The position numbers were made by a program, and so were the translations under genes. 64,000 nucleotides of DNA from a virus. Its lineage: Duplodnaviria > Caudoviricetes. Below, piece after piece: positions 1 to 64,000 of this stretch. The DNA is taken from the IMG/VR virus record IMGVR_UViG_2541047088_000005, positions 1,126-65,125 of that record; one strand, written 5' to 3'. The notes below the pieces were generated by a model that had not been told where the DNA came from, did no database searches, and saw only the letters and a program-made list of their open reading frames with translations. Position 1 is the stretch's first letter, and every line of letters starts with the position of its first letter.

Positions 1-25
1 TACCCGGGAGTTTTAGTCCCGGGTA
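1..25 (-). terminator. Stem-loop downstream of lysis cassette
   Basis: TACCCGGGA-gttttag-TCCCGGGTA; any U-tract would lie outside the window. Confidence 0.45.
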
Positions 26-34
26 TTCATATCC

Positions 35-217
35 TTATTTTTGATCCTTAAGTTTTACAGCAAAGAAAAACGATACTGCCATGGTTGCCATAGATGCAAG
101 CTTTTCTGGGTCTATTCTGTCCGTTGCTGTAAATCCTATCACAGCACCTACAAGGGCAAAGGTTACTATAGTTTTAACATCTATTAGTTTTGCAATTTTT
201 TCTTTCATAGATCTCAA
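35..217 (-). CDS. Small membrane protein, holin-like
   Basis: 60 aa, two hydrophobic segments, basic C-terminus, follows the endolysin. Confidence 0.55.
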   Translation of the reverse strand: MRSMKEKIAKLIDVKTIVTFALVGAVIGFTATDRIDPEKLASMATMAVSFFFAVKLKDQK

Positions 218-223
218 TCCTCC

Positions 224-880
224 TTATTTAATTGCATTGGCTATTTTAATAAATAATGCAGGTAAACTTGATACGGTCTTTTTTGCTTTATCTTCCGGCA
301 GTTTTGATAACCAATATTCAAGCGGCGAATCAACCTTATTACATATGATTTTTAATGCCTCACCATATGTCATTTCAGGCACTACATATTGTATGTATGG
401 GCATTTAAGCCAATGTGTCCATGGTGTAGCTCCTGAACCTTTAAGTGGTGTTTTTATTACGCCTGCTTTTGTCCCGTGAGCTTCTATTACTTGACCGTTG
501 CCTACGTATACTCCTATATGTCCCTTGTGCCACACACATACCCCTGATATTTCGGGAATAGTACTAATAGGCCCTTTTTCTTTTGCAGCCGTGTACATTC
601 CGTCAGCGTTCACATCATATTTACTTGTGTAAACAGGATTGTTTTTCCCCCAATCCCACCATAGATATGACTTGATAAGGTTGACACAGTCTGCTGTTCG
701 TCTTTCTATGTAATGTCCTTTAATAAAATTCAAATACCGCCCAACATCATCCCCACATTGCTTTAATTTTGCCTGTAAGATAGATTCTGTTAATACCTGT
801 CCGTACGTTCCCCGGACATATCCCCAACGTTCATTTAATGCCTTTTTGACGTGTTCAACTAACCCTATATTTGTTAACAT
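224..880 (-). CDS. Endolysin, NlpC/P60-like peptidase
   Basis: ADCVNLIK and GHIGVYVGNGQVIEAH motifs; position in lysis cassette. Confidence 0.75.
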   Translation of the reverse strand: MLTNIGLVEHVKKALNERWGYVRGTYGQVLTESILQAKLKQCGDDVGRYLNFIKGHYIERRTADCVNLIKSYLWWDWGKNNPVYTSKYDVNADGMYTAAKEKGPISTIPEISGVCVWHKGHIGVYVGNGQVIEAHGTKAGVIKTPLKGSGATPWTHWLKCPYIQYVVPEMTYGEALKIICNKVDSPLEYWLSKLPEDKAKKTVSSLPALFIKIANAIK

Positions 881-889
881 GTTTTCCTC

Positions 890-1144
890 CTATTTACCCG
901 TAAATTTTAAAGCCCCTACTATAGCACCGATAACGGTTATTGCTGTAGTAAGGGCTTTTATAAGCTCTAACATAATTGGCGACCAAGCTTTGTTGTCGCT
1001 CTCGTTTCTTTTTTTAATATCTGCCTTTATCTCGGTTAAGTCCTCCTTTATCGCTTTGACGTAAACTTTTGTTTCCGAATGGTTTTGCTCCAATGTTCTT
1101 ATCCGTTCTTCGTTTAAACAGTGGTACCCACATTCACCTGCCAT
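890..1144 (-). CDS. Holin/XhlA-like protein (start MAGECG)
   Basis: RBS upstream of ATG 1144; coiled-coil followed by C-terminal TM helix. Confidence 0.55.
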   Translation of the reverse strand: MAGECGYHCLNEERIRTLEQNHSETKVYVKAIKEDLTEIKADIKKRNESDNKAWSPIMLELIKALTTAITVIGAIVGALKFTGK

Positions 1145-1214
1145 CGACTCACTTCTTTCTGTCCTAAAATATAAAAGGACTACCCATTTCTGAGTAATCA
1201 TTTCAGGTATTATG

Positions 1215-1331
1215 TTAACCAATTATTTTGGATTTTTCCTCTGCCGTTATCCACCCCTTTGATACCGCAATATCAAGCTGTTTTTCTGTGAGTTCATTTA
1301 CCTTATGTAAGTAATTCAACCTTTCAAACAT
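1215..1331 (-). CDS. xkdX: XkdX-family small protein (38 aa, not in ORF track)
   Basis: MFERLNYLHKVNELTEKQLDIAVSKGWITAEEKSKIIG, GGAGG RBS; GWITxEE motif; follows tail fibre and XkdW-like gene. Confidence 0.75.
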   Translation of the reverse strand: MFERLNYLHKVNELTEKQLDIAVSKGWITAEEKSKIIG

Positions 1332-1334
1332 ACT

Positions 1335-1628
1335 TTATACCTCCTGTAAATTTGATGTGATTAGAGTGTCAATTTGTGCCTGCATATTAAGATTGTCCAA
1401 GATTAATGTATCAACCATTTTCTGTAGCTTTTCAATTTCTGTTTTCTCTACAATAAGTTTTTGACCGTCCCTATAAAAATACCCGTCCTTGTAAGAATCT
1501 CCTATAGCAACGGGAATGGTTCCACAAATGATAAGACCATTTGAATAAGCAAATGATTGATCAGCTATAATAATATTTTCTACAGTTGTTCCGTCCTGTG
1601 CTAGTATCGCACATCTTAGATTTTCCAT
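1335..1628 (-). CDS. XkdW-like tail-fibre-associated protein
   Basis: Between fibre and xkdX; close paralogue at 19385..19672. Confidence 0.55.
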   Translation of the reverse strand: MENLRCAILAQDGTTVENIIIADQSFAYSNGLIICGTIPVAIGDSYKDGYFYRDGQKLIVEKTEIEKLQKMVDTLILDNLNMQAQIDTLITSNLQEV

Positions 1629-1639
1629 GATACCCTCCT

Positions 1640-3391
1640 CTAATAACCCCATCGTATAATTACTATTCCACTACCACCAGTTCCTCTAGTACTACTTCCG
1701 TAGCCACCGCCACCACCTCCTCCACCGTAGCCACCACCACCATTACCTCCACCACATCCCATGACTCCTACACTACCAGTTTGACCAGCACTTCCAGACC
1801 CAGCTGTAAAAGATGATGTCCCGGGGTCTCCAGACGTTCCTACACCAGTTGATGTATTTCCCCCTGCTCCCCCAGCACCACCTCCGGCATGTATCCTACC
1901 CCAAAAATCAGTAGTTGGTGTGCCCTGTCCCGTACCGTTGGAGCCAGCACCAGAAGAACCTTTAATATAATATGCGGGAGTACCATTGCCACCATTAGAA
2001 CCTGCTACACCACCCGCAGACCATGTACTAGATGATAAAATCATACCTCCTCCTCCAGCAGAACCACCATTGGCTCCATTACTGGAAGTTGCACCCCCAC
2101 CTCCAGAAGCTGAAGTCAACCAGGTATAAGTACTTGAGCCACCTGTGGAGCCTGCTGTGCCCCCTGCACCTACAGTAATGGTTACAGGAGTTGAGGGTTT
2201 TACCTTATAGAAAGTCTTTGTATAACCTCCTGCCCCTCCACCGCCACCTACATATGAATTCCCTGAACTACTACCTCCGCCACCTCCACCTACCAGGAAT
2301 ACGTCAACAGTTTGGGGAAGTCTATCACTGAAAGAAAGCGTACCTGAGGAATAACATTCTATATAACCTTTTGTAGCTGTTTCTGCAACGATTTTACATG
2401 AACCTGTATAGTTAACTTGCAAAGGTTTACCACCGCTACCACTACGAATAAAAAAATTGCTACCTACCCTCACAAAACTGTAAGGCTTATTAGCTTTCAT
2501 TGCTCCTTCTGTTAATGCAACACCGTCTGCATCTAAAAGCGGTGTTGCACCTAACCCACTAACATTTAACTTTGGTGATGCACTGCAATCAACATTCGGT
2601 ATTATAGTTATTGGTAGGCCATCTTCATATGCGGTTAACGGAGGAGTAAGAGTTACTTTATATTCGGTTGATGTACTATCACTATCTACTTTCCCACTAT
2701 ACGGTTGTCTCACATAATCGGATAAATGAGTGTCAAGGTTGGATGTATTATCATTAATCAAATTTAAAAGATTACCGGCAGTATTTTCGTCAAGGATATC
2801 CTTTAAGTTCTCTACCCATGTTATAAAATCCTCATTTTTTTCTTTCTTAAAACTATCTAGTGCAGCCTGATATTGATTGAAAATTTCTGAAGTATTTACC
2901 TGTTCTACTGTTCCATGAACTATTCCACATAAATCACTGTTCAATCTTTGATCTGTAATGTTTGCTTGTAATATTGCGGTGTCTCCATTATTAATTAAGA
3001 TGTCAGCTATAGCAAGTTCATATATATCTGCATTCCTTGTCAATGTTCGGGCTGTTGGTGTACTTGCCGGAGTCCCTTTCAAAACTGATAAAGCAATTTG
3101 CCTATTCAGATGATCCAGCCTCAATACAATCCTGTCAATTCTCTTTAATACACCGTCAGCCACATCTATTGACATATTGAATGTACCGGTATTTTCATAG
3201 TAATATCCATTTATCCATGCTTTCCCAGCAGCGACTGAAATGTTCATTCCACCTGAAGCTGTCACGGCTAAATTGTTACCCGGATTTGGATACACTCCGT
3301 TACCGATAAAGCTCCCGAAATAGGCAGCATAATCGGAGGCATTGTATTTTCTGTCCCCGTTTATACTGTTAAAAAAACTGCTTTTCTGCAC
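1640..3391 (-). CDS. Tail fibre / receptor-binding protein with glycine-rich C-terminal domain
   Basis: Siphovirus-type N-terminus (FFNSINGDRKY, RIDRIVLRLD); DVFLVGGGGGG Gly-rich tip. Confidence 0.8.
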   Translation of the reverse strand: MQKSSFFNSINGDRKYNASDYAAYFGSFIGNGVYPNPGNNLAVTASGGMNISVAAGKAWINGYYYENTGTFNMSIDVADGVLKRIDRIVLRLDHLNRQIALSVLKGTPASTPTARTLTRNADIYELAIADILINNGDTAILQANITDQRLNSDLCGIVHGTVEQVNTSEIFNQYQAALDSFKKEKNEDFITWVENLKDILDENTAGNLLNLINDNTSNLDTHLSDYVRQPYSGKVDSDSTSTEYKVTLTPPLTAYEDGLPITIIPNVDCSASPKLNVSGLGATPLLDADGVALTEGAMKANKPYSFVRVGSNFFIRSGSGGKPLQVNYTGSCKIVAETATKGYIECYSSGTLSFSDRLPQTVDVFLVGGGGGGSSSGNSYVGGGGGAGGYTKTFYKVKPSTPVTITVGAGGTAGSTGGSSTYTWLTSASGGGGATSSNGANGGSAGGGGMILSSSTWSAGGVAGSNGGNGTPAYYIKGSSGAGSNGTGQGTPTTDFWGRIHAGGGAGGAGGNTSTGVGTSGDPGTSSFTAGSGSAGQTGSVGVMGCGGGNGGGGYGGGGGGGGYGSSTRGTGGSGIVIIRWGY

Positions 3392-3394
3392 TGT

Positions 3395-4429
3395 TTATTC
3401 CCCCTTCAATATATCCTTCAATTCCGGAAGTGGACTCCCGAAAGTAGGTGTTAGTGTTATGATACCGTTTTCATATACCTCTTCGATTTCGGTTATACGA
3501 ACATCAATGACTTTGTTCCAAGCTCGATTTCTACAGGTGACAATATCTCCAAGGTCAAAATCCTTTTTATATACCAAACTAGATTGAAAATTTACATTGC
3601 TTTCAAAAGTTTCATTTTTGACTGACTGAGCCAAAGCTTCATTTCCACGTTGGATTAACAATGCCTTGTAGACATTCTCCGTTAAATCACCTTTTTGTAT
3701 GTCCTTGGCATCAACGAATAATTCCCGTCTTTCAAGGCCTGTTGTATCTCCCACCGTAACAATTATTCTGGCTGTTCCTTCTCCCTCTCCGCCAACTATA
3801 GCCACTGTCTTATAATTTTCAGTTTCAAGAGAATATTTACTATCGGTTACATTTTCAAACTCTTCGGAGAAAATGGCCCTTGGATATACTTTCTGTGCTG
3901 CACTTCTGTTAATCCCCTGATAACATTCAAACAAAAGCTTTTTATCTTTTCTGTCGAATCTAACCCTGTATCCGATATTGCTTACCTGAGCGATTTTAGT
4001 TAATGTGGTGCATACATTTTTGTAAGTTATCTGCAAATCAACTGTTTCTGTATAGTTTTTTAGCTCTCCCAGTTCCAGAAACGGTATTGAATTCATATTA
4101 CTTACAAGTGTCCGCATGGCAAGTTCAGCTGTGGTATTCAACACGGTTTCCTTCATTACGATTCGCCGTTCAGTGAGGGACGATAAAAAACGTCCTTTAA
4201 CTGCAAGGTCATCTTTATCTATACTGATTCCCTCAATTATTCCGGCTTCATTTGCATCCCGCCGGGCAATTATATTGTCCTCTTCAAGTAGCTTCATATT
4301 TTCAGCAGTGTACTTTAAATGAAGTCCAAATTCTCCGGGCTGAAAATACCTTCTCCGCCACCTCAAACTGTCAAACACATCAATAAGTCCAATTAAATCA
4401 AGGCTTCTGTTATATATGTAAAGTTCCAT
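3395..4429 (-). CDS. Siphovirus Gp37-like minor tail/hub protein
   Basis: MELYIYNRS...WRRRYFQPGEF...DFDLGDIVT; follows Dit. Confidence 0.7.
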   Translation of the reverse strand: MELYIYNRSLDLIGLIDVFDSLRWRRRYFQPGEFGLHLKYTAENMKLLEEDNIIARRDANEAGIIEGISIDKDDLAVKGRFLSSLTERRIVMKETVLNTTAELAMRTLVSNMNSIPFLELGELKNYTETVDLQITYKNVCTTLTKIAQVSNIGYRVRFDRKDKKLLFECYQGINRSAAQKVYPRAIFSEEFENVTDSKYSLETENYKTVAIVGGEGEGTARIIVTVGDTTGLERRELFVDAKDIQKGDLTENVYKALLIQRGNEALAQSVKNETFESNVNFQSSLVYKKDFDLGDIVTCRNRAWNKVIDVRITEIEEVYENGIITLTPTFGSPLPELKDILKGE

Positions 4430-4430
4430 A

Positions 4431-5285
4431 TCACACCCCCAAATAGGCCGGAGTATAGTAAATTGATACTTCCAAGTTGTTGAGGTTTTGGTCTGCGTTG
4501 TACCTGATAAGATTATCTCCCGGCCCAAATTGCAGAAATACGCTGTCAGAATCAAGAGCATTAATCACGTTTGTTATAATTCCTGATCTGTTTAATTCTG
4601 CTCTTTTCTTTCCATATAGGGTACTTACTGTTATAATATCTCCGGCCTCCATTTCAATATTAATTTTAAGCTCCTGCTGCTTGTAAACATCAAAAATACT
4701 CGGATTTAACACACTTCCCAAAGCTTTAAATTCGACTACCATTCCAAGTGGTATGTCTCCGTAATTGATTACATTGACCACAAGACTCAATTGTCTTTGG
4801 CCCATTTCAATTCCATTAGGTATTATTTCAAGTGGAAATTCAAATGCTGGCAACCAGGAAGCAATATTATTACGGATACTGTTGATATCCTCCCAAAATG
4901 GGCTTGGACATAGTAAACTTAGTGATGCGGTCTTTAGAATTTTATTATCATTAATTTCAAGACTTTCAACTCTGCATGAAATTTTTCTCTTTATGTTATC
5001 CTGTTCAAATATCAGAGTACCTTCCGACTTAGGGATAAAAACACTGTATAGAAGATTCCTATTGGCTGAATAGTTGTTCTCAATCTGAAAATCAATAACA
5101 ATATTCCTCATTGCTAATGTGCTGCCTATATAGCTTTCACCGTCCTGACCCGAGCCTTTGGATGTATTGATTTTTGTCTTAGGGGTACTTGTACCTCCAT
5201 CAAAGTTGACTAAATAAAAAGGATCGAAGTACCCTATTTTAATACTTCGACCCTTATTATTTATATATGTTAATATCTTTGGCAT
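4431..5285 (-). CDS. Distal tail protein (Dit)
   Basis: Follows tape measure; GQDGESYIGSTL and GDNLIRY motifs. Confidence 0.7.
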   Translation of the reverse strand: MPKILTYINNKGRSIKIGYFDPFYLVNFDGGTSTPKTKINTSKGSGQDGESYIGSTLAMRNIVIDFQIENNYSANRNLLYSVFIPKSEGTLIFEQDNIKRKISCRVESLEINDNKILKTASLSLLCPSPFWEDINSIRNNIASWLPAFEFPLEIIPNGIEMGQRQLSLVVNVINYGDIPLGMVVEFKALGSVLNPSIFDVYKQQELKINIEMEAGDIITVSTLYGKKRAELNRSGIITNVINALDSDSVFLQFGPGDNLIRYNADQNLNNLEVSIYYTPAYLGV

Positions 5286-5286
5286 T

Positions 5287-7395
5287 TTACACCCCCAGAA
5301 CCAAACGCCTTGAAGCATTTCTGGTCTGCCTTGCAACTTCTGCTGGTGTTAAAGGTGTAGGACTGTAAATGTTAACAGTCTGGTTGTAATCTCCCGGATG
5401 ACCAGAGCCACTGGATGAACTGTTGTTGCCCGGTATATAATCCTTTTTGTTAACAGGTATCGCCTTTGCCATGTTTGACGATACACTTCCCATTTCTGCT
5501 TCAAAGCCCATGCCGATTCCCTGGGCCATGTATTTACCTACCTCGTCAGCTAACACACGAGAAGGGGAATGTATATCAAGAACCGACTTAATACTGTTTA
5601 CTATTCCATTTGCAAATCCGGTAATTTTATCTTTTAGCCATCCTACTGCACCCGTCATGCCATTCCATATCCCTTCAACAATGTTTTTGCCTATATTAGC
5701 CATTTTGTTTGGCAGCTCCAACATGAACCCAACAAATTTTGCTATAAACGAAGGCAGGTTATTATTAGCCCAATTGATAAGTTCTGATTTGAGATTATTG
5801 AATTTATCCTTAATCCCGATTATTGCATTCCACACCTTGCCCGGCAGTCCCTTAAAAAATTTAACGACATCATTGACAAAACCATCCACAAAGTTCTTAA
5901 AACCGTCACAGTTGTCATACAGCAATTTGAATGCTCCGGCAAAAGGATTGACTATCATTAATAGCAGTGCTTGCCAATTACCTTTTATAAAGTCAATTAC
6001 GGTATTAAAAACACCTTTCACTTTTTCAACGGCTGTAAAAACGGCACTTTTTATCTTTTCCCATATTCCGATTATGGCATCTCTAAAATCTTCATTTGTG
6101 TTCCACAACACTATTATTGCAGCAACTAATCCAGCCACCAATGTTGCTATTAAAGCTATTGGATTTGCTGTCATTGCAAGATTGAATAGTTTTTGAGCTA
6201 ATGTAGCACCTTCTAGCGCTTTTGTAAACCCAATAATCCCCTGCACCATAGTAACTATATTCCAAGCAGCCAAACCAACTCCAATTGCCGTGATAGTCGC
6301 TAAAACAATAGCTTGATTATCTACTATCCATCTGACAACATTTTCAATTAATTTAGACAAGTTTTCTATAGCAGGAACTAACTTTTCAGCGATTTGACCT
6401 CCAATTACTCCGAAACTGCTCATAGCAGTTGCCTTCAATTTGTCTACCCCATCAGCAAAGGCATTAGCACCATCTAAAGCTTCTTGGGATAAAATCAAAC
6501 CTGCGGCTTCCGCTTCTTCTCCATATTTCTTTAAATCTTCGGCACCGCCAAGTATCAATGGATTTAAATCTTGAGCAGACTTACCAAATATTTGCATAGC
6601 AAGTGCATCTCTTTGGGTTTCATTCTCCATTTTACCAAGAGCATCTATTACTTCATTAAACACATCTTGATTATCTCTTAATTTCCCTTCATTGTCTGTT
6701 ATGGTTATTCCTAAAGCCTTGAATGCTTCTTCTTGGTTTTTGCTACCTTGTCGTGCGCTTTCCATATTTCTTGTGAGTTTTGCCATAGAGCCTGTTAAAG
6801 TTTCCATGGATACATCTATTCTATCACTAGCATACTGGAATTTCTGTATCTGTTCAGTTGATAATCCCGTCTGTTTTGCCAGTGTATTGATATCATCAGC
6901 TGCAGCTCCTGCTTGTACAGCCATACCTATTAACCCAGTACCTATTCCAGCTGCCGCAACTGTTGCGCCCTTCATAAAGTTATTCATTTTCTCAGATTTT
7001 TCTCCAAGAAAATCAATTTCTTTATTGGTCTTTTTAGCCTGGTCTTCTATCTTCTTTAGTTCGATTTCGGTTTTTGCAACTTCTCTTTGAAAGGCTCTGT
7101 ATTGCTCTTCGGATATTTTTCCTTGCTTAACTTGCTCTTGAACCTGTTTTTCAGCTTCTTTGAGGGTATTCAGTTTACTTTTTGTATTGTCAACCGAATC
7201 TGCAAGAAGTTTCTGCTTCTGTGCTAGAAGTTCAGTATTGGTGGGGTCAAGCTTTAAAAGCCTTTCAACCTGTCTTAACTCGTTCTGTAAACCCCTACTT
7301 GTCTTATCTACATCACCAAGTGCTTTATTTAATGGCCCTGTATTACCGCCAATTTCAACTGTTATTCCTTTTATTGTTCCTCCTGCCAATGTCAT
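5287..7395 (-). CDS. Tape measure protein (outer phage)
   Basis: IKGITVEIGG N-terminus, coiled-coil, amphipathic Trp/Phe repeats. Confidence 0.9.
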   Translation of the reverse strand: MTLAGGTIKGITVEIGGNTGPLNKALGDVDKTSRGLQNELRQVERLLKLDPTNTELLAQKQKLLADSVDNTKSKLNTLKEAEKQVQEQVKQGKISEEQYRAFQREVAKTEIELKKIEDQAKKTNKEIDFLGEKSEKMNNFMKGATVAAAGIGTGLIGMAVQAGAAADDINTLAKQTGLSTEQIQKFQYASDRIDVSMETLTGSMAKLTRNMESARQGSKNQEEAFKALGITITDNEGKLRDNQDVFNEVIDALGKMENETQRDALAMQIFGKSAQDLNPLILGGAEDLKKYGEEAEAAGLILSQEALDGANAFADGVDKLKATAMSSFGVIGGQIAEKLVPAIENLSKLIENVVRWIVDNQAIVLATITAIGVGLAAWNIVTMVQGIIGFTKALEGATLAQKLFNLAMTANPIALIATLVAGLVAAIIVLWNTNEDFRDAIIGIWEKIKSAVFTAVEKVKGVFNTVIDFIKGNWQALLLMIVNPFAGAFKLLYDNCDGFKNFVDGFVNDVVKFFKGLPGKVWNAIIGIKDKFNNLKSELINWANNNLPSFIAKFVGFMLELPNKMANIGKNIVEGIWNGMTGAVGWLKDKITGFANGIVNSIKSVLDIHSPSRVLADEVGKYMAQGIGMGFEAEMGSVSSNMAKAIPVNKKDYIPGNNSSSSGSGHPGDYNQTVNIYSPTPLTPAEVARQTRNASRRLVLGV

Positions 7396-7670
7396 TCCTC
7401 CTTTCCGAAGTTCTTCCTCAACTTAGCTCTATCTGGTTTGGTCTGCTCAAGGATCCAGCTCCTTTCTAAATACTTTTGCCCCTCTTCTGATTGCATGTAT
7501 TTATATATAACTGCATCTCGAAGTATAGCTTGATACTCAAAAACATTAAGTTCATATATTTGAGCAAAATTAAAGCCAGTATATTCAGATACCAGCTTTT
7601 CTTCAATATAATTTAGTTTATAATGCCCCTCGTCTGTATCATCAGGACAGCGAGGGATTTTTAGTTTGGG
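7392..7670 (-). CDS. -1 frame extension of tail assembly chaperone (lambda gpGT-like)
   Basis: Open frame PKLKIPRCPDD...KNFGKEE* with no early start codon, entered at slippery CCCAAAC (7664-7670). Confidence 0.75.
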   Translation of the reverse strand, partial: PKLKIPRCPDDTDEGHYKLNYIEEKLVSEYTGFNFAQIYELNVFEYQAILRDAVIYKYMQSEEGQKYLERSWILEQTKPDRAKLRKNFGKEE

Positions 7671-7957
7671 CTGTTCTTGGTTTCGCTAATCCATTTGAAG
7701 TACTCTGTAAGAATAAGACTTACTTGATCCATGTCAAGATCATCAATGACACTGTCTGGAACTGTATACCCTGATTTATTTTTATTCAAAATCATTTCCA
7801 AAGATTTAAATAAACCATCAACTACCTCCGGCCCTTTACTTTGGGTTAATTCGATAACTTTATTTAGAACTTTCTTTGTTGGAGGCTCTACATCAAGTAC
7901 AATACCTCCAATTTTTATTGTAAAATATCTCTTATTTGCAGAATTAATATCAAACAT
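7661..7957 (-). CDS. Tail assembly chaperone (gpG-like)
   Basis: Between major tail and tape measure genes; ends at slippery site. Confidence 0.75.
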   Translation of the reverse strand: MFDINSANKRYFTIKIGGIVLDVEPPTKKVLNKVIELTQSKGPEVVDGLFKSLEMILNKNKSGYTVPDSVIDDLDMDQVSLILTEYFKWISETKNSPN

Positions 7958-8005
7958 ATTTTTATCACCTCTTTATAATTCAAGGGGCCATAAGGCCCCT
8001 GTCAA

Positions 8006-8551
8006 TTAACCTGCTAACGGAATTTTCTCTTCATATTTTATAAGTGTTCCTTCGTTATCCTGTGGCTGTGCCTTAAATTCTGCATCAATGACTGTTTCCT
8101 TATCCTTCTTGAAAGCCAAGGAAAATCCCGCCTGATTTTGACCAACTATAGTAACCCTGATATCACCATCCACCGGGTCTTCATGTACAAAATGTAAGAC
8201 ATATTTTTTGCCGTTGTCATTTCCTACTCCACCGATTTTTACGGTTCTTACTCCGGCGGCCTCGGTTACTCGTGCTGTACTACAGAGTTTTCCAAGTGTT
8301 TTTCCGTTCCATGTCATTATTCCGGATTTTAGAGTAGCTTCTTCTTCAGTAATTATTACTTTCGTGACTTTCCCCATATCGTCCTTAGCTTCATAAAATT
8401 TGGGCTTATACTCTAAGCTTGCACCACCCTGTATTAATCCAAGCAAATTTTCCTCTGTTTCAATTACATTGTTTTCAGGCACCGTTCCCGTGAACTCGGT
8501 ACAATACAAATACCCACTGCCTAAAACTATTTTTTCTCCCTCTGTGGCCAT
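8006..8551 (-). CDS. Major tail protein
   Basis: Position; IVLGSG, LGLIQGGASLEY motifs. Confidence 0.75.
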   Translation of the reverse strand: MATEGEKIVLGSGYLYCTEFTGTVPENNVIETEENLLGLIQGGASLEYKPKFYEAKDDMGKVTKVIITEEEATLKSGIMTWNGKTLGKLCSTARVTEAAGVRTVKIGGVGNDNGKKYVLHFVHEDPVDGDIRVTIVGQNQAGFSLAFKKDKETVIDAEFKAQPQDNEGTLIKYEEKIPLAG

Positions 8552-8552
8552 T

Positions 8553-8879
8553 TTATCTGCTCCTTTCGGTTAACGTAATTTGATAAACAACCTGATATAA
8601 AGCCTCTGATTGTATGTATTCTTCAAAGGTTTTGTATTCTGGGTCTATTGTGTTCAATATTTCTTCGATTTTGTGCTCTGCTTCCAAGTCTTTTTTAACA
8701 GTGTAAAGTTCGATCTGATAATTTTTAAACTTTCCATGCACTTTGTAGTCTGATGAAATATTCTCATCAGTAGTCCTAATGTAAACGATGTACGGCGGAT
8801 CCGGCGATGTTGTAAAATGATGGTATGCCACGGGATATCCAGTTGATTTTAACTGATTGCACAGCTCAATTTGTGTCAT
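8553..8879 (-). CDS. Tail terminator protein
   Basis: Position; LKSTGYPVAYHHF...PPYIVY. Confidence 0.65.
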   Translation of the reverse strand: MTQIELCNQLKSTGYPVAYHHFTTSPDPPYIVYIRTTDENISSDYKVHGKFKNYQIELYTVKKDLEAEHKIEEILNTIDPEYKTFEEYIQSEALYQVVYQITLTERSR

Positions 8880-9247
8880 TTTTGCACCGCCCTTTCAATC
8901 CGTTCAACAAGTTCTTTCTTCGCCTTTTCTTCATTTGTAGAAATATGCGGCCTACCTTCTACCCTTCCGCCGCCTGTCTTAGCGTGTCCGAATTCCAGTA
9001 GGTGTGTCAGCTGATAGTCCGTGGCATTGTAAGTAGTCAGCCGGATATTGTCTCTATCTTCGTATTCCACCTTTGACCGCCAACCTTTAGCATATTTCCC
9101 CGTACCGTCAAACAGGGTTTTACTATCCTGTCTAATAGCTTCGGTCATTTCCTTGCTTACATCCTTGCAGGTCTTTTTTACCTCCTGAGTTACCTCTGTA
9201 GAATACTCAGACAATACTGCTGCCAATTGTGCTTCCAGGTCACTCAT
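8876..9247 (-). CDS. HK97 gp10-like neck protein
   Basis: TGKYAKGW...THLLEFGH...GRPHI. Confidence 0.75.
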   Translation of the reverse strand: MSDLEAQLAAVLSEYSTEVTQEVKKTCKDVSKEMTEAIRQDSKTLFDGTGKYAKGWRSKVEYEDRDNIRLTTYNATDYQLTHLLEFGHAKTGGGRVEGRPHISTNEEKAKKELVERIERAVQK

Positions 9248-9585
9248 ACAACACCTGCTTTCCTGTTGCAGTACAATTCCAACAACCCGCCACCCCGTGG
9301 ATATGTACGGTATATGCTATATGTCTTGTCCTCATATTTAATGGTCGTTTCCCCATCGTATTCCTCTAAATCTATAACGAGCAAATGTTCAGGTTTTATT
9401 CCAGACTGTCCTGCATTATAAAATTCGGATGAGTTGACAGGTAATTCAGCACAGTAAACAAGCCTCTCCATTGGAGTTTTCAACTGATTTCCTATATTGT
9501 CATCACTAACGGTTGTTGATAGCAGATAGCAAACAAGGTCCAGCGATATGCTTTCCTTATTAGATATACTTTTACGTTTCAGCAT
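9244..9585 (-). CDS. Head closure / head-tail adaptor
   Basis: Position; EFYNAGQSGIKPE...YSIYRTY. Confidence 0.7.
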   Translation of the reverse strand: MLKRKSISNKESISLDLVCYLLSTTVSDDNIGNQLKTPMERLVYCAELPVNSSEFYNAGQSGIKPEHLLVIDLEEYDGETTIKYEDKTYSIYRTYPRGGGLLELYCNRKAGVV

Positions 9586-9847
9586 ATCGGGACCTCGCTT
9601 TCACTACCCGGTTTCTCAACCTATATGTCAAGTTTTGAGGTAGTCCTACATCTTCCTGCCGTTTTCGATACTTCCATGCGGCATAGTCGGATAATAGCAT
9701 TTGGTCTTCCACATTACTTAAATCCAGAGTTATTCCCCTATCCTCAATTTCCTTTTGTGCTGCCAAAATCGTTGAAGTGAAATAAGCATCTCTTAAGTCA
9801 TGAGTTATACCAAGGTCAATTTTCAGAAGATTTAATATAATTTCCAT
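9572..9847 (-). CDS. Head-tail connector (gp6-like)
   Basis: LLKIDLGITHDLRDAY; follows capsid. Confidence 0.7.
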   Translation of the reverse strand: MEIILNLLKIDLGITHDLRDAYFTSTILAAQKEIEDRGITLDLSNVEDQMLLSDYAAWKYRKRQEDVGLPQNLTYRLRNRVVKARSRYAET

Positions 9848-9850
9848 GTC

Positions 9851-11122
9851 CTATGCCTCAGATGTATATTCCAGCGTAACAAGTACAAAAGCATCATTTT
9901 TAGTCGGTTTTCCGTCAAATCTTCCTTTACCTCTGAATGCCATCTGGTCCTCAGAAAACTTGACATGCTCTGATTTATCAATCACAATGCTTTCACGTTC
10001 AACAAGGGTATACTTGTCAAACTCACCGTATAGGATTTCATCAGTATCCATATTGTTGTTGAATACAACCCGTAATCCTAACAAGTCAGGATTTTTAAGG
10101 TTTGGAAGTTTTGCAACAACCTCACCTGTTGCAGTTGGTTGAATGCTGTATCCCAATAGTCTGTTATAATATGTAGATCTTTTCATAACAGCAACAATCT
10201 CGCCAACACTGTCGTCCCCAGAATCAATCAATCCGATAGGCTTAACAATATCAACATATCCTGTCGGGTCTGTAACAGTTACTTTATGATCTTCTGCAAG
10301 TTTAGGAATAATGCCATCAGGTTGCTTATTGGCTGAACCTGTCCCTTTTAATATCGCAAGGTCAAGACCCTTAGCTATAGCACGGGCGATTTTCTTTGTA
10401 ACATAATCATCAAGATTTATGATACTGTCCTGAAGCATGGCATTGTCAACAAAGGTAACCTTTCCAATCTTGTAACCGTCAAAGCTGATATCTGTGATTG
10501 TTCCGACTTCCGAGGTTGGTAATGTACCAGTCTGTTCAATCCAGGTTGCAGCTGCTGTATCAGTATCAATCAGAATTCTTGCAGTCCCCGTTACCCTTAT
10601 CTTGTCAACCAACGGATACAAAGTCGTAAAGTCTCCCATAATATCCATGATACGGTTGATAACAACCTCTGGAATTGTCAGGCCTTCTCCGCCGACTGCC
10701 CTTAGATTTTTAAATTTCTCGTAAAACTCTTTTACTTCTGACCTCTCGTAGTATGCACCTGATTTTAAAAGCTCCCTTACTTGGTATCTGTTCATACTGT
10801 TTCCTCCTCTTTCTTCAATATCTTTTTTAGGTGGTTTTGGATTGTTTCCTCTTGCTTCAATTTCAGCAAGTTCACCTTCAATACGTGTGATTTCAGCTGA
10901 GACACTTGTAATTTTTTCATCTGTACCAGCTTCAGCAATTTCATTTTCCAGCTCATCAATGCCCTGTTGTACAAGAGCGATATCTTCGTCAGTCTTTGCT
11001 TCCTCTAAAGCTGTTCTAAGTTCGTTCTGCCTTTTTTTAAAATCGGTTCTCTTCTCTTGTAGAATCTGCATCTCAGCATTTCTTTGCTTTAACTCTGCCT
11101 GTAATTTCAGCTGTTTTAGCAT
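9851..11122 (-). CDS. Major capsid protein, HK97 fold
   Basis: Coiled-coil delta domain, GLTIPE, AAATWIEQ, AFRGKGRFDGKP. Confidence 0.9.
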   Translation of the reverse strand: MLKQLKLQAELKQRNAEMQILQEKRTDFKKRQNELRTALEEAKTDEDIALVQQGIDELENEIAEAGTDEKITSVSAEITRIEGELAEIEARGNNPKPPKKDIEERGGNSMNRYQVRELLKSGAYYERSEVKEFYEKFKNLRAVGGEGLTIPEVVINRIMDIMGDFTTLYPLVDKIRVTGTARILIDTDTAAATWIEQTGTLPTSEVGTITDISFDGYKIGKVTFVDNAMLQDSIINLDDYVTKKIARAIAKGLDLAILKGTGSANKQPDGIIPKLAEDHKVTVTDPTGYVDIVKPIGLIDSGDDSVGEIVAVMKRSTYYNRLLGYSIQPTATGEVVAKLPNLKNPDLLGLRVVFNNNMDTDEILYGEFDKYTLVERESIVIDKSEHVKFSEDQMAFRGKGRFDGKPTKNDAFVLVTLEYTSEA

Positions 11123-11697
11123 CTAATCCCCTCCAGTTTCTTTTTTAAATCTATTTTTCTTTGCTCCCGGCTTCTATTTTGAGACACCTCGAAGTCTTTC
11201 TGCCTTGCCTGTATTTCTGTCTGTGGGTATGCCGGAAATGTACATATAGAAACCTCCATGGTATCTGCTTCATTTACTGTCCAGTGCAATCCGTCATCCC
11301 GTTCCTCATAGTCCTCTCCTTTAGGCTCAAACCCGAAGGAACAGCCTGATATATCCCCTCTTTCAACCCGTGCATAGACATCCATTGCCTGTGAATCATT
11401 GGGGTTAATCTTTACCCTGCCCCACAAGCCATATGCATCCACTTTCAGTTCAAGTGTTTTACTTGCTGTTCTGCCCAAAACAAATCCGCTGTCATGGTTG
11501 AACAAACAGCGGATATCGTTATTTTTTATTGAATTGTCGAATGCCCCTCTTGCTATCTTCTCAAAACACCGGGGCCAGAGTTCGGTTTCCTGCTCAAATA
11601 CTGCGAAATATCCTTCTATGTATTTGTCATTTTCACCCTCTGCCCGGGTCTTAAGTTCACTTTTGAAATAGGAGTGTCTTTTATCCACCGTTACCAC
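11116..11697 (-). CDS. HK97-family prohead protease
   Basis: IEGYFAVF, CLFNHD, GCSFGF, EVSICTFPAY. Confidence 0.9.
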   Translation of the reverse strand: MVTVDKRHSYFKSELKTRAEGENDKYIEGYFAVFEQETELWPRCFEKIARGAFDNSIKNNDIRCLFNHDSGFVLGRTASKTLELKVDAYGLWGRVKINPNDSQAMDVYARVERGDISGCSFGFEPKGEDYEERDDGLHWTVNEADTMEVSICTFPAYPQTEIQARQKDFEVSQNRSREQRKIDLKKKLEGIRC

Positions 11698-12877
11698 CTC
11701 CTTGTTCCAGTTTCTTTTGTTTACTTAAATCAGAAACTTTCAAATAGTTTTCTAACACTGTATAATCGTTCATGCCATCAACATCTACAGGTGAGTAATC
11801 AAACTCGGCTCTACCTTCATTTTTACTTAACATGCCAGTTGTAACCATTTTAACTACATGCTCGTCTTTTTCACCTAAATCATACTGCATAAGGGATTTA
11901 GGGTTGAATTTAAAGTACATTGTCGGTGAAAATAAAAGTTTCTTGGACAGCTCTTGCTGCAGGATCATGGCTATGGACATTATCGTTGTAGAAATAAAAT
12001 TGTTGTACTCTTCCTTATTAAAAGCACCTACCCCAACCATAAAGCCGGGAACTCCTATTGCCGCCGCTATGACTTTTAGGTCTAGGGTTATACTGTCCTG
12101 TATTGCAAGGTCATTAAGGGTAAGGGGCTGTATTGTTTTTACATCTATCTCCCCCGCCGGAATCAACCACGGCTCCCCTATTTCAGTTGTCTTAGTGTAA
12201 CTACCGAGAATTTTTGCCCGTTTTTCAGGATCCTGCAATTCTTCTGCATCAGAATTGATTGATATTATCATGCTCGGTTTCCATTTACTTTTCAGGAACC
12301 CTTTTTTAGTTGCATTTGCTTGCAGAAGGTTCATCACCGTTTCTTTAATCAACTGTGTGTAGCCTTGCCCTTTAAATGGGTAATCATCATCGGGATTCAA
12401 AACAAAATGCAGTACTTCGTCAGGGTAATATGGTGTGCCTCTATACCTTATTTGATAACTGTCCCCCACCTCATCAAAATTTAGACTGTCGGCATTAAGT
12501 ATTTTCAGGTTATCAATCAAGCCGTTTTTTATCTGAGGGTATGCAACTGCATTACCGGTCAGTATCATATCTGTTACAAGCTTGTGAATGAAGTTTTTTC
12601 GGGTCATGTTATTGTTTGGGTATATGTCAATCTTCTTTGATAATTCATTTTTCAGCCGTATATCTCCGTTTTCTCCATTCTCCATTAACATGATTGTCAT
12701 GTTGGACACCAGATCAGCAATCTTAAAAACACACCTTCTTATTTCTTCATTTTTAGATAATGGCGTATAGCCTTCCGGGCAAAGTATATCTCTGGCATCC
12801 GTACCGTTAAGCCACAACATTACCGGGTCTGCCCGTGTCTTATTCCTTCTAAATGGATTTTTCAATTTCATCACCAC
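11681..12877 (-). CDS. Portal protein (HK97 family)
   Basis: LTGNAVAY, EVLHFVLN, IAAAIGVP, NEGRA. Confidence 0.88.
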   Translation of the reverse strand: MVMKLKNPFRRNKTRADPVMLWLNGTDARDILCPEGYTPLSKNEEIRRCVFKIADLVSNMTIMLMENGENGDIRLKNELSKKIDIYPNNNMTRKNFIHKLVTDMILTGNAVAYPQIKNGLIDNLKILNADSLNFDEVGDSYQIRYRGTPYYPDEVLHFVLNPDDDYPFKGQGYTQLIKETVMNLLQANATKKGFLKSKWKPSMIISINSDAEELQDPEKRAKILGSYTKTTEIGEPWLIPAGEIDVKTIQPLTLNDLAIQDSITLDLKVIAAAIGVPGFMVGVGAFNKEEYNNFISTTIMSIAMILQQELSKKLLFSPTMYFKFNPKSLMQYDLGEKDEHVVKMVTTGMLSKNEGRAEFDYSPVDVDGMNDYTVLENYLKVSDLSKQKKLEQGGGNGG

Positions 12878-12881
12878 CCTT

Positions 12882-14690
12882 CTAAAACCATCCGCTTAGC
12901 TTACCTTTTTCCAATGCTTCCAATTTCCTTACACATGCAAAAACAGAGGCATCGAATATATCAATCCTCTGTGAATCCTCAACCTTTTCATACTGTACCA
13001 TGTCATCCGTTTTCTCAATTGCCCTTACATTCTGAACACAGTATTCATATGCCTGGGAGCTGAGATAATATAAATTTCCGTCTTTTGCCTTCTGCTCTAT
13101 CCGTCTGAACCCCTCGGACTTTTTATAGAAATATTGAGGCTGGTCAATAATATTGAAGTTTGCTTTCTTCATTCCAATAAAATATTCTCTACAGAATTTT
13201 CTATCATGCCCAACCTGCTTTATTTTAAAACCCATGTTTCTCATTTTTTTAAACCAGTTGACAATCTCGGCATGATTAACTGTTGCCGAATTACTCATGT
13301 CAAGCCAGCCGTCATCCTTCCAGCCAAATAGCGGAATGCTGTCTTCATCTGCCTTTTGAGCTGCCGCAACTATTGGAAACCATGCATGAGAGATTATAAT
13401 ATCTATTTCCTCGGGTACTTCTATTACTTCTCCCTTTTCATTTGTGATTTTAATCATCCGCCCGGTCATATAACTTCCATATAAAGCAGCCGCCGTCAAG
13501 TCATGGAGCTTTGACAAGTCTGCACCGCCATACCATTCAATGGGCAAGTTTTTCAGAAACTCAATCTTTTTATCCAGTTTCCACTCCGGCTTGATGTTGA
13601 GCTTTGCTTCGCAAGCTGTGTCAGACTTCCTGAATTCATCAATGTTGAAATATGCTCTTAATGCGGCAGTAAATACATTTAAAGATTTGGCAAAAAAGTC
13701 TTTTCTCAACTGAGGATCGTTCATGGCTTGCAAGGAATCATTTAAAATATCGTCGGGCCGTATTGAGACTCCATATGCCGGGTTTGCCATCTCATGAATA
13801 ACCGGGTTTGTATAGTCAACATCCCCGTTTTCTTTTTCATCTGCCTTGCAAATAAAGACAAAGTACTGTTCATCGGTTACTGTCTTATCAAGAATCTTTT
13901 TACAATACTGAAGCTTTTGATAACAGAAGCTTGTCATACTGTCTCCGGCAGTAGTAATACCTATCATCAATTTATTTGTGTATGCCTTCATTGCTTCCTT
14001 TATAATGTTGTACTGCTTCGGTGTCTTGTATGCATGTATTTCATCAGCTATACCGATGTTACAGTTAAGAGAATCCTGACTGTCAGGGTTCGCCGCCAGT
14101 GCCTGAATAAATAAAGAACCGTCATCCAAATCCCCGCTAATGCTATGCTCCTGATTATTGTCAATAACCCGGAAGTTTTCCTTCTCTCCCATCTGTTCCA
14201 AATTAAAATTAATGAAGTTGAAGCTTTCAAGGGATTGTTTCAAAGCAGCAGCAACAATATATACCTTGCTGCCACTTCGCCTTTCCAAAATACCAAGGGC
14301 CCATGCAAGAGCAGCGGCAAAACTTGTCTTGATATTTTTTCTGGGAATAAAAATAAACGCCTCTTTGAAGCGCCTTCTTTTAGTCCCTTTGTGGTAAAAC
14401 CCTAAAATGTTATATACAATAAATTTATGAAACGGTTCCAATAAAAAAGGCGTACCCCGGAGTGGAGTGCCGTCCAACTTTTCCCCCTGCATATGTACGA
14501 AAGTGTTCTCAATCAACTCAATAACGAATTCTGCATCATCAGTTTTAAAGTCGTATAGTGGATTCTCTAAGTCCTTTAAAAACCTTTGACAGCATTGGAT
14601 CTGTTCTTTACAAGCAATTTTTCTATGGCCTGTGATACTTCTGGCATACTCCATTATAATATCAAAATTGTTAACTTTAGAATCAGCCAT
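12882..14690 (-). CDS. Terminase large subunit (outer phage)
   Basis: IFIPRKNIKT Walker A, IADEIH Walker B, ITTAG, GADLSKLHDL. Confidence 0.92.
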   Translation of the reverse strand: MADSKVNNFDIIMEYARSITGHRKIACKEQIQCCQRFLKDLENPLYDFKTDDAEFVIELIENTFVHMQGEKLDGTPLRGTPFLLEPFHKFIVYNILGFYHKGTKRRRFKEAFIFIPRKNIKTSFAAALAWALGILERRSGSKVYIVAAALKQSLESFNFINFNLEQMGEKENFRVIDNNQEHSISGDLDDGSLFIQALAANPDSQDSLNCNIGIADEIHAYKTPKQYNIIKEAMKAYTNKLMIGITTAGDSMTSFCYQKLQYCKKILDKTVTDEQYFVFICKADEKENGDVDYTNPVIHEMANPAYGVSIRPDDILNDSLQAMNDPQLRKDFFAKSLNVFTAALRAYFNIDEFRKSDTACEAKLNIKPEWKLDKKIEFLKNLPIEWYGGADLSKLHDLTAAALYGSYMTGRMIKITNEKGEVIEVPEEIDIIISHAWFPIVAAAQKADEDSIPLFGWKDDGWLDMSNSATVNHAEIVNWFKKMRNMGFKIKQVGHDRKFCREYFIGMKKANFNIIDQPQYFYKKSEGFRRIEQKAKDGNLYYLSSQAYEYCVQNVRAIEKTDDMVQYEKVEDSQRIDIFDASVFACVRKLEALEKGKLSGWF

Positions 14691-15063
14691 TCTTACTCAT
14701 CACCTGTGTGAGCTTGCTTGTTTTTTTCTTAGCTTTCATTTCGTCGTTTATTTTTTTCAAGCCTAATGGAGTCAATCCCAAAATGCTCCTGTAGTTAACA
14801 AGGTCACTCCGTAAATTTTCAATAGCCAAGTACGTTGCTGTTTTTCTTATGTTCGTGAATCCTGAATTATTGGTGTACTCCTCCATCATCTTGCCGCCGC
14901 TGATAATGAAATCCTTGTATGCCCGATTGTAAATCTGCTGAGTCTCAGCATAAATTTTAACAGTGGCATCAAATTGCGGTTTGTAGGTATTGACTTCCTG
15001 CATTTCTTTAATTGTGTTTTTAATGATTTTGTTAACTTCTTTTTGTTCCGGTGACATTGACAT
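14683..15063 (-). CDS. Terminase small subunit, P27 family
   Basis: LGLTP motif near C-terminus; directly upstream of TerL. Confidence 0.8.
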   Translation of the reverse strand: MSMSPEQKEVNKIIKNTIKEMQEVNTYKPQFDATVKIYAETQQIYNRAYKDFIISGGKMMEEYTNNSGFTNIRKTATYLAIENLRSDLVNYRSILGLTPLGLKKINDEMKAKKKTSKLTQVMSKNG

Positions 15064-15134
15064 TTTTTAATAACCCCCTTTTTTTAAAAATTCCGGTCTA
15101 TTGGAAAAGCCTCCCTATCCCCGGTGTCCCAAAA

Positions 15135-15425
15135 TTAATTATTTTTGTCCTTGGGTGGGGGGGTTCTTTTCCTCAATGCTTCTCCCTGTGGTGTCAATTT
15201 CTTGGTAAGTCTGTGATGCATTTTGTTGTGTACCCTATTTGCAAGGGATATAAGGTTCCAATCCTCCCATGCATACTCTGGATATTCATCAGCAGGCCAT
15301 ATGTGATGAACCATATCAGCATCGATTCTTTTTCCATACCGTTTGCTTTCCTGACACATGTAACCGTCACGCTTTAAAATGTGTTCCCGTTTCCGTTCCC
15401 ACCGCTTGGAATTATAATCAATCAT
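15135..15425 (-). CDS. HNH endonuclease (cos-phage packaging type)
   Basis: RDGYMCQ...VHHIWP...NLISL...HNKMH upstream of terS. Confidence 0.85.
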   Translation of the reverse strand: MIDYNSKRWERKREHILKRDGYMCQESKRYGKRIDADMVHHIWPADEYPEYAWEDWNLISLANRVHNKMHHRLTKKLTPQGEALRKRTPPPKDKNN

Positions 15426-15598
15426 ATTAACACCTCAACTAATTAAAATTTACATACATTATAGAAGGAAAAATTTTTTCACTTTAACATATCTACTATT
15501 CTGTTAAACTGGCATTTCCCTTGTAAAGCCTTGAATTAATGCATCTTAGGATAACATTGCAAATGAGTTTAACACATTCTCGTTATGTTAATGTCAAA

Positions 15599-16148
15599 TC
15601 AAAATAAACGAAATTTCTTCATGCTCTTATTGATGTCTTCCTGCTCTATTCCAATGTACCTTAAAGTGATTTTTTGGCTTGAATGATTGAATATTGTCAT
15701 TAACAATGCTGCATCTTTGAATTGTTTATAGTGTTGATAACCAAATGTTTTTCTTAACGTGTGAGTACCGAGGTCAGGTATGTCAAATAAATTGCCAACC
15801 TCTTTCATTATCTGATATGCTCTTACCCGGCTTAAGGGAGTATTCTTACCCTGTCTACTTGGTATTAAATATTCGTTAGGGTTCTTCCCTTCACAATATT
15901 TTTTTAATTCTTTTTTTAGTCTCAGGATTTATTTCAAACTTTTTCTCTTTCTTAGTTTTCTTTTCACGAATCCTGATTACGTCTTTATTTTTAACATCAC
16001 ATATCCGTAGTTTAAGAATGTCTGAAATTCTAAGTCCTGAATAAGCACCAGTGTAGAACATAATAAAATCCCTTTTATTATTCATCTTTAGGTACGAACA
16101 AATTTGTTTGATTTTCTCAGGATCCCTTATAGGGTCAACAGTGTTCAT
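15599..16148 (-). pseudogene. Small tyrosine recombinase, frameshifted near 15911-15918
   Basis: GLRISD in 5' ORF; HTLRKTF, NHSS, TLRY in 3' ORF; removing one base near the A7 run restores KKELKKYCEGKNPNEYL. Confidence 0.8.
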
Positions 16149-16182
16149 CTTAAACCACCTTCTTTGCATAAATACTTTTAGG

Positions 16183-16223
16183 AAAACAAAAATACCGCCC
16201 CGGCCTTCACCCCGAAACGGTAC
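16183..16223 (-). terminator. Intrinsic terminator-like hairpin
   Basis: GTACCG...CGGTAT stem with G-U pairs followed by T-run on minus strand. Confidence 0.5.
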
Positions 16224-16255
16224 TTTTCAGATTACATAATAACATCATTTAATGT

Positions 16256-16282
16256 GACATTGCATCGACATGTTTTGGACAT
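16256..16282 (-). promoter_or_regulatory. Candidate late-promoter activator site (3 x ATGTC, 11-bp period)
   Basis: GACAT at 16256, 16267, 16278 upstream of the recombinase-HNH-terminase operon. Confidence 0.5.
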
Positions 16283-16363
16283 TAATAATCGTTTCAATAT
16301 TTTTATAATAAAGAATCTTATAACTCAATTTATTCAGCCACAAATTTTCTAACCATAGTTAAT

Positions 16364-17286
16364 TTAATACATACATAATGCTTTATACATTCGAGCTTCT
16401 GATTTTTCACTAATTTCGTGATAATTTTCGCTGACATCCCCATATCTATCATTTTCAAAGCAATAATGGCGAAACTCATCAAAAAAGTGTTCTATATCCA
16501 TAGTAATCCCTTCTATAAAGCACCCATACTCTACTAATTCATTTAAAGCACATTTATCAGCAGGATCCAATAAATATCTTTCATTAAAAGGGTGTTTTTT
16601 TCCTATTTATTTTTGAGAAATAACTCATAAATATAATTTATATTATTTTGATTTGTTTTGACTAAATTACATTTATTATTCTCGTAACTATTTTTTAGCA
16701 TTATAGAATGGAAATTGGTAAGCTGATAACATTGCATCAAATCATCTTCTAAAAATTCTTGAGGGTTAATAATATCCTTATTTTTCATAAAAAACTCATT
16801 TAACGGCATAGAGTATGAACTATATTCCCTTAAAAATTTCAATGTTTCAAAATGTTCGCGAGCATTGAAGGAAATTATCGGTTTTTTCCCTATAGCAAAA
16901 TTGGAAGAAAAACAGTTTATAACTTTAGAATGATTAATATTAATAAGCTTTTCTACAGTTTCTTTATCATCTAAGTATAATGTAGACAGCATTGCATGAA
17001 ATAAAGAATAGTAACTTAAAAAATAATATGCAGAATAAATACCATTTTGAAATGCAAATTGTGCTTCTGTAAAAAAAGTAGATGACGTTGCTATTTCCTT
17101 TAATGATTTTCTTGTCCTAATAGTCCACTCTATCAATTTATTTTCATCACAAGATTTGAATATTTTACTATATCTACTCATCCAATTATTATAGTATTTT
17201 GTCTGCTCTTTTTCGTCAGGTATATTCTTATTTAATAATTCAAAATTTGCAACTAACCCATCTGGAATATGTATTTCAAAAGCCAT
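16364..17286 (-). pseudogene. HEPN-like protein moron, probably split by a 1-nt deletion near 16605
   Basis: YYSLFHAM, NHSKVINCF, LREYSSY motifs; one extra A at aat-aaa-tag joins both ORFs (NKIGKKHPFNERYLLDPADK). Confidence 0.55.
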
Positions 17287-17368
17287 AATTACCTCCGCTA
17301 ATACAATTATATGCATTATATTAACATATATTTCAAATAATTAAATAATTTTACTTCAATTTCACAGA

Positions 17369-17407
17369 AAAAATATCGCTCAATTTTCAACAGAGAGCGA
17401 TATTTTT
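17369..17407. terminator. Bidirectional terminator-like hairpin after late regulator
   Basis: AAAAATATCGCTC / GAGCGATATTTTT. Confidence 0.65.
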
Positions 17408-17441
17408 ATCAAAGATATTATACTAAAATTTTATATTTCAC

Positions 17442-18068
17442 TTATGCATCCAGCTTCAACCCATCCACACCGAATATCAAAACCGATAATTCTTCAATAG
17501 CTTCTTTTCTGTCCCTTTCAATAGTCTTTGTACTGCAATACAGCTCTTCGGCCATCTGACTGTATGTCTTTTTGTCAATATACAGACCCACAAGCACCCT
17601 GTATTTTCTCTCCTTCTCCGGCTCCGATTTTGTTATGTACTTGTAGTACCCGAGGATCCTTTTAATGTGGTTAACAATAAGAAAGGTTCTTTCTCTTGTC
17701 CTCATAATTGAACGGACATAAACTTCGTCCTCATCGTCCTCCACCTCATCCAGAATGTCAATTGCATTAGCCTGCTTCAGCTGTTTGCTGGTGTACAGTG
17801 CCGTGTTGCAGTGTGCCACAAATTTGTTGTAGTTCTTTAGCAGTAAATCAGTATTCCTTAGCCTCCTATCAAACCGTGATTTCCTTTTTTCCTCCTTCTC
17901 CTTGCTGATCCTGTCCAGAGCTTCCCTGACTCCGGCTTGTACCCCAATCTGAATAATCTTGTCAATTGAAAATTCCACTCCATCTCCCGCCTTTCTCTCT
18001 TTGAACTTGTTTTCTACTGCATCTGTGTTATAATAAAAGTGAACATTTGTTTGGGCGAGAGAGCCCAT
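17442..18068 (-). CDS. Late transcriptional regulator (ArpU/RinA-like, sigma70 region-4 HTH); likely start GTG 17978
   Basis: C-terminal YIDKKTYSQMAEELYCSTKTIERDRKEAI; position upstream of packaging genes. Confidence 0.75.
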   Translation of the reverse strand: MGSLAQTNVHFYYNTDAVENKFKERKAGDGVEFSIDKIIQIGVQAGVREALDRISKEKEEKRKSRFDRRLRNTDLLLKNYNKFVAHCNTALYTSKQLKQANAIDILDEVEDDEDEVYVRSIMRTRERTFLIVNHIKRILGYYKYITKSEPEKERKYRVLVGLYIDKKTYSQMAEELYCSTKTIERDRKEAIEELSVLIFGVDGLKLDA

Positions 18069-18079
18069 TTTTTTTGCAC

Positions 18080-18114
18080 AAAAAACCGCACTTCTTAAAA
18101 AATGAATGTGCGGT
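18080..18114 (-). terminator. Intrinsic terminator of DUF2691 moron
   Basis: ACCGCAC...GTGCGGT followed by TTTTT on minus strand. Confidence 0.65.
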
Positions 18115-18162
18115 CGTGACTATTTTACTCTTATAAATTATATAAAATACCAAAACTTCTTC

Positions 18163-18651
18163 CTACTCAATTCTAAATCTATTGGCCAGTAACTCCGTTT
18201 CACTAATATACTTAACATTCTCGTATCCCATTTTCAGAGTGTAATTGTACATTTTCCCCAACAATTGTTTGTCTTTGCACCAAAGGATAACCCCCGAGCA
18301 ATCGTATACACATAGTGCCATTTGGCAATCACTTTGTAGGAACTCTTGATAATTTGTAATATCTTCAACAGCTCCCTCTTCATTGAAAGCCTTAAGCGTA
18401 GCAAATACCATGTAATAAGTATTGTCTTTTGCCCTATTATATAAAATATCTCCGGATATAATTCGTTCTTCAGCCTTAAATAAGAATTCGTTTGTAAATT
18501 CACCATCTTCAAGCAAGTGTATCTCATCCCGGCTAAGTAACCACATGAAATTCTGGGCTTCCAAAGGCTCTAGTAGGTCAGATAAGTAATGCCCATAACC
18601 GTTAGTTATTTCAAAACATATCCCCATGTTTCTCAATAAGGTATCCTCCAA
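18163..18651 (-). CDS. DUF2691-like protein (moron)
   Basis: MGICFEITNGYGHYLSDLL...FATLKAF...YQEFLQSDCQ...CKD pattern. Confidence 0.6.
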   Translation of the reverse strand: MEDTLLRNMGICFEITNGYGHYLSDLLEPLEAQNFMWLLSRDEIHLLEDGEFTNEFLFKAEERIISGDILYNRAKDNTYYMVFATLKAFNEEGAVEDITNYQEFLQSDCQMALCVYDCSGVILWCKDKQLLGKMYNYTLKMGYENVKYISETELLANRFRIE

Positions 18652-18738
18652 ATATAATTTTAACTTTTTTCATTTGTCCGACTCATATATAATAATACAT
18701 TTTAATAATTCCAATATATACTATATGTTAGACTTACT

Positions 18739-18743
18739 CAAGT
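18739..18743 (+). repeat. 5-bp target site duplication CAAGT (left copy)
   Basis: ctCAAGT|TGTAGCC; the same 5-mer follows the right end. Confidence 0.85.
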
Positions 18744-18751
18744 TGTAGCCG

Positions 18752-18795
18752 CTCAAAATTTTTGGCACAAATTCTCAAAATATTTGGCAAAAATT
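18752..18795 (+). repeat. Two tandem 22-bp repeats, candidate transposase binding sites (Mu R1/R2-like)
   Basis: CTCAAAATTTTTGGCACAAATT and CTCAAAATATTTGGCAAAAATT start 8 bp inside the TG end. Confidence 0.7.
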
Positions 18796-18809
18796 TTATT
18801 GTTTCTTTG

Positions 18810-18856
18810 AAATAATTCCTAGAGAATATTTTTATTATATACTCTAGGAATTATTT
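18810..18856. repeat. Perfect 15-bp inverted repeat
   Basis: AAATAATTCCTAGAG-17 nt-CTCTAGGAATTATTT. Confidence 0.8.
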
Positions 18857-18878
18857 AATCTAGGTCGTTTTTTTATCC

Positions 18879-19238
18879 TTATCCAACTACTAGAATAATC
18901 TCGCCATTTGATAATTTACTTTTTGTTACTGTACCTCCACCGCCTCCAGATATGCTTATACGATTATCTATATTATCAACAAAAGTACAATTTGCGTTAT
19001 AAGAGGTTGACCCTCTACCACCACCACCAGAATTATTAACATCATTTTTTATGATTTTACTCTCATTGCACGTACAGGTCTTACGTTTACGATTATATAT
19101 ACAATAATCAAATAACCCTACACCACCACCCTCGGACAATTTATGCCAATAGGGACATTTAATAATATTACTATATTCTTTTTTATATCTTATTTTCTTT
19201 ATAAAACGTTGAAATTTAATGCATAGTGATTTTAACAT
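18879..19238 (-). CDS. Cys/Gly-rich hypothetical protein, last gene of Mu-like tail operon
   Basis: AAGGAGG RBS before ATG 19238; CPYW, CIY, CTC and two GGGG tracts. Confidence 0.55.
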   Translation of the reverse strand: MLKSLCIKFQRFIKKIRYKKEYSNIIKCPYWHKLSEGGGVGLFDYCIYNRKRKTCTCNESKIIKNDVNNSGGGGRGSTSYNANCTFVDNIDNRISISGGGGGTVTKSKLSNGEIILVVG

Positions 19239-19254
19239 AAGTTCAGTAACCTCC

Positions 19255-19371
19255 TTAACCAATTATTTTGGATTTTTCCTCGGCGGTTATCCATCCCTTT
19301 GATACTGCAATGCCCAGTTGTTCTGCTGTTAGTTTTCCTATATTATATAAATAATGTAATCTTTCAAACAT
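19255..19371 (-). CDS. xkdX: XkdX-family small protein (38 aa, not in ORF track)
   Basis: MFERLHYLYNIGKLTAEQLGIAVSKGWITAEEKSKIIG; paralogue of 1215..1331. Confidence 0.75.
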   Translation of the reverse strand: MFERLHYLYNIGKLTAEQLGIAVSKGWITAEEKSKIIG

Positions 19372-19384
19372 ATCTTTATACCTC

Positions 19385-19672
19385 CTATAAATTTGATGTG
19401 ATTAGAGTGTCAATTTGTGCCTGCATATTAAGATTGTCCAAGATTAAAGTGTCAACCATTTTCTGTAGTTTTTCAATTTCTGTTTTCTCTGCGATAAGTT
19501 TTACTCCGTCTCTATAAAAATAACCATCTTGGTATGTATCACCAATACTGACAGGAACTGTACCACAAATAACCGCACCAATACTGTATGCAAAGGATTG
19601 GTCAGCTATTATTATATTTTCTACTGTCGTTTTATCCTCCGCCAATATTGCACATCTTAAAGCTAAATCCAT
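19385..19672 (-). CDS. XkdW-like tail-fibre-associated protein
   Basis: Close paralogue of 1335..1628. Confidence 0.55.
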   Translation of the reverse strand: MDLALRCAILAEDKTTVENIIIADQSFAYSIGAVICGTVPVSIGDTYQDGYFYRDGVKLIAEKTEIEKLQKMVDTLILDNLNMQAQIDTLITSNL

Positions 19673-19673
19673 A

Positions 19674-21110
19674 TCAATACCCCCAACGTATAATTACTAT
19701 CCCACTACCACCAGTACCGCCATTTCCTCGAGGACTGCCATATCCTCCGCCACCACCGCCTCCGCCATAACCGCCGCCGCCCGGCCCACCACTAGACATT
19801 ACCAAACCTACAGTTCCAAGACCGCCCTCTGAACCTGAACCAGTTATAAACGCTGAAGCTCCCGGAGCATTACCAGAACCTCCACCAGAATAATTACTTC
19901 CAGAAGTATTTCCGCCGCCTCCGCCAGCACCGCCTCCGGCATGTATACGACCAAAGAAATCCGTTGTAGGTGTTCCTTGTCCTGAACCGTTTACACCTGC
20001 TCCTGAATTACCCCCGGAAGAATAGATAGGATTAATGCCGTTACCTCCATTTGAACCCGCTACCCCGTTGTATGACCAAGTGGTACTTGACAAAATATTC
20101 CCTCCTCCTCCGGCAGAACCGCCATTTGCTCCATTACTAGAAGTTGCACCATTACCACCCGAAGCTGAAGTCAATCCAGTATAAGTACTTGACCCACCAG
20201 ATGAACCAGAAGCACCTCCTGCACCTACGTAAATGGCTATAGGCGTTGAGGGTTTTACCTTAAAGAAAGTTTTGGTGTAACCACCACCACCGCCGCCACC
20301 GCCTGTGTAGGTGCTACCTGAACTGCTACCACCTCCACCGCCACCTACTAGAAATACGTCAACTGTTTGTGGAAGTCTATCAATGAAAGAAAGAGTGCCT
20401 GAAGAATAACATTCTATATAACCTTTTGTAGCTGTTTCTGCAACGATTTTACATGAACCTGTATAATTAACTTCCAGAGGTTTACCACCACTACCACTAC
20501 GAATAAAAAAATTACTACCTACCCTCACAAAACTATAAGGTTTATTAGCTTTCATTACTCCCGTTGTTAATCGTGCACCCTCAGCATCTAAAAGTGGTGT
20601 AGCACCTAAACCGCAAATGTCCAATGTTGGTGATTCACCGCAATCAACATTTGGTATTATTGTTATTGGTAAGCCGTCTTCATATGCTGTTAAGGGGGGA
20701 GTAAGCGTTACTTTATAGTTGGTTGGTGTACTATCACTATCTACTCTACCGCTATAGGGTTGCCTGACATAATCCAACTTATGTGTATCAAGGTCAGTTT
20801 GGTTGGCCTTTGTTCCTATTAGGTTAGTGATAGTAGTTGCAAAGTTTGGGTCAGCTCCCAGAGCATCTGACAGCTCATTTAAAGTGTCGAGAGCAGCCGG
20901 AGCTGATGCAATAAGTTCAGCAATTTTGTCATCTGTATACTGCTTTAAAACTGATTGTGTATTGCTTGCAAGGTTTTGAGCATCCTCAATTCCTTGCTCT
21001 ATATTGTTCATTTTCTCTGCGGTGAACCTAGTCCCTTGCTGTAAAACTTGACCGCTTTCAGGGTCAACAATATGGTCTATCCAAGTAGTTTTTTGGTATA
21101 CTTCAGCCAT
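19674..21110 (-). CDS. Tail fibre (Mu-like phage) with glycine-rich tip
   Basis: Myovirus-type APAALDTLNELSDALGADPNFATT repeat; C-terminal part homologous to the outer phage fibre. Confidence 0.85.
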   Translation of the reverse strand: MAEVYQKTTWIDHIVDPESGQVLQQGTRFTAEKMNNIEQGIEDAQNLASNTQSVLKQYTDDKIAELIASAPAALDTLNELSDALGADPNFATTITNLIGTKANQTDLDTHKLDYVRQPYSGRVDSDSTPTNYKVTLTPPLTAYEDGLPITIIPNVDCGESPTLDICGLGATPLLDAEGARLTTGVMKANKPYSFVRVGSNFFIRSGSGGKPLEVNYTGSCKIVAETATKGYIECYSSGTLSFIDRLPQTVDVFLVGGGGGGSSSGSTYTGGGGGGGGYTKTFFKVKPSTPIAIYVGAGGASGSSGGSSTYTGLTSASGGNGATSSNGANGGSAGGGGNILSSTTWSYNGVAGSNGGNGINPIYSSGGNSGAGVNGSGQGTPTTDFFGRIHAGGGAGGGGGNTSGSNYSGGGSGNAPGASAFITGSGSEGGLGTVGLVMSSGGPGGGGYGGGGGGGGYGSPRGNGGTGGSGIVIIRWGY

Positions 21111-21113
21111 CTG

Positions 21114-21410
21114 TTACACTTCCTTTATCTCAATATTGAATCTTCTCAATAATCCCTTTTCGCTTGGCTTTGTGATTATATCCGCCTTTTCAGCTAATAC
21201 ATTCCCACTTGTTGATATGAGTTTAAAATTGCTGAAGCTTCCACTCACACCTTCTCCAAAATTAAAATATACGCTGATTTTACTACCCTGAACGGTTACA
21301 CTATAGGGAGCAATAATATTTGTCTGTCCGTCAATATCATATTGTCCGTGGTCAATTAAGTTCTTTACTGCTTGAGTTATTTCGCTAATACCTTGACTTG
21401 TAAGCATCAA
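21114..21410 (-). CDS. Hypothetical baseplate-region protein
   Basis: ORF in operon between baseplate and fibre genes. Confidence 0.5.
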   Translation of the reverse strand: MMLTSQGISEITQAVKNLIDHGQYDIDGQTNIIAPYSVTVQGSKISVYFNFGEGVSGSFSNFKLISTSGNVLAEKADIITKPSEKGLLRRFNIEIKEV

Positions 21411-22006
21411 TAATCACCTCCACAAATAAGCACATTACAAATCGGAAATTCATATAAAAAGAAGTCAAACCTACATGATAGGCTTATACTTCCTTCGGTA
21501 CTCAGTCCATAGTTTGGCTTTGCTGATGCTTCCTTTACCTTCATGACTTCGGCATCTATAACATATAAGTCATTAATAGTGCTTGGTGTTTTACTTTGAA
21601 GAAATACAATAAATTCTGCCCATCGAGAGGGGTCTGACAAATACATAGGCTCAATGTAAGATTTCTCATAACCAAGGGCCTTGACTGCCAAAAGTACACC
21701 TTCTTTTGTTCCGGCCTTTTCTGCGATAATGGCTTTCATGGAGAGCCGTGTTCTATAGGTTTCTATGTCTTCACCTTTTAGCCTTGGCATTCCTCGGTCT
21801 TTTCCATGTTCATTGAGCATAAGTTCATTTGCACTTATTATCATTGATTCATCTCTTACCCGAAACAGGTATTCTTTGCAGTCATCAAACAATTTTCCTA
21901 TAACCTTAAAAAATATATAAAATTGATTAGCTGCTTTTAGTCCTTTTCTCAAAGGCGTAAACAATAGGCTGAACATATATTCTCCAAAACTTTCGAACTT
22001 TGCCAT
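21407..22006 (-). CDS. Baseplate wedge/tail protein (P2 I / Mu gp48-like)
   Basis: Follows baseplate J; LNEHGKDRGMPR...ETYRTRL...KAGT. Confidence 0.65.
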   Translation of the reverse strand: MAKFESFGEYMFSLLFTPLRKGLKAANQFYIFFKVIGKLFDDCKEYLFRVRDESMIISANELMLNEHGKDRGMPRLKGEDIETYRTRLSMKAIIAEKAGTKEGVLLAVKALGYEKSYIEPMYLSDPSRWAEFIVFLQSKTPSTINDLYVIDAEVMKVKEASAKPNYGLSTEGSISLSCRFDFFLYEFPICNVLICGGDY

Positions 22007-22010
22007 CACA

Positions 22011-23147
22011 TCACACCCTTTCAACTGTCACGTTTATTTCACCGAGAATAATAACCTTATCATTTTCTAGGAATAAGTCCTCGCTTGGAACTGTTACCTT
22101 GACATTACGGGCAAAGGAGACTTTTCTTTTAATAGCATAAATAATGTCAGCGTGAGTAAGTTCATTAAGGGCTCGGTCTTTACTTATTTTAAGTAGCTGT
22201 GTAACTGCTGCTATGACACTCTCTGAAACGGTATTATCAGTTACAGAGTTTGGTATAGTAACAACCACAGAAACAGGTTGTGCAATGGTTGTAGAACTTT
22301 TTACAAGCACATCATCATAAGTGCCTTTAATTTCATTAACAGCTGTACGGACTTTTGTAAGAAGGCTCTCTGTGGCTTCTCCCGCCGTACCTGTTATGAT
22401 TATATCTACCGTTCCTTGTCCTCGAGGATGCAAATCATTCACCTTGGCAAAGAGTACTCCTGAAATTGATTCGCATACATTTTGATATTTTTCAGCGGTG
22501 GGCCTTGTAGCCAGTTCTGACCATGAGCGGAGAGTACGTTCCCTCAGACTTTCCAAATCCTCAGTATCGCTGCCTTCTTGAGTTATCCAATCTACGTTAT
22601 TTGAAACAGTACAGCCTCCATCCAAATATGTAAGTGACCGGGTTATTTGTCCTTGTGGGACATTATATTTTGTGCCTTCAAGTTCAGCCTCTACAAGAAC
22701 ATTTACCGTGTTGGAACCCTTTTGAAGGACAGTATCCTCGACCACAAAGAATCTAAGTTCTTCACCGTTTACATCCTTGATAGTTTTAAAAACGTGTCCT
22801 TTAGGAATTTTAACGGCGTCAGAACTGTTTCCTCGGGTCACAATTACATAGCCTTGTGTTTTTATAGCTTCTTTCTGTTTTTTACTGAAGTCTGCGGCCT
22901 TTAATTTGAGCCATGTTCCATCTGCATGTGTCACAAACAAATTGTTTAGGATGCTGCGAAGGAGCGTTATGAATTCAACTTTTATCTGTAATGCAATCAT
23001 TAAGAGTGTGTAAAAGATACCTCCCGAGCTAAAGTTTGTTATCACAAAGCCTTCACTTTCAAGCTCGGCAACTTTTTCATCCTTCAGGTCGTTTATGTCC
23101 GGGAGCGGAATAATTTCATCAAGAATTTTTTCGTCAATCAATTTCAA
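22011..23147 (-). CDS. Baseplate J/gp47 protein
   Basis: EAELEGTKYN, GSDTEDLESLRER, PRGQGTVDI. Confidence 0.88.
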   Translation of the reverse strand: MKLIDEKILDEIIPLPDINDLKDEKVAELESEGFVITNFSSGGIFYTLLMIALQIKVEFITLLRSILNNLFVTHADGTWLKLKAADFSKKQKEAIKTQGYVIVTRGNSSDAVKIPKGHVFKTIKDVNGEELRFFVVEDTVLQKGSNTVNVLVEAELEGTKYNVPQGQITRSLTYLDGGCTVSNNVDWITQEGSDTEDLESLRERTLRSWSELATRPTAEKYQNVCESISGVLFAKVNDLHPRGQGTVDIIITGTAGEATESLLTKVRTAVNEIKGTYDDVLVKSSTTIAQPVSVVVTIPNSVTDNTVSESVIAAVTQLLKISKDRALNELTHADIIYAIKRKVSFARNVKVTVPSEDLFLENDKVIILGEINVTVERV

Positions 23148-23550
23148 TCACCTCCACATTCACTCTGTCTACTGTAACGCTAACACTATAGGTAGTTGAG
23201 TCGCCAACAAAGCAAAATGTAACAATAACCTTCAGTGCGTCAGATTCAAAGTTCACTTCTGTTGATACTGTCTCAGCGTCAATTACTTCTCTTTTTTCAA
23301 GCTTTTCTCTTACACGTTCCTTTATTTCGATAATAGTTAAGTCATCTTCTTCACTTTGGAAGAAGTCTACAAGTGACCATCCCCATGTATCATCGTAAAA
23401 AAGTTCTCCTTCCTGCGAAACAGCTTCAAGACGAATATCCTGCATTATACATTCGAACCCAGAAGCAATGGGAGCGTCTCCTGTCGCTGCCTGTGTGAGC
23501 TGCCATGATTCATCAAGTTTTATATCTGTATCATCGAGTCCCGCCATCAA
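23134..23550 (-). CDS. Baseplate wedge initiator (gp25/gp46-like)
   Basis: GELFYDDTWGWSL; upstream of J. Confidence 0.6.
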   Translation of the reverse strand: MMAGLDDTDIKLDESWQLTQAATGDAPIASGFECIMQDIRLEAVSQEGELFYDDTWGWSLVDFFQSEEDDLTIIEIKERVREKLEKREVIDAETVSTEVNFESDALKVIVTFCFVGDSTTYSVSVTVDRVNVEVIEID

Positions 23551-23840
23551 GCCACCTCCCCAAAAATATAAGGATTAAGCTCTCCATATAGAAGTCCGAT
23601 TGCAACATACTTCCCGGAATCAACCTGAAGCTTTGAAAGGACTCCTGGTATTTCAGGATAGCGTTCATCAAATTCACCTGTTTTGCCAATAATCTTGAGA
23701 CTGTATTCAAACCACTCACCTGAAGGAGTTACTTTTGTTATCTTCGCACGAAGCAGAGAGGGGAGCTGCAAATGAGGGTAGGTGTCGGCTATTTGTTTAT
23801 CAATAACACTTTTTATCATTTCCTCAAGCATTGTTTTCAC
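23547..23840 (-). CDS. Baseplate spike-region protein
   Basis: Position; RYPEIPGV, VAIGLLYG. Confidence 0.5.
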   Translation of the reverse strand: MKTMLEEMIKSVIDKQIADTYPHLQLPSLLRAKITKVTPSGEWFEYSLKIIGKTGEFDERYPEIPGVLSKLQVDSGKYVAIGLLYGELNPYIFGEVA

Positions 23841-23842
23841 CC

Positions 23843-24598
23843 CTAAAAGTAGATATATGTTCGAATAAATCCTGCCTCATTTGTTGTAAACACAACCTTT
23901 TTTACTTCAAATTCTCCAGACACTTCAGGGTGTGAAATACTGATTTTCTGTGAGTGTTTGATAAATGGAGCCGATACCGTTTCCAATTCCCACACACCAC
24001 CGGGCCTGTTCAGGGATATAATGTTAGTGCCATATTCAAATGAATAAACCTTTTCTTGTTCTGGTTTTTCGCCCCAATAGAATATACCTCCTGAAAAGAA
24101 AAACTTTTGTGAAATATTCCAAACTGCATTTATTTCTTTCAGAACGGCGATTACACTCTTTTGAAATATAGGAATCCGTGCCTTTGTAGGATAGGAAACA
24201 TTTGAAAGCTTAACATTTGTGACCCCGGCTTTCGAAAGGCAAAATGATATAATTTCCTGCGGTGTTGAATCAAGAAATGTGTTGCTGATTGTGGTCTCCT
24301 CTAGGAAAATCATTTCATCCTTCAGAAGTATTTCGTTAGCGTATGTACCGCTATTATATGACTTTGTGATATATCCTTCAAACACGTCATCAAATACACT
24401 ATTGTATCCTAGCTGAATTAAAGCTTTTTCCTTTGACGAAAGAGAGAGCTTATCCTTGAACTGTTCTGTAAAACGTACTTTTGCCCAATCAAAATAACTA
24501 CTTTGACTTGAATATACCTCAATTTCAATACCTTCAGTAAAACTATATGTTCCAAGTTCAACACTAATTTCAGGGTAAAACAGTTCTGTTGTGTCCAT
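23843..24598 (-). CDS. Baseplate hub (late control D/gp44-like)
   Basis: Position; VFEGYITK. Confidence 0.55.
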   Translation of the reverse strand: MDTTELFYPEISVELGTYSFTEGIEIEVYSSQSSYFDWAKVRFTEQFKDKLSLSSKEKALIQLGYNSVFDDVFEGYITKSYNSGTYANEILLKDEMIFLEETTISNTFLDSTPQEIISFCLSKAGVTNVKLSNVSYPTKARIPIFQKSVIAVLKEINAVWNISQKFFFSGGIFYWGEKPEQEKVYSFEYGTNIISLNRPGGVWELETVSAPFIKHSQKISISHPEVSGEFEVKKVVFTTNEAGFIRTYIYF

Positions 24599-24615
24599 CT
24601 TAGAATCACTTCCTT

Positions 24616-25206
24616 TCAGTATGGCATTTTTGAGAGCCTATTTGTGTAGTTCGCAGTTTTTGCATCATCCACAGCGGGAGTATTTTTGGTTTTTGGAACC
24701 TTGCCTCTGTCATTTTTCAGGTAGTTTTGATATGCAGGGTCAAGGCCGCTTGCTGTTTTGGAGGTACTTTTCTTTTTACTTTTACTTGGTTTTTTTGCTT
24801 TTATAGTAATTGTGTTATAGGCCCAAAACTCCAAGCTTACTACAAGCTGCTGCTTTTTATTTTCTTCTTTAGTTCCAAGGCTTTTAAATATAACCTTTTT
24901 AATACGGCGAGCTGCCAAATGCTCATTGATAATCTCATGGACAACTGGCTTTGTCTGTCCGGCTTTCTTGAAAAGGTTTTGAATTTTATTGAGCTTATCT
25001 CTCTTTGTGGCTTTCGGGCCATCCTCAAGAACAAGCTCTATTGTGATTTTTGCATCCTCATAGCCCGTTGCCTGTTTTACTTTCACCGTGCTACCCTTGA
25101 CCTCCTGTTCGTCAATTAAAGCATCGTCTTTGACCTCAATACTTTTAATGAGGCCGGGGAGGACAACCCCGCTCACTTTTATTGAACTGTCATCAACAAA
25201 TATCAT
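24616..25206 (-). CDS. Tail tube initiator-like protein
   Basis: Directly after the tape measure gene in a contractile tail operon. Confidence 0.5.
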   Translation of the reverse strand: MIFVDDSSIKVSGVVLPGLIKSIEVKDDALIDEQEVKGSTVKVKQATGYEDAKITIELVLEDGPKATKRDKLNKIQNLFKKAGQTKPVVHEIINEHLAARRIKKVIFKSLGTKEENKKQQLVVSLEFWAYNTITIKAKKPSKSKKKSTSKTASGLDPAYQNYLKNDRGKVPKTKNTPAVDDAKTANYTNRLSKMPY

Positions 25207-25209
25207 CGG

Positions 25210-27654
25210 TTATCCCTCCCCCGCAACAATAAGTCCGTTACCGTTTGTAAAATCTTCAATTTCTTTTATAAGCTTCAGGAGCTGCGAAAGCTCTTTTATT
25301 TTAGAAAAGTCCACATTCATAAGAAACTTCTGAATTACAACCTGTCTGTCCTTTTCGGTAGTGGTTTCTGAACTCTCTTTTTCTTTTGTAACTTCTTTGA
25401 GGTCGACCTTCTTTATAGGCTTGCGTTCAGTATCAATCTTCCCGAGGCCCTGTTCAACTGCTTTGTATGGAAGGTTAGAACCCTTATCAATACCTTCAGC
25501 AATAGTCGACATTGTCCTATGTCCTGAAAGTGTCAATTCACTAAGAGGCCCTTCGTGTGCATCTGAAAAGGGAAGTAGCTGTCTGACTTTATGAAATATA
25601 TCTTTAACAGCGTGGTAAGGTTTCATTGCAGCCCCTTTGATTCCTTCAACAAGTGTGTCTATGATTTTCCCACCACTTTGCTTAAACCATTCAGGAACAC
25701 CCATAAAGAAGTTTTTAATGGCATTAATACCATTTACAAAGCCCTCTTTGATTCGAGCCCACATATCAGTAAAGAAGGTAACTATGGAATTCCAATGAGT
25801 AATTATAAGCAGCGGTATTCCGATAAATGGCATAAATGCTGCTATTGCAATTTGTAACCATATTGGCATACCCGAGAATAGGTTTTTTATCCAATCAAAC
25901 CCGGACTTGATACCGCTTACAAACTCGTTCCATACACCCTGAATCCAAGAGACCACCGAATCCCAATTTTGCCAGAGCAGAATAATTGCGGCAATCAAAG
26001 CAACAATACCAACAACCACCCATGTGATAGGGTTTGCAATCAAGGCCGCTGTGAAGCTCCATACTGAAGCAATAAGTCCGGGCATTGCTGTTACTGCTGT
26101 TGTAATTGCCTGCCTTGCCATTCCAACAAGGCCAACAACCATATTTTTCAATGCTGTGGCTCCGTTAATTACTGCGGTCTTTGCCATAGTTCCAATACTT
26201 ACAGCAACATTTTTAATTCCCGTTACTGCTGTTGAAGCAAAGGTCTTTACTGCACTGAAGCCTTTTTTTAATCCATCCCCTGCGTAAAGAGCTTTTATAT
26301 ATATTGTGTCAAATAACCCCGGAAGTGCTTTTAAAGCTATACGCATACCATTTATAAGTCCTGCCGTTTTAGTAAATACAAGTCCCACGCCTCCAACAAC
26401 TGCTATTGTCGTTCCTGCTACTGTTAAAAATGCTCCTATTGCAATCACTATGAGCATGATAACCTTGACAAGTTCCTGATTGTTTTTGACCCATTCACTA
26501 AACTTCGTCAGGATTTCCGAACCCTTGCCTAGCATCTCGTTAAAGGTAGGAAGTAGGCTTTTACCGATTTCTTCCGCTATGTTGTGGAGCTTTTGCTGTA
26601 ATACCTCATATTTTTCTCCCTCCGGCTGATTAATTGCGTTTGCCATATCTTTAGCAACACCTATGCCTTGGCCCATACTACTGTATAATGATAATATGTT
26701 TGACTGGAGGTCTCCCGTTTTTGTGTAAAGTAAATCTATCAAGCTAACGGCTTCATCAGTTCCAAATGCTTTTGTCAACTTCATTTTCTCTGCCGCATCC
26801 ATCGTCTCTCCGAATTTGCCCCTCAAGAGTGCAAGTATCTGAGGCATTGACAAAAGCTGATTATTGGTATCAGTAAATTTTAGTCCTAATTCTTGCCCAG
26901 CTTTTGCTGCTGTTTGTAGGAAAGCCCTATATTTTGTCCCTGCCTCACTCCCGCTCATTGTGGCTTGAAGCATTCCGAGGATGGAAAGTTGCTCTTCCAT
27001 CGGCACTTTTGCACTTGTTGCAGCTGCACCCATCGTCTGTATTGCTTGAGCCATTCCCGAGCCTGTCGTTTTAAAAGCCTGCACCGATTTAGATATCCCG
27101 GCAGAGAACATCTCACCGAAGTCTGTGTCGCTAATATTTTTGTAAAAGTCTTTATAAATTCCATATCCAGTCGCAAAAAGGCTTGTCATTTCAGCAATGC
27201 TTGACTTTGTGCCTTTAGCAGTAATACCAGCAATTTCGGTAAATTTGGCAACTGATTCGTCCGACAGTGAAGATATTCCAGATTTTATATCATAAGCTGC
27301 CGTTATAAAGTCTGCTTTTGTATTACCCGCCCAAGTATTCGAAAAATCTGTTGCCGCATTCTCAAGGGCTTTTAGGTTTTTGACTCCGAGAGAAGCCAAT
27401 TCTCCAAGGGCTCGACGTGTCTCAAATGTTGCCTCAACTGGGGATAAAGCTGCATCAGATATTTGAGCACCAATGCCCGCCATAACTGCTCCTGCTTTTG
27501 TTACATCACCAAAAGTCTGCTGCATTCCTTGAAGCTTTGATACAGAGCCTTCAGTTACTGACTGAACTCTTGCCATAGGGCTCGTCAGATTGTCGACCAT
27601 ATTCATAATAAGAGATAATTTAAATACCGATTCTAAGCTCACACTATTGCTCAC
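25210..27654 (-). CDS. Tape measure protein (Mu-like phage)
   Basis: GSEAGTKYR, ANPITWVVVGIVALIAA, LPFSDAHEGPLS. Confidence 0.9.
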   Translation of the reverse strand: MSNSVSLESVFKLSLIMNMVDNLTSPMARVQSVTEGSVSKLQGMQQTFGDVTKAGAVMAGIGAQISDAALSPVEATFETRRALGELASLGVKNLKALENAATDFSNTWAGNTKADFITAAYDIKSGISSLSDESVAKFTEIAGITAKGTKSSIAEMTSLFATGYGIYKDFYKNISDTDFGEMFSAGISKSVQAFKTTGSGMAQAIQTMGAAATSAKVPMEEQLSILGMLQATMSGSEAGTKYRAFLQTAAKAGQELGLKFTDTNNQLLSMPQILALLRGKFGETMDAAEKMKLTKAFGTDEAVSLIDLLYTKTGDLQSNILSLYSSMGQGIGVAKDMANAINQPEGEKYEVLQQKLHNIAEEIGKSLLPTFNEMLGKGSEILTKFSEWVKNNQELVKVIMLIVIAIGAFLTVAGTTIAVVGGVGLVFTKTAGLINGMRIALKALPGLFDTIYIKALYAGDGLKKGFSAVKTFASTAVTGIKNVAVSIGTMAKTAVINGATALKNMVVGLVGMARQAITTAVTAMPGLIASVWSFTAALIANPITWVVVGIVALIAAIILLWQNWDSVVSWIQGVWNEFVSGIKSGFDWIKNLFSGMPIWLQIAIAAFMPFIGIPLLIITHWNSIVTFFTDMWARIKEGFVNGINAIKNFFMGVPEWFKQSGGKIIDTLVEGIKGAAMKPYHAVKDIFHKVRQLLPFSDAHEGPLSELTLSGHRTMSTIAEGIDKGSNLPYKAVEQGLGKIDTERKPIKKVDLKEVTKEKESSETTTEKDRQVVIQKFLMNVDFSKIKELSQLLKLIKEIEDFTNGNGLIVAGEG

Positions 27655-27695
27655 CTCGTTTCTAATTGGTATAATAAGTCAGAGGAGGGATTATC

Positions 27696-27935
27696 TTGAC
27701 ACTGATATTTGTTATGTTAAAGGTCTTGGTATTTGCCTTATGTGCCGGAGCTATTGTCTCCGTAGTAATTCTTATTCCAACATTTTTATATACGATTCCA
27801 TATACCTTATGGGTAGGTCGTGAAAACACAATGGGTAGGCATAAAGACAAATCAAAAGAAAGTATTTTTCGAGCCGCTCGGAATGCAACTAAACTGTATA
27901 AATCATGGATTACCAGACAGAAACCGACCTTTTAA
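27696..27935 (+). CDS. Antisense moron, small membrane protein
   Basis: TATAAT at 27670, GGAGG RBS, TTG start, N-terminal hydrophobic helix, hairpin terminator at 27921-27952. Confidence 0.65.
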   Translation: MTLIFVMLKVLVFALCAGAIVSVVILIPTFLYTIPYTLWVGRENTMGRHKDKSKESIFRAARNATKLYKSWITRQKPTF

Positions 27936-27950
27936 AAGAGGTTGGTTTTT

Positions 27951-28175
27951 TTAATCCGAGAATACTTTTGAGATTGCCCTTGCAACAATGTCCTCCTCAA
28001 TTTCTTCAATATACCTCGCCCGAGCAAGGAGCCTGATAAAATCCTCTAAATCAAGCTTCCCTATATCATCCGGCAGAAGAGCAGGGGGGACGAATCTATG
28101 AATCTCAAGTGATGCCGCTTCTATAAAATCTGTCCTCACCCTCCCGAGCTGCTCTTCTACAGCTTCATTAAATTT
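27951..28175 (-). CDS. Probable -1 frame extension of tail assembly chaperone (includes ORF 27951..28139)
   Basis: -1 frame is open from slippery AAATTTA (28169-28175) through KFNEAVEEQLGRVRTDF... Confidence 0.6.
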   Translation of the reverse strand, partial: KFNEAVEEQLGRVRTDFIEAASLEIHRFVPPALLPDDIGKLDLEDFIRLLARARYIEEIEEDIVARAISKVFSD

Positions 28176-28531
28176 GCACTTTTAGATAATCCGAGCATGG
28201 AGAGAAGTTTCTCACCCGCACTTAAAGTAAGAGCCGGATATTCTTCAAGGTCAGCCTCTAATTTGTCACGGTGTTCAGGAATGATATTATCAAACATAAA
28301 GGTTTTGAGTGCCTTGGTCATGCCATTGGATGATGTCTTGACATAACGGTCATAGCTTGCAGTAGTTGGCTTTATAAAGATATACGATTTTTCAATCTCT
28401 GTATTATCGTCAGGGTTCAGTGTCAAATCGAGCTTATACACCTTTCCGTGTTTTGCCTTCAGTTCATCAACATTGGGAGTAGAAGAGCTACTTTCAACTC
28501 CAGTATTATTCTTAATTGTCTTGTCATCCAT
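28157..28531 (-). CDS. Tail assembly chaperone (Mu-like)
   Basis: ELKAKHGKVY motif; between tube and tape measure. Confidence 0.7.
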   Translation of the reverse strand: MDDKTIKNNTGVESSSSTPNVDELKAKHGKVYKLDLTLNPDDNTEIEKSYIFIKPTTASYDRYVKTSSNGMTKALKTFMFDNIIPEHRDKLEADLEEYPALTLSAGEKLLSMLGLSKSANLMKL

Positions 28532-28571
28532 AAAAAAATCCTCCTATTGAATTTGACATTTATTTTGAGAT

Positions 28572-29006
28572 TTATAATGCAGCAACGCCGTCGCTTTCGA
28601 TTCCTCCAACTATAAGAATATCAAGGTCTATTTTCAAGCTCTTGTCCCCTTGAGCTGCCTTATTACTTCTCTTAGTAAAAGTGACAGTTTTAAGTACATC
28701 GCTTCTTGTACGGTCTCCATCATTTGCATATGACACTATAATCATGGGGATTACAAGCTTGAAAATTGGGGTCTTTTTGCTTTTACAATAATCAAGCAGA
28801 GCATCATAATCATCACGGAGCATACTGAGCTTGCCTTCTGCCTTGTAATTACCTTCGCCATAACCTCTCGGTTTTTGGCCTTTACCATATGCAAGTTCTT
28901 TTTCAAGCTCGTCATCATATGAAATTTCTTGAACTTCAAGAGAAAGACCGGGGAGCTTGACATCGACATCGCCCCAATCATACGCTTTTCCATTTACTTT
29001 TAACAT
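28572..29006 (-). CDS. Tail tube protein
   Basis: VNGKAYDWGD...GYGEGNY; follows sheath. Confidence 0.75.
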   Translation of the reverse strand: MLKVNGKAYDWGDVDVKLPGLSLEVQEISYDDELEKELAYGKGQKPRGYGEGNYKAEGKLSMLRDDYDALLDYCKSKKTPIFKLVIPMIIVSYANDGDRTRSDVLKTVTFTKRSNKAAQGDKSLKIDLDILIVGGIESDGVAAL

Positions 29007-29020
29007 TGTTCAGCCTCCTT

Positions 29021-30451
29021 CTAGTCCGAACTCGGTTTGGTTCTGCCGAGGTCAACTTCTATTTCTCTGATATAGCCACGGGAGACATATCTTATAACTA
29101 TAGACATTTTTTCAGTCATAATTATATCCTGTCCCTCTAGGACGGTAATTGTAGCCGAGGTTATTTCCTTCAGCTTGACCATATCATCAAGCGGAGTCTG
29201 CATGAATTTCGCTCTGGTCTCAAGTTCATTCTGAACATCCTCAAGGTCGATATCATCCTGAAGGAGCTGAAGAGCTTCCTTGCGTACTTCTCTGATGATT
29301 TTATTCTTAACACGAACATCTTCCGCATAGCGATAGTCAGAACCTTCAGGAGACATGACCCGTGCATTTGTAACAAAGAAGCTATCAAGTCCGTCATATG
29401 AACGGAATGTCAGATATTTTGCAGTATCAAGAAGCTCTATGTATTCCTCTATTCCATTTGGTCTCAGCTCAAGCATCTTTGTTTTGGATATTCCCATTCC
29501 AGAGGTATCCCTTGTCTTGCCTATACTCTGATGTACTTCCGACTTAGAATACAATCCGCATACTATTCCGGCGTTATTGATTTCTCTTGTTATACCATCC
29601 ATTCCTATGTAAAGCGAGCGTGCAGCGACAACCTGTATGTCGGTGTTTTTGACATCCTTTTTATCTGCTTCAAGTCTCTGGGCGTATGCTGAAACATTTT
29701 CATTATCATCTGGGGCATATGCTTCAAGCACAAAGAGGAGCGGTTTATGATAAGAAGTTGCAAGAACGACCTGTTGTTCTGATACTGCCGACCATAAAGC
29801 CTTTTGTGATTCCCCGACTATATGAACCAATTCATAATACTCATTGAAATACTTCAGCTTATCAATGGATGCAAGAGCGTCGCTATTGGTCATGGTAGGT
29901 GCAGTAGTTTTGAACTTGAATACATCTCCGACAAGAAATGATGTTTCAACGTCAGATTCCGCGCCTTCAGTAAAAGTAATTGTTAAGCCAGTTAATGGTA
30001 TTTCATATTGACCAGTCAAAGGCACTGTCAGTTCATCGGAATAGCTGTATCCGCCATCTATTGAGTATATAAATAATGCTGAATTTCTGCGGCCTTGTCC
30101 TGTAATTTTAATTATCACATTAAAAGCATTGTATGGGTTTCCACTAACCGACAAAGACCCTGAACCTGTTGCAATCTTTTCAACTGTGCTTCTGCTTCCT
30201 GCTGTAGAGGCAGAAACCGGGATACAATATATACGACTTGAACCATTTTCAATTGAATCCATAACCTTATCAGCAAGGGGACTCAACCCAAGTAATTCTT
30301 TAATTTTTGTTGCTGTCATGTTTCCAGTTATAACAATAGGAGTGTCAGAGATAACAGGGGAGACTCCTATTTTTAAATGTACTCCATCGCCCTTATTGGA
30401 ATTAAGACCAAGAAGGCCATCTGTTATGTTTGTTGTAACGTCTCTAAGCAA
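29021..30451 (-). CDS. Tail sheath protein (DUF2586-like)
   Basis: MLRDVTTNITDGLLG...SDYRYAEDVRVKNK. Confidence 0.8.
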   Translation of the reverse strand: MLRDVTTNITDGLLGLNSNKGDGVHLKIGVSPVISDTPIVITGNMTATKIKELLGLSPLADKVMDSIENGSSRIYCIPVSASTAGSRSTVEKIATGSGSLSVSGNPYNAFNVIIKITGQGRRNSALFIYSIDGGYSYSDELTVPLTGQYEIPLTGLTITFTEGAESDVETSFLVGDVFKFKTTAPTMTNSDALASIDKLKYFNEYYELVHIVGESQKALWSAVSEQQVVLATSYHKPLLFVLEAYAPDDNENVSAYAQRLEADKKDVKNTDIQVVAARSLYIGMDGITREINNAGIVCGLYSKSEVHQSIGKTRDTSGMGISKTKMLELRPNGIEEYIELLDTAKYLTFRSYDGLDSFFVTNARVMSPEGSDYRYAEDVRVKNKIIREVRKEALQLLQDDIDLEDVQNELETRAKFMQTPLDDMVKLKEITSATITVLEGQDIIMTEKMSIVIRYVSRGYIREIEVDLGRTKPSSD

Positions 30452-30667
30452 TTATTTCACCTTCTTTCCGATTGGAGTACCAGAGAAATTTTTAACTGCT
30501 GCATCGAATTCTTCCTCCTCCACCATCTTTCCTGACTTCCACCCTTGAGCAGCACATACACCGTTTAAAATTGGTGTTGGAATTTTCTTTTTTCTCTGAA
30601 GTTCATCAACGAGGAAGAGTGGAGCTGTAATTGTAGCCGATTCCTGTTGTTTTTCCTTTTCTGCCAT
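30452..30667 (-). CDS. Small hypothetical protein upstream of sheath
   Basis: In operon; GWKSGK...EEEFDAAV. Confidence 0.55.
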   Translation of the reverse strand: MAEKEKQQESATITAPLFLVDELQRKKKIPTPILNGVCAAQGWKSGKMVEEEEFDAAVKNFSGTPIGKKVK

Positions 30668-30680
30668 TTTGAGTCTCCTT

Positions 30681-31169
30681 TCATTTCTTTACCGATTCAA
30701 TCACCACATCCGAAATCTTTACAAAGTCTGAGTCTTTATATACGCCACCTAAAAACTTAACCTTAAAATTAACTGCAACCTTTGCCTTGAGTATACTGTC
30801 ATCGTCGTCAACCCATTCTGCCTCCTCAACTTGGATGGGAGTATAGTCTCCATTGATATAAATTCCTGAATCAATGATTCTTAGAAACGCTTCAAATATC
30901 GTTTCAGTTTTCGTTGGGTCTGGGTCTCCTATTATCACACTGAAGGTTGTCTCTCGGGAGAAAATCTTTCGCCTCTTATGTCGTTCACCTGTTTGGTCAC
31001 TGAATATAGTTTTTGTGCCGCTTCGGTTGAAAGACTCCTCCTCAAAGAGTACAGCCCCAACATGAGTCTCTTGAGAGGCCCTAAGTCTCTTCATGCTAGT
31101 GTAGGGTTTTGAATGGATTCCTGCTTCCTTTAGCTTTGTTAATAGGTATTCTCTGCATTCTGTAAACAT
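30681..31169 (-). CDS. Tail terminator-like protein (Mu gp37-like)
   Basis: Position between neck genes and sheath. Confidence 0.5.
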   Translation of the reverse strand: MFTECREYLLTKLKEAGIHSKPYTSMKRLRASQETHVGAVLFEEESFNRSGTKTIFSDQTGERHKRRKIFSRETTFSVIIGDPDPTKTETIFEAFLRIIDSGIYINGDYTPIQVEEAEWVDDDDSILKAKVAVNFKVKFLGGVYKDSDFVKISDVVIESVKK

Positions 31170-31171
31170 TG

Positions 31172-31671
31172 CTAATCCTCCATAAAATAATCCTCAAGAG
31201 TTCCCCTGATTTCTTCAATGTCTTCATCGCTCAGACCGAGGAAGGGGCGGGCAGGAATATTTACTCTCACATTTACTTGTTTTTTTCGTATCCAACGACC
31301 TTCCATTTGGAAAACAAGGCCCTTTGATGTCTTGGCCCGGATGGTGATACGTCTATTCTTTGCACCTAGTTGCTGAGTTGCTGCATAAATTTTATTAGTA
31401 CCAACCGTAAAACCTGAAGCATCGGACTTTGACTTGATAGAGTTCTTCAGGCCAGCACTTACAACCAGAGTGACACCGCCTTCCTGCTCAGCCCGGATTG
31501 ATTTCTTCCACTTCTTTCCGTCCGGGTCTTTTCGGTTCGGAACCGTTCTACGGTTGAACCTCTGACAGCCTCAGCAATAGTATCATTAATACCCTTTTTG
31601 TCGATTTCCTTGAGTTGTCTCATTCGGTTTATCAATCTTCGTGTATCACCATCAAGGCGTATACTGTACAT
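31172..31671 (-). pseudogene. Virion morphogenesis protein (Mu gpG-like), frameshifted near 31530
   Basis: One missing base in GAAAA; other frame gives DPDGKKW...VGTNKIYAATQQLG...IPARPFLG. Confidence 0.8.
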
Positions 31672-31672
31672 T

Positions 31673-32122
31673 TCACATCCCCCTCAGTTGGTTCCGTGAG
31701 AATAGGCGAGGATTAGATGAAACTGAAAAGCCCGTTTTTGCTGCCTGAGTTGTATTTACCTTTCCGATTTCAACCTTTCCATCAGCAAGCAGTTCAAAGA
31801 ACCTAATTGCTGCTTTATACCTGTTGAGATAGTTCTTTTCTCTGTCGCTTTCATCTATGCCTATTCGTGAATATAAGTTATAAACGGTAATGTCCTTGGC
31901 GAACTTGTTAATGACTTGAGGGACAGGAAATAGAGGAAGTGAGTATCTTTTTGCGATATATCCGTCAATCTCTGCCTCAGCGTCAGTTATTGCACCTTCG
32001 ATGATAGGAACGATTTTTGCTTCACGCTCTGCAACATCCTCTATGTATTCACTGCCAATTATTGTGTTCAGAGCGTCATCCTTTAACATTCCTCGAACTT
32101 CTCCAACTGTACAGTAAGTCAT
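31673..32122 (-). CDS. Mu gp36/DUF1320-like head-tail connector
   Basis: AITDAEAEIDGYIAKRYSLPL...RYKAAIRFF. Confidence 0.85.
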   Translation of the reverse strand: MTYCTVGEVRGMLKDDALNTIIGSEYIEDVAEREAKIVPIIEGAITDAEAEIDGYIAKRYSLPLFPVPQVINKFAKDITVYNLYSRIGIDESDREKNYLNRYKAAIRFFELLADGKVEIGKVNTTQAAKTGFSVSSNPRLFSRNQLRGM

Positions 32123-32135
32123 TTCGCATCATCCT

Positions 32136-33023
32136 TTACTCTTTCTCACCAGTGCTTCCGTAAGCCATCTGCCAAAAACCATATCCTGCATTTGCTCTTC
32201 CATCGACACCATAAAGGAATTGCTTTTTCATAAATACATTAGTATCTGCGTCATTTACCATAGCAACAAATTGAGGTGCCTTTCTTTCTTGGTAAATAAG
32301 CGGTTTTAAAGGTCTTGAAGTACAAAGGAGATACCACTGAGTGTCCGCTCCTGCAAGCTCAGGAACAACAAGTAATTCCGCTGTATCCTTGTATATGTTG
32401 GTTGTGCCATCAATTTCATCGGCAAGAAGTATCTTTCTTCCGTTTGCTTCTTCATTTGGAGCTACAACAAGAAGGTCTGGAATTAACTTCAAGCTTTTAC
32501 CGTTTTCATCTGTGAGTGACATCATGGAGCTTCTGGCTGCTCCATATGAAGTCGGGGAAAGTTTTTTGTCCCCTTTGTTGCTGACTGTCTTTTTTCCAAC
32601 CTTATGAGCGTCGGAGAAAAACGGTTGCCCGTCGTAGCACTTGTTTACAAATCCATTCTTTAGTAGTGTAAAAACAAGGTCATCCGGGAAAGTAACAGCA
32701 CTCTGACCTATATCCTGAATGGCCGGAGTGTATAATCCAACCTTATCGTCTTCAATGTCGTTACGGTCTACACCAATCGTAAGCTCAAAATCCTTGTTTT
32801 TGATAGTGTAGTCACTTGCACTCAAATTCTGAATCTGTCGGTCTCCAATCCATTCTCGCATTCTTGGTATCATACCGAGCCATTTGTAACTTTCTTCTCC
32901 TGCCTCTGAAGGAACTTTTGTTGCCACCCTGTCCCAGAGAGTTTTTGATTGGTCGAAAGCTTTGGCAAAAATAGTTTTAAAACCTGTAAAAATACCTCTT
33001 AAAGATTGTTGATTAACTATCAT
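32136..33023 (-). CDS. Mu-like major capsid protein (gpT)
   Basis: YKWLGMIPRMREWIGDR, CYDGQPFFS, YGFWQMAYGS. Confidence 0.9.
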   Translation of the reverse strand: MIVNQQSLRGIFTGFKTIFAKAFDQSKTLWDRVATKVPSEAGEESYKWLGMIPRMREWIGDRQIQNLSASDYTIKNKDFELTIGVDRNDIEDDKVGLYTPAIQDIGQSAVTFPDDLVFTLLKNGFVNKCYDGQPFFSDAHKVGKKTVSNKGDKKLSPTSYGAARSSMMSLTDENGKSLKLIPDLLVVAPNEEANGRKILLADEIDGTTNIYKDTAELLVVPELAGADTQWYLLCTSRPLKPLIYQERKAPQFVAMVNDADTNVFMKKQFLYGVDGRANAGYGFWQMAYGSTGEKE

Positions 33024-33047
33024 AGTTAATGATTCCTCCTGTTTTTA

Positions 33048-33461
33048 TTAAAGAGTTTCAACGGTAACACTGCCGTCGTCTGATACTGCAAGTACTTTTC
33101 CTGCCCGAGAGCTACCTGTTGCTAATGCTGTTACAGTGCAGTCATCTTCAATGTAGCAGTCCTTCAGGACATGTTCGGGTTTAACCTTGTTAGCTTCTGT
33201 AATTGTGTTGTCCCAAACAAAAGCACCTCTTTTAACCTTAACAGTCAAGTCTCCATCTACACCGTTTCTGTTATCAACGTACTCCTCAGCACGGCCTGCC
33301 GCTGTTAATCCTTCGGCTTTGGTTGCAGCCTCTGCGTAACCTGTTGCATTTAGTACAACTAGACTACCATCAAAAATGACTGCTCCTGCTGCAACCGGAA
33401 GAACAATACTCTGTCCATTCAAAAGTAGCTCTGCTGTATTTCTTCCTGCTGATAATGCCAT
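33048..33461 (-). CDS. Head decoration/packaging-associated protein
   Basis: Between I protease and capsid gene; VAAGAVIFDGSLV. Confidence 0.55.
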   Translation of the reverse strand: MALSAGRNTAELLLNGQSIVLPVAAGAVIFDGSLVVLNATGYAEAATKAEGLTAAGRAEEYVDNRNGVDGDLTVKVKRGAFVWDNTITEANKVKPEHVLKDCYIEDDCTVTALATGSSRAGKVLAVSDDGSVTVETL

Positions 33462-33462
33462 G

Positions 33463-34497
33463 TTATCTCACGTCCTTTCCATATTTTTTAAGGTCTTCTT
33501 CACCTACGCCGAGCTGCTTGCAAATACGCAATGTTGCTTCATCAAAGCTATCCTCTTTGTTAGCCTTTGTCTCAATTTCAAGTTCACCCATAGGAACACC
33601 TTGAGGGGCTTTCTCAACAAAAGACTTGAAGCCCTCCGGGTCTTTCAAAGCGTACTCTGTAGCCCAATCCTTTTGAGCCGGAGTAAGTTTCCCCGCTTTA
33701 AGGGCCATAAGTACAGCATCATCCGCATCCCTCTGGGCGAGTCTTTCCTTGAGTGCTTTAAACTCAGTTTCAATGGTGTTCGAAGTATTTGTGTTCTTCA
33801 AGGCTATAATTGCAGCAGCCACATCTTCAGTCTTAGCTCCTGCTTTAAGTCCCAACATCTCACAAATGACCTTATTTGCTACAACCTTACCCTCGGCTTC
33901 AGTATTTACAGCCTTTTCTTTAAGCTTTTTTGCATCCTCAACGAGGGCCTTTAATGCTTCGATGACCTGTTCTTCGGTTGCATCCTCGCCGAGTCCCAAA
34001 AGAGCTGCAAGCTGTTTTAAAATATTCATACTGTTTCCTCCTTCATAATCCTCAATTTCGATAGAATTTATTATTGGGAACATTCCGTCAATGGCGGGTG
34101 TGTTCGTCAATGCGACTGAATGCAAAACTATTGCCTTACTGTCTTTTTTTCTAACAAGTACAACGGGTGAGAGATAACGGTATTCTTTATTTTCAAGGTA
34201 CTGTTTTCCCTTTGGAGTCCATTCTACCTTTGCCACAATTGCTCCGTCCTCGAGGGATAAGTCTTTAATCCATCCGCCCGCCGGAGCTTGTACGTCTTCA
34301 AGTGTTTGGTGCTCATAATCAATCACAATGTCGATACCCCGTTCCTGAAATGTCTGTTTCATCAGACGGAAGCTTTCCTCGTCAACATTGAAGTCACCCT
34401 TTTGGCTTTTAACGTGTCCAATAGGAAGTATCTTTATTTTTCCGGGAGCTCCGTTTATTTCCGATTGGCTACCGCTACAAACAAATAATTTTGCCAT
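33463..34497 (-). CDS. Mu gpI-like protease/scaffold
   Basis: VIDYEHQT, APAGGWI, EYRYLSPV, VALTNTPAI. Confidence 0.9.
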   Translation of the reverse strand: MAKLFVCSGSQSEINGAPGKIKILPIGHVKSQKGDFNVDEESFRLMKQTFQERGIDIVIDYEHQTLEDVQAPAGGWIKDLSLEDGAIVAKVEWTPKGKQYLENKEYRYLSPVVLVRKKDSKAIVLHSVALTNTPAIDGMFPIINSIEIEDYEGGNSMNILKQLAALLGLGEDATEEQVIEALKALVEDAKKLKEKAVNTEAEGKVVANKVICEMLGLKAGAKTEDVAAAIIALKNTNTSNTIETEFKALKERLAQRDADDAVLMALKAGKLTPAQKDWATEYALKDPEGFKSFVEKAPQGVPMGELEIETKANKEDSFDEATLRICKQLGVGEEDLKKYGKDVR

Positions 34498-34544
34498 TTA
34501 CTCACCTCTAACAATCATAATGTGTATTTATTCGCCGTTAACCC

Positions 34545-34564
34545 CGTTAGCACGCGTGCTAACG
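34545..34564. promoter_or_regulatory. Perfect 20-bp palindrome near the centre of the Mu-like genome
   Basis: CGTTAGCACG|CGTGCTAACG in the intergenic gap upstream of gpI. Confidence 0.6.
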
Positions 34565-34640
34565 CATGATATTTTGATAAGTGGGAAAATTACCCTCTTA
34601 CTATTTTTAAATACTCTACAGGTCTTTTAAACTCCAATAT

Positions 34641-35381
34641 CTACTTTTTACCTTTTACCTGTTTGTTGTATGCTTTCACAAGTGTTTCAGGATATCCTTT
34701 GAGGTCAGGAGTAAATGGCACCTTTGCCGGATTAGTTTGGAATCTCGGGTCAGGTATGACATTTACAAAGCGACCGTCCTGAAGCTGTGCAGCCTTGGGA
34801 ATCTCATTTTCTATTGTCAGGTTCTGCTGTTCGACTTGTCTCCTTGAAAGCGAGCGAACCGTGCAACGACAACGAAATCCATTCGGTGGATACCATACAT
34901 CCCAAACAGGGGAGTCTGCCGGAAAAACTTTTCCATCCATAGCCAAATGGGAAGGGCGAGTATGAGTATCGTTTACAGCGTCATATATCCAATAGGGGCG
35001 AAGCTTCAAAACATCCGGGTCTGTCATTTGCCTGTAGTGTCCAACTTGGTAAGCTGCTTGTGTGTTTGTTCTGAAAATATTGTCCGCCTGAAAATTTGTT
35101 ATTCCTTCGTAACCTTCAATTTCAAGGAATTCGTTCATCTTGTCCCTGAAGCTCTGCATAGTCTCTCCATCCTTGATGGCCCGGAGAAGCTCGTCATGAA
35201 ACTTTTTGAGGACTTGAACCTTTGTATATCCTGAGACAGTGAAGGCGAGAGTTTGATACTCTGCTGAAAGTTCATAGAACTGCTTCATTGTTATAGGAAT
35301 TTTCCCTTTGAAGTAATCAACTGCTTCCTCAAAGGTCATCTCTTTATTCAGAGAGATAATGCTTTCAATGTCATCCATCAT
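34641..35381 (-). CDS. Mu gpF-like minor head protein
   Basis: IFRTNTQAAY, DTHTRPSH, YPPNGFRCRC. Confidence 0.88.
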   Translation of the reverse strand: MMDDIESIISLNKEMTFEEAVDYFKGKIPITMKQFYELSAEYQTLAFTVSGYTKVQVLKKFHDELLRAIKDGETMQSFRDKMNEFLEIEGYEGITNFQADNIFRTNTQAAYQVGHYRQMTDPDVLKLRPYWIYDAVNDTHTRPSHLAMDGKVFPADSPVWDVWYPPNGFRCRCTVRSLSRRQVEQQNLTIENEIPKAAQLQDGRFVNVIPDPRFQTNPAKVPFTPDLKGYPETLVKAYNKQVKGKK

Positions 35382-36936
35382 TCGTCACCTGCCCTGAAAG
35401 GTCTGCTACAAGCATTGCCCTTTGAAGGAGCTCCTCAATGTCTCTGACATCCATATCCTCTGCAAGCTTAGTTACAAGCTGTTCGTTTTCAAACAGTTTC
35501 TTAACCTCGTCAAGGTCTTCAGCATTGTCAAGCATCTTGAGAACAGGGGCAAAAAGCTTTTGAAATAAGCCTGAGCTTTTCCTTGTCACCACTGTTGCAA
35601 GGTTATCAATGTGCTTCTGTGTTCCAAGTTCTTCTTTGGCTGTCTCCTTATTGGCTATTAATTGTGTCCTTTGTTTCATCGGAAGTGGAAAGCTTGTTCC
35701 GTTACTTGGAGTAGCAACCTCCTCGCCATTCTCCGGCTTTGGAATAGAAAATTTCTTGTAAAGGTGAGCAGTCGGAACCTTGAGGCCAATGTCACAAATA
35801 AGCTGTTTATATATCCCAACCGTTTCCTTCTGGTCTTCAGCTTCTTCACAGTCATACCGTATATATGGAATTCGTCTGTCTTCTCCGAAGTTGAATAGAA
35901 CAAGTGGACGTATAATATCCCTTCGCAATGTAGCAGCAAGAGCCTTGCAGTCTGCGACCGTCAGGTCGTGTCTTACTTCATTATGCGTCTTTGACTGTGC
36001 GAAGCTTCCACCGCCGCTATCTGAAGTAAGTGTCTGACCGAGAATTGCCTTTGACATTTGCTCGTCACAGTACCGGGCAAGTCTCTCGTATACATCTGTA
36101 CTTGAAGTCTTTGCAGCTTCTTTAAAATCAATTTCCGTTCCGTCTGGGATTATTCCCGCTGCATCAGTGCCAATTTGAATAAGGGCTTGCATCAGTGCTT
36201 TTTTATCATCTTCACTTGAACCTTGAGCATATTTGCCAAGTCTAAGCGGCATCCCGAATATTTCGCAAAAACTGACCCAATCTTTAAGGTCATAGTTTTT
36301 GAACAAATACATCCAAGCAACTACCCTGAGTACTCCTGCTCTGGATGGATGTCCGCTGCGAGCTTTGTACCTATGAACTATGAATTTGTTCTCAGGGATA
36401 TGAATACCACTTGGTGACTCCTTTGTTATAACTTTGAAGTCATCGTTATAATCCCAAAAGAAACGTTTTTGATATCTACTCTTAATGTCTTTAATTACGG
36501 TATTCCCATTGTCATAGTCCCATATGATTTCAGATACTGAGAAACCTTTACCTATTGCATCGAGTAAGTCCATTTGAACATCCTCAAAGTTTTCAATGCT
36601 TTTGATTTCCTGTGCAACAAACTCAGCAATTTGTTTGTCACGTTCATCATCAGCGTCAAAAGGAATAATCTCATAGTCAAGGCCAGTGACAGCATTTTTT
36701 CGAGTCTGAAGCTGACTAAAGAGGTGAGGGTCTTTCTCTTCCATTTCTTCAAAAAGCTCCATCTGACGAAGTACATCCCCAGAGTCGGCTTCCCTGAAAA
36801 TATTTGCAAGTTTAACAGGTGTGAGGCCGTTGCTTGGATAGTCAGAATATTTGTCCTGAACTTGAGCAACTGCAATCTCAGTCAAGTCTGGCCTCTTGGG
36901 AGTAACCACTTTTAATCTTTTCTGAACTTTTTTCAT
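35371..36936 (-). CDS. Mu gp29/DUF935 portal protein
   Basis: MEEKDPHL, FCEIFGMPLRLGKY, SKAILGQTLTS. Confidence 0.9.
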   Translation of the reverse strand: MKKVQKRLKVVTPKRPDLTEIAVAQVQDKYSDYPSNGLTPVKLANIFREADSGDVLRQMELFEEMEEKDPHLFSQLQTRKNAVTGLDYEIIPFDADDERDKQIAEFVAQEIKSIENFEDVQMDLLDAIGKGFSVSEIIWDYDNGNTVIKDIKSRYQKRFFWDYNDDFKVITKESPSGIHIPENKFIVHRYKARSGHPSRAGVLRVVAWMYLFKNYDLKDWVSFCEIFGMPLRLGKYAQGSSEDDKKALMQALIQIGTDAAGIIPDGTEIDFKEAAKTSSTDVYERLARYCDEQMSKAILGQTLTSDSGGGSFAQSKTHNEVRHDLTVADCKALAATLRRDIIRPLVLFNFGEDRRIPYIRYDCEEAEDQKETVGIYKQLICDIGLKVPTAHLYKKFSIPKPENGEEVATPSNGTSFPLPMKQRTQLIANKETAKEELGTQKHIDNLATVVTRKSSGLFQKLFAPVLKMLDNAEDLDEVKKLFENEQLVTKLAEDMDVRDIEELLQRAMLVADLSGQVTNDG

Positions 36937-36948
36937 CGTTTCACCCCT

Positions 36949-38717
36949 TTAATATGAGCCACTCCTAAATTTAAGAGCTCTGCTGATTACCGACTTATAA
37001 TCAACCTTAGTTCCTATTTTTACAGATAATGCGAGCTTAACAGCCATTTCCAATCCATCAGGGCCATCGTCATTCTTGCCCATAGGATACTCAAACATTT
37101 GTTTTAAAAGTGCTTTATGCTTCTTACTAAATTTTATATAGCCGTTTTTAATAAATGGTTGTAAACTCTGTATTCTGGCATCCTTATTTTGTGTACTGTT
37201 GATTTCCTCTATTGGGAGAAACTCTCCAACCTCAGCAGATTTTTGTCTCATAATCTCTGCAAAGTAATATTGAAACTGCACTGCTTCGACTCCAAACTTA
37301 TAATAAGGCCGCTTGTATTCTCGCTTGAGTCGCTTGGATGCTTCGATTGCATCGTCAATTATCTTGTCAGGCTTTCGCTTTTCAATATCTGCTATGACCA
37401 CATACATGAATCCAGTTTTTATATCTTTTGCAAGTGCAAATATTGAGGATGTATCAGACTTCTTATTCTTACCAAGCGACGGGTCATTAGAGCCAATGAA
37501 CAAAAATTTTGTATCCGAGAAGTCAGGTACAGTTTTTCCGTCGTCATCATAGAAGTCAAACCACTCTTCCTGAAATGAACAACTTTCTGGGTCAATAGGG
37601 TCGTTCTGAATTTCAGAATTGAATGAAGCTTCTCCTTCAGATACACGAATAACCATAAGGTCGTAGTAACTGAGCTTAGCTTCCCATAGCACCTCAGTGC
37701 CTTCAAGCATCTCTTCACGATTAGCCTCAAAGAACTCCTTAGCGTCTTCCTGTCTGTTCTCATTTGCAAGGTTGGTATAGATTCTTTCCCAAGCGTCCCA
37801 TAATGTGTCATCGGTTGCAAAACTTATAACACCACGGTATTTTACAGTTTTATAGCTTGGGTTGTTTGCAACATTTGCAAGTAAGGCGTCAAAGTGGAGG
37901 AGGGTTCCGATATACACAATGTCGGTGTAAGTGTCTCCTGCTTTTGACACTGCTTTATAGAACCAGTTCCGAAGCTTCTTTCTCTGCTCAGGTGTATTGA
38001 CATTCTCGTCATTTTAAGGTCATCACAGATAATAAGGTCGGGACGCCATTGCTTATGACGACGACCACGGATTTTCTTACCGCTGCCGATTGCTTCAATC
38101 TTTACTCCGTTTGATAAGAGGATTATTCCTGCTTTCCAAACCTTGCCTTGGCATATTTCAAAATCCTCCCGGATAGCTGCATTCTCTTCGTACTCTGTTT
38201 TGATATCTGTCAGAAATCCTTCTGCTTGGTCAGAGCTGTCCGAAAGTATAATGACATAATGCTTGTATGCATAGACTGAAGCATGAAGCGTATCCTTAAA
38301 GGTGAATGTCGTAGACTTAGCGTGTCCACGTGGAGCTTCTATCGCTCTCCTGCATCCTTCAGCCCGGGAGATTTCTTTTGCATCCCGGATTGCGTTCTTA
38401 TCCTTCATTACACCGACTTCCCATATGTTATCAAGCTCATTATGAAACTTCGGTGATTCCCTGACAAAATAGTGGGGAAGGTAAGCCCTACCAAAATATT
38501 CAAGGTCAAATGCTCCGAGACGTTTTCTCAATCCCTTCGGGCCTGCAAGTTCAGCTCCGTTATGAAACTCCTTCAGGAGCTGCTCCCGTTCTTCCTTGTG
38601 TTTTCCTTCCCGTGTTGCGTATTTCTCGAAGAGCTCACGCTGATATTGTCGGTTTGCAACCTCCTCACGGTCTTCAGGCTCCTCAAGCTTTTCGATGTAT
38701 TCCTTCAGGTTAATCAT
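36949..38717 (-). pseudogene. Terminase large subunit (Mu-like), frameshifted at 38015/38016
   Basis: APRGHAKST Walker A; DDL[E]ND broken by a missing G; GKNDDGPDG in the downstream frame. Confidence 0.85.
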
Positions 38718-39270
38718 CTGTCAGTATCCGGTCGCGGGCCTTTTGGAGGACTGCGTGTAGCTCTTTTGAAAGCTGCGGGTCTGCCTTGATTGCCTTTAAA
38801 AGGTCTTCCTCAAGGGCCTCAAAGGCGAGCTCCATCTTACTTTTATAATCTCGTTTGACCTTCTGCTCATAAACTCCCACACGGGAAAGGGAAGCTATAA
38901 GCTTTCCGGCTTTATCAAGTGGCATTTCTGCAAAGTCATCCTCTGCTGTAGACACCCTTTGCATTAGGCCGTCCATCAAAACCATTCTTGATGCCTTTGT
39001 GAAGTCAAGGTCTGGATTTTTTTCGACGGCTGCGGCTATTGCTTTTGTCCTTTCTAGTGTCTCAGCAACACGCTGAGCAGCTTGATTGGCTCTTATCGCA
39101 TAGCGACCGACTGCACTTTTGCTTATGTTGAAGCCTTCGCCTTTGAGCCACTTTGCAATATCATCATATGTGTTAGAAGTATCAAGGAGTTGTGCATCTA
39201 GCTGCTCCTTAATATCTTCAGGTAGCTGTGTAATCTTTGAGTTAACTCTTGTTCGTCTTCTCTCAGCCAT
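38710..39270 (-). CDS. DUF3486/Mu gp27-like small terminase candidate
   Basis: SKITQLPEDIK...ISKSAVGRY; upstream of TerL. Confidence 0.75.
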   Translation of the reverse strand: MAERRRTRVNSKITQLPEDIKEQLDAQLLDTSNTYDDIAKWLKGEGFNISKSAVGRYAIRANQAAQRVAETLERTKAIAAAVEKNPDLDFTKASRMVLMDGLMQRVSTAEDDFAEMPLDKAGKLIASLSRVGVYEQKVKRDYKSKMELAFEALEEDLLKAIKADPQLSKELHAVLQKARDRILTDD

Positions 39271-39584
39271 TACACATCAACTCCCGCGTCTTCGATTGTG
39301 GATTCAACAAGGTCAACGCCTTTTTTGGTTAGTTTTATAACTGCATCCTTGCGATACGCATTATATGCATTAACTGCCTTATCCACAAAAGTGATATATC
39401 CGCCTTCCAATAGATAATCAAGCGGCTTACTGATGTCAGGGGAGACAATCATCCCATCAGCGACCAGTGCGTTTGTTATCTGTCTCAAGAGAAGTGTGTT
39501 CTGATGACCTTTAACGAGGCTGCGGATAATGTAACCACGAATAGCTTTGTTGCGGCTTACCTCAAGCTCGCTCATATCGTCCAT
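39270..39584 (-). CDS. Winged-helix hypothetical protein (Mu gp26-like position)
   Basis: LDYLLEGGYI...IKLTKKGVDLVE. Confidence 0.55.
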   Translation of the reverse strand: MDDMSELEVSRNKAIRGYIIRSLVKGHQNTLLLRQITNALVADGMIVSPDISKPLDYLLEGGYITFVDKAVNAYNAYRKDAVIKLTKKGVDLVESTIEDAGVDV

Positions 39585-39588
39585 GATG

Positions 39589-39885
39589 TCATCCCTCCTT
39601 TGTTACTTTTATTTGTAAAATTCTGTCCAACTTACCGTTCATGTCGCCCATATTCTTGTCAACATTGTTAAGTGTTCGGATGAAGTCCTCCCTCAGTACA
39701 TAAACGAGAGGAAGGTCACTCTTTAATTCCGATAGCTCCGTTTTTACCTTCTCGATGTCAAACGTATTCTTTTTAATAGCGTCCTTCATGTCGGAGATAG
39801 CACTTTTTACGCCCCAACCTATAAGGGCAATAACAAGTGTTGTAATGGTTTGAAGTGCGTACATGAGAATTTGACTTCCTTGCAT
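39589..39885 (-). CDS. Membrane-anchored coiled-coil protein (Mu gp25-like position)
   Basis: N-terminal TM; LPLVYVLREDF. Confidence 0.55.
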   Translation of the reverse strand: MQGSQILMYALQTITTLVIALIGWGVKSAISDMKDAIKKNTFDIEKVKTELSELKSDLPLVYVLREDFIRTLNNVDKNMGDMNGKLDRILQIKVTKEG

Positions 39886-39900
39886 GTGCTCACTCCTTGT

Positions 39901-40332
39901 TTAAGTTAGTGTCTTCAGTTTGAGAACCTTCTCCTCAACAAGTTTGGAGATGTAATCTCTGAAGTTGCCGAGATTCTCTTCAATAATTTTCTGTGTACCG
40001 GGCTTGACTGAGGCCGTAATTTCATTGACTGCCTGTTTTGACAAGGCAACAAGTTCTTCACGTTCGGCTTTTCCATCCTTAACAGCCTCCCTGAGCTGTT
40101 TTGCTGTAGTCTGCTCAATAGATGCAACGGTGACAATCGTCAATTCTTCAACATCCTCAAGTGCATTGTTGAGCAAACGACGAGCATCTTCATCCTTGAG
40201 CTGTGCCGTCTGAGTTTTCACCTTCTGAGTAGCCTTGTGTATGCCATATGTAGCATATGCAGCAAGTAACCCAATGAGAGAAATGGTAACGGTGACAAGT
40301 GCCTGACTGACTGTCGATTGAATCGCTTCCAT
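39901..40332 (-). CDS. Holin-like protein (LL-H type)
   Basis: GGAGG RBS before MEAIQ; one N-terminal TM and charged helical tail. Confidence 0.55.
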   Translation of the reverse strand: MEAIQSTVSQALVTVTISLIGLLAAYATYGIHKATQKVKTQTAQLKDEDARRLLNNALEDVEELTIVTVASIEQTTAKQLREAVKDGKAEREELVALSKQAVNEITASVKPGTQKIIEENLGNFRDYISKLVEEKVLKLKTLT

Positions 40333-40469
40333 GTTGATTCCTCCTATCCAAAAATTTTGACTAAAATAAAAAACCATAGGAGCATAGCTCCTATGGTTAA
40401 TATTACAGTGTTTCTTGAGAACCTTATATATGTAGTACTTCTGAGGTTTTCTTCCTAATTTTGGGGTAT

Positions 40470-40793
40470 TTATCCATTGCCTCCCTGGTCATAATCAAAG
40501 AGGGAAAGCTGTCCTTCGGCGTGTCCTTCTCCACATAATTGCCGAACCCACCGCTCTGTAACTTCGTACTTCTTCGAGAGTTCTAAATGATTGTAACCAT
40601 TGAACTCTGCCCTAATCTTTGCGTCTCTTACAGGACGGACAATGCTCTCGGTCTTTGGTAGATATATTGTGGAGCCTCCGACTATTTGGGTGAGCTCAAC
40701 AAAATTCATAATACCGATTGCTTCTGCAATTTGCCTATATAGGCCATCGGGAATTTGTTCAAGTGTCAGCTCCTTTGCATATGCTGCTTCCAT
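40470..40793 (-). CDS. mor: Mor/C-family transcription activator
   Basis: GGSTIYLPK...RDAKIRAEFNGYNHLELSKKYEVTERWVRQL. Confidence 0.88.
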   Translation of the reverse strand: MEAAYAKELTLEQIPDGLYRQIAEAIGIMNFVELTQIVGGSTIYLPKTESIVRPVRDAKIRAEFNGYNHLELSKKYEVTERWVRQLCGEGHAEGQLSLFDYDQGGNG

Positions 40794-40826
40794 CGGTTGT
40801 CCTCCTTTCCCGGAGCATTACCTTAT

Positions 40827-41705
40827 TTATATAGCTGAAAGGTTCGAAGCTTTGACGGCTGCGGTTACTGTCTTACCGATACCTATTACAACTTTGTCAC
40901 CGCTCACGCTTATAACATCGTATGAACCGTAATAGGCTTTAAACGGCTTGCCGTTGTATTGTATAGCTTTCAGTATCTTTACTTTTCCGCCTTTGACAAT
41001 CGGCTTACCTTTGTTATAGTTGTTAGTGGGGGGCTTTATATCTTTGCTCGGAGGAGTGATTCCATTACTGAAACCGTTCAGTCCGGCACTCCTTATTATT
41101 GATGGGTAATCTTTGAATGATATGTTAAGGTCTACGTTTCCGCTAATGCCCGGAACCTTTCCGCTGCTTGTATACTGCCACAGCCCGACATCATTGCGGT
41201 CACAATTCTTATTGTACCATGCATACCATAAGTCAAAACCTCTCAAGGCATTCATATCCAGCATATTCCTTATGTAGTCCTTGTTAGCATAATTCGTTGC
41301 ATAGTATCCGGCCTTTTGAACCTCGGTGCAGAATGCTTTTACAAAAGCCGTAGCTTGTACCTTGCCGATTGTAACGCCTTTCTTTCTGGCCCGAGTTACT
41401 GTGTCATACTCAATGTCATAGCAAACGGGGTATTCCACCTTATAAGGCTTAATCAATGCTATACACTGCCGAGCTTCACGAACTGCATTCTCAGCGTTCA
41501 AAGCGTAGCTGAACCAATAAACTCCCACCGGGATTCCAAGCCTGTTACACTCCGAAATGTTTCTTTTGAACTGCTCGTCAATATTGTTGTTCCCAAAACC
41601 CGCCCTCAGAATTGCGAACTCAATTCCGGCAGCCTTCACCTTGTTCCAATCAATTACTCCCTGATGTTTTGAAACATCAATACCGTTCTTGTTTATCTGT
41701 GCCAT
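40827..41705 (-). CDS. GH25 muramidase endolysin
   Basis: GIDVSKHQGVIDW, YDIE, WQYTSSGKVPGISGNVDLN. Confidence 0.92.
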   Translation of the reverse strand: MAQINKNGIDVSKHQGVIDWNKVKAAGIEFAILRAGFGNNNIDEQFKRNISECNRLGIPVGVYWFSYALNAENAVREARQCIALIKPYKVEYPVCYDIEYDTVTRARKKGVTIGKVQATAFVKAFCTEVQKAGYYATNYANKDYIRNMLDMNALRGFDLWYAWYNKNCDRNDVGLWQYTSSGKVPGISGNVDLNISFKDYPSIIRSAGLNGFSNGITPPSKDIKPPTNNYNKGKPIVKGGKVKILKAIQYNGKPFKAYYGSYDVISVSGDKVVIGIGKTVTAAVKASNLSAI

Positions 41706-41733
41706 ATCTCTCAATCTCCTTTTAAAATTAGGG

Positions 41734-41907
41734 TTATTCTTCTATGTCTGTCTCAATTAAGACTTCTTCGCCTTCAATCTCACTGTTAATCACTAGAATT
41801 ACTTTACCGGGCTTATCTGAAGGCTCTTCTGCTTTTATGGGATACATTTTATCCTTGTATAGCAGTACCTGACCGTTATCAACTACATCATGGTTTAATT
41901 TAATCAT
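41734..41907 (-). CDS. Small hypothetical protein (57 aa)
   Basis: GGAGG RBS; translationally coupled; below ORF-track cutoff. Confidence 0.5.
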   Translation of the reverse strand: MIKLNHDVVDNGQVLLYKDKMYPIKAEEPSDKPGKVILVINSEIEGEEVLIETDIEE

Positions 41908-42080
41908 TCTGATTTAACCTCCTTCAAAGGGCAGTCCTTATGCCTTTCAATAAAATTTTCTATTTCAATACTGAGCACTGGACAAAATAAGTTTTCTGAA
42001 CTTCCTGACATTTCAAAATCTGAAATAGTGCATTTTAAGCAATTGTCAGGCATGTCAATTTCTAAAATAGCTCTTGGCAT
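41904..42080 (-). CDS. Small Cys-containing phage protein (58 aa)
   Basis: MPRAILEIDMPDNCLKC...RHKDCPLKEV. Confidence 0.55.
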   Translation of the reverse strand: MPRAILEIDMPDNCLKCTISDFEMSGSSENLFCPVLSIEIENFIERHKDCPLKEVKSE

Positions 42081-42090
42081 TGATAATCTC

Positions 42091-42477
42091 CTAAAGTCTT
42101 AATATTGGGGTTACTATGTCCAGTAATTCCCCTATGGTGTAAGAGCTGCGGCCTTCATCCTTGAGCCTTTTCTTAAACCGAGTAACTTCAACGGTTATCT
42201 TCATAAGCTTCAGAACTCCGACTTGCTCCTCAGTAACCTTGTTCATCTTATCCGATACCATGCATCCGAGAGATTGTCTGAGTTCAAGGACTGCCTCAAA
42301 AGTGCTGCATTCTTCTTTGAATTCCTTCCAAACCTCCTCGGCAAATTTCTTGCGGTTGAGTTTGGGTTTATCGGGAGGAATTAAACCTTTATCCTGAAGC
42401 ATTTTTTTAAATTCGGCCCGTTCAGTCTTTTCACGATTGGTTAATTCCCTTGGCTTTTTTGTCTTAGTTGCTGCCAT
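42091..42477 (-). CDS. Hypothetical protein
   Basis: ORF in middle operon; KGLIPPDKPKLNRKKF. Confidence 0.55.
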   Translation of the reverse strand: MAATKTKKPRELTNREKTERAEFKKMLQDKGLIPPDKPKLNRKKFAEEVWKEFKEECSTFEAVLELRQSLGCMVSDKMNKVTEEQVGVLKLMKITVEVTRFKKRLKDEGRSSYTIGELLDIVTPILRL

Positions 42478-42940
42478 CAGAGTTCTCCTTTCTGTCGACC
42501 ATCTTTTTGAGGGCCTCAATCAGCTTGTGACTCTGTGAAACTGTCAACCATTCAAGACGCTCGACCTTAAACATTTTCTTGCAAAATCCGTTTATTCTCT
42601 CGTTATTATCATTCCAACCAAGCTCACCAGTAAGGGCGTATATCTTACGGCGTAAATTCTCTGTCAAAAGATTTCCGCCTTCGTCTGTCCGTTTTCGTTG
42701 CTCGGCCTTTTGAATACCATCCTTCAAATTGGAGAGTACACGGCATACCTTGTCAATTTCACCCTGAGTGAGTTTCTTCATACTGTCCTTCTTTGTTTCT
42801 CTACCGATGATACCATATAGGTCTTCATCATCTAGGGAAAGCTCAGGTGACTTTGCAAGTCCCCAAATTGTGCGGATAGAGTAGTGGGGGCGATTACGCC
42901 CCCCGTAAATTTTTCCTTGCATGATACCTCCTCCTAACAC
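42464..42940 (-). CDS. gemA: GemA/DUF1018-family regulatory protein
   Basis: LDDEDLY...SMKKLT...LEWLT...LIEALKKM; position after gam. Confidence 0.75.
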   Translation of the reverse strand: MLGGGIMQGKIYGGRNRPHYSIRTIWGLAKSPELSLDDEDLYGIIGRETKKDSMKKLTQGEIDKVCRVLSNLKDGIQKAEQRKRTDEGGNLLTENLRRKIYALTGELGWNDNNERINGFCKKMFKVERLEWLTVSQSHKLIEALKKMVDRKENSDGSN

Positions 42941-43446
42941 TGCACAGCTTGAAGTTTCTCACGGTCGGTTTCATACCAAAATGTGTCCTCTTTTTTTAGA
43001 GATGCTCCAACCCGGATGATTTCATCCTCGGTGTACTTCTTGAGTACATCTTTGTTTATAGTTTCCGTTGTAATGATGCAATCGTTCATCTTTCTAGCCT
43101 TTAGGCTTTTGACGATAGCAGCAAGCTTTTCTTTCGCTTTGGGAAGTACGACCTTTGTGCTCTTACGAAAACCCGTTTTCCCAAAGTTTAAAGTCTTCGT
43201 CTTGCCGTCAAGCTCGTCTCTATGTTCCTCGACAAAAGCCTTAATGTCCTTGCCGATTGCCACAATACGGTCTTGAACAGGCTTAGCCTCTTGAGCAGCC
43301 GTGAGTTTGATGCCCTGTATTTGTTTGTTCATATCGCCTTCGATGTCCAGAAGGTCAAGCTCAGCTTCTGCGATTTCCTTCAGTGCCTTGTCTACATCTT
43401 CCCATGACTTGTATGTTGGAGTTTCCTTGATTCTTATTCTCGTCAA
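42934..43446 (-). CDS. gam: Gam-family host-nuclease inhibitor
   Basis: SWEDVDKALKEI...KTLNFGKTGFRKS...INKDVLK. Confidence 0.85.
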   Translation of the reverse strand: MTRIRIKETPTYKSWEDVDKALKEIAEAELDLLDIEGDMNKQIQGIKLTAAQEAKPVQDRIVAIGKDIKAFVEEHRDELDGKTKTLNFGKTGFRKSTKVVLPKAKEKLAAIVKSLKARKMNDCIITTETINKDVLKKYTEDEIIRVGASLKKEDTFWYETDREKLQAVQC

Positions 43447-43838
43447 TGTTCTTCGCCTCCTTTCATAAATGTGTTGTATATGCCGACATCCGGCGTGGAG
43501 CCGAAGTCAATCCCTTTTTCAGATATGACATGAGATAAGCTGAAGAGTCTTTCAACTTTACCTTTTTTTAACGGGTTTAATCCACCTTCTTCAACGTATG
43601 CACTAATTATTTTCCCATCGTGGATTTCAAACCCGAGGCCGAATTCATTATGAAGCCAATAGAAAACATCAGTAGGAAATTCCTCAAGAGAGTGTGTCTC
43701 ATGTATTAAAATACTGTTTTGTGAAACAGCCTTCAGTATGTTGTTCTTAACGGTAGTTTTATTATCTAGGCCCTGTTCAAGACAGGCGAGGCCGACCGAA
43801 ACGACCTCCTCAATTCTTAATTCTGCTGTGTTTTTCAT
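43443..43838 (-). CDS. Hypothetical protein
   Basis: GGAGG RBS, ORF between B and gam. Confidence 0.45.
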   Translation of the reverse strand: MKNTAELRIEEVVSVGLACLEQGLDNKTTVKNNILKAVSQNSILIHETHSLEEFPTDVFYWLHNEFGLGFEIHDGKIISAYVEEGGLNPLKKGKVERLFSLSHVISEKGIDFGSTPDVGIYNTFMKGGEEH

Positions 43839-43866
43839 GTATAACCCTCCTCTGAATATTCTGAGA

Positions 43867-44841
43867 TTAAAGCATCATCATGTTAGATGCTTGATTAATT
43901 GTGTTCAGTGTGATTGTGTCATTCCCACGCTCTTTGAGAATTCTGAAAACATTATTGAGTGTACGGTCAAGTAATCGGAAGCAGCCTGTCTGAGTATTGC
44001 ACGCCCGGGCCTTTAGTTCTGCAAGTGCATCCACCTCAACCTCATAACCTTCAAGGAAACCCTCGACCTCCTTATCAGAGAGGCCTTTCAAACTTGCATA
44101 AAAGTCTACACGGTTTGCAAAACGGGTGAGATAGGACTTAATCTGGGCCTCAAGCTTCGGTTCTCCTGCAATAACCATACCAATATCGGACTGGTCGAAT
44201 ATCGCCCTGAGTATTTCCATTTTCTTTTGAGTGTACTTATTAATCAACTTGTCCGCCTCGTCGATAATGAGAAGATATCCTCTGTTTACATTGAAAAACT
44301 CCCGAATACCGTTGACACGTTTCCATATTGTCCCGTAAGTAGTAGGGATACCAAGCGTCCTCTCTATAGCTTCAACAAGGTCACGGCTTGACATGGTGTC
44401 GTCACATTCGATGTAGGCGACTCGGGGCATCTTTGAGTAATACTTTAGGGCATGAGTTTTTCCGAAACCGGATTTTCCGACCACAATACCGAGACCAATA
44501 TACTCCTGACAGGAGCTACACACGCCAATGATGTTCTGTGCATCCCTACTTTCAAAAAAGCTCTTCCGTTGTTTTGAGAAGTTTACGACTCTTCCTTGCT
44601 CAGTAGTTGCAGCGGAAAGTTCTTCTCCTGACACTTCCGCAAGGAAAGCTGTTAGTTTTGACTCAAGCTCTGTTGCATCACTGTCATATTTCCCTGAGAG
44701 ATACCGGGAAACCGTAGACCGTGAATAGTTAATAGTGCTTGCAATTTCTGTGATGGTCTTACCCTTACTCTGTATAAACTCATTAACCTTATCTGCAAGG
44801 GTTTTTGATTCATATGTGTAAGTCTTTGCTGCTGCTTCCAT
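43867..44841 (-). CDS. MuB-like AAA+ ATPase with N-terminal HTH
   Basis: GKSGFGKT Walker A, LIIDEAD Walker B; next to transposase. Confidence 0.92.
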   Translation of the reverse strand: MEAAAKTYTYESKTLADKVNEFIQSKGKTITEIASTINYSRSTVSRYLSGKYDSDATELESKLTAFLAEVSGEELSAATTEQGRVVNFSKQRKSFFESRDAQNIIGVCSSCQEYIGLGIVVGKSGFGKTHALKYYSKMPRVAYIECDDTMSSRDLVEAIERTLGIPTTYGTIWKRVNGIREFFNVNRGYLLIIDEADKLINKYTQKKMEILRAIFDQSDIGMVIAGEPKLEAQIKSYLTRFANRVDFYASLKGLSDKEVEGFLEGYEVEVDALAELKARACNTQTGCFRLLDRTLNNVFRILKERGNDTITLNTINQASNMMML

Positions 44842-44857
44842 ATCATTATCCTCCTTA

Positions 44858-46936
44858 TTATCCGAGGGCTCTCAGCCGTTCGAGGGCTTGTTGAGCCTTT
44901 TGGTTAAAAAACTCGTCATCTGTTTCTTTATGCTGCTTTTGTTTCTTAGAAACACTTCCTGCCTTGACATCATCCCGGAACTCCTTATCGTTCGGGAGCT
45001 GAATAAGCTTTTCGTTTTTCTTAGCCTTGACCGTGAGGTCTACACCTCCAACCACGGCGGGAGTACCGTTGTTCTGTACCCTGAGTTCATATGGTGTCTG
45101 ATACCATTCAAGCTCTTGCTTTGTCTCTCGGAGCTGTCGCTTTTGCTTCTTGATGTGCTCTTCGAGTGCTGCCTGTGGAACACGGGGCGCAATCTGAAGC
45201 AATTCAGCGGAGACAGCCTCACAAATTTTCTTGCCCTCTTTGTTGAATACATATAGCTTTGTAACATCGTCTATATCCCATTTGATATTGACAGTTTCTC
45301 CGATGTAATGGCAAAGCTCATAATCCGTGTAGAGTGTGCCAAATTTGATAATGCCTTGATTACGAACGAGAGCAGTGTCCGCTTTTAATAAGAGCATTGA
45401 TGCATATTCCCTAGGTGGTGATGCCTTATAATATCGTTCGCCGTTTTCAAATAATTCTATCGGTGTGATGTATTTCTCACGGCTTTTCCTGAGAGAAGAA
45501 TGTTCTCTTTTGTGGTAAACTTCGTTTTTCCACTTAGTCCAATATCCGTAGAACTCTTCCATTGTAAGAAGTTCACCACGTTCTAACATACCGGGTATAT
45601 CTTTTTTTCGTTTACCTGAAGTCTTCGAACCAGTGAGAGTTCCAACATAGGAGCCTATCCATTTGGTAAACATAGAGCATACAGTTCCGAAGAACCTCTC
45701 AATTTGTCCTTTACTCCACGGCTCATAGGGGAGAGACCTTGACCACTCCTCAATTCCTATGGAGCGGTAGAAGCCTTTTGTCTCGCTGTCAAAGTTAAGT
45801 TCCTGCATTCTACGGTCATTTCGACTCTGCCCGGTATTGGTCTTTGAAGTGTAATCTTTTCCGTTGTCAATGTGCAAGTGTTTCGGAACACCCCCCGGGT
45901 GTGAGTACAGCATCTTAACAAGGCTTTCTTTGAGTATCTGTGAATTAGCATCCACACAAAGCACATCACCCATGATGCAGCGTGACCGAGTGTCAAGCCA
46001 TGCGACAAGCTTCGGTCGGACTGCTTTAATTTTCCCGTTCGGGTGGGTATACTGTACCCAACAATCAAAAGTGTGCTCGTCACCCTGTACAAATTCCATT
46101 ACCTCAAGAGCTGTCGTATCTCGTTTACCCTTTAGCATTCGTGCATTTTTGAACTCCCTTAATCCATTTGCAGCAAGATAGTGGGCGTTACGGCCCCGAA
46201 GATTATCCATAAGGTACTTGATGTATCGGGCTACTGTCTTAATTGAGGGATAATCATTCCATCCCTTACAGTCAGCTATATCTTTGAATTTCCAATAAAG
46301 CATTTCTATTGTGCCGTGGTTCTGTGAAAAACCCGGGTCAAACCAAATGTTTTCAATAAGGACTTTTTGTTCTTCGGTTAAACTAGGAAAAGTGTGCGAT
46401 TCTTTTGGCTTCCTGCAAAGTGCAAGTACTTTGAAGAATTCAAAGTTTTCACCTTCTTCTCGTTCAAGCTTGGAAGCCCATGCACTTGACTCAAGGTATC
46501 CCTCAGCATATCGGTAGAGTGTACGCTTGCTGATGTTAAGCTTTGCTGCAAACATTTCAGCAAAGGCAGTCCGCTCACCTTCACCGTAGGAGACAAACTC
46601 CTGAATTTTTCTTGAGAGTTCAACAGCCTCATAATATTCTCTTTTGTGTGTTTCAATATACCAATTTAGGTCAATATCTAAGTACCAAGGGGACTCTTGA
46701 CTTTTTTGAACAATTTCCGAATCCTCTCTATAAACCTTACGCTCTGCCTTATGAGCTTTTCGTGCTTTTGTAGAGAGAGAGGAAATGGCCACAAAGACTC
46801 TGTCTTTTCCTCCGCATCTTGATTCTGTTTTCGTTTTGAAGCTACCCGGATTTCTTTCAATTCTTGATGTCATTCCTTTATAGCTTATACCTTCGAGCTG
46901 AGCTGCCTGTTCTAGTGAAATAAATGTTTCTTCCAA
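44858..46936 (-). CDS. MuA-like DDE transposase
   Basis: QGDEHTFD, HIDNGKDY, SKGQIERFF; Mu transposase C-terminus (VNIKWDIDD). Confidence 0.93.
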   Translation of the reverse strand: MEETFISLEQAAQLEGISYKGMTSRIERNPGSFKTKTESRCGGKDRVFVAISSLSTKARKAHKAERKVYREDSEIVQKSQESPWYLDIDLNWYIETHKREYYEAVELSRKIQEFVSYGEGERTAFAEMFAAKLNISKRTLYRYAEGYLESSAWASKLEREEGENFEFFKVLALCRKPKESHTFPSLTEEQKVLIENIWFDPGFSQNHGTIEMLYWKFKDIADCKGWNDYPSIKTVARYIKYLMDNLRGRNAHYLAANGLREFKNARMLKGKRDTTALEVMEFVQGDEHTFDCWVQYTHPNGKIKAVRPKLVAWLDTRSRCIMGDVLCVDANSQILKESLVKMLYSHPGGVPKHLHIDNGKDYTSKTNTGQSRNDRRMQELNFDSETKGFYRSIGIEEWSRSLPYEPWSKGQIERFFGTVCSMFTKWIGSYVGTLTGSKTSGKRKKDIPGMLERGELLTMEEFYGYWTKWKNEVYHKREHSSLRKSREKYITPIELFENGERYYKASPPREYASMLLLKADTALVRNQGIIKFGTLYTDYELCHYIGETVNIKWDIDDVTKLYVFNKEGKKICEAVSAELLQIAPRVPQAALEEHIKKQKRQLRETKQELEWYQTPYELRVQNNGTPAVVGGVDLTVKAKKNEKLIQLPNDKEFRDDVKAGSVSKKQKQHKETDDEFFNQKAQQALERLRALG

Positions 46937-47082
46937 TCCCTGTCCCTCCTTTGCACTTTACTTTCTTTTGTGGACTTGGTAGAATAGAGGGGATGAATAT
47001 TTTCATCAGTTCCAGATAAGAGCGTTTCCTTTTCGAGTGGACGCTCTTTTCTCTTACCCCTATGCACATTAATTCCCCCCGA

Positions 47083-47385
47083 CTATTTAACAACATTTAT
47101 ATTGAGCTCCTTTAATGATTGCTCAAGTTTCTTGATTTCTGATGTAACATATCCCTTTATTAAACTAAAACTTTCAATACTAGCCTGCTTCATATTAACG
47201 TAAGCAAATAGGTCGTCTATCTCTCTTTGAATTTCTTCATCAAGCTGATTTACTTTGTCTTGAAACTCTCTGAGTTTCCTCTCGTTAATAAATTTGATAT
47301 CTTCTTGTGTTAGTGCATTTTTGCCTTTTCCCATATCTGATTTAAGGTTCTCAAGTTCCACGATAAAATTACTAATATTTTTCAA
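47083..47385 (-). CDS. Hypothetical protein
   Basis: GGAGG RBS, TTG start. Confidence 0.5.
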   Translation of the reverse strand: MKNISNFIVELENLKSDMGKGKNALTQEDIKFINERKLREFQDKVNQLDEEIQREIDDLFAYVNMKQASIESFSLIKGYVTSEIKKLEQSLKELNINVVK

Positions 47386-47397
47386 ATAAATTCCTCC

Positions 47398-47613
47398 TTA
47401 TGCCGATTTTTGCAATTCTTCAGGGTCTATTTCTAGTACTGAAATAATCTTATGTATGTACTTCTCGCCAGTCCTATCCCCGTAAAGGATTAGGTTTAAA
47501 TATTTGTTGCTTGTTCCTACCTTTTCAGCAAGCAAAACCTGTGTCATACCTTTTTCTATAAGCCTCTTTTTTACAGTCATTCCAAACTGTGTGAGTTGCC
47601 TTTTTCGCATCAA
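47398..47613 (-). CDS. Ner/Cro-like HTH regulator
   Basis: TQVLLAEKVGTSNKYLNLILYGDR. Confidence 0.8.
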   Translation of the reverse strand: MMRKRQLTQFGMTVKKRLIEKGMTQVLLAEKVGTSNKYLNLILYGDRTGEKYIHKIISVLEIDPEELQKSA

Positions 47614-47693
47614 GCATCCTCCTTCCCGTCTCTTAGATGTACTTCAAATTGGTTTACTAAGACGGCCATTGTGCCGACTCATTGCTACAAAGT

Positions 47694-47990
47694 TTAATAA
47701 ACAGGAGAATAACCTTTATCCAACAACCTAATCCCTTGAAGTTCAGCTTCTTCAGCTTCTTTTGCCTTAACCATAGTGATTAATTCCTCTACAATTTCAC
47801 AGTCCCTGACAGCTTCAGAATGTTCATTTCTATAACCTTCTTTTGGTGTATCCATCTCATATGTCATGGAATAACATAAGCGATTATGCCATGCTAAGTC
47901 CTTTCGCTCCAATAAGTATTGAAGTGTAGTTTTCATTTTCATCCTCCTTGACTTGTCGCTTCTTTTCCACTTGATGGGGAAATATATCAT
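47694..47990 (-). CDS. Hypothetical early protein (likely start MKTTLQ)
   Basis: AGGAGG RBS before the internal ATG. Confidence 0.5.
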   Translation of the reverse strand: MIYFPIKWKRSDKSRRMKMKTTLQYLLERKDLAWHNRLCYSMTYEMDTPKEGYRNEHSEAVRDCEIVEELITMVKAKEAEEAELQGIRLLDKGYSPVY

Positions 47991-48250
47991 GTTTTCCCAG
48001 AGTTCTTATGCATCATATCAAGTCCTTCTTTTGTATCCCTAATGACGAGCCCAATTTTCCAATTAAGCCGACCTCACCGTATTTCAAAATATCACCTCCA
48101 AATTATTTTTAGCACCATATAGGCAAGAGTGCTCATTTGTTGGATATATGAATGCATTTGGAAAAATATTGAAAATCTTTCCGAGAAAAATCTCGCATTC
48201 GAGAACATACTGTGTTAATATATTTCTGATGTATTTATCTATCTTAGTTA

Positions 48251-48298
48251 ATTTTATACCACAAATGAGAACTTGTCAATATAATAGTTCTCATTTGT
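48251..48298 (-). promoter_or_regulatory. Mu-like early promoter with operator inverted repeat
   Basis: TTGACA-17-TAAAAT on minus strand; ACAAATGAGAAC/GTTCTCATTTGT 12-bp IR (48261-48298); related half-site at 48129-48140. Confidence 0.7.
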
Positions 48299-48342
48299 AT
48301 GACTTTTAATTGTGACTTTGTAAGTAGAAAGGGGGCTTTACC

Positions 48343-48789
48343 ATGATTGAGAACTTTGAGGGTGTGGGAGATAGAATATCCTCTCAGATGAAAAAATTAA
48401 AAATAAAACAAGTTGACATATGCAAAGATACCGAAATATCCAAGAATGCAATTAGTAATTATGTGAACGGAAATAGAATACCTGATACTTTATCTAGTTA
48501 TAAACTTTCTAAAGCTCTAAAAGTTTCTATGGAATGGTTATTAACTGGAGAAGATAGCTCAGCTCCCTCAAGTGAGAACTTAGAGAGTACTACAGAAAGT
48601 TTATCGGAAATAGAACAAGAATTGATTCAGGAATTCAGACAGTTAACTGACCGAGATAAAAAAGAGGTGACTACTTTTGTAAAGTTTAAACGGAACTTGG
48701 AGAAGGGTCGTGCGGCTCTGCCATCGTCGACCTTGAACAATGGAGAGAACGACACAGGGGAGGAAGCCGCAACAAGTGAAATAGCTTGA
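48343..48789 (+). CDS. Repressor (XRE HTH) of Mu-like phage
   Basis: Divergent from early operon; KQVDICKDTEISKNAISNYVNGNRIP...SMEWLLTG. Confidence 0.85.
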   Translation: MIENFEGVGDRISSQMKKLKIKQVDICKDTEISKNAISNYVNGNRIPDTLSSYKLSKALKVSMEWLLTGEDSSAPSSENLESTTESLSEIEQELIQEFRQLTDRDKKEVTTFVKFKRNLEKGRAALPSSTLNNGENDTGEEAATSEIA

Positions 48790-49243
48790 TTTTTTTATCT
48801 ATATTTGATGGATTATTCTATCATTTTTTTGCAGAATTCATTACATGTTTTTTTTAACCTCTTATTAACACTGAAACGCTTGATAACGGTGCATTTCTGC
48901 ATTTTACTTTCAAATGTTTCATTTTGCGGAATTGATTTTTATTTATTTTATTATGTGTAATAGTAATCCCGCACGTTTTTCGCACGACGTATTTATCATT
49001 TGAGCATCTGCAAACGCTTAATTCTACAGGCTTTTATTTTTACATATCAAATATGTTAATGTTTCGCACGCTGCGTTAGCACGCTACTGATATCGACTTT
49101 TATAATGTGCACTGATATAATACATACATGGGCCGTGATGACATTCTTTATCCTCTATGCTGCTAGTACTTCCAGAATGTTTGAGCGGTCCTTCTTGTTT
49201 AATTACAAGGATTCTAGACGTTTAGCTTGTTCACAGAAAGTAT

Positions 49244-49276
49244 AAAAAAAATAGCACCGTATTAATCAATGCTATT
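49244..49276 (-). terminator. Inward-facing intrinsic terminator near the right end
   Basis: ATAGCA...TGCTAT followed by T-run on minus strand. Confidence 0.55.
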
Positions 49277-49401
49277 CTCATTATATTTGTCCAACGAATC
49301 TTTTATTATCTCTTACAAACCCGCATAAATACTGAGGTTTCTCGTCACCTCTCGTAGTATCCCGTGTTATCTCGGTGTGTCAATTATGTTGTCTGAGTAC
49401 A

Positions 49402-49406
49402 CAAGT
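49402..49406 (+). repeat. 5-bp target site duplication CAAGT (right copy)
   Basis: gagTACA|CAAGTcatc. Confidence 0.85.
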
Positions 49407-49459
49407 CATCTTTCACCGCACTATTAAATTTTCAAGGTTCAACCAACTCAAAATTTCTG

Positions 49460-49660
49460 TTACCCTATTACTCTTTTTTTACACCTGTTGTTTAGTATCA
49501 AGTAGTTTAAAATAGCGGTTTCAGCCTTCTGTTTGCAATTCAATTTATTCACCTTGTTTCCTCTGCCTTTCTCCGCTAGAAGCATATCTTGTGCAATTCT
49601 ATCAATTGATTTACCGCTCCTAAATTCAGAAACAATTAAGGTGTCAGTGTATTCAACCAT
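49460..49660 (-). CDS. Small hypothetical protein (outer phage)
   Basis: Follows rep gene; RBS before MVEYTD. Confidence 0.5.
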   Translation of the reverse strand: MVEYTDTLIVSEFRSGKSIDRIAQDMLLAEKGRGNKVNKLNCKQKAETAILNYLILNNRCKKRVIG

Positions 49661-49710
49661 AAAAATATCACTCCATTTCCTTCTCAATCTATTTCTAAAT
49701 TTTTATATTT

Positions 49711-50523
49711 TCAGCCCGTGTTATTGAAGAACCCATCAAAGTATTCGTCTCCGTATGTCCTCTGTTCAAAGTTGCTCCTGTTAGATGGCTGCTCCTTTTT
49801 CTGAGAGGAAAACAAGGTACTGTTCTTTTCCCATGTCCTTACACAAGCTTTCCAATCCTTCACTTTTGATTTACCTCTCGTCCATCCGTTAGCTATGTAA
49901 TGGTCAACAAATTTTTCAGGATCCACACTATTATTTCGTTCCTGACAATAATCTTGTACTTCCTCAAGTGTAGGTGGAACAAATTTTTGTGTTTTAGGAT
50001 TTGACACATATATATCTTTTAATTCTTTTATATTCTTAATATTCTTTATATTCTTTTTATTTGGTTCTCGGTTGGTTTTCTGTTGGTTATTTTGTTGGTT
50101 GTCGATATCCTTTAAAGCCTTATCATTACTAGCGTTGCCGTTGGTTGTTTCGTTGGTTATGTTTTGGCGTATATTTACCCTATCAGTGTCCAAAGTGTCA
50201 TTTGACTGGTACTTCTCCCAGTTTACAACCGTAATAACAGAATACCTTCTGCCTACAGTGTCAAGTGTGATCATTGAATCCTGCTTCAAGAGGTCAATAA
50301 TGCTTCTAAGCTTACCTTCTGGAATATTAAGTAGCCTACTCCATTCAGGACGGCCATAAATTAGCTGCCCTGAATGAATAGTCACCATTGTTCCCTTACA
50401 GGGCTTTTTATAGTCTTTGTATGCAGCACTAAGGAGAATATAGTTCCAAACTTTAAAAGCATATGCATCTTGAAAAACCCAATGATCAACAATATTTCTA
50501 TATTCTTTTATAAACCCTTGTAT
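49711..50523 (-). CDS. Phage replication initiator; reading frame extends to an ATA codon at 50523
   Basis: In-frame N-terminus QGFIKEYRNIVDHWVFQD...KVWNYILL; C-terminal FVPPTLEEV...KDWKACVRTWEKN. Confidence 0.85.
   Translation of the reverse strand: MQGFIKEYRNIVDHWVFQDAYAFKVWNYILLSAAYKDYKKPCKGTMVTIHSGQLIYGRPEWSRLLNIPEGKLRSIIDLLKQDSMITLDTVGRRYSVITVVNWEKYQSNDTLDTDRVNIRQNITNETTNGNASNDKALKDIDNQQNNQQKTNREPNKKNIKNIKNIKELKDIYVSNPKTQKFVPPTLEEVQDYCQERNNSVDPEKFVDHYIANGWTRGKSKVKDWKACVRTWEKNSTLFSSQKKEQPSNRSNFEQRTYGDEYFDGFFNNTG
50011..50158. repeat. Candidate replication origin: five GTTGGTT iterons next to an AT-rich repeat
   Basis: GTTGGTT at 50071, 50082, 50094, 50140, 50152; TATTCTTT repeats at 50011-50058, inside rep as in lambda O. 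Confidence 0.65.
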
Positions 50524-50627
50524 ATTACCGCCCCCTGTATATTTGAACTACAGCCCCCGCTAAATCAAATAATGAAAGTTGCTTTGGCTGAAGAAATATT
50601 TCTTATAACAAAACCTTATCAAACTGC

Positions 50628-50879
50628 TCATTCCTTCACTCCCTCACTTATATCAGCTATACAATGAGGACATATATTTTTACCCTTAAAATTAGTTATA
50701 TTCTTGGCATTACCGCAGAATATGCAAGCCGGCTCATACTTTTTCAAAATAATAGTTTCTTCATCCACAAAAATCTCTAAAGCATCCTTCTCCTCAATAT
50801 CAAGTGTTCTTCTCAGCTCAACTGGTAAAACAACTCTACCCAACTCATCAACTTTTCTTACAATACCTGTAGCTTTCAT
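50628..50879 (-). CDS. AbrB/MazE/SpoVT-family regulator
   Basis: MKATGIVRKVDELGRVVLPVELRRTL. Confidence 0.92.
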   Translation of the reverse strand: MKATGIVRKVDELGRVVLPVELRRTLDIEEKDALEIFVDEETIILKKYEPACIFCGNAKNITNFKGKNICPHCIADISEGVKE

Positions 50880-50972
50880 ATAATTAAATCCTCCTTAGAA
50901 TTTGTAATATTATAAATAACTCAATATTCCTATTCGACCTTCTAAATAGGCAGCATTGTGTGTTTATACTCA

Positions 50973-51048
50973 TTGACACATGCCAACTGCCCATGCTAGA
51001 ATCAAATTAACGTTTTTATCTTAGCGGCTTTCAATAGCTGCTTTTTTT
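50973..51048 (+). ncRNA. Candidate antisense small RNA (promoter, about 40 nt, terminator)
   Basis: TTGACA-18-TAGAAT with TG extension; AGCGGC/GCTGCT hairpin followed by T-run. Confidence 0.5.
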
Positions 51049-51140
51049 ATGTCTTTTTCTACTAAAACAATCTTTCTGTCTCCATCATAGGAAACACTCA
51101 AGCCCAGCTTTCTGAGCAATAATGCAAGTTTGACTGTCAT
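51021..51140 (-). CDS. Small hypothetical protein (39 aa)
   Basis: GGGAGG RBS; MTVKLALLLRKLG...KKAAIESR. Confidence 0.55.
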   Translation of the reverse strand: MTVKLALLLRKLGLSVSYDGDRKIVLVEKDIKKAAIESR

Positions 51141-51155
51141 AAACTCTGTCCCTCC

Positions 51156-51761
51156 CTACAAACACACAAGACCTTCGTCAATATATCCGCAGTTTACTTC
51201 CCTTATCAGACTTTCAAGCTCACCAACACCATACTCCCTGATAAGCTGTTCTTTAAGGGTTTCAATCCAGTATTCAGCCTCCAATATTTCCTTGACCATC
51301 TTCCGCATACGCGACATATCAGTGTTTGTGACACTCTGGTATGCAAACTCCTTGAGACTGTTCACATGCTCCTCGGCTTCCTTCATATTCCTAACAGTAA
51401 TGGCAGTCAGATTTTTAGGCATCTTATTTGGAAGTATGAAATTCAGTTTCCTTCCTATAGGACAATTACATTTGCAGTGTGCATTCAGCAGAGCAGGTTC
51501 ATTATAAAGCCGGGCCATATTAAAAACATTCTGAGGATCAGGCATTGTTTCGCCATTCTCCATATTTGAAAGAGTCTGCCGTGTGACGTGTAGCTTTCCG
51601 GCGGCTTCCTTTGTGCCAAGCCCACAAGTGATCCGGGCCTGCCGTGCAATTTCTCCAAACTTCATTTTACTTTCACCTCCTATTCGTAAAGTAGAAATGT
51701 ACCAACTGAAATAGACTTGCAATGTAGCTGGTAATATAATGGCATTGTCAAACCACTTCAT
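51156..51761 (-). CDS. XRE-family HTH protein with CxCxCPIG motif
   Basis: HVTRQTLSNMENGETMP; HCKCNCPIG. Confidence 0.75.
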   Translation of the reverse strand: MKWFDNAIILPATLQVYFSWYISTLRIGGESKMKFGEIARQARITCGLGTKEAAGKLHVTRQTLSNMENGETMPDPQNVFNMARLYNEPALLNAHCKCNCPIGRKLNFILPNKMPKNLTAITVRNMKEAEEHVNSLKEFAYQSVTNTDMSRMRKMVKEILEAEYWIETLKEQLIREYGVGELESLIREVNCGYIDEGLVCL

Positions 51762-51777
51762 ACCAAGCCTTCACTTC

Positions 51778-52044
51778 TCAAGCCCCTTCCGCCCGGTGTT
51801 CCAGTCCTTGGGGAGTTCTCTCCCTCTCCTGCATCTTCAAATCCTCAAGCATCTTGCCAACATAGCTGTCAACATCTCCGACTGTAGCCCTCAAAAGCTT
51901 GTTGGTATGTTCCTCAAGTGTTATCTCCGGCACTTCCCCATATGGCTCATAAGTCTCGGAAAGCTTTTCCCCTGTTTTCCTGTCAATCGATACCTTATGG
52001 ATGTACTGCTTAACCTTCACATCTGCTTCAACTGCCACTTCCAT
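51778..52044 (-). CDS. Hypothetical protein
   Basis: GGAGGTG RBS before MEVAVE. Confidence 0.5.
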   Translation of the reverse strand: MEVAVEADVKVKQYIHKVSIDRKTGEKLSETYEPYGEVPEITLEEHTNKLLRATVGDVDSYVGKMLEDLKMQERERTPQGLEHRAEGA

Positions 52045-52252
52045 CACCTCCGGCAATATAGAATACTTCTCCCAGCTCCTTCCCAAAGAATAAGCAAACT
52101 TTCAGCATAAGACCCGGCCCGGGAGAAAACCTCTGGTTCTCAAGCTTGGATAAATATGTACGGGTCACTCCCAAGACTTCTGAAAGTTCCTCCTGATTAA
52201 GTCCTCTGGACTCCCGTAATTTTTGAATATTGTTTTTGATAGGAATGTTCAT
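52028..52252 (-). CDS. XRE HTH regulator
   Basis: NQEELSEVLGVTRTYLSKLENQRFSP. Confidence 0.85.
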   Translation of the reverse strand: MNIPIKNNIQKLRESRGLNQEELSEVLGVTRTYLSKLENQRFSPGPGLMLKVCLFFGKELGEVFYIAGGDGSGS

Positions 52253-52266
52253 ATTTCCCTTGCCTC

Positions 52267-52506
52267 CTATGCGGATTCTTGCTTCTTAATGTAGCAACGG
52301 TTCCCAAAAAAAATTTCCTCCGGAAATGCTTCTTCAATAGTGACACCAAAAGCATCTGATATTTTATGTGCAACCTCAAAGCTTGGGTTCCTTTCTCCAT
52401 TCTCAATAAACCCATAATGACTTCTATTAATGGCAACCATATCTGCAACTTGAACCTGAGTTAAGTTACTTTTTTTTCTAAGGGTAATAAGTTTTTCTCT
52501 CTTCAT
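52267..52506 (-). CDS. Cro-like HTH regulator
   Basis: TQVQVADMVAINRSHYGFIENGERNP; divergent from repressor. Confidence 0.85.
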   Translation of the reverse strand: MKREKLITLRKKSNLTQVQVADMVAINRSHYGFIENGERNPSFEVAHKISDAFGVTIEEAFPEEIFFGNRCYIKKQESA

Positions 52507-52517
52507 TCTAACCTCCT

Positions 52518-52631
52518 GCGACATATTGTAGCTTTAATAAGTATTATAATGCTACTTATTGTAGCTGTCAATATGAAATTATACTTTTTGCTTCTTTTTG
52601 TAGCAGTTATTTCAATGCTACAATTTGTAGT
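52518..52631. promoter_or_regulatory. Genetic switch: four 15-bp operators and lytic promoter
   Basis: GCGACATATTGTAGC (52518), GCTACTTATTGTAGC (52551), GCTTCTTTTTGTAGC (52590), GCTACAATTTGTAGT (52617); TTGACA-17-TATAAT on minus strand (52571-52543). Confidence 0.8.
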
Positions 52632-52657
52632 ATACAATTAATTTAGAGGTGTAAATA

Positions 52658-53002
52658 ATGCTAAAAGTACGTATTTCACAATTACGCAAAGAGGTTAACT
52701 TAACTCAAGAAGAACTATCTAAAAAACTAAAAATAACTCGCTCCGCTTTATCCCTTTATGAACTTGGGAAAAGAGACCCCGATACTGAAACTTTAAATCT
52801 GCTGGCAGACTTTTTTCATGTTTCCGTTGACTACCTTCTCGGACGTACTGATATTCGTGATTTATCAGAATCAAAAGTTGAAACCAGAGCATACCATAAT
52901 CTTGATGTTGCTGGCCTGCCGGACGAAGCCATAAAAAAGGTTGAGGATTATATTGAACTGGTAAAGCTAAAATATAACCCGGATGGGAGTTTGAAAAAGT
53001 AA
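52658..53002 (+). CDS. CI-like repressor 1
   Basis: TQEELSKKLKITRSALSLYELGKRDP...SVDYLLGRT. Confidence 0.88.
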   Translation: MLKVRISQLRKEVNLTQEELSKKLKITRSALSLYELGKRDPDTETLNLLADFFHVSVDYLLGRTDIRDLSESKVETRAYHNLDVAGLPDEAIKKVEDYIELVKLKYNPDGSLKK

Positions 53003-53129
53003 GTAAATTATAAATAAAAAGTACAAGCCATTTGGGTCTAAGTTATTGTTATTTTGTATTTATTAAGGGTACTGTCTAAAATACATGAACCACTTTACTA
53101 AAGGAGTACATATGCATCCAATAAATAAG

Positions 53130-53225
53130 TATAATACAGAATACTTCTCCCAACTCCTTGCCAAAAAATAAGCAAACTTTCTACATAAACCCGGTTTCGG
53201 AGAAAACTTCTGGTTTTCAATCTTG
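53130..53225 (-). pseudogene. Relic 3' fragment of a second copy of the 52028..52252 HTH gene
   Basis: DNA closely matches about 52060-52150 (gaatacttctccca..aagcaaacttt..ggagaaaac..ctgg). Confidence 0.7.
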
Positions 53226-53393
53226 GCTAAATTCAAAACCCAAGACCTCAGCAATCGCTTTTGCTGTATCATGTGAAGGTCTCACACTTTCAGTTTCAAA
53301 TTTACTAATCAGGCTTCTCTCAACACCTATCTTTTGTGGGAGCTTTTCCCGTGATAAGTCTGAGTTTTCTCTAATGGTTTTAAACCACTTCAT
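53217..53393 (-). CDS. Second Cro-like HTH (58 aa, not in ORF track)
   Basis: MKWFKTIRENSDLSREKLPQKIGVERSLISKFETESVRPSHDTAKAIAEVLG. Confidence 0.6.
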   Translation of the reverse strand: MKWFKTIRENSDLSREKLPQKIGVERSLISKFETESVRPSHDTAKAIAEVLGFEFSQD

Positions 53394-53481
53394 TTCTAAT
53401 TTACCGCCATATCAATTGAATGGTAATGTTCACATTTACGAGGTGAAAATAATTCACATGCAATAATAAAGAGGTGTACTT

Positions 53482-53832
53482 ATGGAAGAAAAATTACTTC
53501 GGAAATTAAGAAAATCAAAAAAACTGACCCAAGCAGATGTGGCTTCTGCTCTTGAAATTGGAAGAAGCACGTATACTAAATATGAGTCCGGAAAAAGTAA
53601 ACCAGTCTCCGAAATGCTAATCAAAATAGCTGATTATTTCGGTGTTTCTGTTGATTACCTTCTTGGACGTACTGATATTCGCAATTATCAGGAATCAAAA
53701 ATTAAAACAAAAGCATATCACAATCTTGATGTTACTGGCTTGCCGGATGAAGCAGTAAAGCAAGTGGAAGATTATATAGAACTTATAAAACTTAAATATA
53801 AACCGGATGGGAGTTATAAAAAAGGCTTGTAA
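53482..53832 (+). CDS. CI-like repressor 2 (paralogue)
   Basis: TQADVASALEIGRSTYTKYESGKSKP; C-terminal region 47/59 identical to repressor 1. Confidence 0.88.
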   Translation: MEEKLLRKLRKSKKLTQADVASALEIGRSTYTKYESGKSKPVSEMLIKIADYFGVSVDYLLGRTDIRNYQESKIKTKAYHNLDVTGLPDEAVKQVEDYIELIKLKYKPDGSYKKGL

Positions 53833-53840
53833 AATATAAG

Positions 53841-53865
53841 AAGAACAGTTATTGCTGTTCTTTTT
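53841..53865 (+). terminator. Intrinsic terminator
   Basis: AAGAACAG-ttattg-CTGTTCTT followed by T-run. Confidence 0.65.
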
Positions 53866-54127
53866 ATATTTTTTATTTCTAAATTATCTATAAAATATTA
53901 TCTATAAAATAAAATTGGGGCTTATTTTGCATAACCATTCCTTGTAGGGATTATGATTATTTCAGTACCAGTTGTCAATTAAACATTCCCCGCTATTATT
54001 TTACTATTTACATTAATTTTCTCATCAGTTTTTCAATATAATATCTTATTTATTTAATTTATAACATATTATACCATTTATTTGAAATAACTGGTATAAT
54101 TGATGAGTATATAATAGGAGGGTTTAA

Positions 54128-55846
54128 ATGAACAACACTTTAATTTTACAGGATTGTCTTGAGGAATTCATTTGTCAAAATGAACTGGGCGAAATTAAGC
54201 ATCAAGATGCTTTTGAAATGTTCTCAATATTACAAATTACGAAGGAATCCGAAACCTCTTATGACGAGTTAAGTTCTTGCATCGTAGATGGTGGTCTAGA
54301 TGGTGGAATAGATTCATTTATTATTTTAGTTAACGATAAGGCCATAAACTCAGAAGATCAGTTACCTGAAATTAAGATTATTGAAAGTTCTAACATACAG
54401 ATTTTCATTAACCAATCGAAATATGAAAATTCTTTTAAAGAAGGCCCAATAAATAACCTTCAATCATCAATGCCTATTATATTAGATATTGACGCTTTAG
54501 AGGATATTCTACTAGAGAGATTTAACCCTTTATTAGTTGAAAAAATATTATTATTTAGATCAATCTGGAGATTATGTATTAAGAAAAAGGCAAGTATAAA
54601 TTTAAAGTATACATATAGCAGTAAATCAAACGAAATATGTATTAACAAATCATTTCAGTCTAAAGTAGATCAGCTAATTGCATTTACAAAGAATAACATG
54701 AATATTGATAATATCGGATTTAAATTATATAGTGCAAAAGAACTCCTAACAATATATAGTAAGCAAACATCTAAAGAACTAGAACTAAAATTTAAAGAAA
54801 ATCCAGTTCCTGTTTCTTTTAGGGAAACAGAGTTTGGTTACATTGGTATAGTGGCCTTAAACGACTACTATAATTTTATTACTAATGACGGTAATTCCAT
54901 TAGAGAAAATATTTTCGAAAATAATATTAGGCACTATCAAGGGGCAGTTGATGTTAATAATAATATTTCATTGACCTTAAGGAATGACAATGAAAACGAT
55001 TTTTGGTGGCTAAATAACGGAATTACTATTATAGCGTCGAATTGCAGGCCTCTTTTAAAAACCCTTTTTCTAGAAGATCCTCAAATAGTAAACGGTTTAC
55101 AAACATCTTATACAATAGGTAAATATTATTCTGAACCTAAAAATGAAAACAGATCAATTTTAATAAAAGTTATACAATCAAATAATAAGAAAACTATCGA
55201 TAAAATCATTTCTGCCTCCAATAGTCAAAATCCTGTCCCACCTTCACTATTGAGGGCTACAGACGATATTCAAAGAGATTTAGAGATCTATTGTTTAAAT
55301 AAAGGATATTATTATGATAGGCGAAAAAATTACTATAAGAACAAGCAAAAACCCGCAAATAAAATAATAAGTATTCAAAATATGGCTCAAGCAATAGAAG
55401 CTATTTTAAATTATAGTCCTGCTAACGCTAGATCGAAACCAACTACGCTTATTAAAGAAGAAATATCATATAAAAAAATATTTAATCCCAATATAGATTT
55501 TGGTGCATATCTTACTTGTTCAATAATTTGCCAAAAAGTAGCAGACTTTATTAAGAATAATGTGAATTCGGATGAGAAAGGCATTCAAAGAAATTTTATG
55601 TATCACTTAGCTAGAGTTACTGTATCATTTATTTTATGTAAGCATAATTATAACTCTGATGAAATAGCAAGAATAAGAGAAGATTCCATTTCTATAGAAA
55701 AAATAAAAGATGCAAATGATTTTTTGGCACAGGTAATTTACAAGTACAGGGAATCTAATCCGAAAGAAAATATAATAAATATCTCAAAGTCAAATAAATT
55801 TGTTACCTTATTAAATGATAGTCTGAAAATTATTTTTAATGACTGA
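54128..55846 (+). CDS. AIPR-family protein
   Basis: DGGLDGGID, IFENNIRHYQG, FWWLNNGITIIA, PQIVNGLQTS, SNSQN. Confidence 0.88.
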   Translation: MNNTLILQDCLEEFICQNELGEIKHQDAFEMFSILQITKESETSYDELSSCIVDGGLDGGIDSFIILVNDKAINSEDQLPEIKIIESSNIQIFINQSKYENSFKEGPINNLQSSMPIILDIDALEDILLERFNPLLVEKILLFRSIWRLCIKKKASINLKYTYSSKSNEICINKSFQSKVDQLIAFTKNNMNIDNIGFKLYSAKELLTIYSKQTSKELELKFKENPVPVSFRETEFGYIGIVALNDYYNFITNDGNSIRENIFENNIRHYQGAVDVNNNISLTLRNDNENDFWWLNNGITIIASNCRPLLKTLFLEDPQIVNGLQTSYTIGKYYSEPKNENRSILIKVIQSNNKKTIDKIISASNSQNPVPPSLLRATDDIQRDLEIYCLNKGYYYDRRKNYYKNKQKPANKIISIQNMAQAIEAILNYSPANARSKPTTLIKEEISYKKIFNPNIDFGAYLTCSIICQKVADFIKNNVNSDEKGIQRNFMYHLARVTVSFILCKHNYNSDEIARIREDSISIEKIKDANDFLAQVIYKYRESNPKENIINISKSNKFVTLLNDSLKIIFND

Positions 55847-55913
55847 CTCTTCAAACAGTCCTAAATAATTTTATAGGAAATTAGAATTTAAACCTAAAAA
55901 GATTTAGAATGAC

Positions 55914-55943
55914 AAAGGTACCCTTTATAACGGGCACCTTTTT
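55914..55943. terminator. Terminator between convergent AIPR and DUF262 genes
   Basis: AAAGGT.CCC...GGG.ACCTTT hairpin. Confidence 0.55.
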
Positions 55944-55944
55944 G

Positions 55945-57003
55945 TTATTCTAAACTACAATATTTTTTTATTGCTTCCAACCTTTTAGCTCTTTGCGCTT
56001 TTGTTCTAGTACCGTAATCCATACTCTTCTTATAATCTAAAATATTTTTGTCTTTGGTGTTTCCGGATCTTAAACCTTCAAACATTTTAACAAGTTTGGC
56101 TCTAACCTTCTCAGGGCCGATGCTATTTTTAACACAATAGTCAGCAAAAGCCCATAATCCGTAAAGATGACTACTCCGTCCGATTTTATATTTTTTAAAA
56201 TCTAATTTTAAACTTTCAATAAATTTAGTATTTAAAATAAACCTGTTTTTAATCTCTGAAATATCAATATCATCAAAATTATCATTCCACTTTTTATACA
56301 GATCATCTATATCTTTAGGTTCAGCCGAATTTACTTTCCCATCCTCTAGCAAAACAAATAATATCTCTGATATGAATTCGTGATCAGCCATTCTATTTAC
56401 CCTAAGATTACTTAATCTTGTTTTCCAAAAAGGTATTTCTGCTAATTCAATAATTATTTTATACAAATCAGAATGATAGAATTGTGCTTTTCTAAGTTCT
56501 TGCGGTGTAAGTACTTCACCATTTCTATTTAGCCTGTCGAAGATATTATCAATTGTTTCGCCCGAATCGGTATCTATATATTCAATTGTTAATTGATATT
56601 TCCAAAAATGTCGTATATAAGCTGATAGGGCATCGTCTTTTTTTATTTCTGAAAAAAGTAATCCGTTTAGTCTGTCATCTCCAAAAATATCATCTCCAAA
56701 GAAATCAGGTACTGGAACCTTATCTTCAATAAAATCTATTATAGATGTTAGTCGTTGTTTCCCATCAATAACATCATATCTAGATGTACCATCCTTTAAT
56801 ATAATCTGATGCAGAAATATTGGAGGTAAGGGGAAATTTTTTAAAATCGAATCAATTAAGAACGACTTTAGTTCTAAGCTCCACACATCTCCTCTTCTTT
56901 GATATGGTGGACTTAAATTATACTTACTAGGTGTTAATTTATAACCTTGATAAAACTCCGATAATGAAATATTATTCGATGATCTTGGCAAAAAATTTTC
57001 CAT
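55945..57003 (-). CDS. DUF262 (GmrS/ParB-like) protein
   Basis: PPYQRR..VW, LIDSILKNFPLPPIFL, VIDGKQRLTSI, IFDRLNRNG. Confidence 0.88.
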   Translation of the reverse strand: MENFLPRSSNNISLSEFYQGYKLTPSKYNLSPPYQRRGDVWSLELKSFLIDSILKNFPLPPIFLHQIILKDGTSRYDVIDGKQRLTSIIDFIEDKVPVPDFFGDDIFGDDRLNGLLFSEIKKDDALSAYIRHFWKYQLTIEYIDTDSGETIDNIFDRLNRNGEVLTPQELRKAQFYHSDLYKIIIELAEIPFWKTRLSNLRVNRMADHEFISEILFVLLEDGKVNSAEPKDIDDLYKKWNDNFDDIDISEIKNRFILNTKFIESLKLDFKKYKIGRSSHLYGLWAFADYCVKNSIGPEKVRAKLVKMFEGLRSGNTKDKNILDYKKSMDYGTRTKAQRAKRLEAIKKYCSLE

Positions 57004-57008
57004 AGTTT

Positions 57009-58064
57009 TCACACTCCTAAAATATCTGTATCCGTATAACATTGATAATTATTAAATAAGCTAGTTAAAACCGCATTTAATGTCTTTGGTGGTTTTGGGT
57101 TAATAAGCTTAATATTAACATTTGGGTCAAAGGATGTCAGCAACTCATCTATCTCAGATCTATCAACATGCCAATAAGATACTCCACAGAGTATGACATC
57201 GTCATTATCTTTTAATGTTTTTGCTATTTTGACGGCTTCTTTTCTAAGTTTTACAGACCATTCATTATAAATTCGCCCCGAATCTCCTGCAGGAGGTATT
57301 ATTGAATTAGTTAATGTAGGCCTAGTTAAATCTTCATATCTTACACCTAGTTCATTTAAAGAAGGGCCAGATATCTCTTTGTTATAAATATTAATATCAC
57401 CACTAAATATTCGTTTATCATAAAAACTTATTGATCCATGCGGCTTAATAATCTTTACTGAGCTATTTCGATTTACATCAATCTTTACAATATCAAAAGT
57501 GATCTCTAAATACTTCAACATACGTTCAAGCCATATATCATAATTATATGTTACTATGAATATTTTATCATATTCCCCACTTCCACTTTTAAACTTTGCA
57601 AAAAATTTTAGCCACTTCCATTTTAAAAAGTCACTGTTATTTATAATTGAACCAAAATCCATAATTTTATCATAATTAATAAATAGGTATTTTAAATAAT
57701 GAGATAATTCTAAATATGCATTTATGTACACATTCCCAGTAGGCTTAGTGTTTCTATTATAAATATCTTGTCTGCTACTTGGATTTTTAAATATTGCACT
57801 TTCAGTGGCATTCGCACATGTAACAATTTCTTCAATTATCTCTAAAGATTCCTCCTTAGAAATATTAGGATGTGCTCCTAAATTCCATAAAAAAGGAGAG
57901 TATTTATAAGATAGAAATCCCTTTTCCCCATTTTCAGGCCAAGGAACTCTGGCTCCGTTACTAAAAAGGTTCATTACATCTATATCTTTAATTCCAATTT
58001 GAGAAATTAAATCAATAGAAAATCCATTTCCCAGTATCAAGAATAACTTTTTTATTTTTACCAC
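57009..58064 (-). CDS. SIR2-like/AbiH-like protein
   Basis: LILGNGFS, VTYNYD, KPHGS, CGVSYWHVD. Confidence 0.7.
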   Translation of the reverse strand: MVKIKKLFLILGNGFSIDLISQIGIKDIDVMNLFSNGARVPWPENGEKGFLSYKYSPFLWNLGAHPNISKEESLEIIEEIVTCANATESAIFKNPSSRQDIYNRNTKPTGNVYINAYLELSHYLKYLFINYDKIMDFGSIINNSDFLKWKWLKFFAKFKSGSGEYDKIFIVTYNYDIWLERMLKYLEITFDIVKIDVNRNSSVKIIKPHGSISFYDKRIFSGDINIYNKEISGPSLNELGVRYEDLTRPTLTNSIIPPAGDSGRIYNEWSVKLRKEAVKIAKTLKDNDDVILCGVSYWHVDRSEIDELLTSFDPNVNIKLINPKPPKTLNAVLTSLFNNYQCYTDTDILGV

Positions 58065-58300
58065 CTCAAAATTACCTATATAGGTACTAAAATAAATAGC
58101 TTTAAATAACCTTATCATAAATGAAAAAATTGTGCAATTAATTGTCACAATTTACTCATAATTACATAGTTAGATAACATTTGTTTAATTACAATTATGC
58201 TAAATTAAATAATATAATTTTTTTCTCTTTAATAAGTAAAAAAAATAATGTAGAATATTCAAGTGTAAGAATACAAAAGATATATTTAAGGAGTAACTAA

Positions 58301-59782
58301 ATGGGAACCACGATAGAGCTTTTCTCTGGTCCTGGAGGTCTTGGACTTGGATTTCATATGGCAGGATTTAAAACACTTGCTGCTTTTGAATATGAAGACG
58401 ATTGCATTAATACATATAAGGCAAACTTTCCTGAAACATATGTTGAAAAAAAGGACTTAAAAAGTTTCTCCGAAACTGATATAGAAAGCTTGAAGGAATT
58501 TATCAGAAATAATGGTAGTCCTCTAATTGACGTTGTCATGGGTGGCCCTCCTTGTAGGAGTTTTTCAACTTCAAATTCCAAGAGGGAGCATGGTGACCAT
58601 AGGGACTACTTGTATAAATCCTTGGTTTATGTTGCAAGCCAACTTAATGCCAAATATTTCATTATGGAGAATGTTGAGGATATTTTATCTAAGTCTGTTG
58701 AAAAGGGAAACAGTAAAAAAGTTTTCCACCGGTTACTAGAAGACCTACAGATTGCGGGGTTTCATTATATTAACTTTAAAATATTAAAATCTGCGGATTA
58801 CGGTGTTCCTCAGACAAGGGAAAGGATTATTATCATTGCAACAAAAGATCCTAACCTTCAGATAACTTATCCAAAACCTACACATTATCCAGACAGGGAA
58901 CCAAAGTGGATATCCGTCAGTGAAGCTTTTGAAGACCTTCCAAAGGTAACATCTCCAAGTGATAATGAGCGTGGTGCAAACCAAGAACTATTGCATCATG
59001 TTGGTAAAAATTATGTTTGTTACCAGTATGCTAGTAATCCAAGGAATGATTATACCCGGTATTGTAGGGGATTTGAAAGCTCTTATGGATATCTGCCTTT
59101 TCCATGGACTGCTTACGATCCTAATCAGCTTTCACTGTTTATTGTACCAGAACATAAGGAAAGGATTATTGAAAGGTATTCTCTTCTGGAAGAAGATGAG
59201 AATCAGGGGGATTTGGTAAAAAGGTTAAAGTCACAGTTATCAGAGGAACAGTTTCAAAATTTGCTTAAAAGGCAGGTAATCCCCAAAAAAATATTTGTTC
59301 AAAAAAATAGAAAGTTACCCGCAAATATTCCTGCCCGGACAGTTACCTCCCATGCCCGAGAAGAGTTGGTACATCCTGACTTTAATAGAAATTTAACAGC
59401 ACGAGAAGTTGCAAGATTACAAGGATTCCCTGACTGGTACAAAATAACCGGAGATAACCAAAAACCTTATAAGGGTGATCCGGATAGAGAGATAGGAGCA
59501 GGCCGTGACTATTACCAACAGCTAGGGGATGCAGTTCCACCGTTAATGGCAGCAGCAATAGCTAAAGAAGTAAAGAAAAATATTGAACATTCAGGACACG
59601 CCAAGAATGCCGAATTAAGAAAGCTTCTTGTAAAGTATATATATAGTCATAATATTAAAATTCAAGATGTAATGTCTAAGTTTAAAATTAATAATTTTGA
59701 ACTTTCCGATATTCTGTCCGGAATAGTGGAGATACCTACCGAGGTAATTGACAAGATATCATCAAAAATTTATGAAGACTAA
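58301..59782 (+). CDS. C5 cytosine DNA methyltransferase with C-terminal extension
   Basis: Motif I ELFSGPGG, IV GGPPCRSFS, VI ENV, VIII QTRER, IX REVARLQGFP, X GDAVPP. Confidence 0.93.
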   Translation: MGTTIELFSGPGGLGLGFHMAGFKTLAAFEYEDDCINTYKANFPETYVEKKDLKSFSETDIESLKEFIRNNGSPLIDVVMGGPPCRSFSTSNSKREHGDHRDYLYKSLVYVASQLNAKYFIMENVEDILSKSVEKGNSKKVFHRLLEDLQIAGFHYINFKILKSADYGVPQTRERIIIIATKDPNLQITYPKPTHYPDREPKWISVSEAFEDLPKVTSPSDNERGANQELLHHVGKNYVCYQYASNPRNDYTRYCRGFESSYGYLPFPWTAYDPNQLSLFIVPEHKERIIERYSLLEEDENQGDLVKRLKSQLSEEQFQNLLKRQVIPKKIFVQKNRKLPANIPARTVTSHAREELVHPDFNRNLTAREVARLQGFPDWYKITGDNQKPYKGDPDREIGAGRDYYQQLGDAVPPLMAAAIAKEVKKNIEHSGHAKNAELRKLLVKYIYSHNIKIQDVMSKFKINNFELSDILSGIVEIPTEVIDKISSKIYED

Positions 59783-59808
59783 AAAAGCTGCTATAAGCAG
59801 CTTTTCTT
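59782..59808. terminator. Bidirectional terminator between MTase and REase
   Basis: AAAAAGCTG-ctataag-CAGCTTTT. Confidence 0.65.
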
Positions 59809-59811
59809 ATT

Positions 59812-60744
59812 TTACCGTGGACGCCAATTCGCATTGAAGTTACTATTGTTTATATCTGTAACCATTTCTAGAACTTGAAGTGCATGGTTTTTTATAAGTT
59901 CCTGGATCCTATCCATACTCCCAAAATATATACTATCGTCATTCGGCTTGTCCTCATCAATCAAATACACTCCATGCCAGTCTTCCTTAGCAGCTTTGTA
60001 ATACTGGCCTTTTAGAAAATAATCTGGGTCAAGTGCAAGTAATATTGACCATAGGTTATTATCCATAGCTTTCCGACTTGAACTTGTATTTATCTTTACT
60101 CTATCCCTTATAGATGTCTTACACTGAATTAATCCGAATAATGTCCATTTCCTAGAAAACTGCGTTAAATATAATAAAAATAAATCAAAATTCTTACTCT
60201 TTAATATTTCCCCAATATATGATCTTTGAGAGTCATTACTTATATGCAGCTCTGCTTCTTCTCCATTCTGCCTTGGTTGACTTCCACCCTTGAACAATTT
60301 ATTCATCATGCTATCATTAACAACAATAATTTCTCCGGAATTGTCACCCAATGTGAGTCCCTGTCTAAAGAAGTTTTCCCATGCTATACCTGATGCACGT
60401 TTCCAGCTTTGAGTGGCACTATCAAATATCGACAGTAATTCATCATCTGTCAGCAATTCAAAGGCTTTATCTTCATCTATATTTTTGGCCTGTAAAATGG
60501 TTTTTATTGTTTCTCTCTTGTTATCTATATATGAATTTATATGTGCCTTTTGAACCATTCTCCAGACATGCCCCGGATTTTCTCCCGGAAACTTTGAGAC
60601 CAAGCTGCTAAAAACCTCATGAATTGTATCTGTTCGAAGACTTGCAATTTTTTTATCTGTAACTGTACCACTTATATTGCATGTTTTTTCAGATAAAATT
60701 TTAGCATATTCGTTATTAGCATCATCTATTGATATATTTGGCAT
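59812..60744 (-). CDS. Type II restriction endonuclease, BsaWI/CCGG-family-like
   Basis: QSWKRASGIAWENF, NFD, IQCKTSIRDR; convergent with C5-MTase. Confidence 0.7.
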   Translation of the reverse strand: MPNISIDDANNEYAKILSEKTCNISGTVTDKKIASLRTDTIHEVFSSLVSKFPGENPGHVWRMVQKAHINSYIDNKRETIKTILQAKNIDEDKAFELLTDDELLSIFDSATQSWKRASGIAWENFFRQGLTLGDNSGEIIVVNDSMMNKLFKGGSQPRQNGEEAELHISNDSQRSYIGEILKSKNFDLFLLYLTQFSRKWTLFGLIQCKTSIRDRVKINTSSSRKAMDNNLWSILLALDPDYFLKGQYYKAAKEDWHGVYLIDEDKPNDDSIYFGSMDRIQELIKNHALQVLEMVTDINNSNFNANWRPR

Positions 60745-60857
60745 AAGTTTCTCCTAAATCTCTTATCATGGATTATATAATCTTATACACCAAATTGTAC
60801 CAAAGTAAGCTAAATTGTGCAATATAATGACACATCGTATAAATTTTTTACTACATG

Positions 60858-61817
60858 CTACTGCTTTTTTAATAGCGGTATAAGTGTAGCCGTTGCAATT
60901 CCAACAAAAACACTTGCTGTAACCTCACTAATAGAAGCCTTACACATGAGTAAATATAAACAGAAAATCAAAATTGGGATTATAATTAAATTGAGGTTAT
61001 TTTCTAATTTAAAAAATCTCTTAATTTTTAATTTTATCGACTTTTTCTCATCTTTATCCTCTTCAACAATTGGAATAGTATTTAAGTCATTAATGCATTC
61101 AGCAAATAAATCAATACTATATTTATGTGGATTGGTAATCTTATTAATATTTTCATAATTGGGTATTAAATTATAAGTAATCTTCAAAAGATTTTTAATT
61201 ACTATTGAGATTTCTGAAAGATACAGTCCTTTTCTAAGATTTGGTAATACTCTCTTGTTCAAGCTAATATAGAAATCCCTAAGATATTGTTCTTCTACAG
61301 AAATATTAAATAAGTTAATCTTCCGGTAGAATTTTAAAGAATCATATATAAGCCAGTTAAAATGCATACCTATTTGATTAAGTTCTTTTATAATTTTTTT
61401 ACGTTCATCTTCTACTTTGCATTCATTTGAACATACCTCTAACCGATTTCTTAAAAGATATAATATGTAAAATTGCTTATTATATGTATCGAGATTATTG
61501 AATGCTCTGTTATAAGTCTTTATATAGGCATGTGCTATAAAGATAAAACTTAAGCAATACAAAAGGTAAAAATAAATTTGTGATATTTTAAATACACTTA
61601 AGGCATTTATCATGGAAATAATAAATGGTAAAGGGGTTAACAGAATAAGAATCCACAAATTTTTATTTATATTTACTATTCTTCTCTCAAACTTGTTTTT
61701 ATGAATTTTTTTGAAAAAAATATTCATTTGCTCAGGTGTAACTTCACAATTTCTATTCTTTTCTTCAATACCATTATTCAAAAAATCACCTCCACAATTA
61801 TACATTGATAATATCAA
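60858..61817 (-). CDS. Hypothetical multi-TM membrane protein
   Basis: Two N-terminal and two C-terminal hydrophobic segments; low GC. Confidence 0.6.
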   Translation of the reverse strand: MILSMYNCGGDFLNNGIEEKNRNCEVTPEQMNIFFKKIHKNKFERRIVNINKNLWILILLTPLPFIISMINALSVFKISQIYFYLLYCLSFIFIAHAYIKTYNRAFNNLDTYNKQFYILYLLRNRLEVCSNECKVEDERKKIIKELNQIGMHFNWLIYDSLKFYRKINLFNISVEEQYLRDFYISLNKRVLPNLRKGLYLSEISIVIKNLLKITYNLIPNYENINKITNPHKYSIDLFAECINDLNTIPIVEEDKDEKKSIKLKIKRFFKLENNLNLIIIPILIFCLYLLMCKASISEVTASVFVGIATATLIPLLKKQ

Positions 61818-61885
61818 ATTTGCCCCAAAGGTTCAATAACATAACACATTCAACTAATTTTTGCCTTTTATAATTCTCATACACA

Positions 61886-61908
61886 TGCTATAATAGAACG
61901 TATGTTCG
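61886..61908 (+). promoter_or_regulatory. Extended -10 promoter element and LexA (Cheo) box
   Basis: TGcTATAAT followed by AGAACGTATGTTCG (GAAC-N4-GTTC). Confidence 0.7.
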
Positions 61909-61929
61909 ACAAATTATTCGAGGTACCAT

Positions 61930-62436
61930 ATGATATCAACAGACAAACTAGAATTAATATGTAGAAAATGTCACATTATCAAGGAGTTTGCCCCCTTACC
62001 CGAATCAATACTAGGCTACTATTATTGTGACGGGAACTACTATGTTATTTTGATTAACGAGAGTATTAGGGATGATGAGAAGCTTTACCGCTGTGTTCTT
62101 GCGGAAGAGATAGGACACTACAGGACCACTATCGGTGATATAACCCCACGTAAATACATGTGCTACAGGGACAGGCTCACAGTGGACAAAATGGAACATT
62201 TGGCCTTACGGTGGGCAACCGATTTCATGGTACCTACAGGTATGCTAATTGATTCGCTTAGAGAATGGCTACAGCCGACACTTGATGGTCTGGTGGAATA
62301 CTTTCAGGTAACTAACGAATTTATGCTGCATAAGCTGGAATTTATGTCAAAGCAGAATTGTCTCTGGGACATAGACGGTAAAAGAAGTTTGTACCTTGCC
62401 AACTTTCCGTCAGTACATATTTATGAAAGAATATAA
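61930..62436 (+). CDS. ImmA/IrrE-family metallopeptidase
   Basis: VILINESI...CVLAEEIGHY...WATDFMVP. Confidence 0.85.
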   Translation: MISTDKLELICRKCHIIKEFAPLPESILGYYYCDGNYYVILINESIRDDEKLYRCVLAEEIGHYRTTIGDITPRKYMCYRDRLTVDKMEHLALRWATDFMVPTGMLIDSLREWLQPTLDGLVEYFQVTNEFMLHKLEFMSKQNCLWDIDGKRSLYLANFPSVHIYERI

Positions 62437-62452
62437 CATGGAGGTGTATGTC

Positions 62453-64000
62453 ATGATAGCTGCTATATATGCAAGATATTCAAGCGACAACCAGAGAGAG
62501 GAATCTATTGATGCTCAGGTAAGGGCGATTAATGAATATGCCCAGAGAAACGGTTATAGCATAGTCAAAATATATTCGGACGAGGCACGATCCGCCACAA
62601 CAGACAACAGGCCACAGTTTTTGCAGATGATGAAAGACAGTGCATTAGGTCTGTTCAACGCTGTTATAGTCCACAAGCTGGACAGGTTTAGCCGTGACAG
62701 GTACGATTCTGCCTTCTACAAAAGACAGCTTAAAAAGAACGGTGTGAAGCTTATATCTGTTCTGGAAAATCTGGATGACAGCCCGGAGAGTATCATTCTT
62801 GAATCGGTACTGGAAGGCATGGCCGAGTACTACAGTGCAAACCTTGCCCGTGAGGTTATGAAAGGCATGAAGGAAACTGCTCTACAGTGCAGGCACAACG
62901 GAGGTACTCCGCCCCTTGGTTACGATGTGCTTCCTGACAAAAGCTATTCTATAAATGAATCTGAAGCACGGATTGTGAGAACCATATTTGAAATGTACGC
63001 ATCCGGCCACAGCTACAGCGAGATAATTGACACCATGAACCGTGAGGGTTACAAGAGCAAGTCCGGGCGATCCTTCGGCAAGAACAGCCTCCACGATATA
63101 CTGAGAAATGAGAAATATACCGGTACATATATTTTCAACCGTACTGTTAGCAAAGCCGGAGGCAAGCGTAATAACCACAGTTCAAAGTCGGATATAGATA
63201 TAATCCGGGTGGAAAACGGAATGCCTGCTATTATATCAAAGGAATTATGGAATGAGGTGAGCAAAAAGATGAACGGAAATAAACGTGCCAGGGCCGCCAA
63301 CTCTGCAAAGGAAAACTACCTTCTGAGTGGTCTGGTTTTTTGCGGTGTATGCGGTGGATCCTTTGCAGGAAACCGTAAATTTTCGGGACGTAATAAAAAC
63401 CTGTATGTAACATATGAGTGTACCACCAGAAAACGTAAACGTACCTGCTGCATGAAGTCCATTGAAAAGAATTTTATCGAAAATCTGGTTATTGACCAGC
63501 TATTAACTGATATTTTTGCTCCCGATGCCATAGAAAGAATTGCAGACAGGATTGCTGAGTATGCGAAAACCAGAACATCTGAGATTTCAAAAAACATTAG
63601 GGAATATGAAAATGAATTAGCAGGAATTCAGACACAAATAAGCAATACTGTAAATGCAATTGCCAACGGAATGTTCCACCCTTCCATGAAGCAGAAAATG
63701 GACGAATTGGAGGCAAGAAAATCAGCTTTGGTAATCAGGATCGAGGAAGCAAAACGGCAGGCGGAAATAAATTCTCCCTCAAGAGATTTCATCCGCTCCT
63801 ATCTGGAACAGGATTCCGATATAAAAAACAAAAGCCCGGAAGATCAGAAACGGATCATCCAGACTTATGTCGTTAAAATTATTGTCTACAATGATAGGAT
63901 TGACACCTATACAATTGTGGACTTTGATGGTGGAGGCGAGGGGAGTCGAACCCCTGTCCGAAACCATATCCTCAAGAACTTCTACGGGTGTAGCCTATGA
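62453..64000 (+). CDS. Large serine recombinase (integrase)
   Basis: YARYSSDNQ catalytic Ser, DRFSRD, PPLGY, NEKYTG, zinc-ribbon CGVCG/C-C; stop TGA at 63998-64000. Confidence 0.93.
   Translation: MIAAIYARYSSDNQREESIDAQVRAINEYAQRNGYSIVKIYSDEARSATTDNRPQFLQMMKDSALGLFNAVIVHKLDRFSRDRYDSAFYKRQLKKNGVKLISVLENLDDSPESIILESVLEGMAEYYSANLAREVMKGMKETALQCRHNGGTPPLGYDVLPDKSYSINESEARIVRTIFEMYASGHSYSEIIDTMNREGYKSKSGRSFGKNSLHDILRNEKYTGTYIFNRTVSKAGGKRNNHSSKSDIDIIRVENGMPAIISKELWNEVSKKMNGNKRARAANSAKENYLLSGLVFCGVCGGSFAGNRKFSGRNKNLYVTYECTTRKRKRTCCMKSIEKNFIENLVIDQLLTDIFAPDAIERIADRIAEYAKTRTSEISKNIREYENELAGIQTQISNTVNAIANGMFHPSMKQKMDELEARKSALVIRIEEAKRQAEINSPSRDFIRSYLEQDSDIKNKSPEDQKRIIQTYVVKIIVYNDRIDTYTIVDFDGGGEGSRTPVRNHILKNFYGCSL
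63928..64000 (-). ncRNA. ssrA: tmRNA 3' end (partial)
   Basis: Minus strand reads ...CCCGTAGAAG...GTTTCGGACAGGGGTTCGACTCCCCTCGCCTCCACCA: T-arm, acceptor 3' strand and CCA. Confidence 0.85.

Follow-up and report, generated by a model that had tools for sequence, protein, structure and literature searches.

Two alleles of a putative receptor-binding cassette in nested siphovirus and Mu-like prophages of Ruminiclostridium

Why should one stretch of phage DNA carry two closely similar sets of tail-fibre genes, attached to different tail types? The window analysed here (the whole stretch of 64,000 nucleotides) holds two phages that are nested rather than in tandem: a Mu-like myovirus, prophage B, lies inside a siphovirus prophage, A, of cellulose-degrading Ruminiclostridium. 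We propose, with a probability of about 0.78 for the account as a whole, that A, integrated by a serine integrase, was split by B; that each carries its own allele of a cassette which spreads between tail types by recombination at conserved joints; and that the XkdW-like protein of the cassette is a tip chaperone. Table 1 gives the features on which the account is built.

Table 1 Coordinates of features in the window
Feature	Position	Strand	Basis
Prophage A, late half: lysis cassette (35-1222), fibre module, Sipho_Gp37, Dit, tape measure, head genes, portal, TerL, TerS, HNH, late regulator (17442-18068), DUF2691	35-18743	-	Profile matches; co-linear with G009:C3 at 89-96%
Module copy A (shaft, tip, XkdW-like, xkdX)	1215-2735	-	Repeat search, alignment, exact matches
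xkdX copy A, 38 aa	1215-1331	-	Pfam Phage_XkdX, phrog_134; 76% identical to copy B
XkdW-like copy A, 105 aa; candidate tip-specific fibre chaperone	1335-1652	-	AF2 model
Tail fibre A, 583 aa: siphovirus-type N-terminal region aa 1-221; shaft 222-~320; TNF-like and glycine-rich tip ~328-583	1640-3391	-	PHROG 1220/27282 (N-terminus); Pfam Gly_rich_2, aa 360-581
Target-site duplication CAAGT, beside B's right end	18739-18743	.	Perfect repeat flanking B
Prophage B, Mu-like transposable myovirus, 30,658 bp, ends 5'-TGTAGCC...GAGTACA-3'	18744-49401	-	Pfam; homology limits
Module copy B	19255-20795	-	Repeat search, alignment, exact matches
xkdX copy B, 38 aa	19255-19371	-	76% identical to copy A
XkdW-like copy B, 95 aa	19385-19672	-	88% identical to copy A
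Tail fibre B, 478 aa: Mu-lineage anchor aa 1-~55; APAALDTL-type linker 56-108; then shaft and glycine-rich tip	19674-21110	-	Pfam Gly_rich_2; linker matches many tail-fibre PHROGs
Endolysin of B (GH25)	40827-41714	-	Profile match
Mu-type DDE transposase of B	44858-46936	-	Pfam DDE_2, Mu-transpos_C
Target-site duplication CAAGT, beside B's left (repressor) end	49402-49406	.	Perfect repeat flanking B
Prophage A, early half: replisome-organiser gene (49711-50388), AbrB-like gene, Cro/CI region (52-53.8 kb), variable defence island (54-62 kb)	49402-64000	-	Profile matches; synteny with G009:C3
Serine integrase of A	62396 to beyond 64000	+	

Two diverged copies of one module

The two module copies are homologues in the same orientation, with all their genes on the minus strand and with identities in the tip of about 77% (nucleotide) and 82% (protein). 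A repeat finder returns them as co-linear direct repeats spaced 18034-18055 bp apart (1215-2318 against 19255-20373, 75-91% identity). A MAFFT alignment places a sharp onset of the homology at the stop codon of xkdX (1215/19255) and its end near 2735/20795. The two longest exact matches between the copies are blocks of 62 bp (2349-2410 / 20404-20465) and 60 bp (1347-1406 / 19388-19447). Fibres A and B align by BLASTP at E 2e-138, true similarity running from ..LDTH..DYVRQPYSG onwards; upstream of this junction BLASTP gave no significant alignment, and the two N-termini match different PHROG families. Protein identity is 82% in the tips (from the junction on), 88% in the XkdW-like proteins and 76% in XkdX. 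An earlier sequence-only reading had claimed co-oriented homology of these two regions, an abrupt start at the LDTH..DYVRQPYSG junction, an end at the xkdX stop codon, both exact blocks and unrelated N-terminal anchors, and alignment confirms each of these, the homology to the base.

Since the tip is about 34% glycine, the similarity might be merely compositional, between two glycine-rich proteins of low complexity. Both fibres match the Pfam family Gly_rich_2 (PF21722) above its gathering score (fibre A 51.9 bits, fibre B 48.6, cut-off 24.3), yet other Gly_rich_2 fibres are just 34-46% identical to tip A, and the homology extends, at 76-88% protein identity, to the shaft, which is not glycine-rich, and to the XkdW-like gene and xkdX. 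The gap between 82% and 34-46% therefore refutes low-complexity chance, a reading that retains practically no probability, and it settles the concern, raised from the sequence, that the similarity might be no higher than between random glycine-rich fibres.

Copies A and B are, by their divergence, old alleles (dS 0.77-1.0, dN/dS 0.09-0.2). That they are co-oriented, only 18 kb apart and share two exact blocks of 60-62 bp could suggest instead that the repeat arose inside the lysogen, by recent exchange or gene conversion between the resident prophages or by local duplication. Against this (i) dS is 0.77-0.98; (ii) the identical blocks are conserved in all copies, equally so in those of genomes G008 and G009, and copy A is nearer to these orthologues than to copy B in nearly every 60-bp window; (iii) B's tip groups with fibre P0006, not with A. 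The same 60-bp windows, compared with the G008 and G009 orthologues, revealed no gene conversion between A and B. A recent origin inside the lysogen is thus largely refuted and very improbable, and the tip exchange through the repeats that had been suggested has left no sign between the resident copies. A deletion between the A and B repeats is possible in principle and would take out B's right end together with A's late genes.

A Mu-like prophage inside a siphovirus prophage

Prophage A encodes a siphovirus tail, with Dit (Sipho_tail and SPP1_Dit), Tal-like (Sipho_Gp37) and tape measure (PhageMin_Tail) proteins and without baseplate J; no sheath gene was found among the ORFs of 35-15425. Prophage B is Mu-like by 12 Pfam families, which include Mu transposase, MuB-like AAA, Gam, GemA, Gp27, portal_Mu, Mu F, protease I, gpT, DUF2586 and Baseplate_J. 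It combines a DDE transposase and a MuB-like ATPase (Pfam AAA_22 and TniB) with TG...CA ends, a 5-bp duplication and Mu-type head, portal and accessory genes. Its 476-aa DUF2586 protein lies at the sheath position and is read as a sheath by position only. The claim that a siphovirus and a myovirus here bear homologous tip, XkdW-like and XkdX genes on unrelated anchors is thus borne out by Pfam and BLASTP.

The ends of B were located independently, at the points where its similarity to the Mu-like prophages in genomes G011 and G039 breaks off, exactly at 18743/18744 and 49401. The termini are TG..CA, flanked by the perfect 5-bp duplication CAAGT, and the inverted terminal repeats match over 4 bp only. 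The Mu-like insertion in G011, an independent event, has ends as in B and its own 5-bp duplication, ATGGA. The sister genome G009 (G009:C3) carries an A-like prophage at the same chromosomal locus; there the positions equivalent to 49692 and 18114 of the window are 853 bp apart, with flanks 95-96% identical. An empty target site for B was not found, the accessory-gene slot being different in G009, and we infer the insertion from the ends, the duplication and the synteny.

On this account B would have entered A by transposition, at a variable slot for accessory genes that lies between the replication genes and the late regulator of A, and so have split it. Each phage would have arrived with its own allele of a receptor-binding cassette, of a kind common in prophages of Ruminiclostridium. 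Since the fibre genes of B lie at its right end, as in Mu, its cassette sits 18 kb from that of A in the same orientation; B's insertion alone explains the spacing of the copies. A tandem lysogen, in which two prophages stood side by side until deletions removed the lysis genes of B and the early genes of A, would fit with there being no lysin directly after B's xkdX, which lies only ~3.8 kb from A's packaging genes. However, the early genes of A lie past B, on its other side, and in G009 they form one continuous block with the late genes; B is delimited by its TG..CA ends with the 5-bp duplication, and it has a GH25 lysin of its own. All of this makes tandem lysogeny extremely unlikely. The side-by-side layout implied by the sequence-only reading has to give way to nesting, on the strength of B's ends, the CAAGT duplication and the synteny with G009:C3. 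As B's lysin is in mid-genome, the "outer lysis cassette" of that reading belongs to A.

The glycine-rich tip, its helper and their spread

The predicted tip consists of a TNF-like and a glycine-rich domain and resembles Pam3 gp24 over both of these distal domains. The best fold match of the model (pLDDT 78) is the Bxb1 tail tip (9d93_Qa; Z 16.2, rmsd 3.5 A, 178 residues, 32% identity); Pam3 gp24 (7ypx_A) gives Z 13.8 over 187 residues and the ALK glycine-rich domain Z 6-7. The Bxb1 and Pam3 matches stand well above the next unrelated ones (Z <=5), and the predicted shaft of fibre A matches the Pa193 fibre (Z 9.4); all these models are monomers of probably trimeric proteins, with hypervariable loops at pLDDT <50. 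The glycine-rich domain would be the adhesin, the variable loops between its glycine motifs contacting the receptor. It is between these motifs that A and B are most divergent.

Downstream of the tip, copy A of xkdX matches Phage_XkdX just below the gathering score (PF09693; 23.4 bits against a cut-off of 23.5, E 6e-5, over the full 38-aa length) and also matches phrog_134 (E 1e-6). In A the last 13 bp of the fibre gene (1640-1652) also belong to the XkdW-like gene; in B the XkdW-like gene lies 1 bp downstream of the fibre gene. Copy A matched no Pfam family at E <=1, PF09636 (XkdW) included, and no PHROG family; the label "XkdW-like" holds by gene position and fails as a family assignment. 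Its AF2 model has a small beta N-domain (strands ~12-61) and a long C-terminal helix (72-104). In related genomes, whose counts are non-independent, all 14 full-length matches, which include the N-domain, have a glycine-rich tip beside them, and the C-terminal helix alone sits beside non-glycine tips at nine of nine resolved loci, where the same XkdX family is present. From these gene neighbourhoods the travelling unit is the glycine-rich tip plus the XkdW-like N-domain, and the C-terminal helix plus XkdX is a common backbone that also accompanies non-glycine tips.

The precedent is cyanophage Pam3, in which the fibre gp24 is bound by the chaperone gp25 (PDB 7YPX): a variable N-domain is joined to a conserved, trimerising C-terminal helix, and the gene directly follows that of the fibre (PMC9608196). 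The XkdW-like protein likewise has, in its model, an N-terminal beta domain and a C-terminal helix, is encoded just after the fibre and pairs a tip-specific N-domain with a conserved C-domain; the gp25 type is further defined by a 3:3 complex with the fibre and a requirement in fibre assembly. The best structural match of its model is the gp25 N-domain (7ypx_a), and it is weak (Z 4.5, 54 residues, rmsd 2.8; Foldseek E 4.7). From the gp24-gp25 structure (PMC9608196), the beta-domain-plus-helix model and this weak match we infer that the XkdW-like protein is a tip chaperone. Its N-domain would bind and chaperone its specific tip and the helix would trimerise; dependence of the tip on the helper would explain the joint inheritance of tip and helper N-domain.

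XkdW-like and XkdX could instead be structural parts of the mature fibre or proteins of the lysis module, inherited together through permanent structural contact. The papers found do not establish a function for PBSX XkdW or XkdX, the fold match to gp25 is weak, and XkdX directly precedes an XhlA-like lysis gene. On the other side, XkdX weakly matches SPP1 gp23.1 (E 0.0098), a protein described as a putative chaperone. The variable N-domain, conserved helix and position after the fibre match those of the Pam3 gp25 chaperone (PMC9608196). We regard the structural or lysis role as unlikely, and retain the chaperone reading.

Across the genus the tip is found behind at least five unrelated N-terminal arrangements, in every case joined at H-x2-DYVRQP, and this junction motif itself recurs in relatives behind at least six unrelated N-termini. 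The fibre B anchor is 75% identical to that of the G011 Mu-like prophage, where tip, helper and XkdX-like gene are all different, and P0009 and P0010 keep the shaft with a non-glycine tip in place. Glycine-rich domains also occur as stand-alone genes (G008, G009, G010, G018, G022). In the tip phylogeny, fibres of different N-terminal types group together: the closest branch to the tip of B is the tail-collar-type fibre P0006, its sister (90% identity, support 97/100), and the tip of the G009 siphovirus to the PBSX-type fibre P0004 (support 99/97). Relatives thus do join one N-terminus to other tips (B's anchor to the unrelated tip in G011), and the breakpoint is conserved among them. Of the proposal that the tip and its partner genes move as one cassette between tail architectures, module exchange stands, on the junction and the phylogeny; the unit is smaller, being the tip and helper N-domain, as helix and XkdX also accompany non-glycine tips.

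We envisage a cassette of shaft domain, TNF-like plus glycine-rich tip, two-domain helper (XkdW-like) and XkdX, of which the family would spread between tail types by recombination at three conserved joints: H-x2-DYVRQP at the shaft start, the FFIRSG.GG/YTGSCKIV boundary ahead of the tip, and xkdX together with the 3' part of the XkdW-like gene, which encodes the helix. A bolder version, which we hold tentatively and at somewhat below even odds, is that Ruminiclostridium phages have a standardised plug-in adhesin in common across at least three tail types (siphovirus, Mu-like myovirus, PBSX-like or tail-collar myovirus). Its tip would always come with a matching chaperone N-domain, its joints would be universal (the DYVRQP box; helix plus XkdX), and it would work either fused to the fibre or as a separate, gp38-like protein. 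Were this so, gp38-style detachable adhesins would extend to Gram-positive phages and a minimal transferable host-range unit would be defined.

Comparison with known systems

Like Mu and Mu-like clostridial prophages (Clostridium phage Villandry / LM41 phi13-delta, PMC11318856), B has a DDE transposase, MuB-like ATPase, Gam, GemA, Mu-type head genes, right-end fibre genes, TG..CA termini and a 5-bp duplication. Unlike Mu it has no invertible G-segment or invertase by its fibre genes, and unlike both Mu and Villandry (PMC11318856) it sits inside another prophage. The gene order of fibre, small gene, XkdX-family gene, XhlA-like gene, lysin and holin is that of PBSX xkdV-xkdW-xkdX of Bacillus subtilis, whereas the middle gene here has no Pfam XkdW match.

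The Bxb1 tail-tip glycine-rich protein (PDB 9D93, chain Q), from a siphovirus of a Gram-positive host, shares the predicted fold of the tip and differs from these fibres in its N-terminal attachment. In Pam3 the helper model predicts what is seen here, that the helper N-domain tracks tip type (PMC9608196). Unlike Pam3, the fibres here have an extra shaft domain, the helper is shorter (95-105 against 162 aa) with a weak fold match (Z 4.5) and no detectable sequence similarity to gp25, xkdX comes next as an additional small gene, the hosts belong to the Gram-positive clostridia, and the helper-tip pair is known from genes and models. The T2/S16-type gp38 adhesin (polyglycine-rich tip; PMC12032242; PDB 6F45 as cited in PMC9608196) likewise alternates conserved glycine-rich motifs with variable segments. 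6F45 is not among the listed fold matches of the tip model. As gp38 caps gp37, so several Ruminiclostridium prophages have the glycine-rich domain as a separate gene after the fibre genes, and these stand-alone proteins may, by analogy, dock non-covalently. In A and B the domain is fused to the fibre, unlike the separate gp38, which is described as monomeric.

The locus offers a clear but unexceptional example of the exchange of host-recognition modules between phages, an event of a well-known kind. Fibre mosaics of P2, Mu, P1, lambda and T4 were reportedly described by Haggard-Ljungquist et al. in 1992. In the BASEL collection, closely related receptor-binding domains occur on myo-, sipho- and podoviruses (PMC11990801). 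Common to these exchanges and to the one described here are the same distal module on unrelated anchors, conserved junctions and a chaperone gene, here a candidate one, that travels with the tip. Unlike those cases, the present one involves another host genus and another tip family, and the breakpoint in the helper gene maps to a domain boundary.

Nesting of a Mu-like prophage in a siphovirus prophage

Phage A is a siphovirus, with TerL, portal, capsid, tape measure, Dit and Sipho_Gp37 proteins. The gene content of phage B is that of a Mu-like transposable phage throughout, and B is not a PBSX-like element. Its replication and accessory genes specify a Mu DDE transposase, a MuB-like AAA protein, Gam, GemA and Gp27, its morphogenesis genes specify a Mu portal, Mu F, protease I, gpT capsid and Baseplate_J, and a DUF2586 protein occupies the sheath position.

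Features of the nested prophages and of related loci (window coordinates unless a locus is named)
Feature	Coordinates	Strand	Remarks
Prophage A, two halves	35-18743; 49402-64000		siphovirus
Prophage B	18744-49401		30,658 bp; starts TG, ends CA
Direct repeat flanking B	18739-18743; 49402-49406		CAAGT, perfect
Cassette copy A	1215-2735	-	from xkdX stop codon
Cassette copy B	19255-20795	-	from xkdX stop codon
Co-linear direct repeats	1215-2318; 19255-20373		75-91% identity, spacing 18,034-18,055 bp
Fibre A	1640-3391	-	583 aa
Fibre B	19674-21110	-	478 aa
Helper domain boundary, copy B	19489		homology to G018 contig 2 ends
Lysis cassette of A	35-1222		two genes homologous to those at L002 (contig 28), 7734-8871
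Tyrosine recombinase	15599-16169	-	two ORFs (92 + 69 aa)
Candidate repeats, B right end	18744-18832		TTTGGCA(C/A)AAA, twice
Candidate repeats, near B left end	48970-49085		TTTCGCACG, twice
Cys-/Gly-rich ORF	18879-19262	-	127 aa
Low-GC island	53824-61889		8 kb; AIPR gene and others
Stand-alone tip gene, L001 (contig 94)	about 9776-10585	-	in-frame stop near codon 22
Sipho_Gp37-like gene, L001	8209-9306		downstream of xkdX
Sipho_Gp37-like gene, L010 (G010)	2710-3807		downstream of xkdX
Mu-like prophage junction, L016 (G011 contig 17)	8279-10694		recombinase-like ORFs

B has transposed into prophage A. The evidence can be set out as (i) an A-like prophage in G009 (contig 3), a sister genome within the genus, occupies the same chromosomal locus, serine integrase included, and its segments matching 52283-49692 (96% identity) and 18114-17442 (95%) are only 853 bp apart, against 31.6 kb between 49692 and 18114 in the source genome; (ii) the ends of B are defined by comparison with related prophages, since homology of the window to the Mu-like prophages of G011 (same genus) and G039 (another family) stops exactly at 18743/18744, and for G011 also at 49401; (iii) the element so delimited has TG and CA termini; and (iv) a perfect 5-bp direct repeat borders it on both sides. 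The G011 prophage has termini identical to those of B and its own 5-bp duplication, ATGGA. The insertion site is a variable accessory-gene slot between the replisome-organiser gene and the late regulator of A. No empty target site was found: among 41 genomes (the source genome and 40 relatives) and in a further search of five, the flanks with DUF2691 and the 75-aa ORF had no DNA homologue. What looks like neighbouring prophages is thus one prophage nested in another, a point relevant to prophage annotation. Clostridial Mu-like prophages have already been described (PMC11318856); to these the present data add a family of transposable Mu-like phages in Ruminiclostridium, apparently intact, whose exact ends and target duplications are documented from two genomes.

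Convincing inverted terminal repeats of B were not found with a repeat finder or an 11-mer script, and nothing at the opposite end pairs with the TTTCGCACG motif near 49 kb. The sequence common to both ends is TGTA only, and each end region carries a pair of candidate transposase-binding repeats. At the right end, 51 bp are 90% conserved in G039. Between this end and the xkdX of B lies a Cys-/Gly-rich ORF that overlaps the xkdX stop codon and has no Pfam or PHROG match; in G018 contig 2, an unrelated phage region has the 3' part of this ORF, 90% conserved, behind its own xkdX. Next to the G011 prophage is an ORF that by eye resembles the C-terminal portion of a recombinase, and beyond it a 554-aa gene resembling, again by eye, a serine recombinase; this prophage, like B, may also have landed inside another mobile element.

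The low-GC island lies between the immunity region and the serine integrase of A; at the same locus in the G009 prophage an unrelated 8.4 kb takes its place, and it looks like a variable slot for defence or accessory genes. Between the late regulator and the HNH/TerS genes of A is a small tyrosine recombinase that consists of the catalytic domain alone and is broken into two ORFs.

Two copies of one receptor-binding cassette

The fibre genes of B, like those of Mu, lie at its right end; this position and the 17 kb of A late genes together explain why the two cassettes are 18 kb apart. All relevant genes of both copies are on the minus strand. The sequence-only reading had described the two regions as homologous and co-oriented, and both the repeat finder and pairwise DNA alignment confirm it: DNA homology starts exactly at the two xkdX stop codons and ends near 2735/20795. 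The exact blocks of 62 bp and 60 bp, located correctly to the base, are the longest strings common to both copies. The fibres match with E 2e-138, convincing similarity beginning, as proposed, at LDTH..DYVRQPYSG; the XkdW-like proteins are 88% identical and the XkdX proteins (38 aa each) 76%. Against tip A, other proteins of its Pfam family (Gly_rich_2) reach only 34-46% identity, so the A/B similarity is specific and a merely compositional resemblance was rejected.

The repeats had also been thought able to support tip exchange, or an 18-kb deletion fusing one phage's fibre region to the outer lysis cassette. That cassette belongs to A; B encodes a GH25 lysin of its own, in the middle of its genome. 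If the repeats recombined to delete the DNA between them, the right end of B and all late genes of A would be lost. The XhlA-like and small holin-like genes of this cassette are homologous to those of a PBSX-like prophage on contig 28 and of G009, and the lysin between them differs; the lysis module, too, is mosaic.

Exchange between the resident copies was not detected in 60-bp windows, dS values or the tip tree. In nearly every 60-bp window A resembles its G009 and G008 orthologues more closely than it does B, and dS was computed between the copies (tip 0.85, dN/dS 0.16; XkdW-like 0.98, 0.09; xkdX 0.77, 0.17); on these grounds gene conversion between the copies was rejected. The exact blocks are kept in all four copies compared (A, B, G009 and G008). 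Maximum-likelihood analysis of the tip domain places B beside the tail-collar-type fibre P0006 (90% identity, support 97/100) and not with A. The copies are old alleles under purifying selection. Two mechanisms of tip variation were considered for B. For a G-segment-like inversion, an inverted tip copy was absent among the 25 longest inverted repeats; for a diversity-generating retroelement as for an inversion, no invertase or reverse transcriptase was found among the annotated B genes, from a scan of part of the ORFs.

Joints of the exchanged unit

DNA and protein searches of 38-41 related genomes placed the cassette in many prophages, including two more in the source genome (contigs 94 and 28). 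The tip is fused to an A-type siphovirus N-domain, a Mu-lineage anchor, a PBSX-type N-terminus, a tail-collar (PF12571) N-terminus or either of two further N-termini, or stands alone as a 272-294-aa gene after separate fibre proteins. All fused forms have H-x2-DYVRQP(Y/F)SG or a close variant at the junction; the breakpoint is thus conserved among relatives, as the sequence-only reading required. The Mu-like phage of G011 joins the first ~53 residues of fibre B to an unrelated tip, and its helper and XkdX-like genes also differ from those of B, while P0009 and P0010 keep the shaft and carry an unrelated tip after FFIRS.GG. A tblastn search with the tip against 50,697 phage records, in which the low-complexity filter masks the glycine-rich part, found only the fibre of phiOH2 (a Geobacillus/Thermus phage; 42.6%, shaft part).

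By eye, the PBSX-type fibres P0004 and P0005 apparently have two tandem shaft-like domains before the glycine-rich tip. The stand-alone tip gene on contig 94, in a third prophage, has a single in-frame stop and otherwise matches an intact 272-aa G010 gene at 93% identity; the adhesin was probably inactivated recently. The contig 94 and G010 prophages have their Sipho_Gp37-like gene downstream of xkdX and phage A has its own upstream of the fibre genes, a rearrangement of the order of tail-tip genes.

A further joint lies within the XkdW-like helper gene. Matches spanning its N-terminal part and helix (start residue 1-12) adjoin a glycine-rich tip ending RWGY at 14/14 loci, whereas matches limited to residues 69-105 adjoin non-glycine fibres at 9/9 resolved loci; both counts exclude the divergent L050 of G008 (43.5% identity), whose upstream ORF is not glycine-rich. 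The same XkdX family still follows at the helix-only loci. Together with homology between B and G018 contig 2 that spans xkdX and ends at the helper domain boundary, this identifies the helper N-domain as the unit co-varying with the tip; the helix and XkdX, which contain the 60-bp exact block, are a conserved backbone. In IMG/VR the XkdW-like alignment retrieved only four loci, so the N-domain family looks narrow there. The proposal that a siphovirus and a myovirus share one module was right in substance, but the alleles are old, the layout is nested and the true cassette boundary falls inside the helper gene.

Fold of the tip and helper, and known systems

The AlphaFold2 model of tip A (pLDDT 78) matches the Bxb1 tail tip, chain Q (Z 16.2, 178 aligned residues, 32% identity), the fibre gp24 of cyanophage Pam3 (Z 13.8, 187, 27%), the Pa193 tail fibre in its shaft only (Z 9.4, 89, 25%) and the glycine-rich domains of ALK/LTK (Z 6-7, 113-128, 16-23%). 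The XkdW-like protein, named by gene position, matched no Pfam or PHROG family, XkdW included. Its model is a small beta domain and one long helix; Foldseek found no significant PDB match, PBSX XkdW being absent among the matches listed, and the sole structural match of note is a weak one to the N-domain of gp25, the gp24 chaperone (Z 4.5).

We propose that the glycine-rich domain is the adhesin and that the helper N-domain would act as its specific chaperone; dependence on this chaperone could explain their co-inheritance. Tips A and B differ most between the glycine motifs and could therefore recognise either one common receptor or different ones.

It is established that myo-, sipho- and podoviruses carry receptor-binding domains closely related to one another and that fibre parts are frequently transferred horizontally (PMC11990801), and the tip fold and chaperone logic are already known from Pam3 (PMC9608196). 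Current concepts are unchanged by any of these findings. The locus is a well-resolved natural example of how a host-recognition module is packaged for exchange, with recombination joints mapped to domain boundaries, one of them within the helper gene, and it lends comparative support to the model of a tip-specific N-domain and a conserved C-domain proposed for the Pam3 chaperone.
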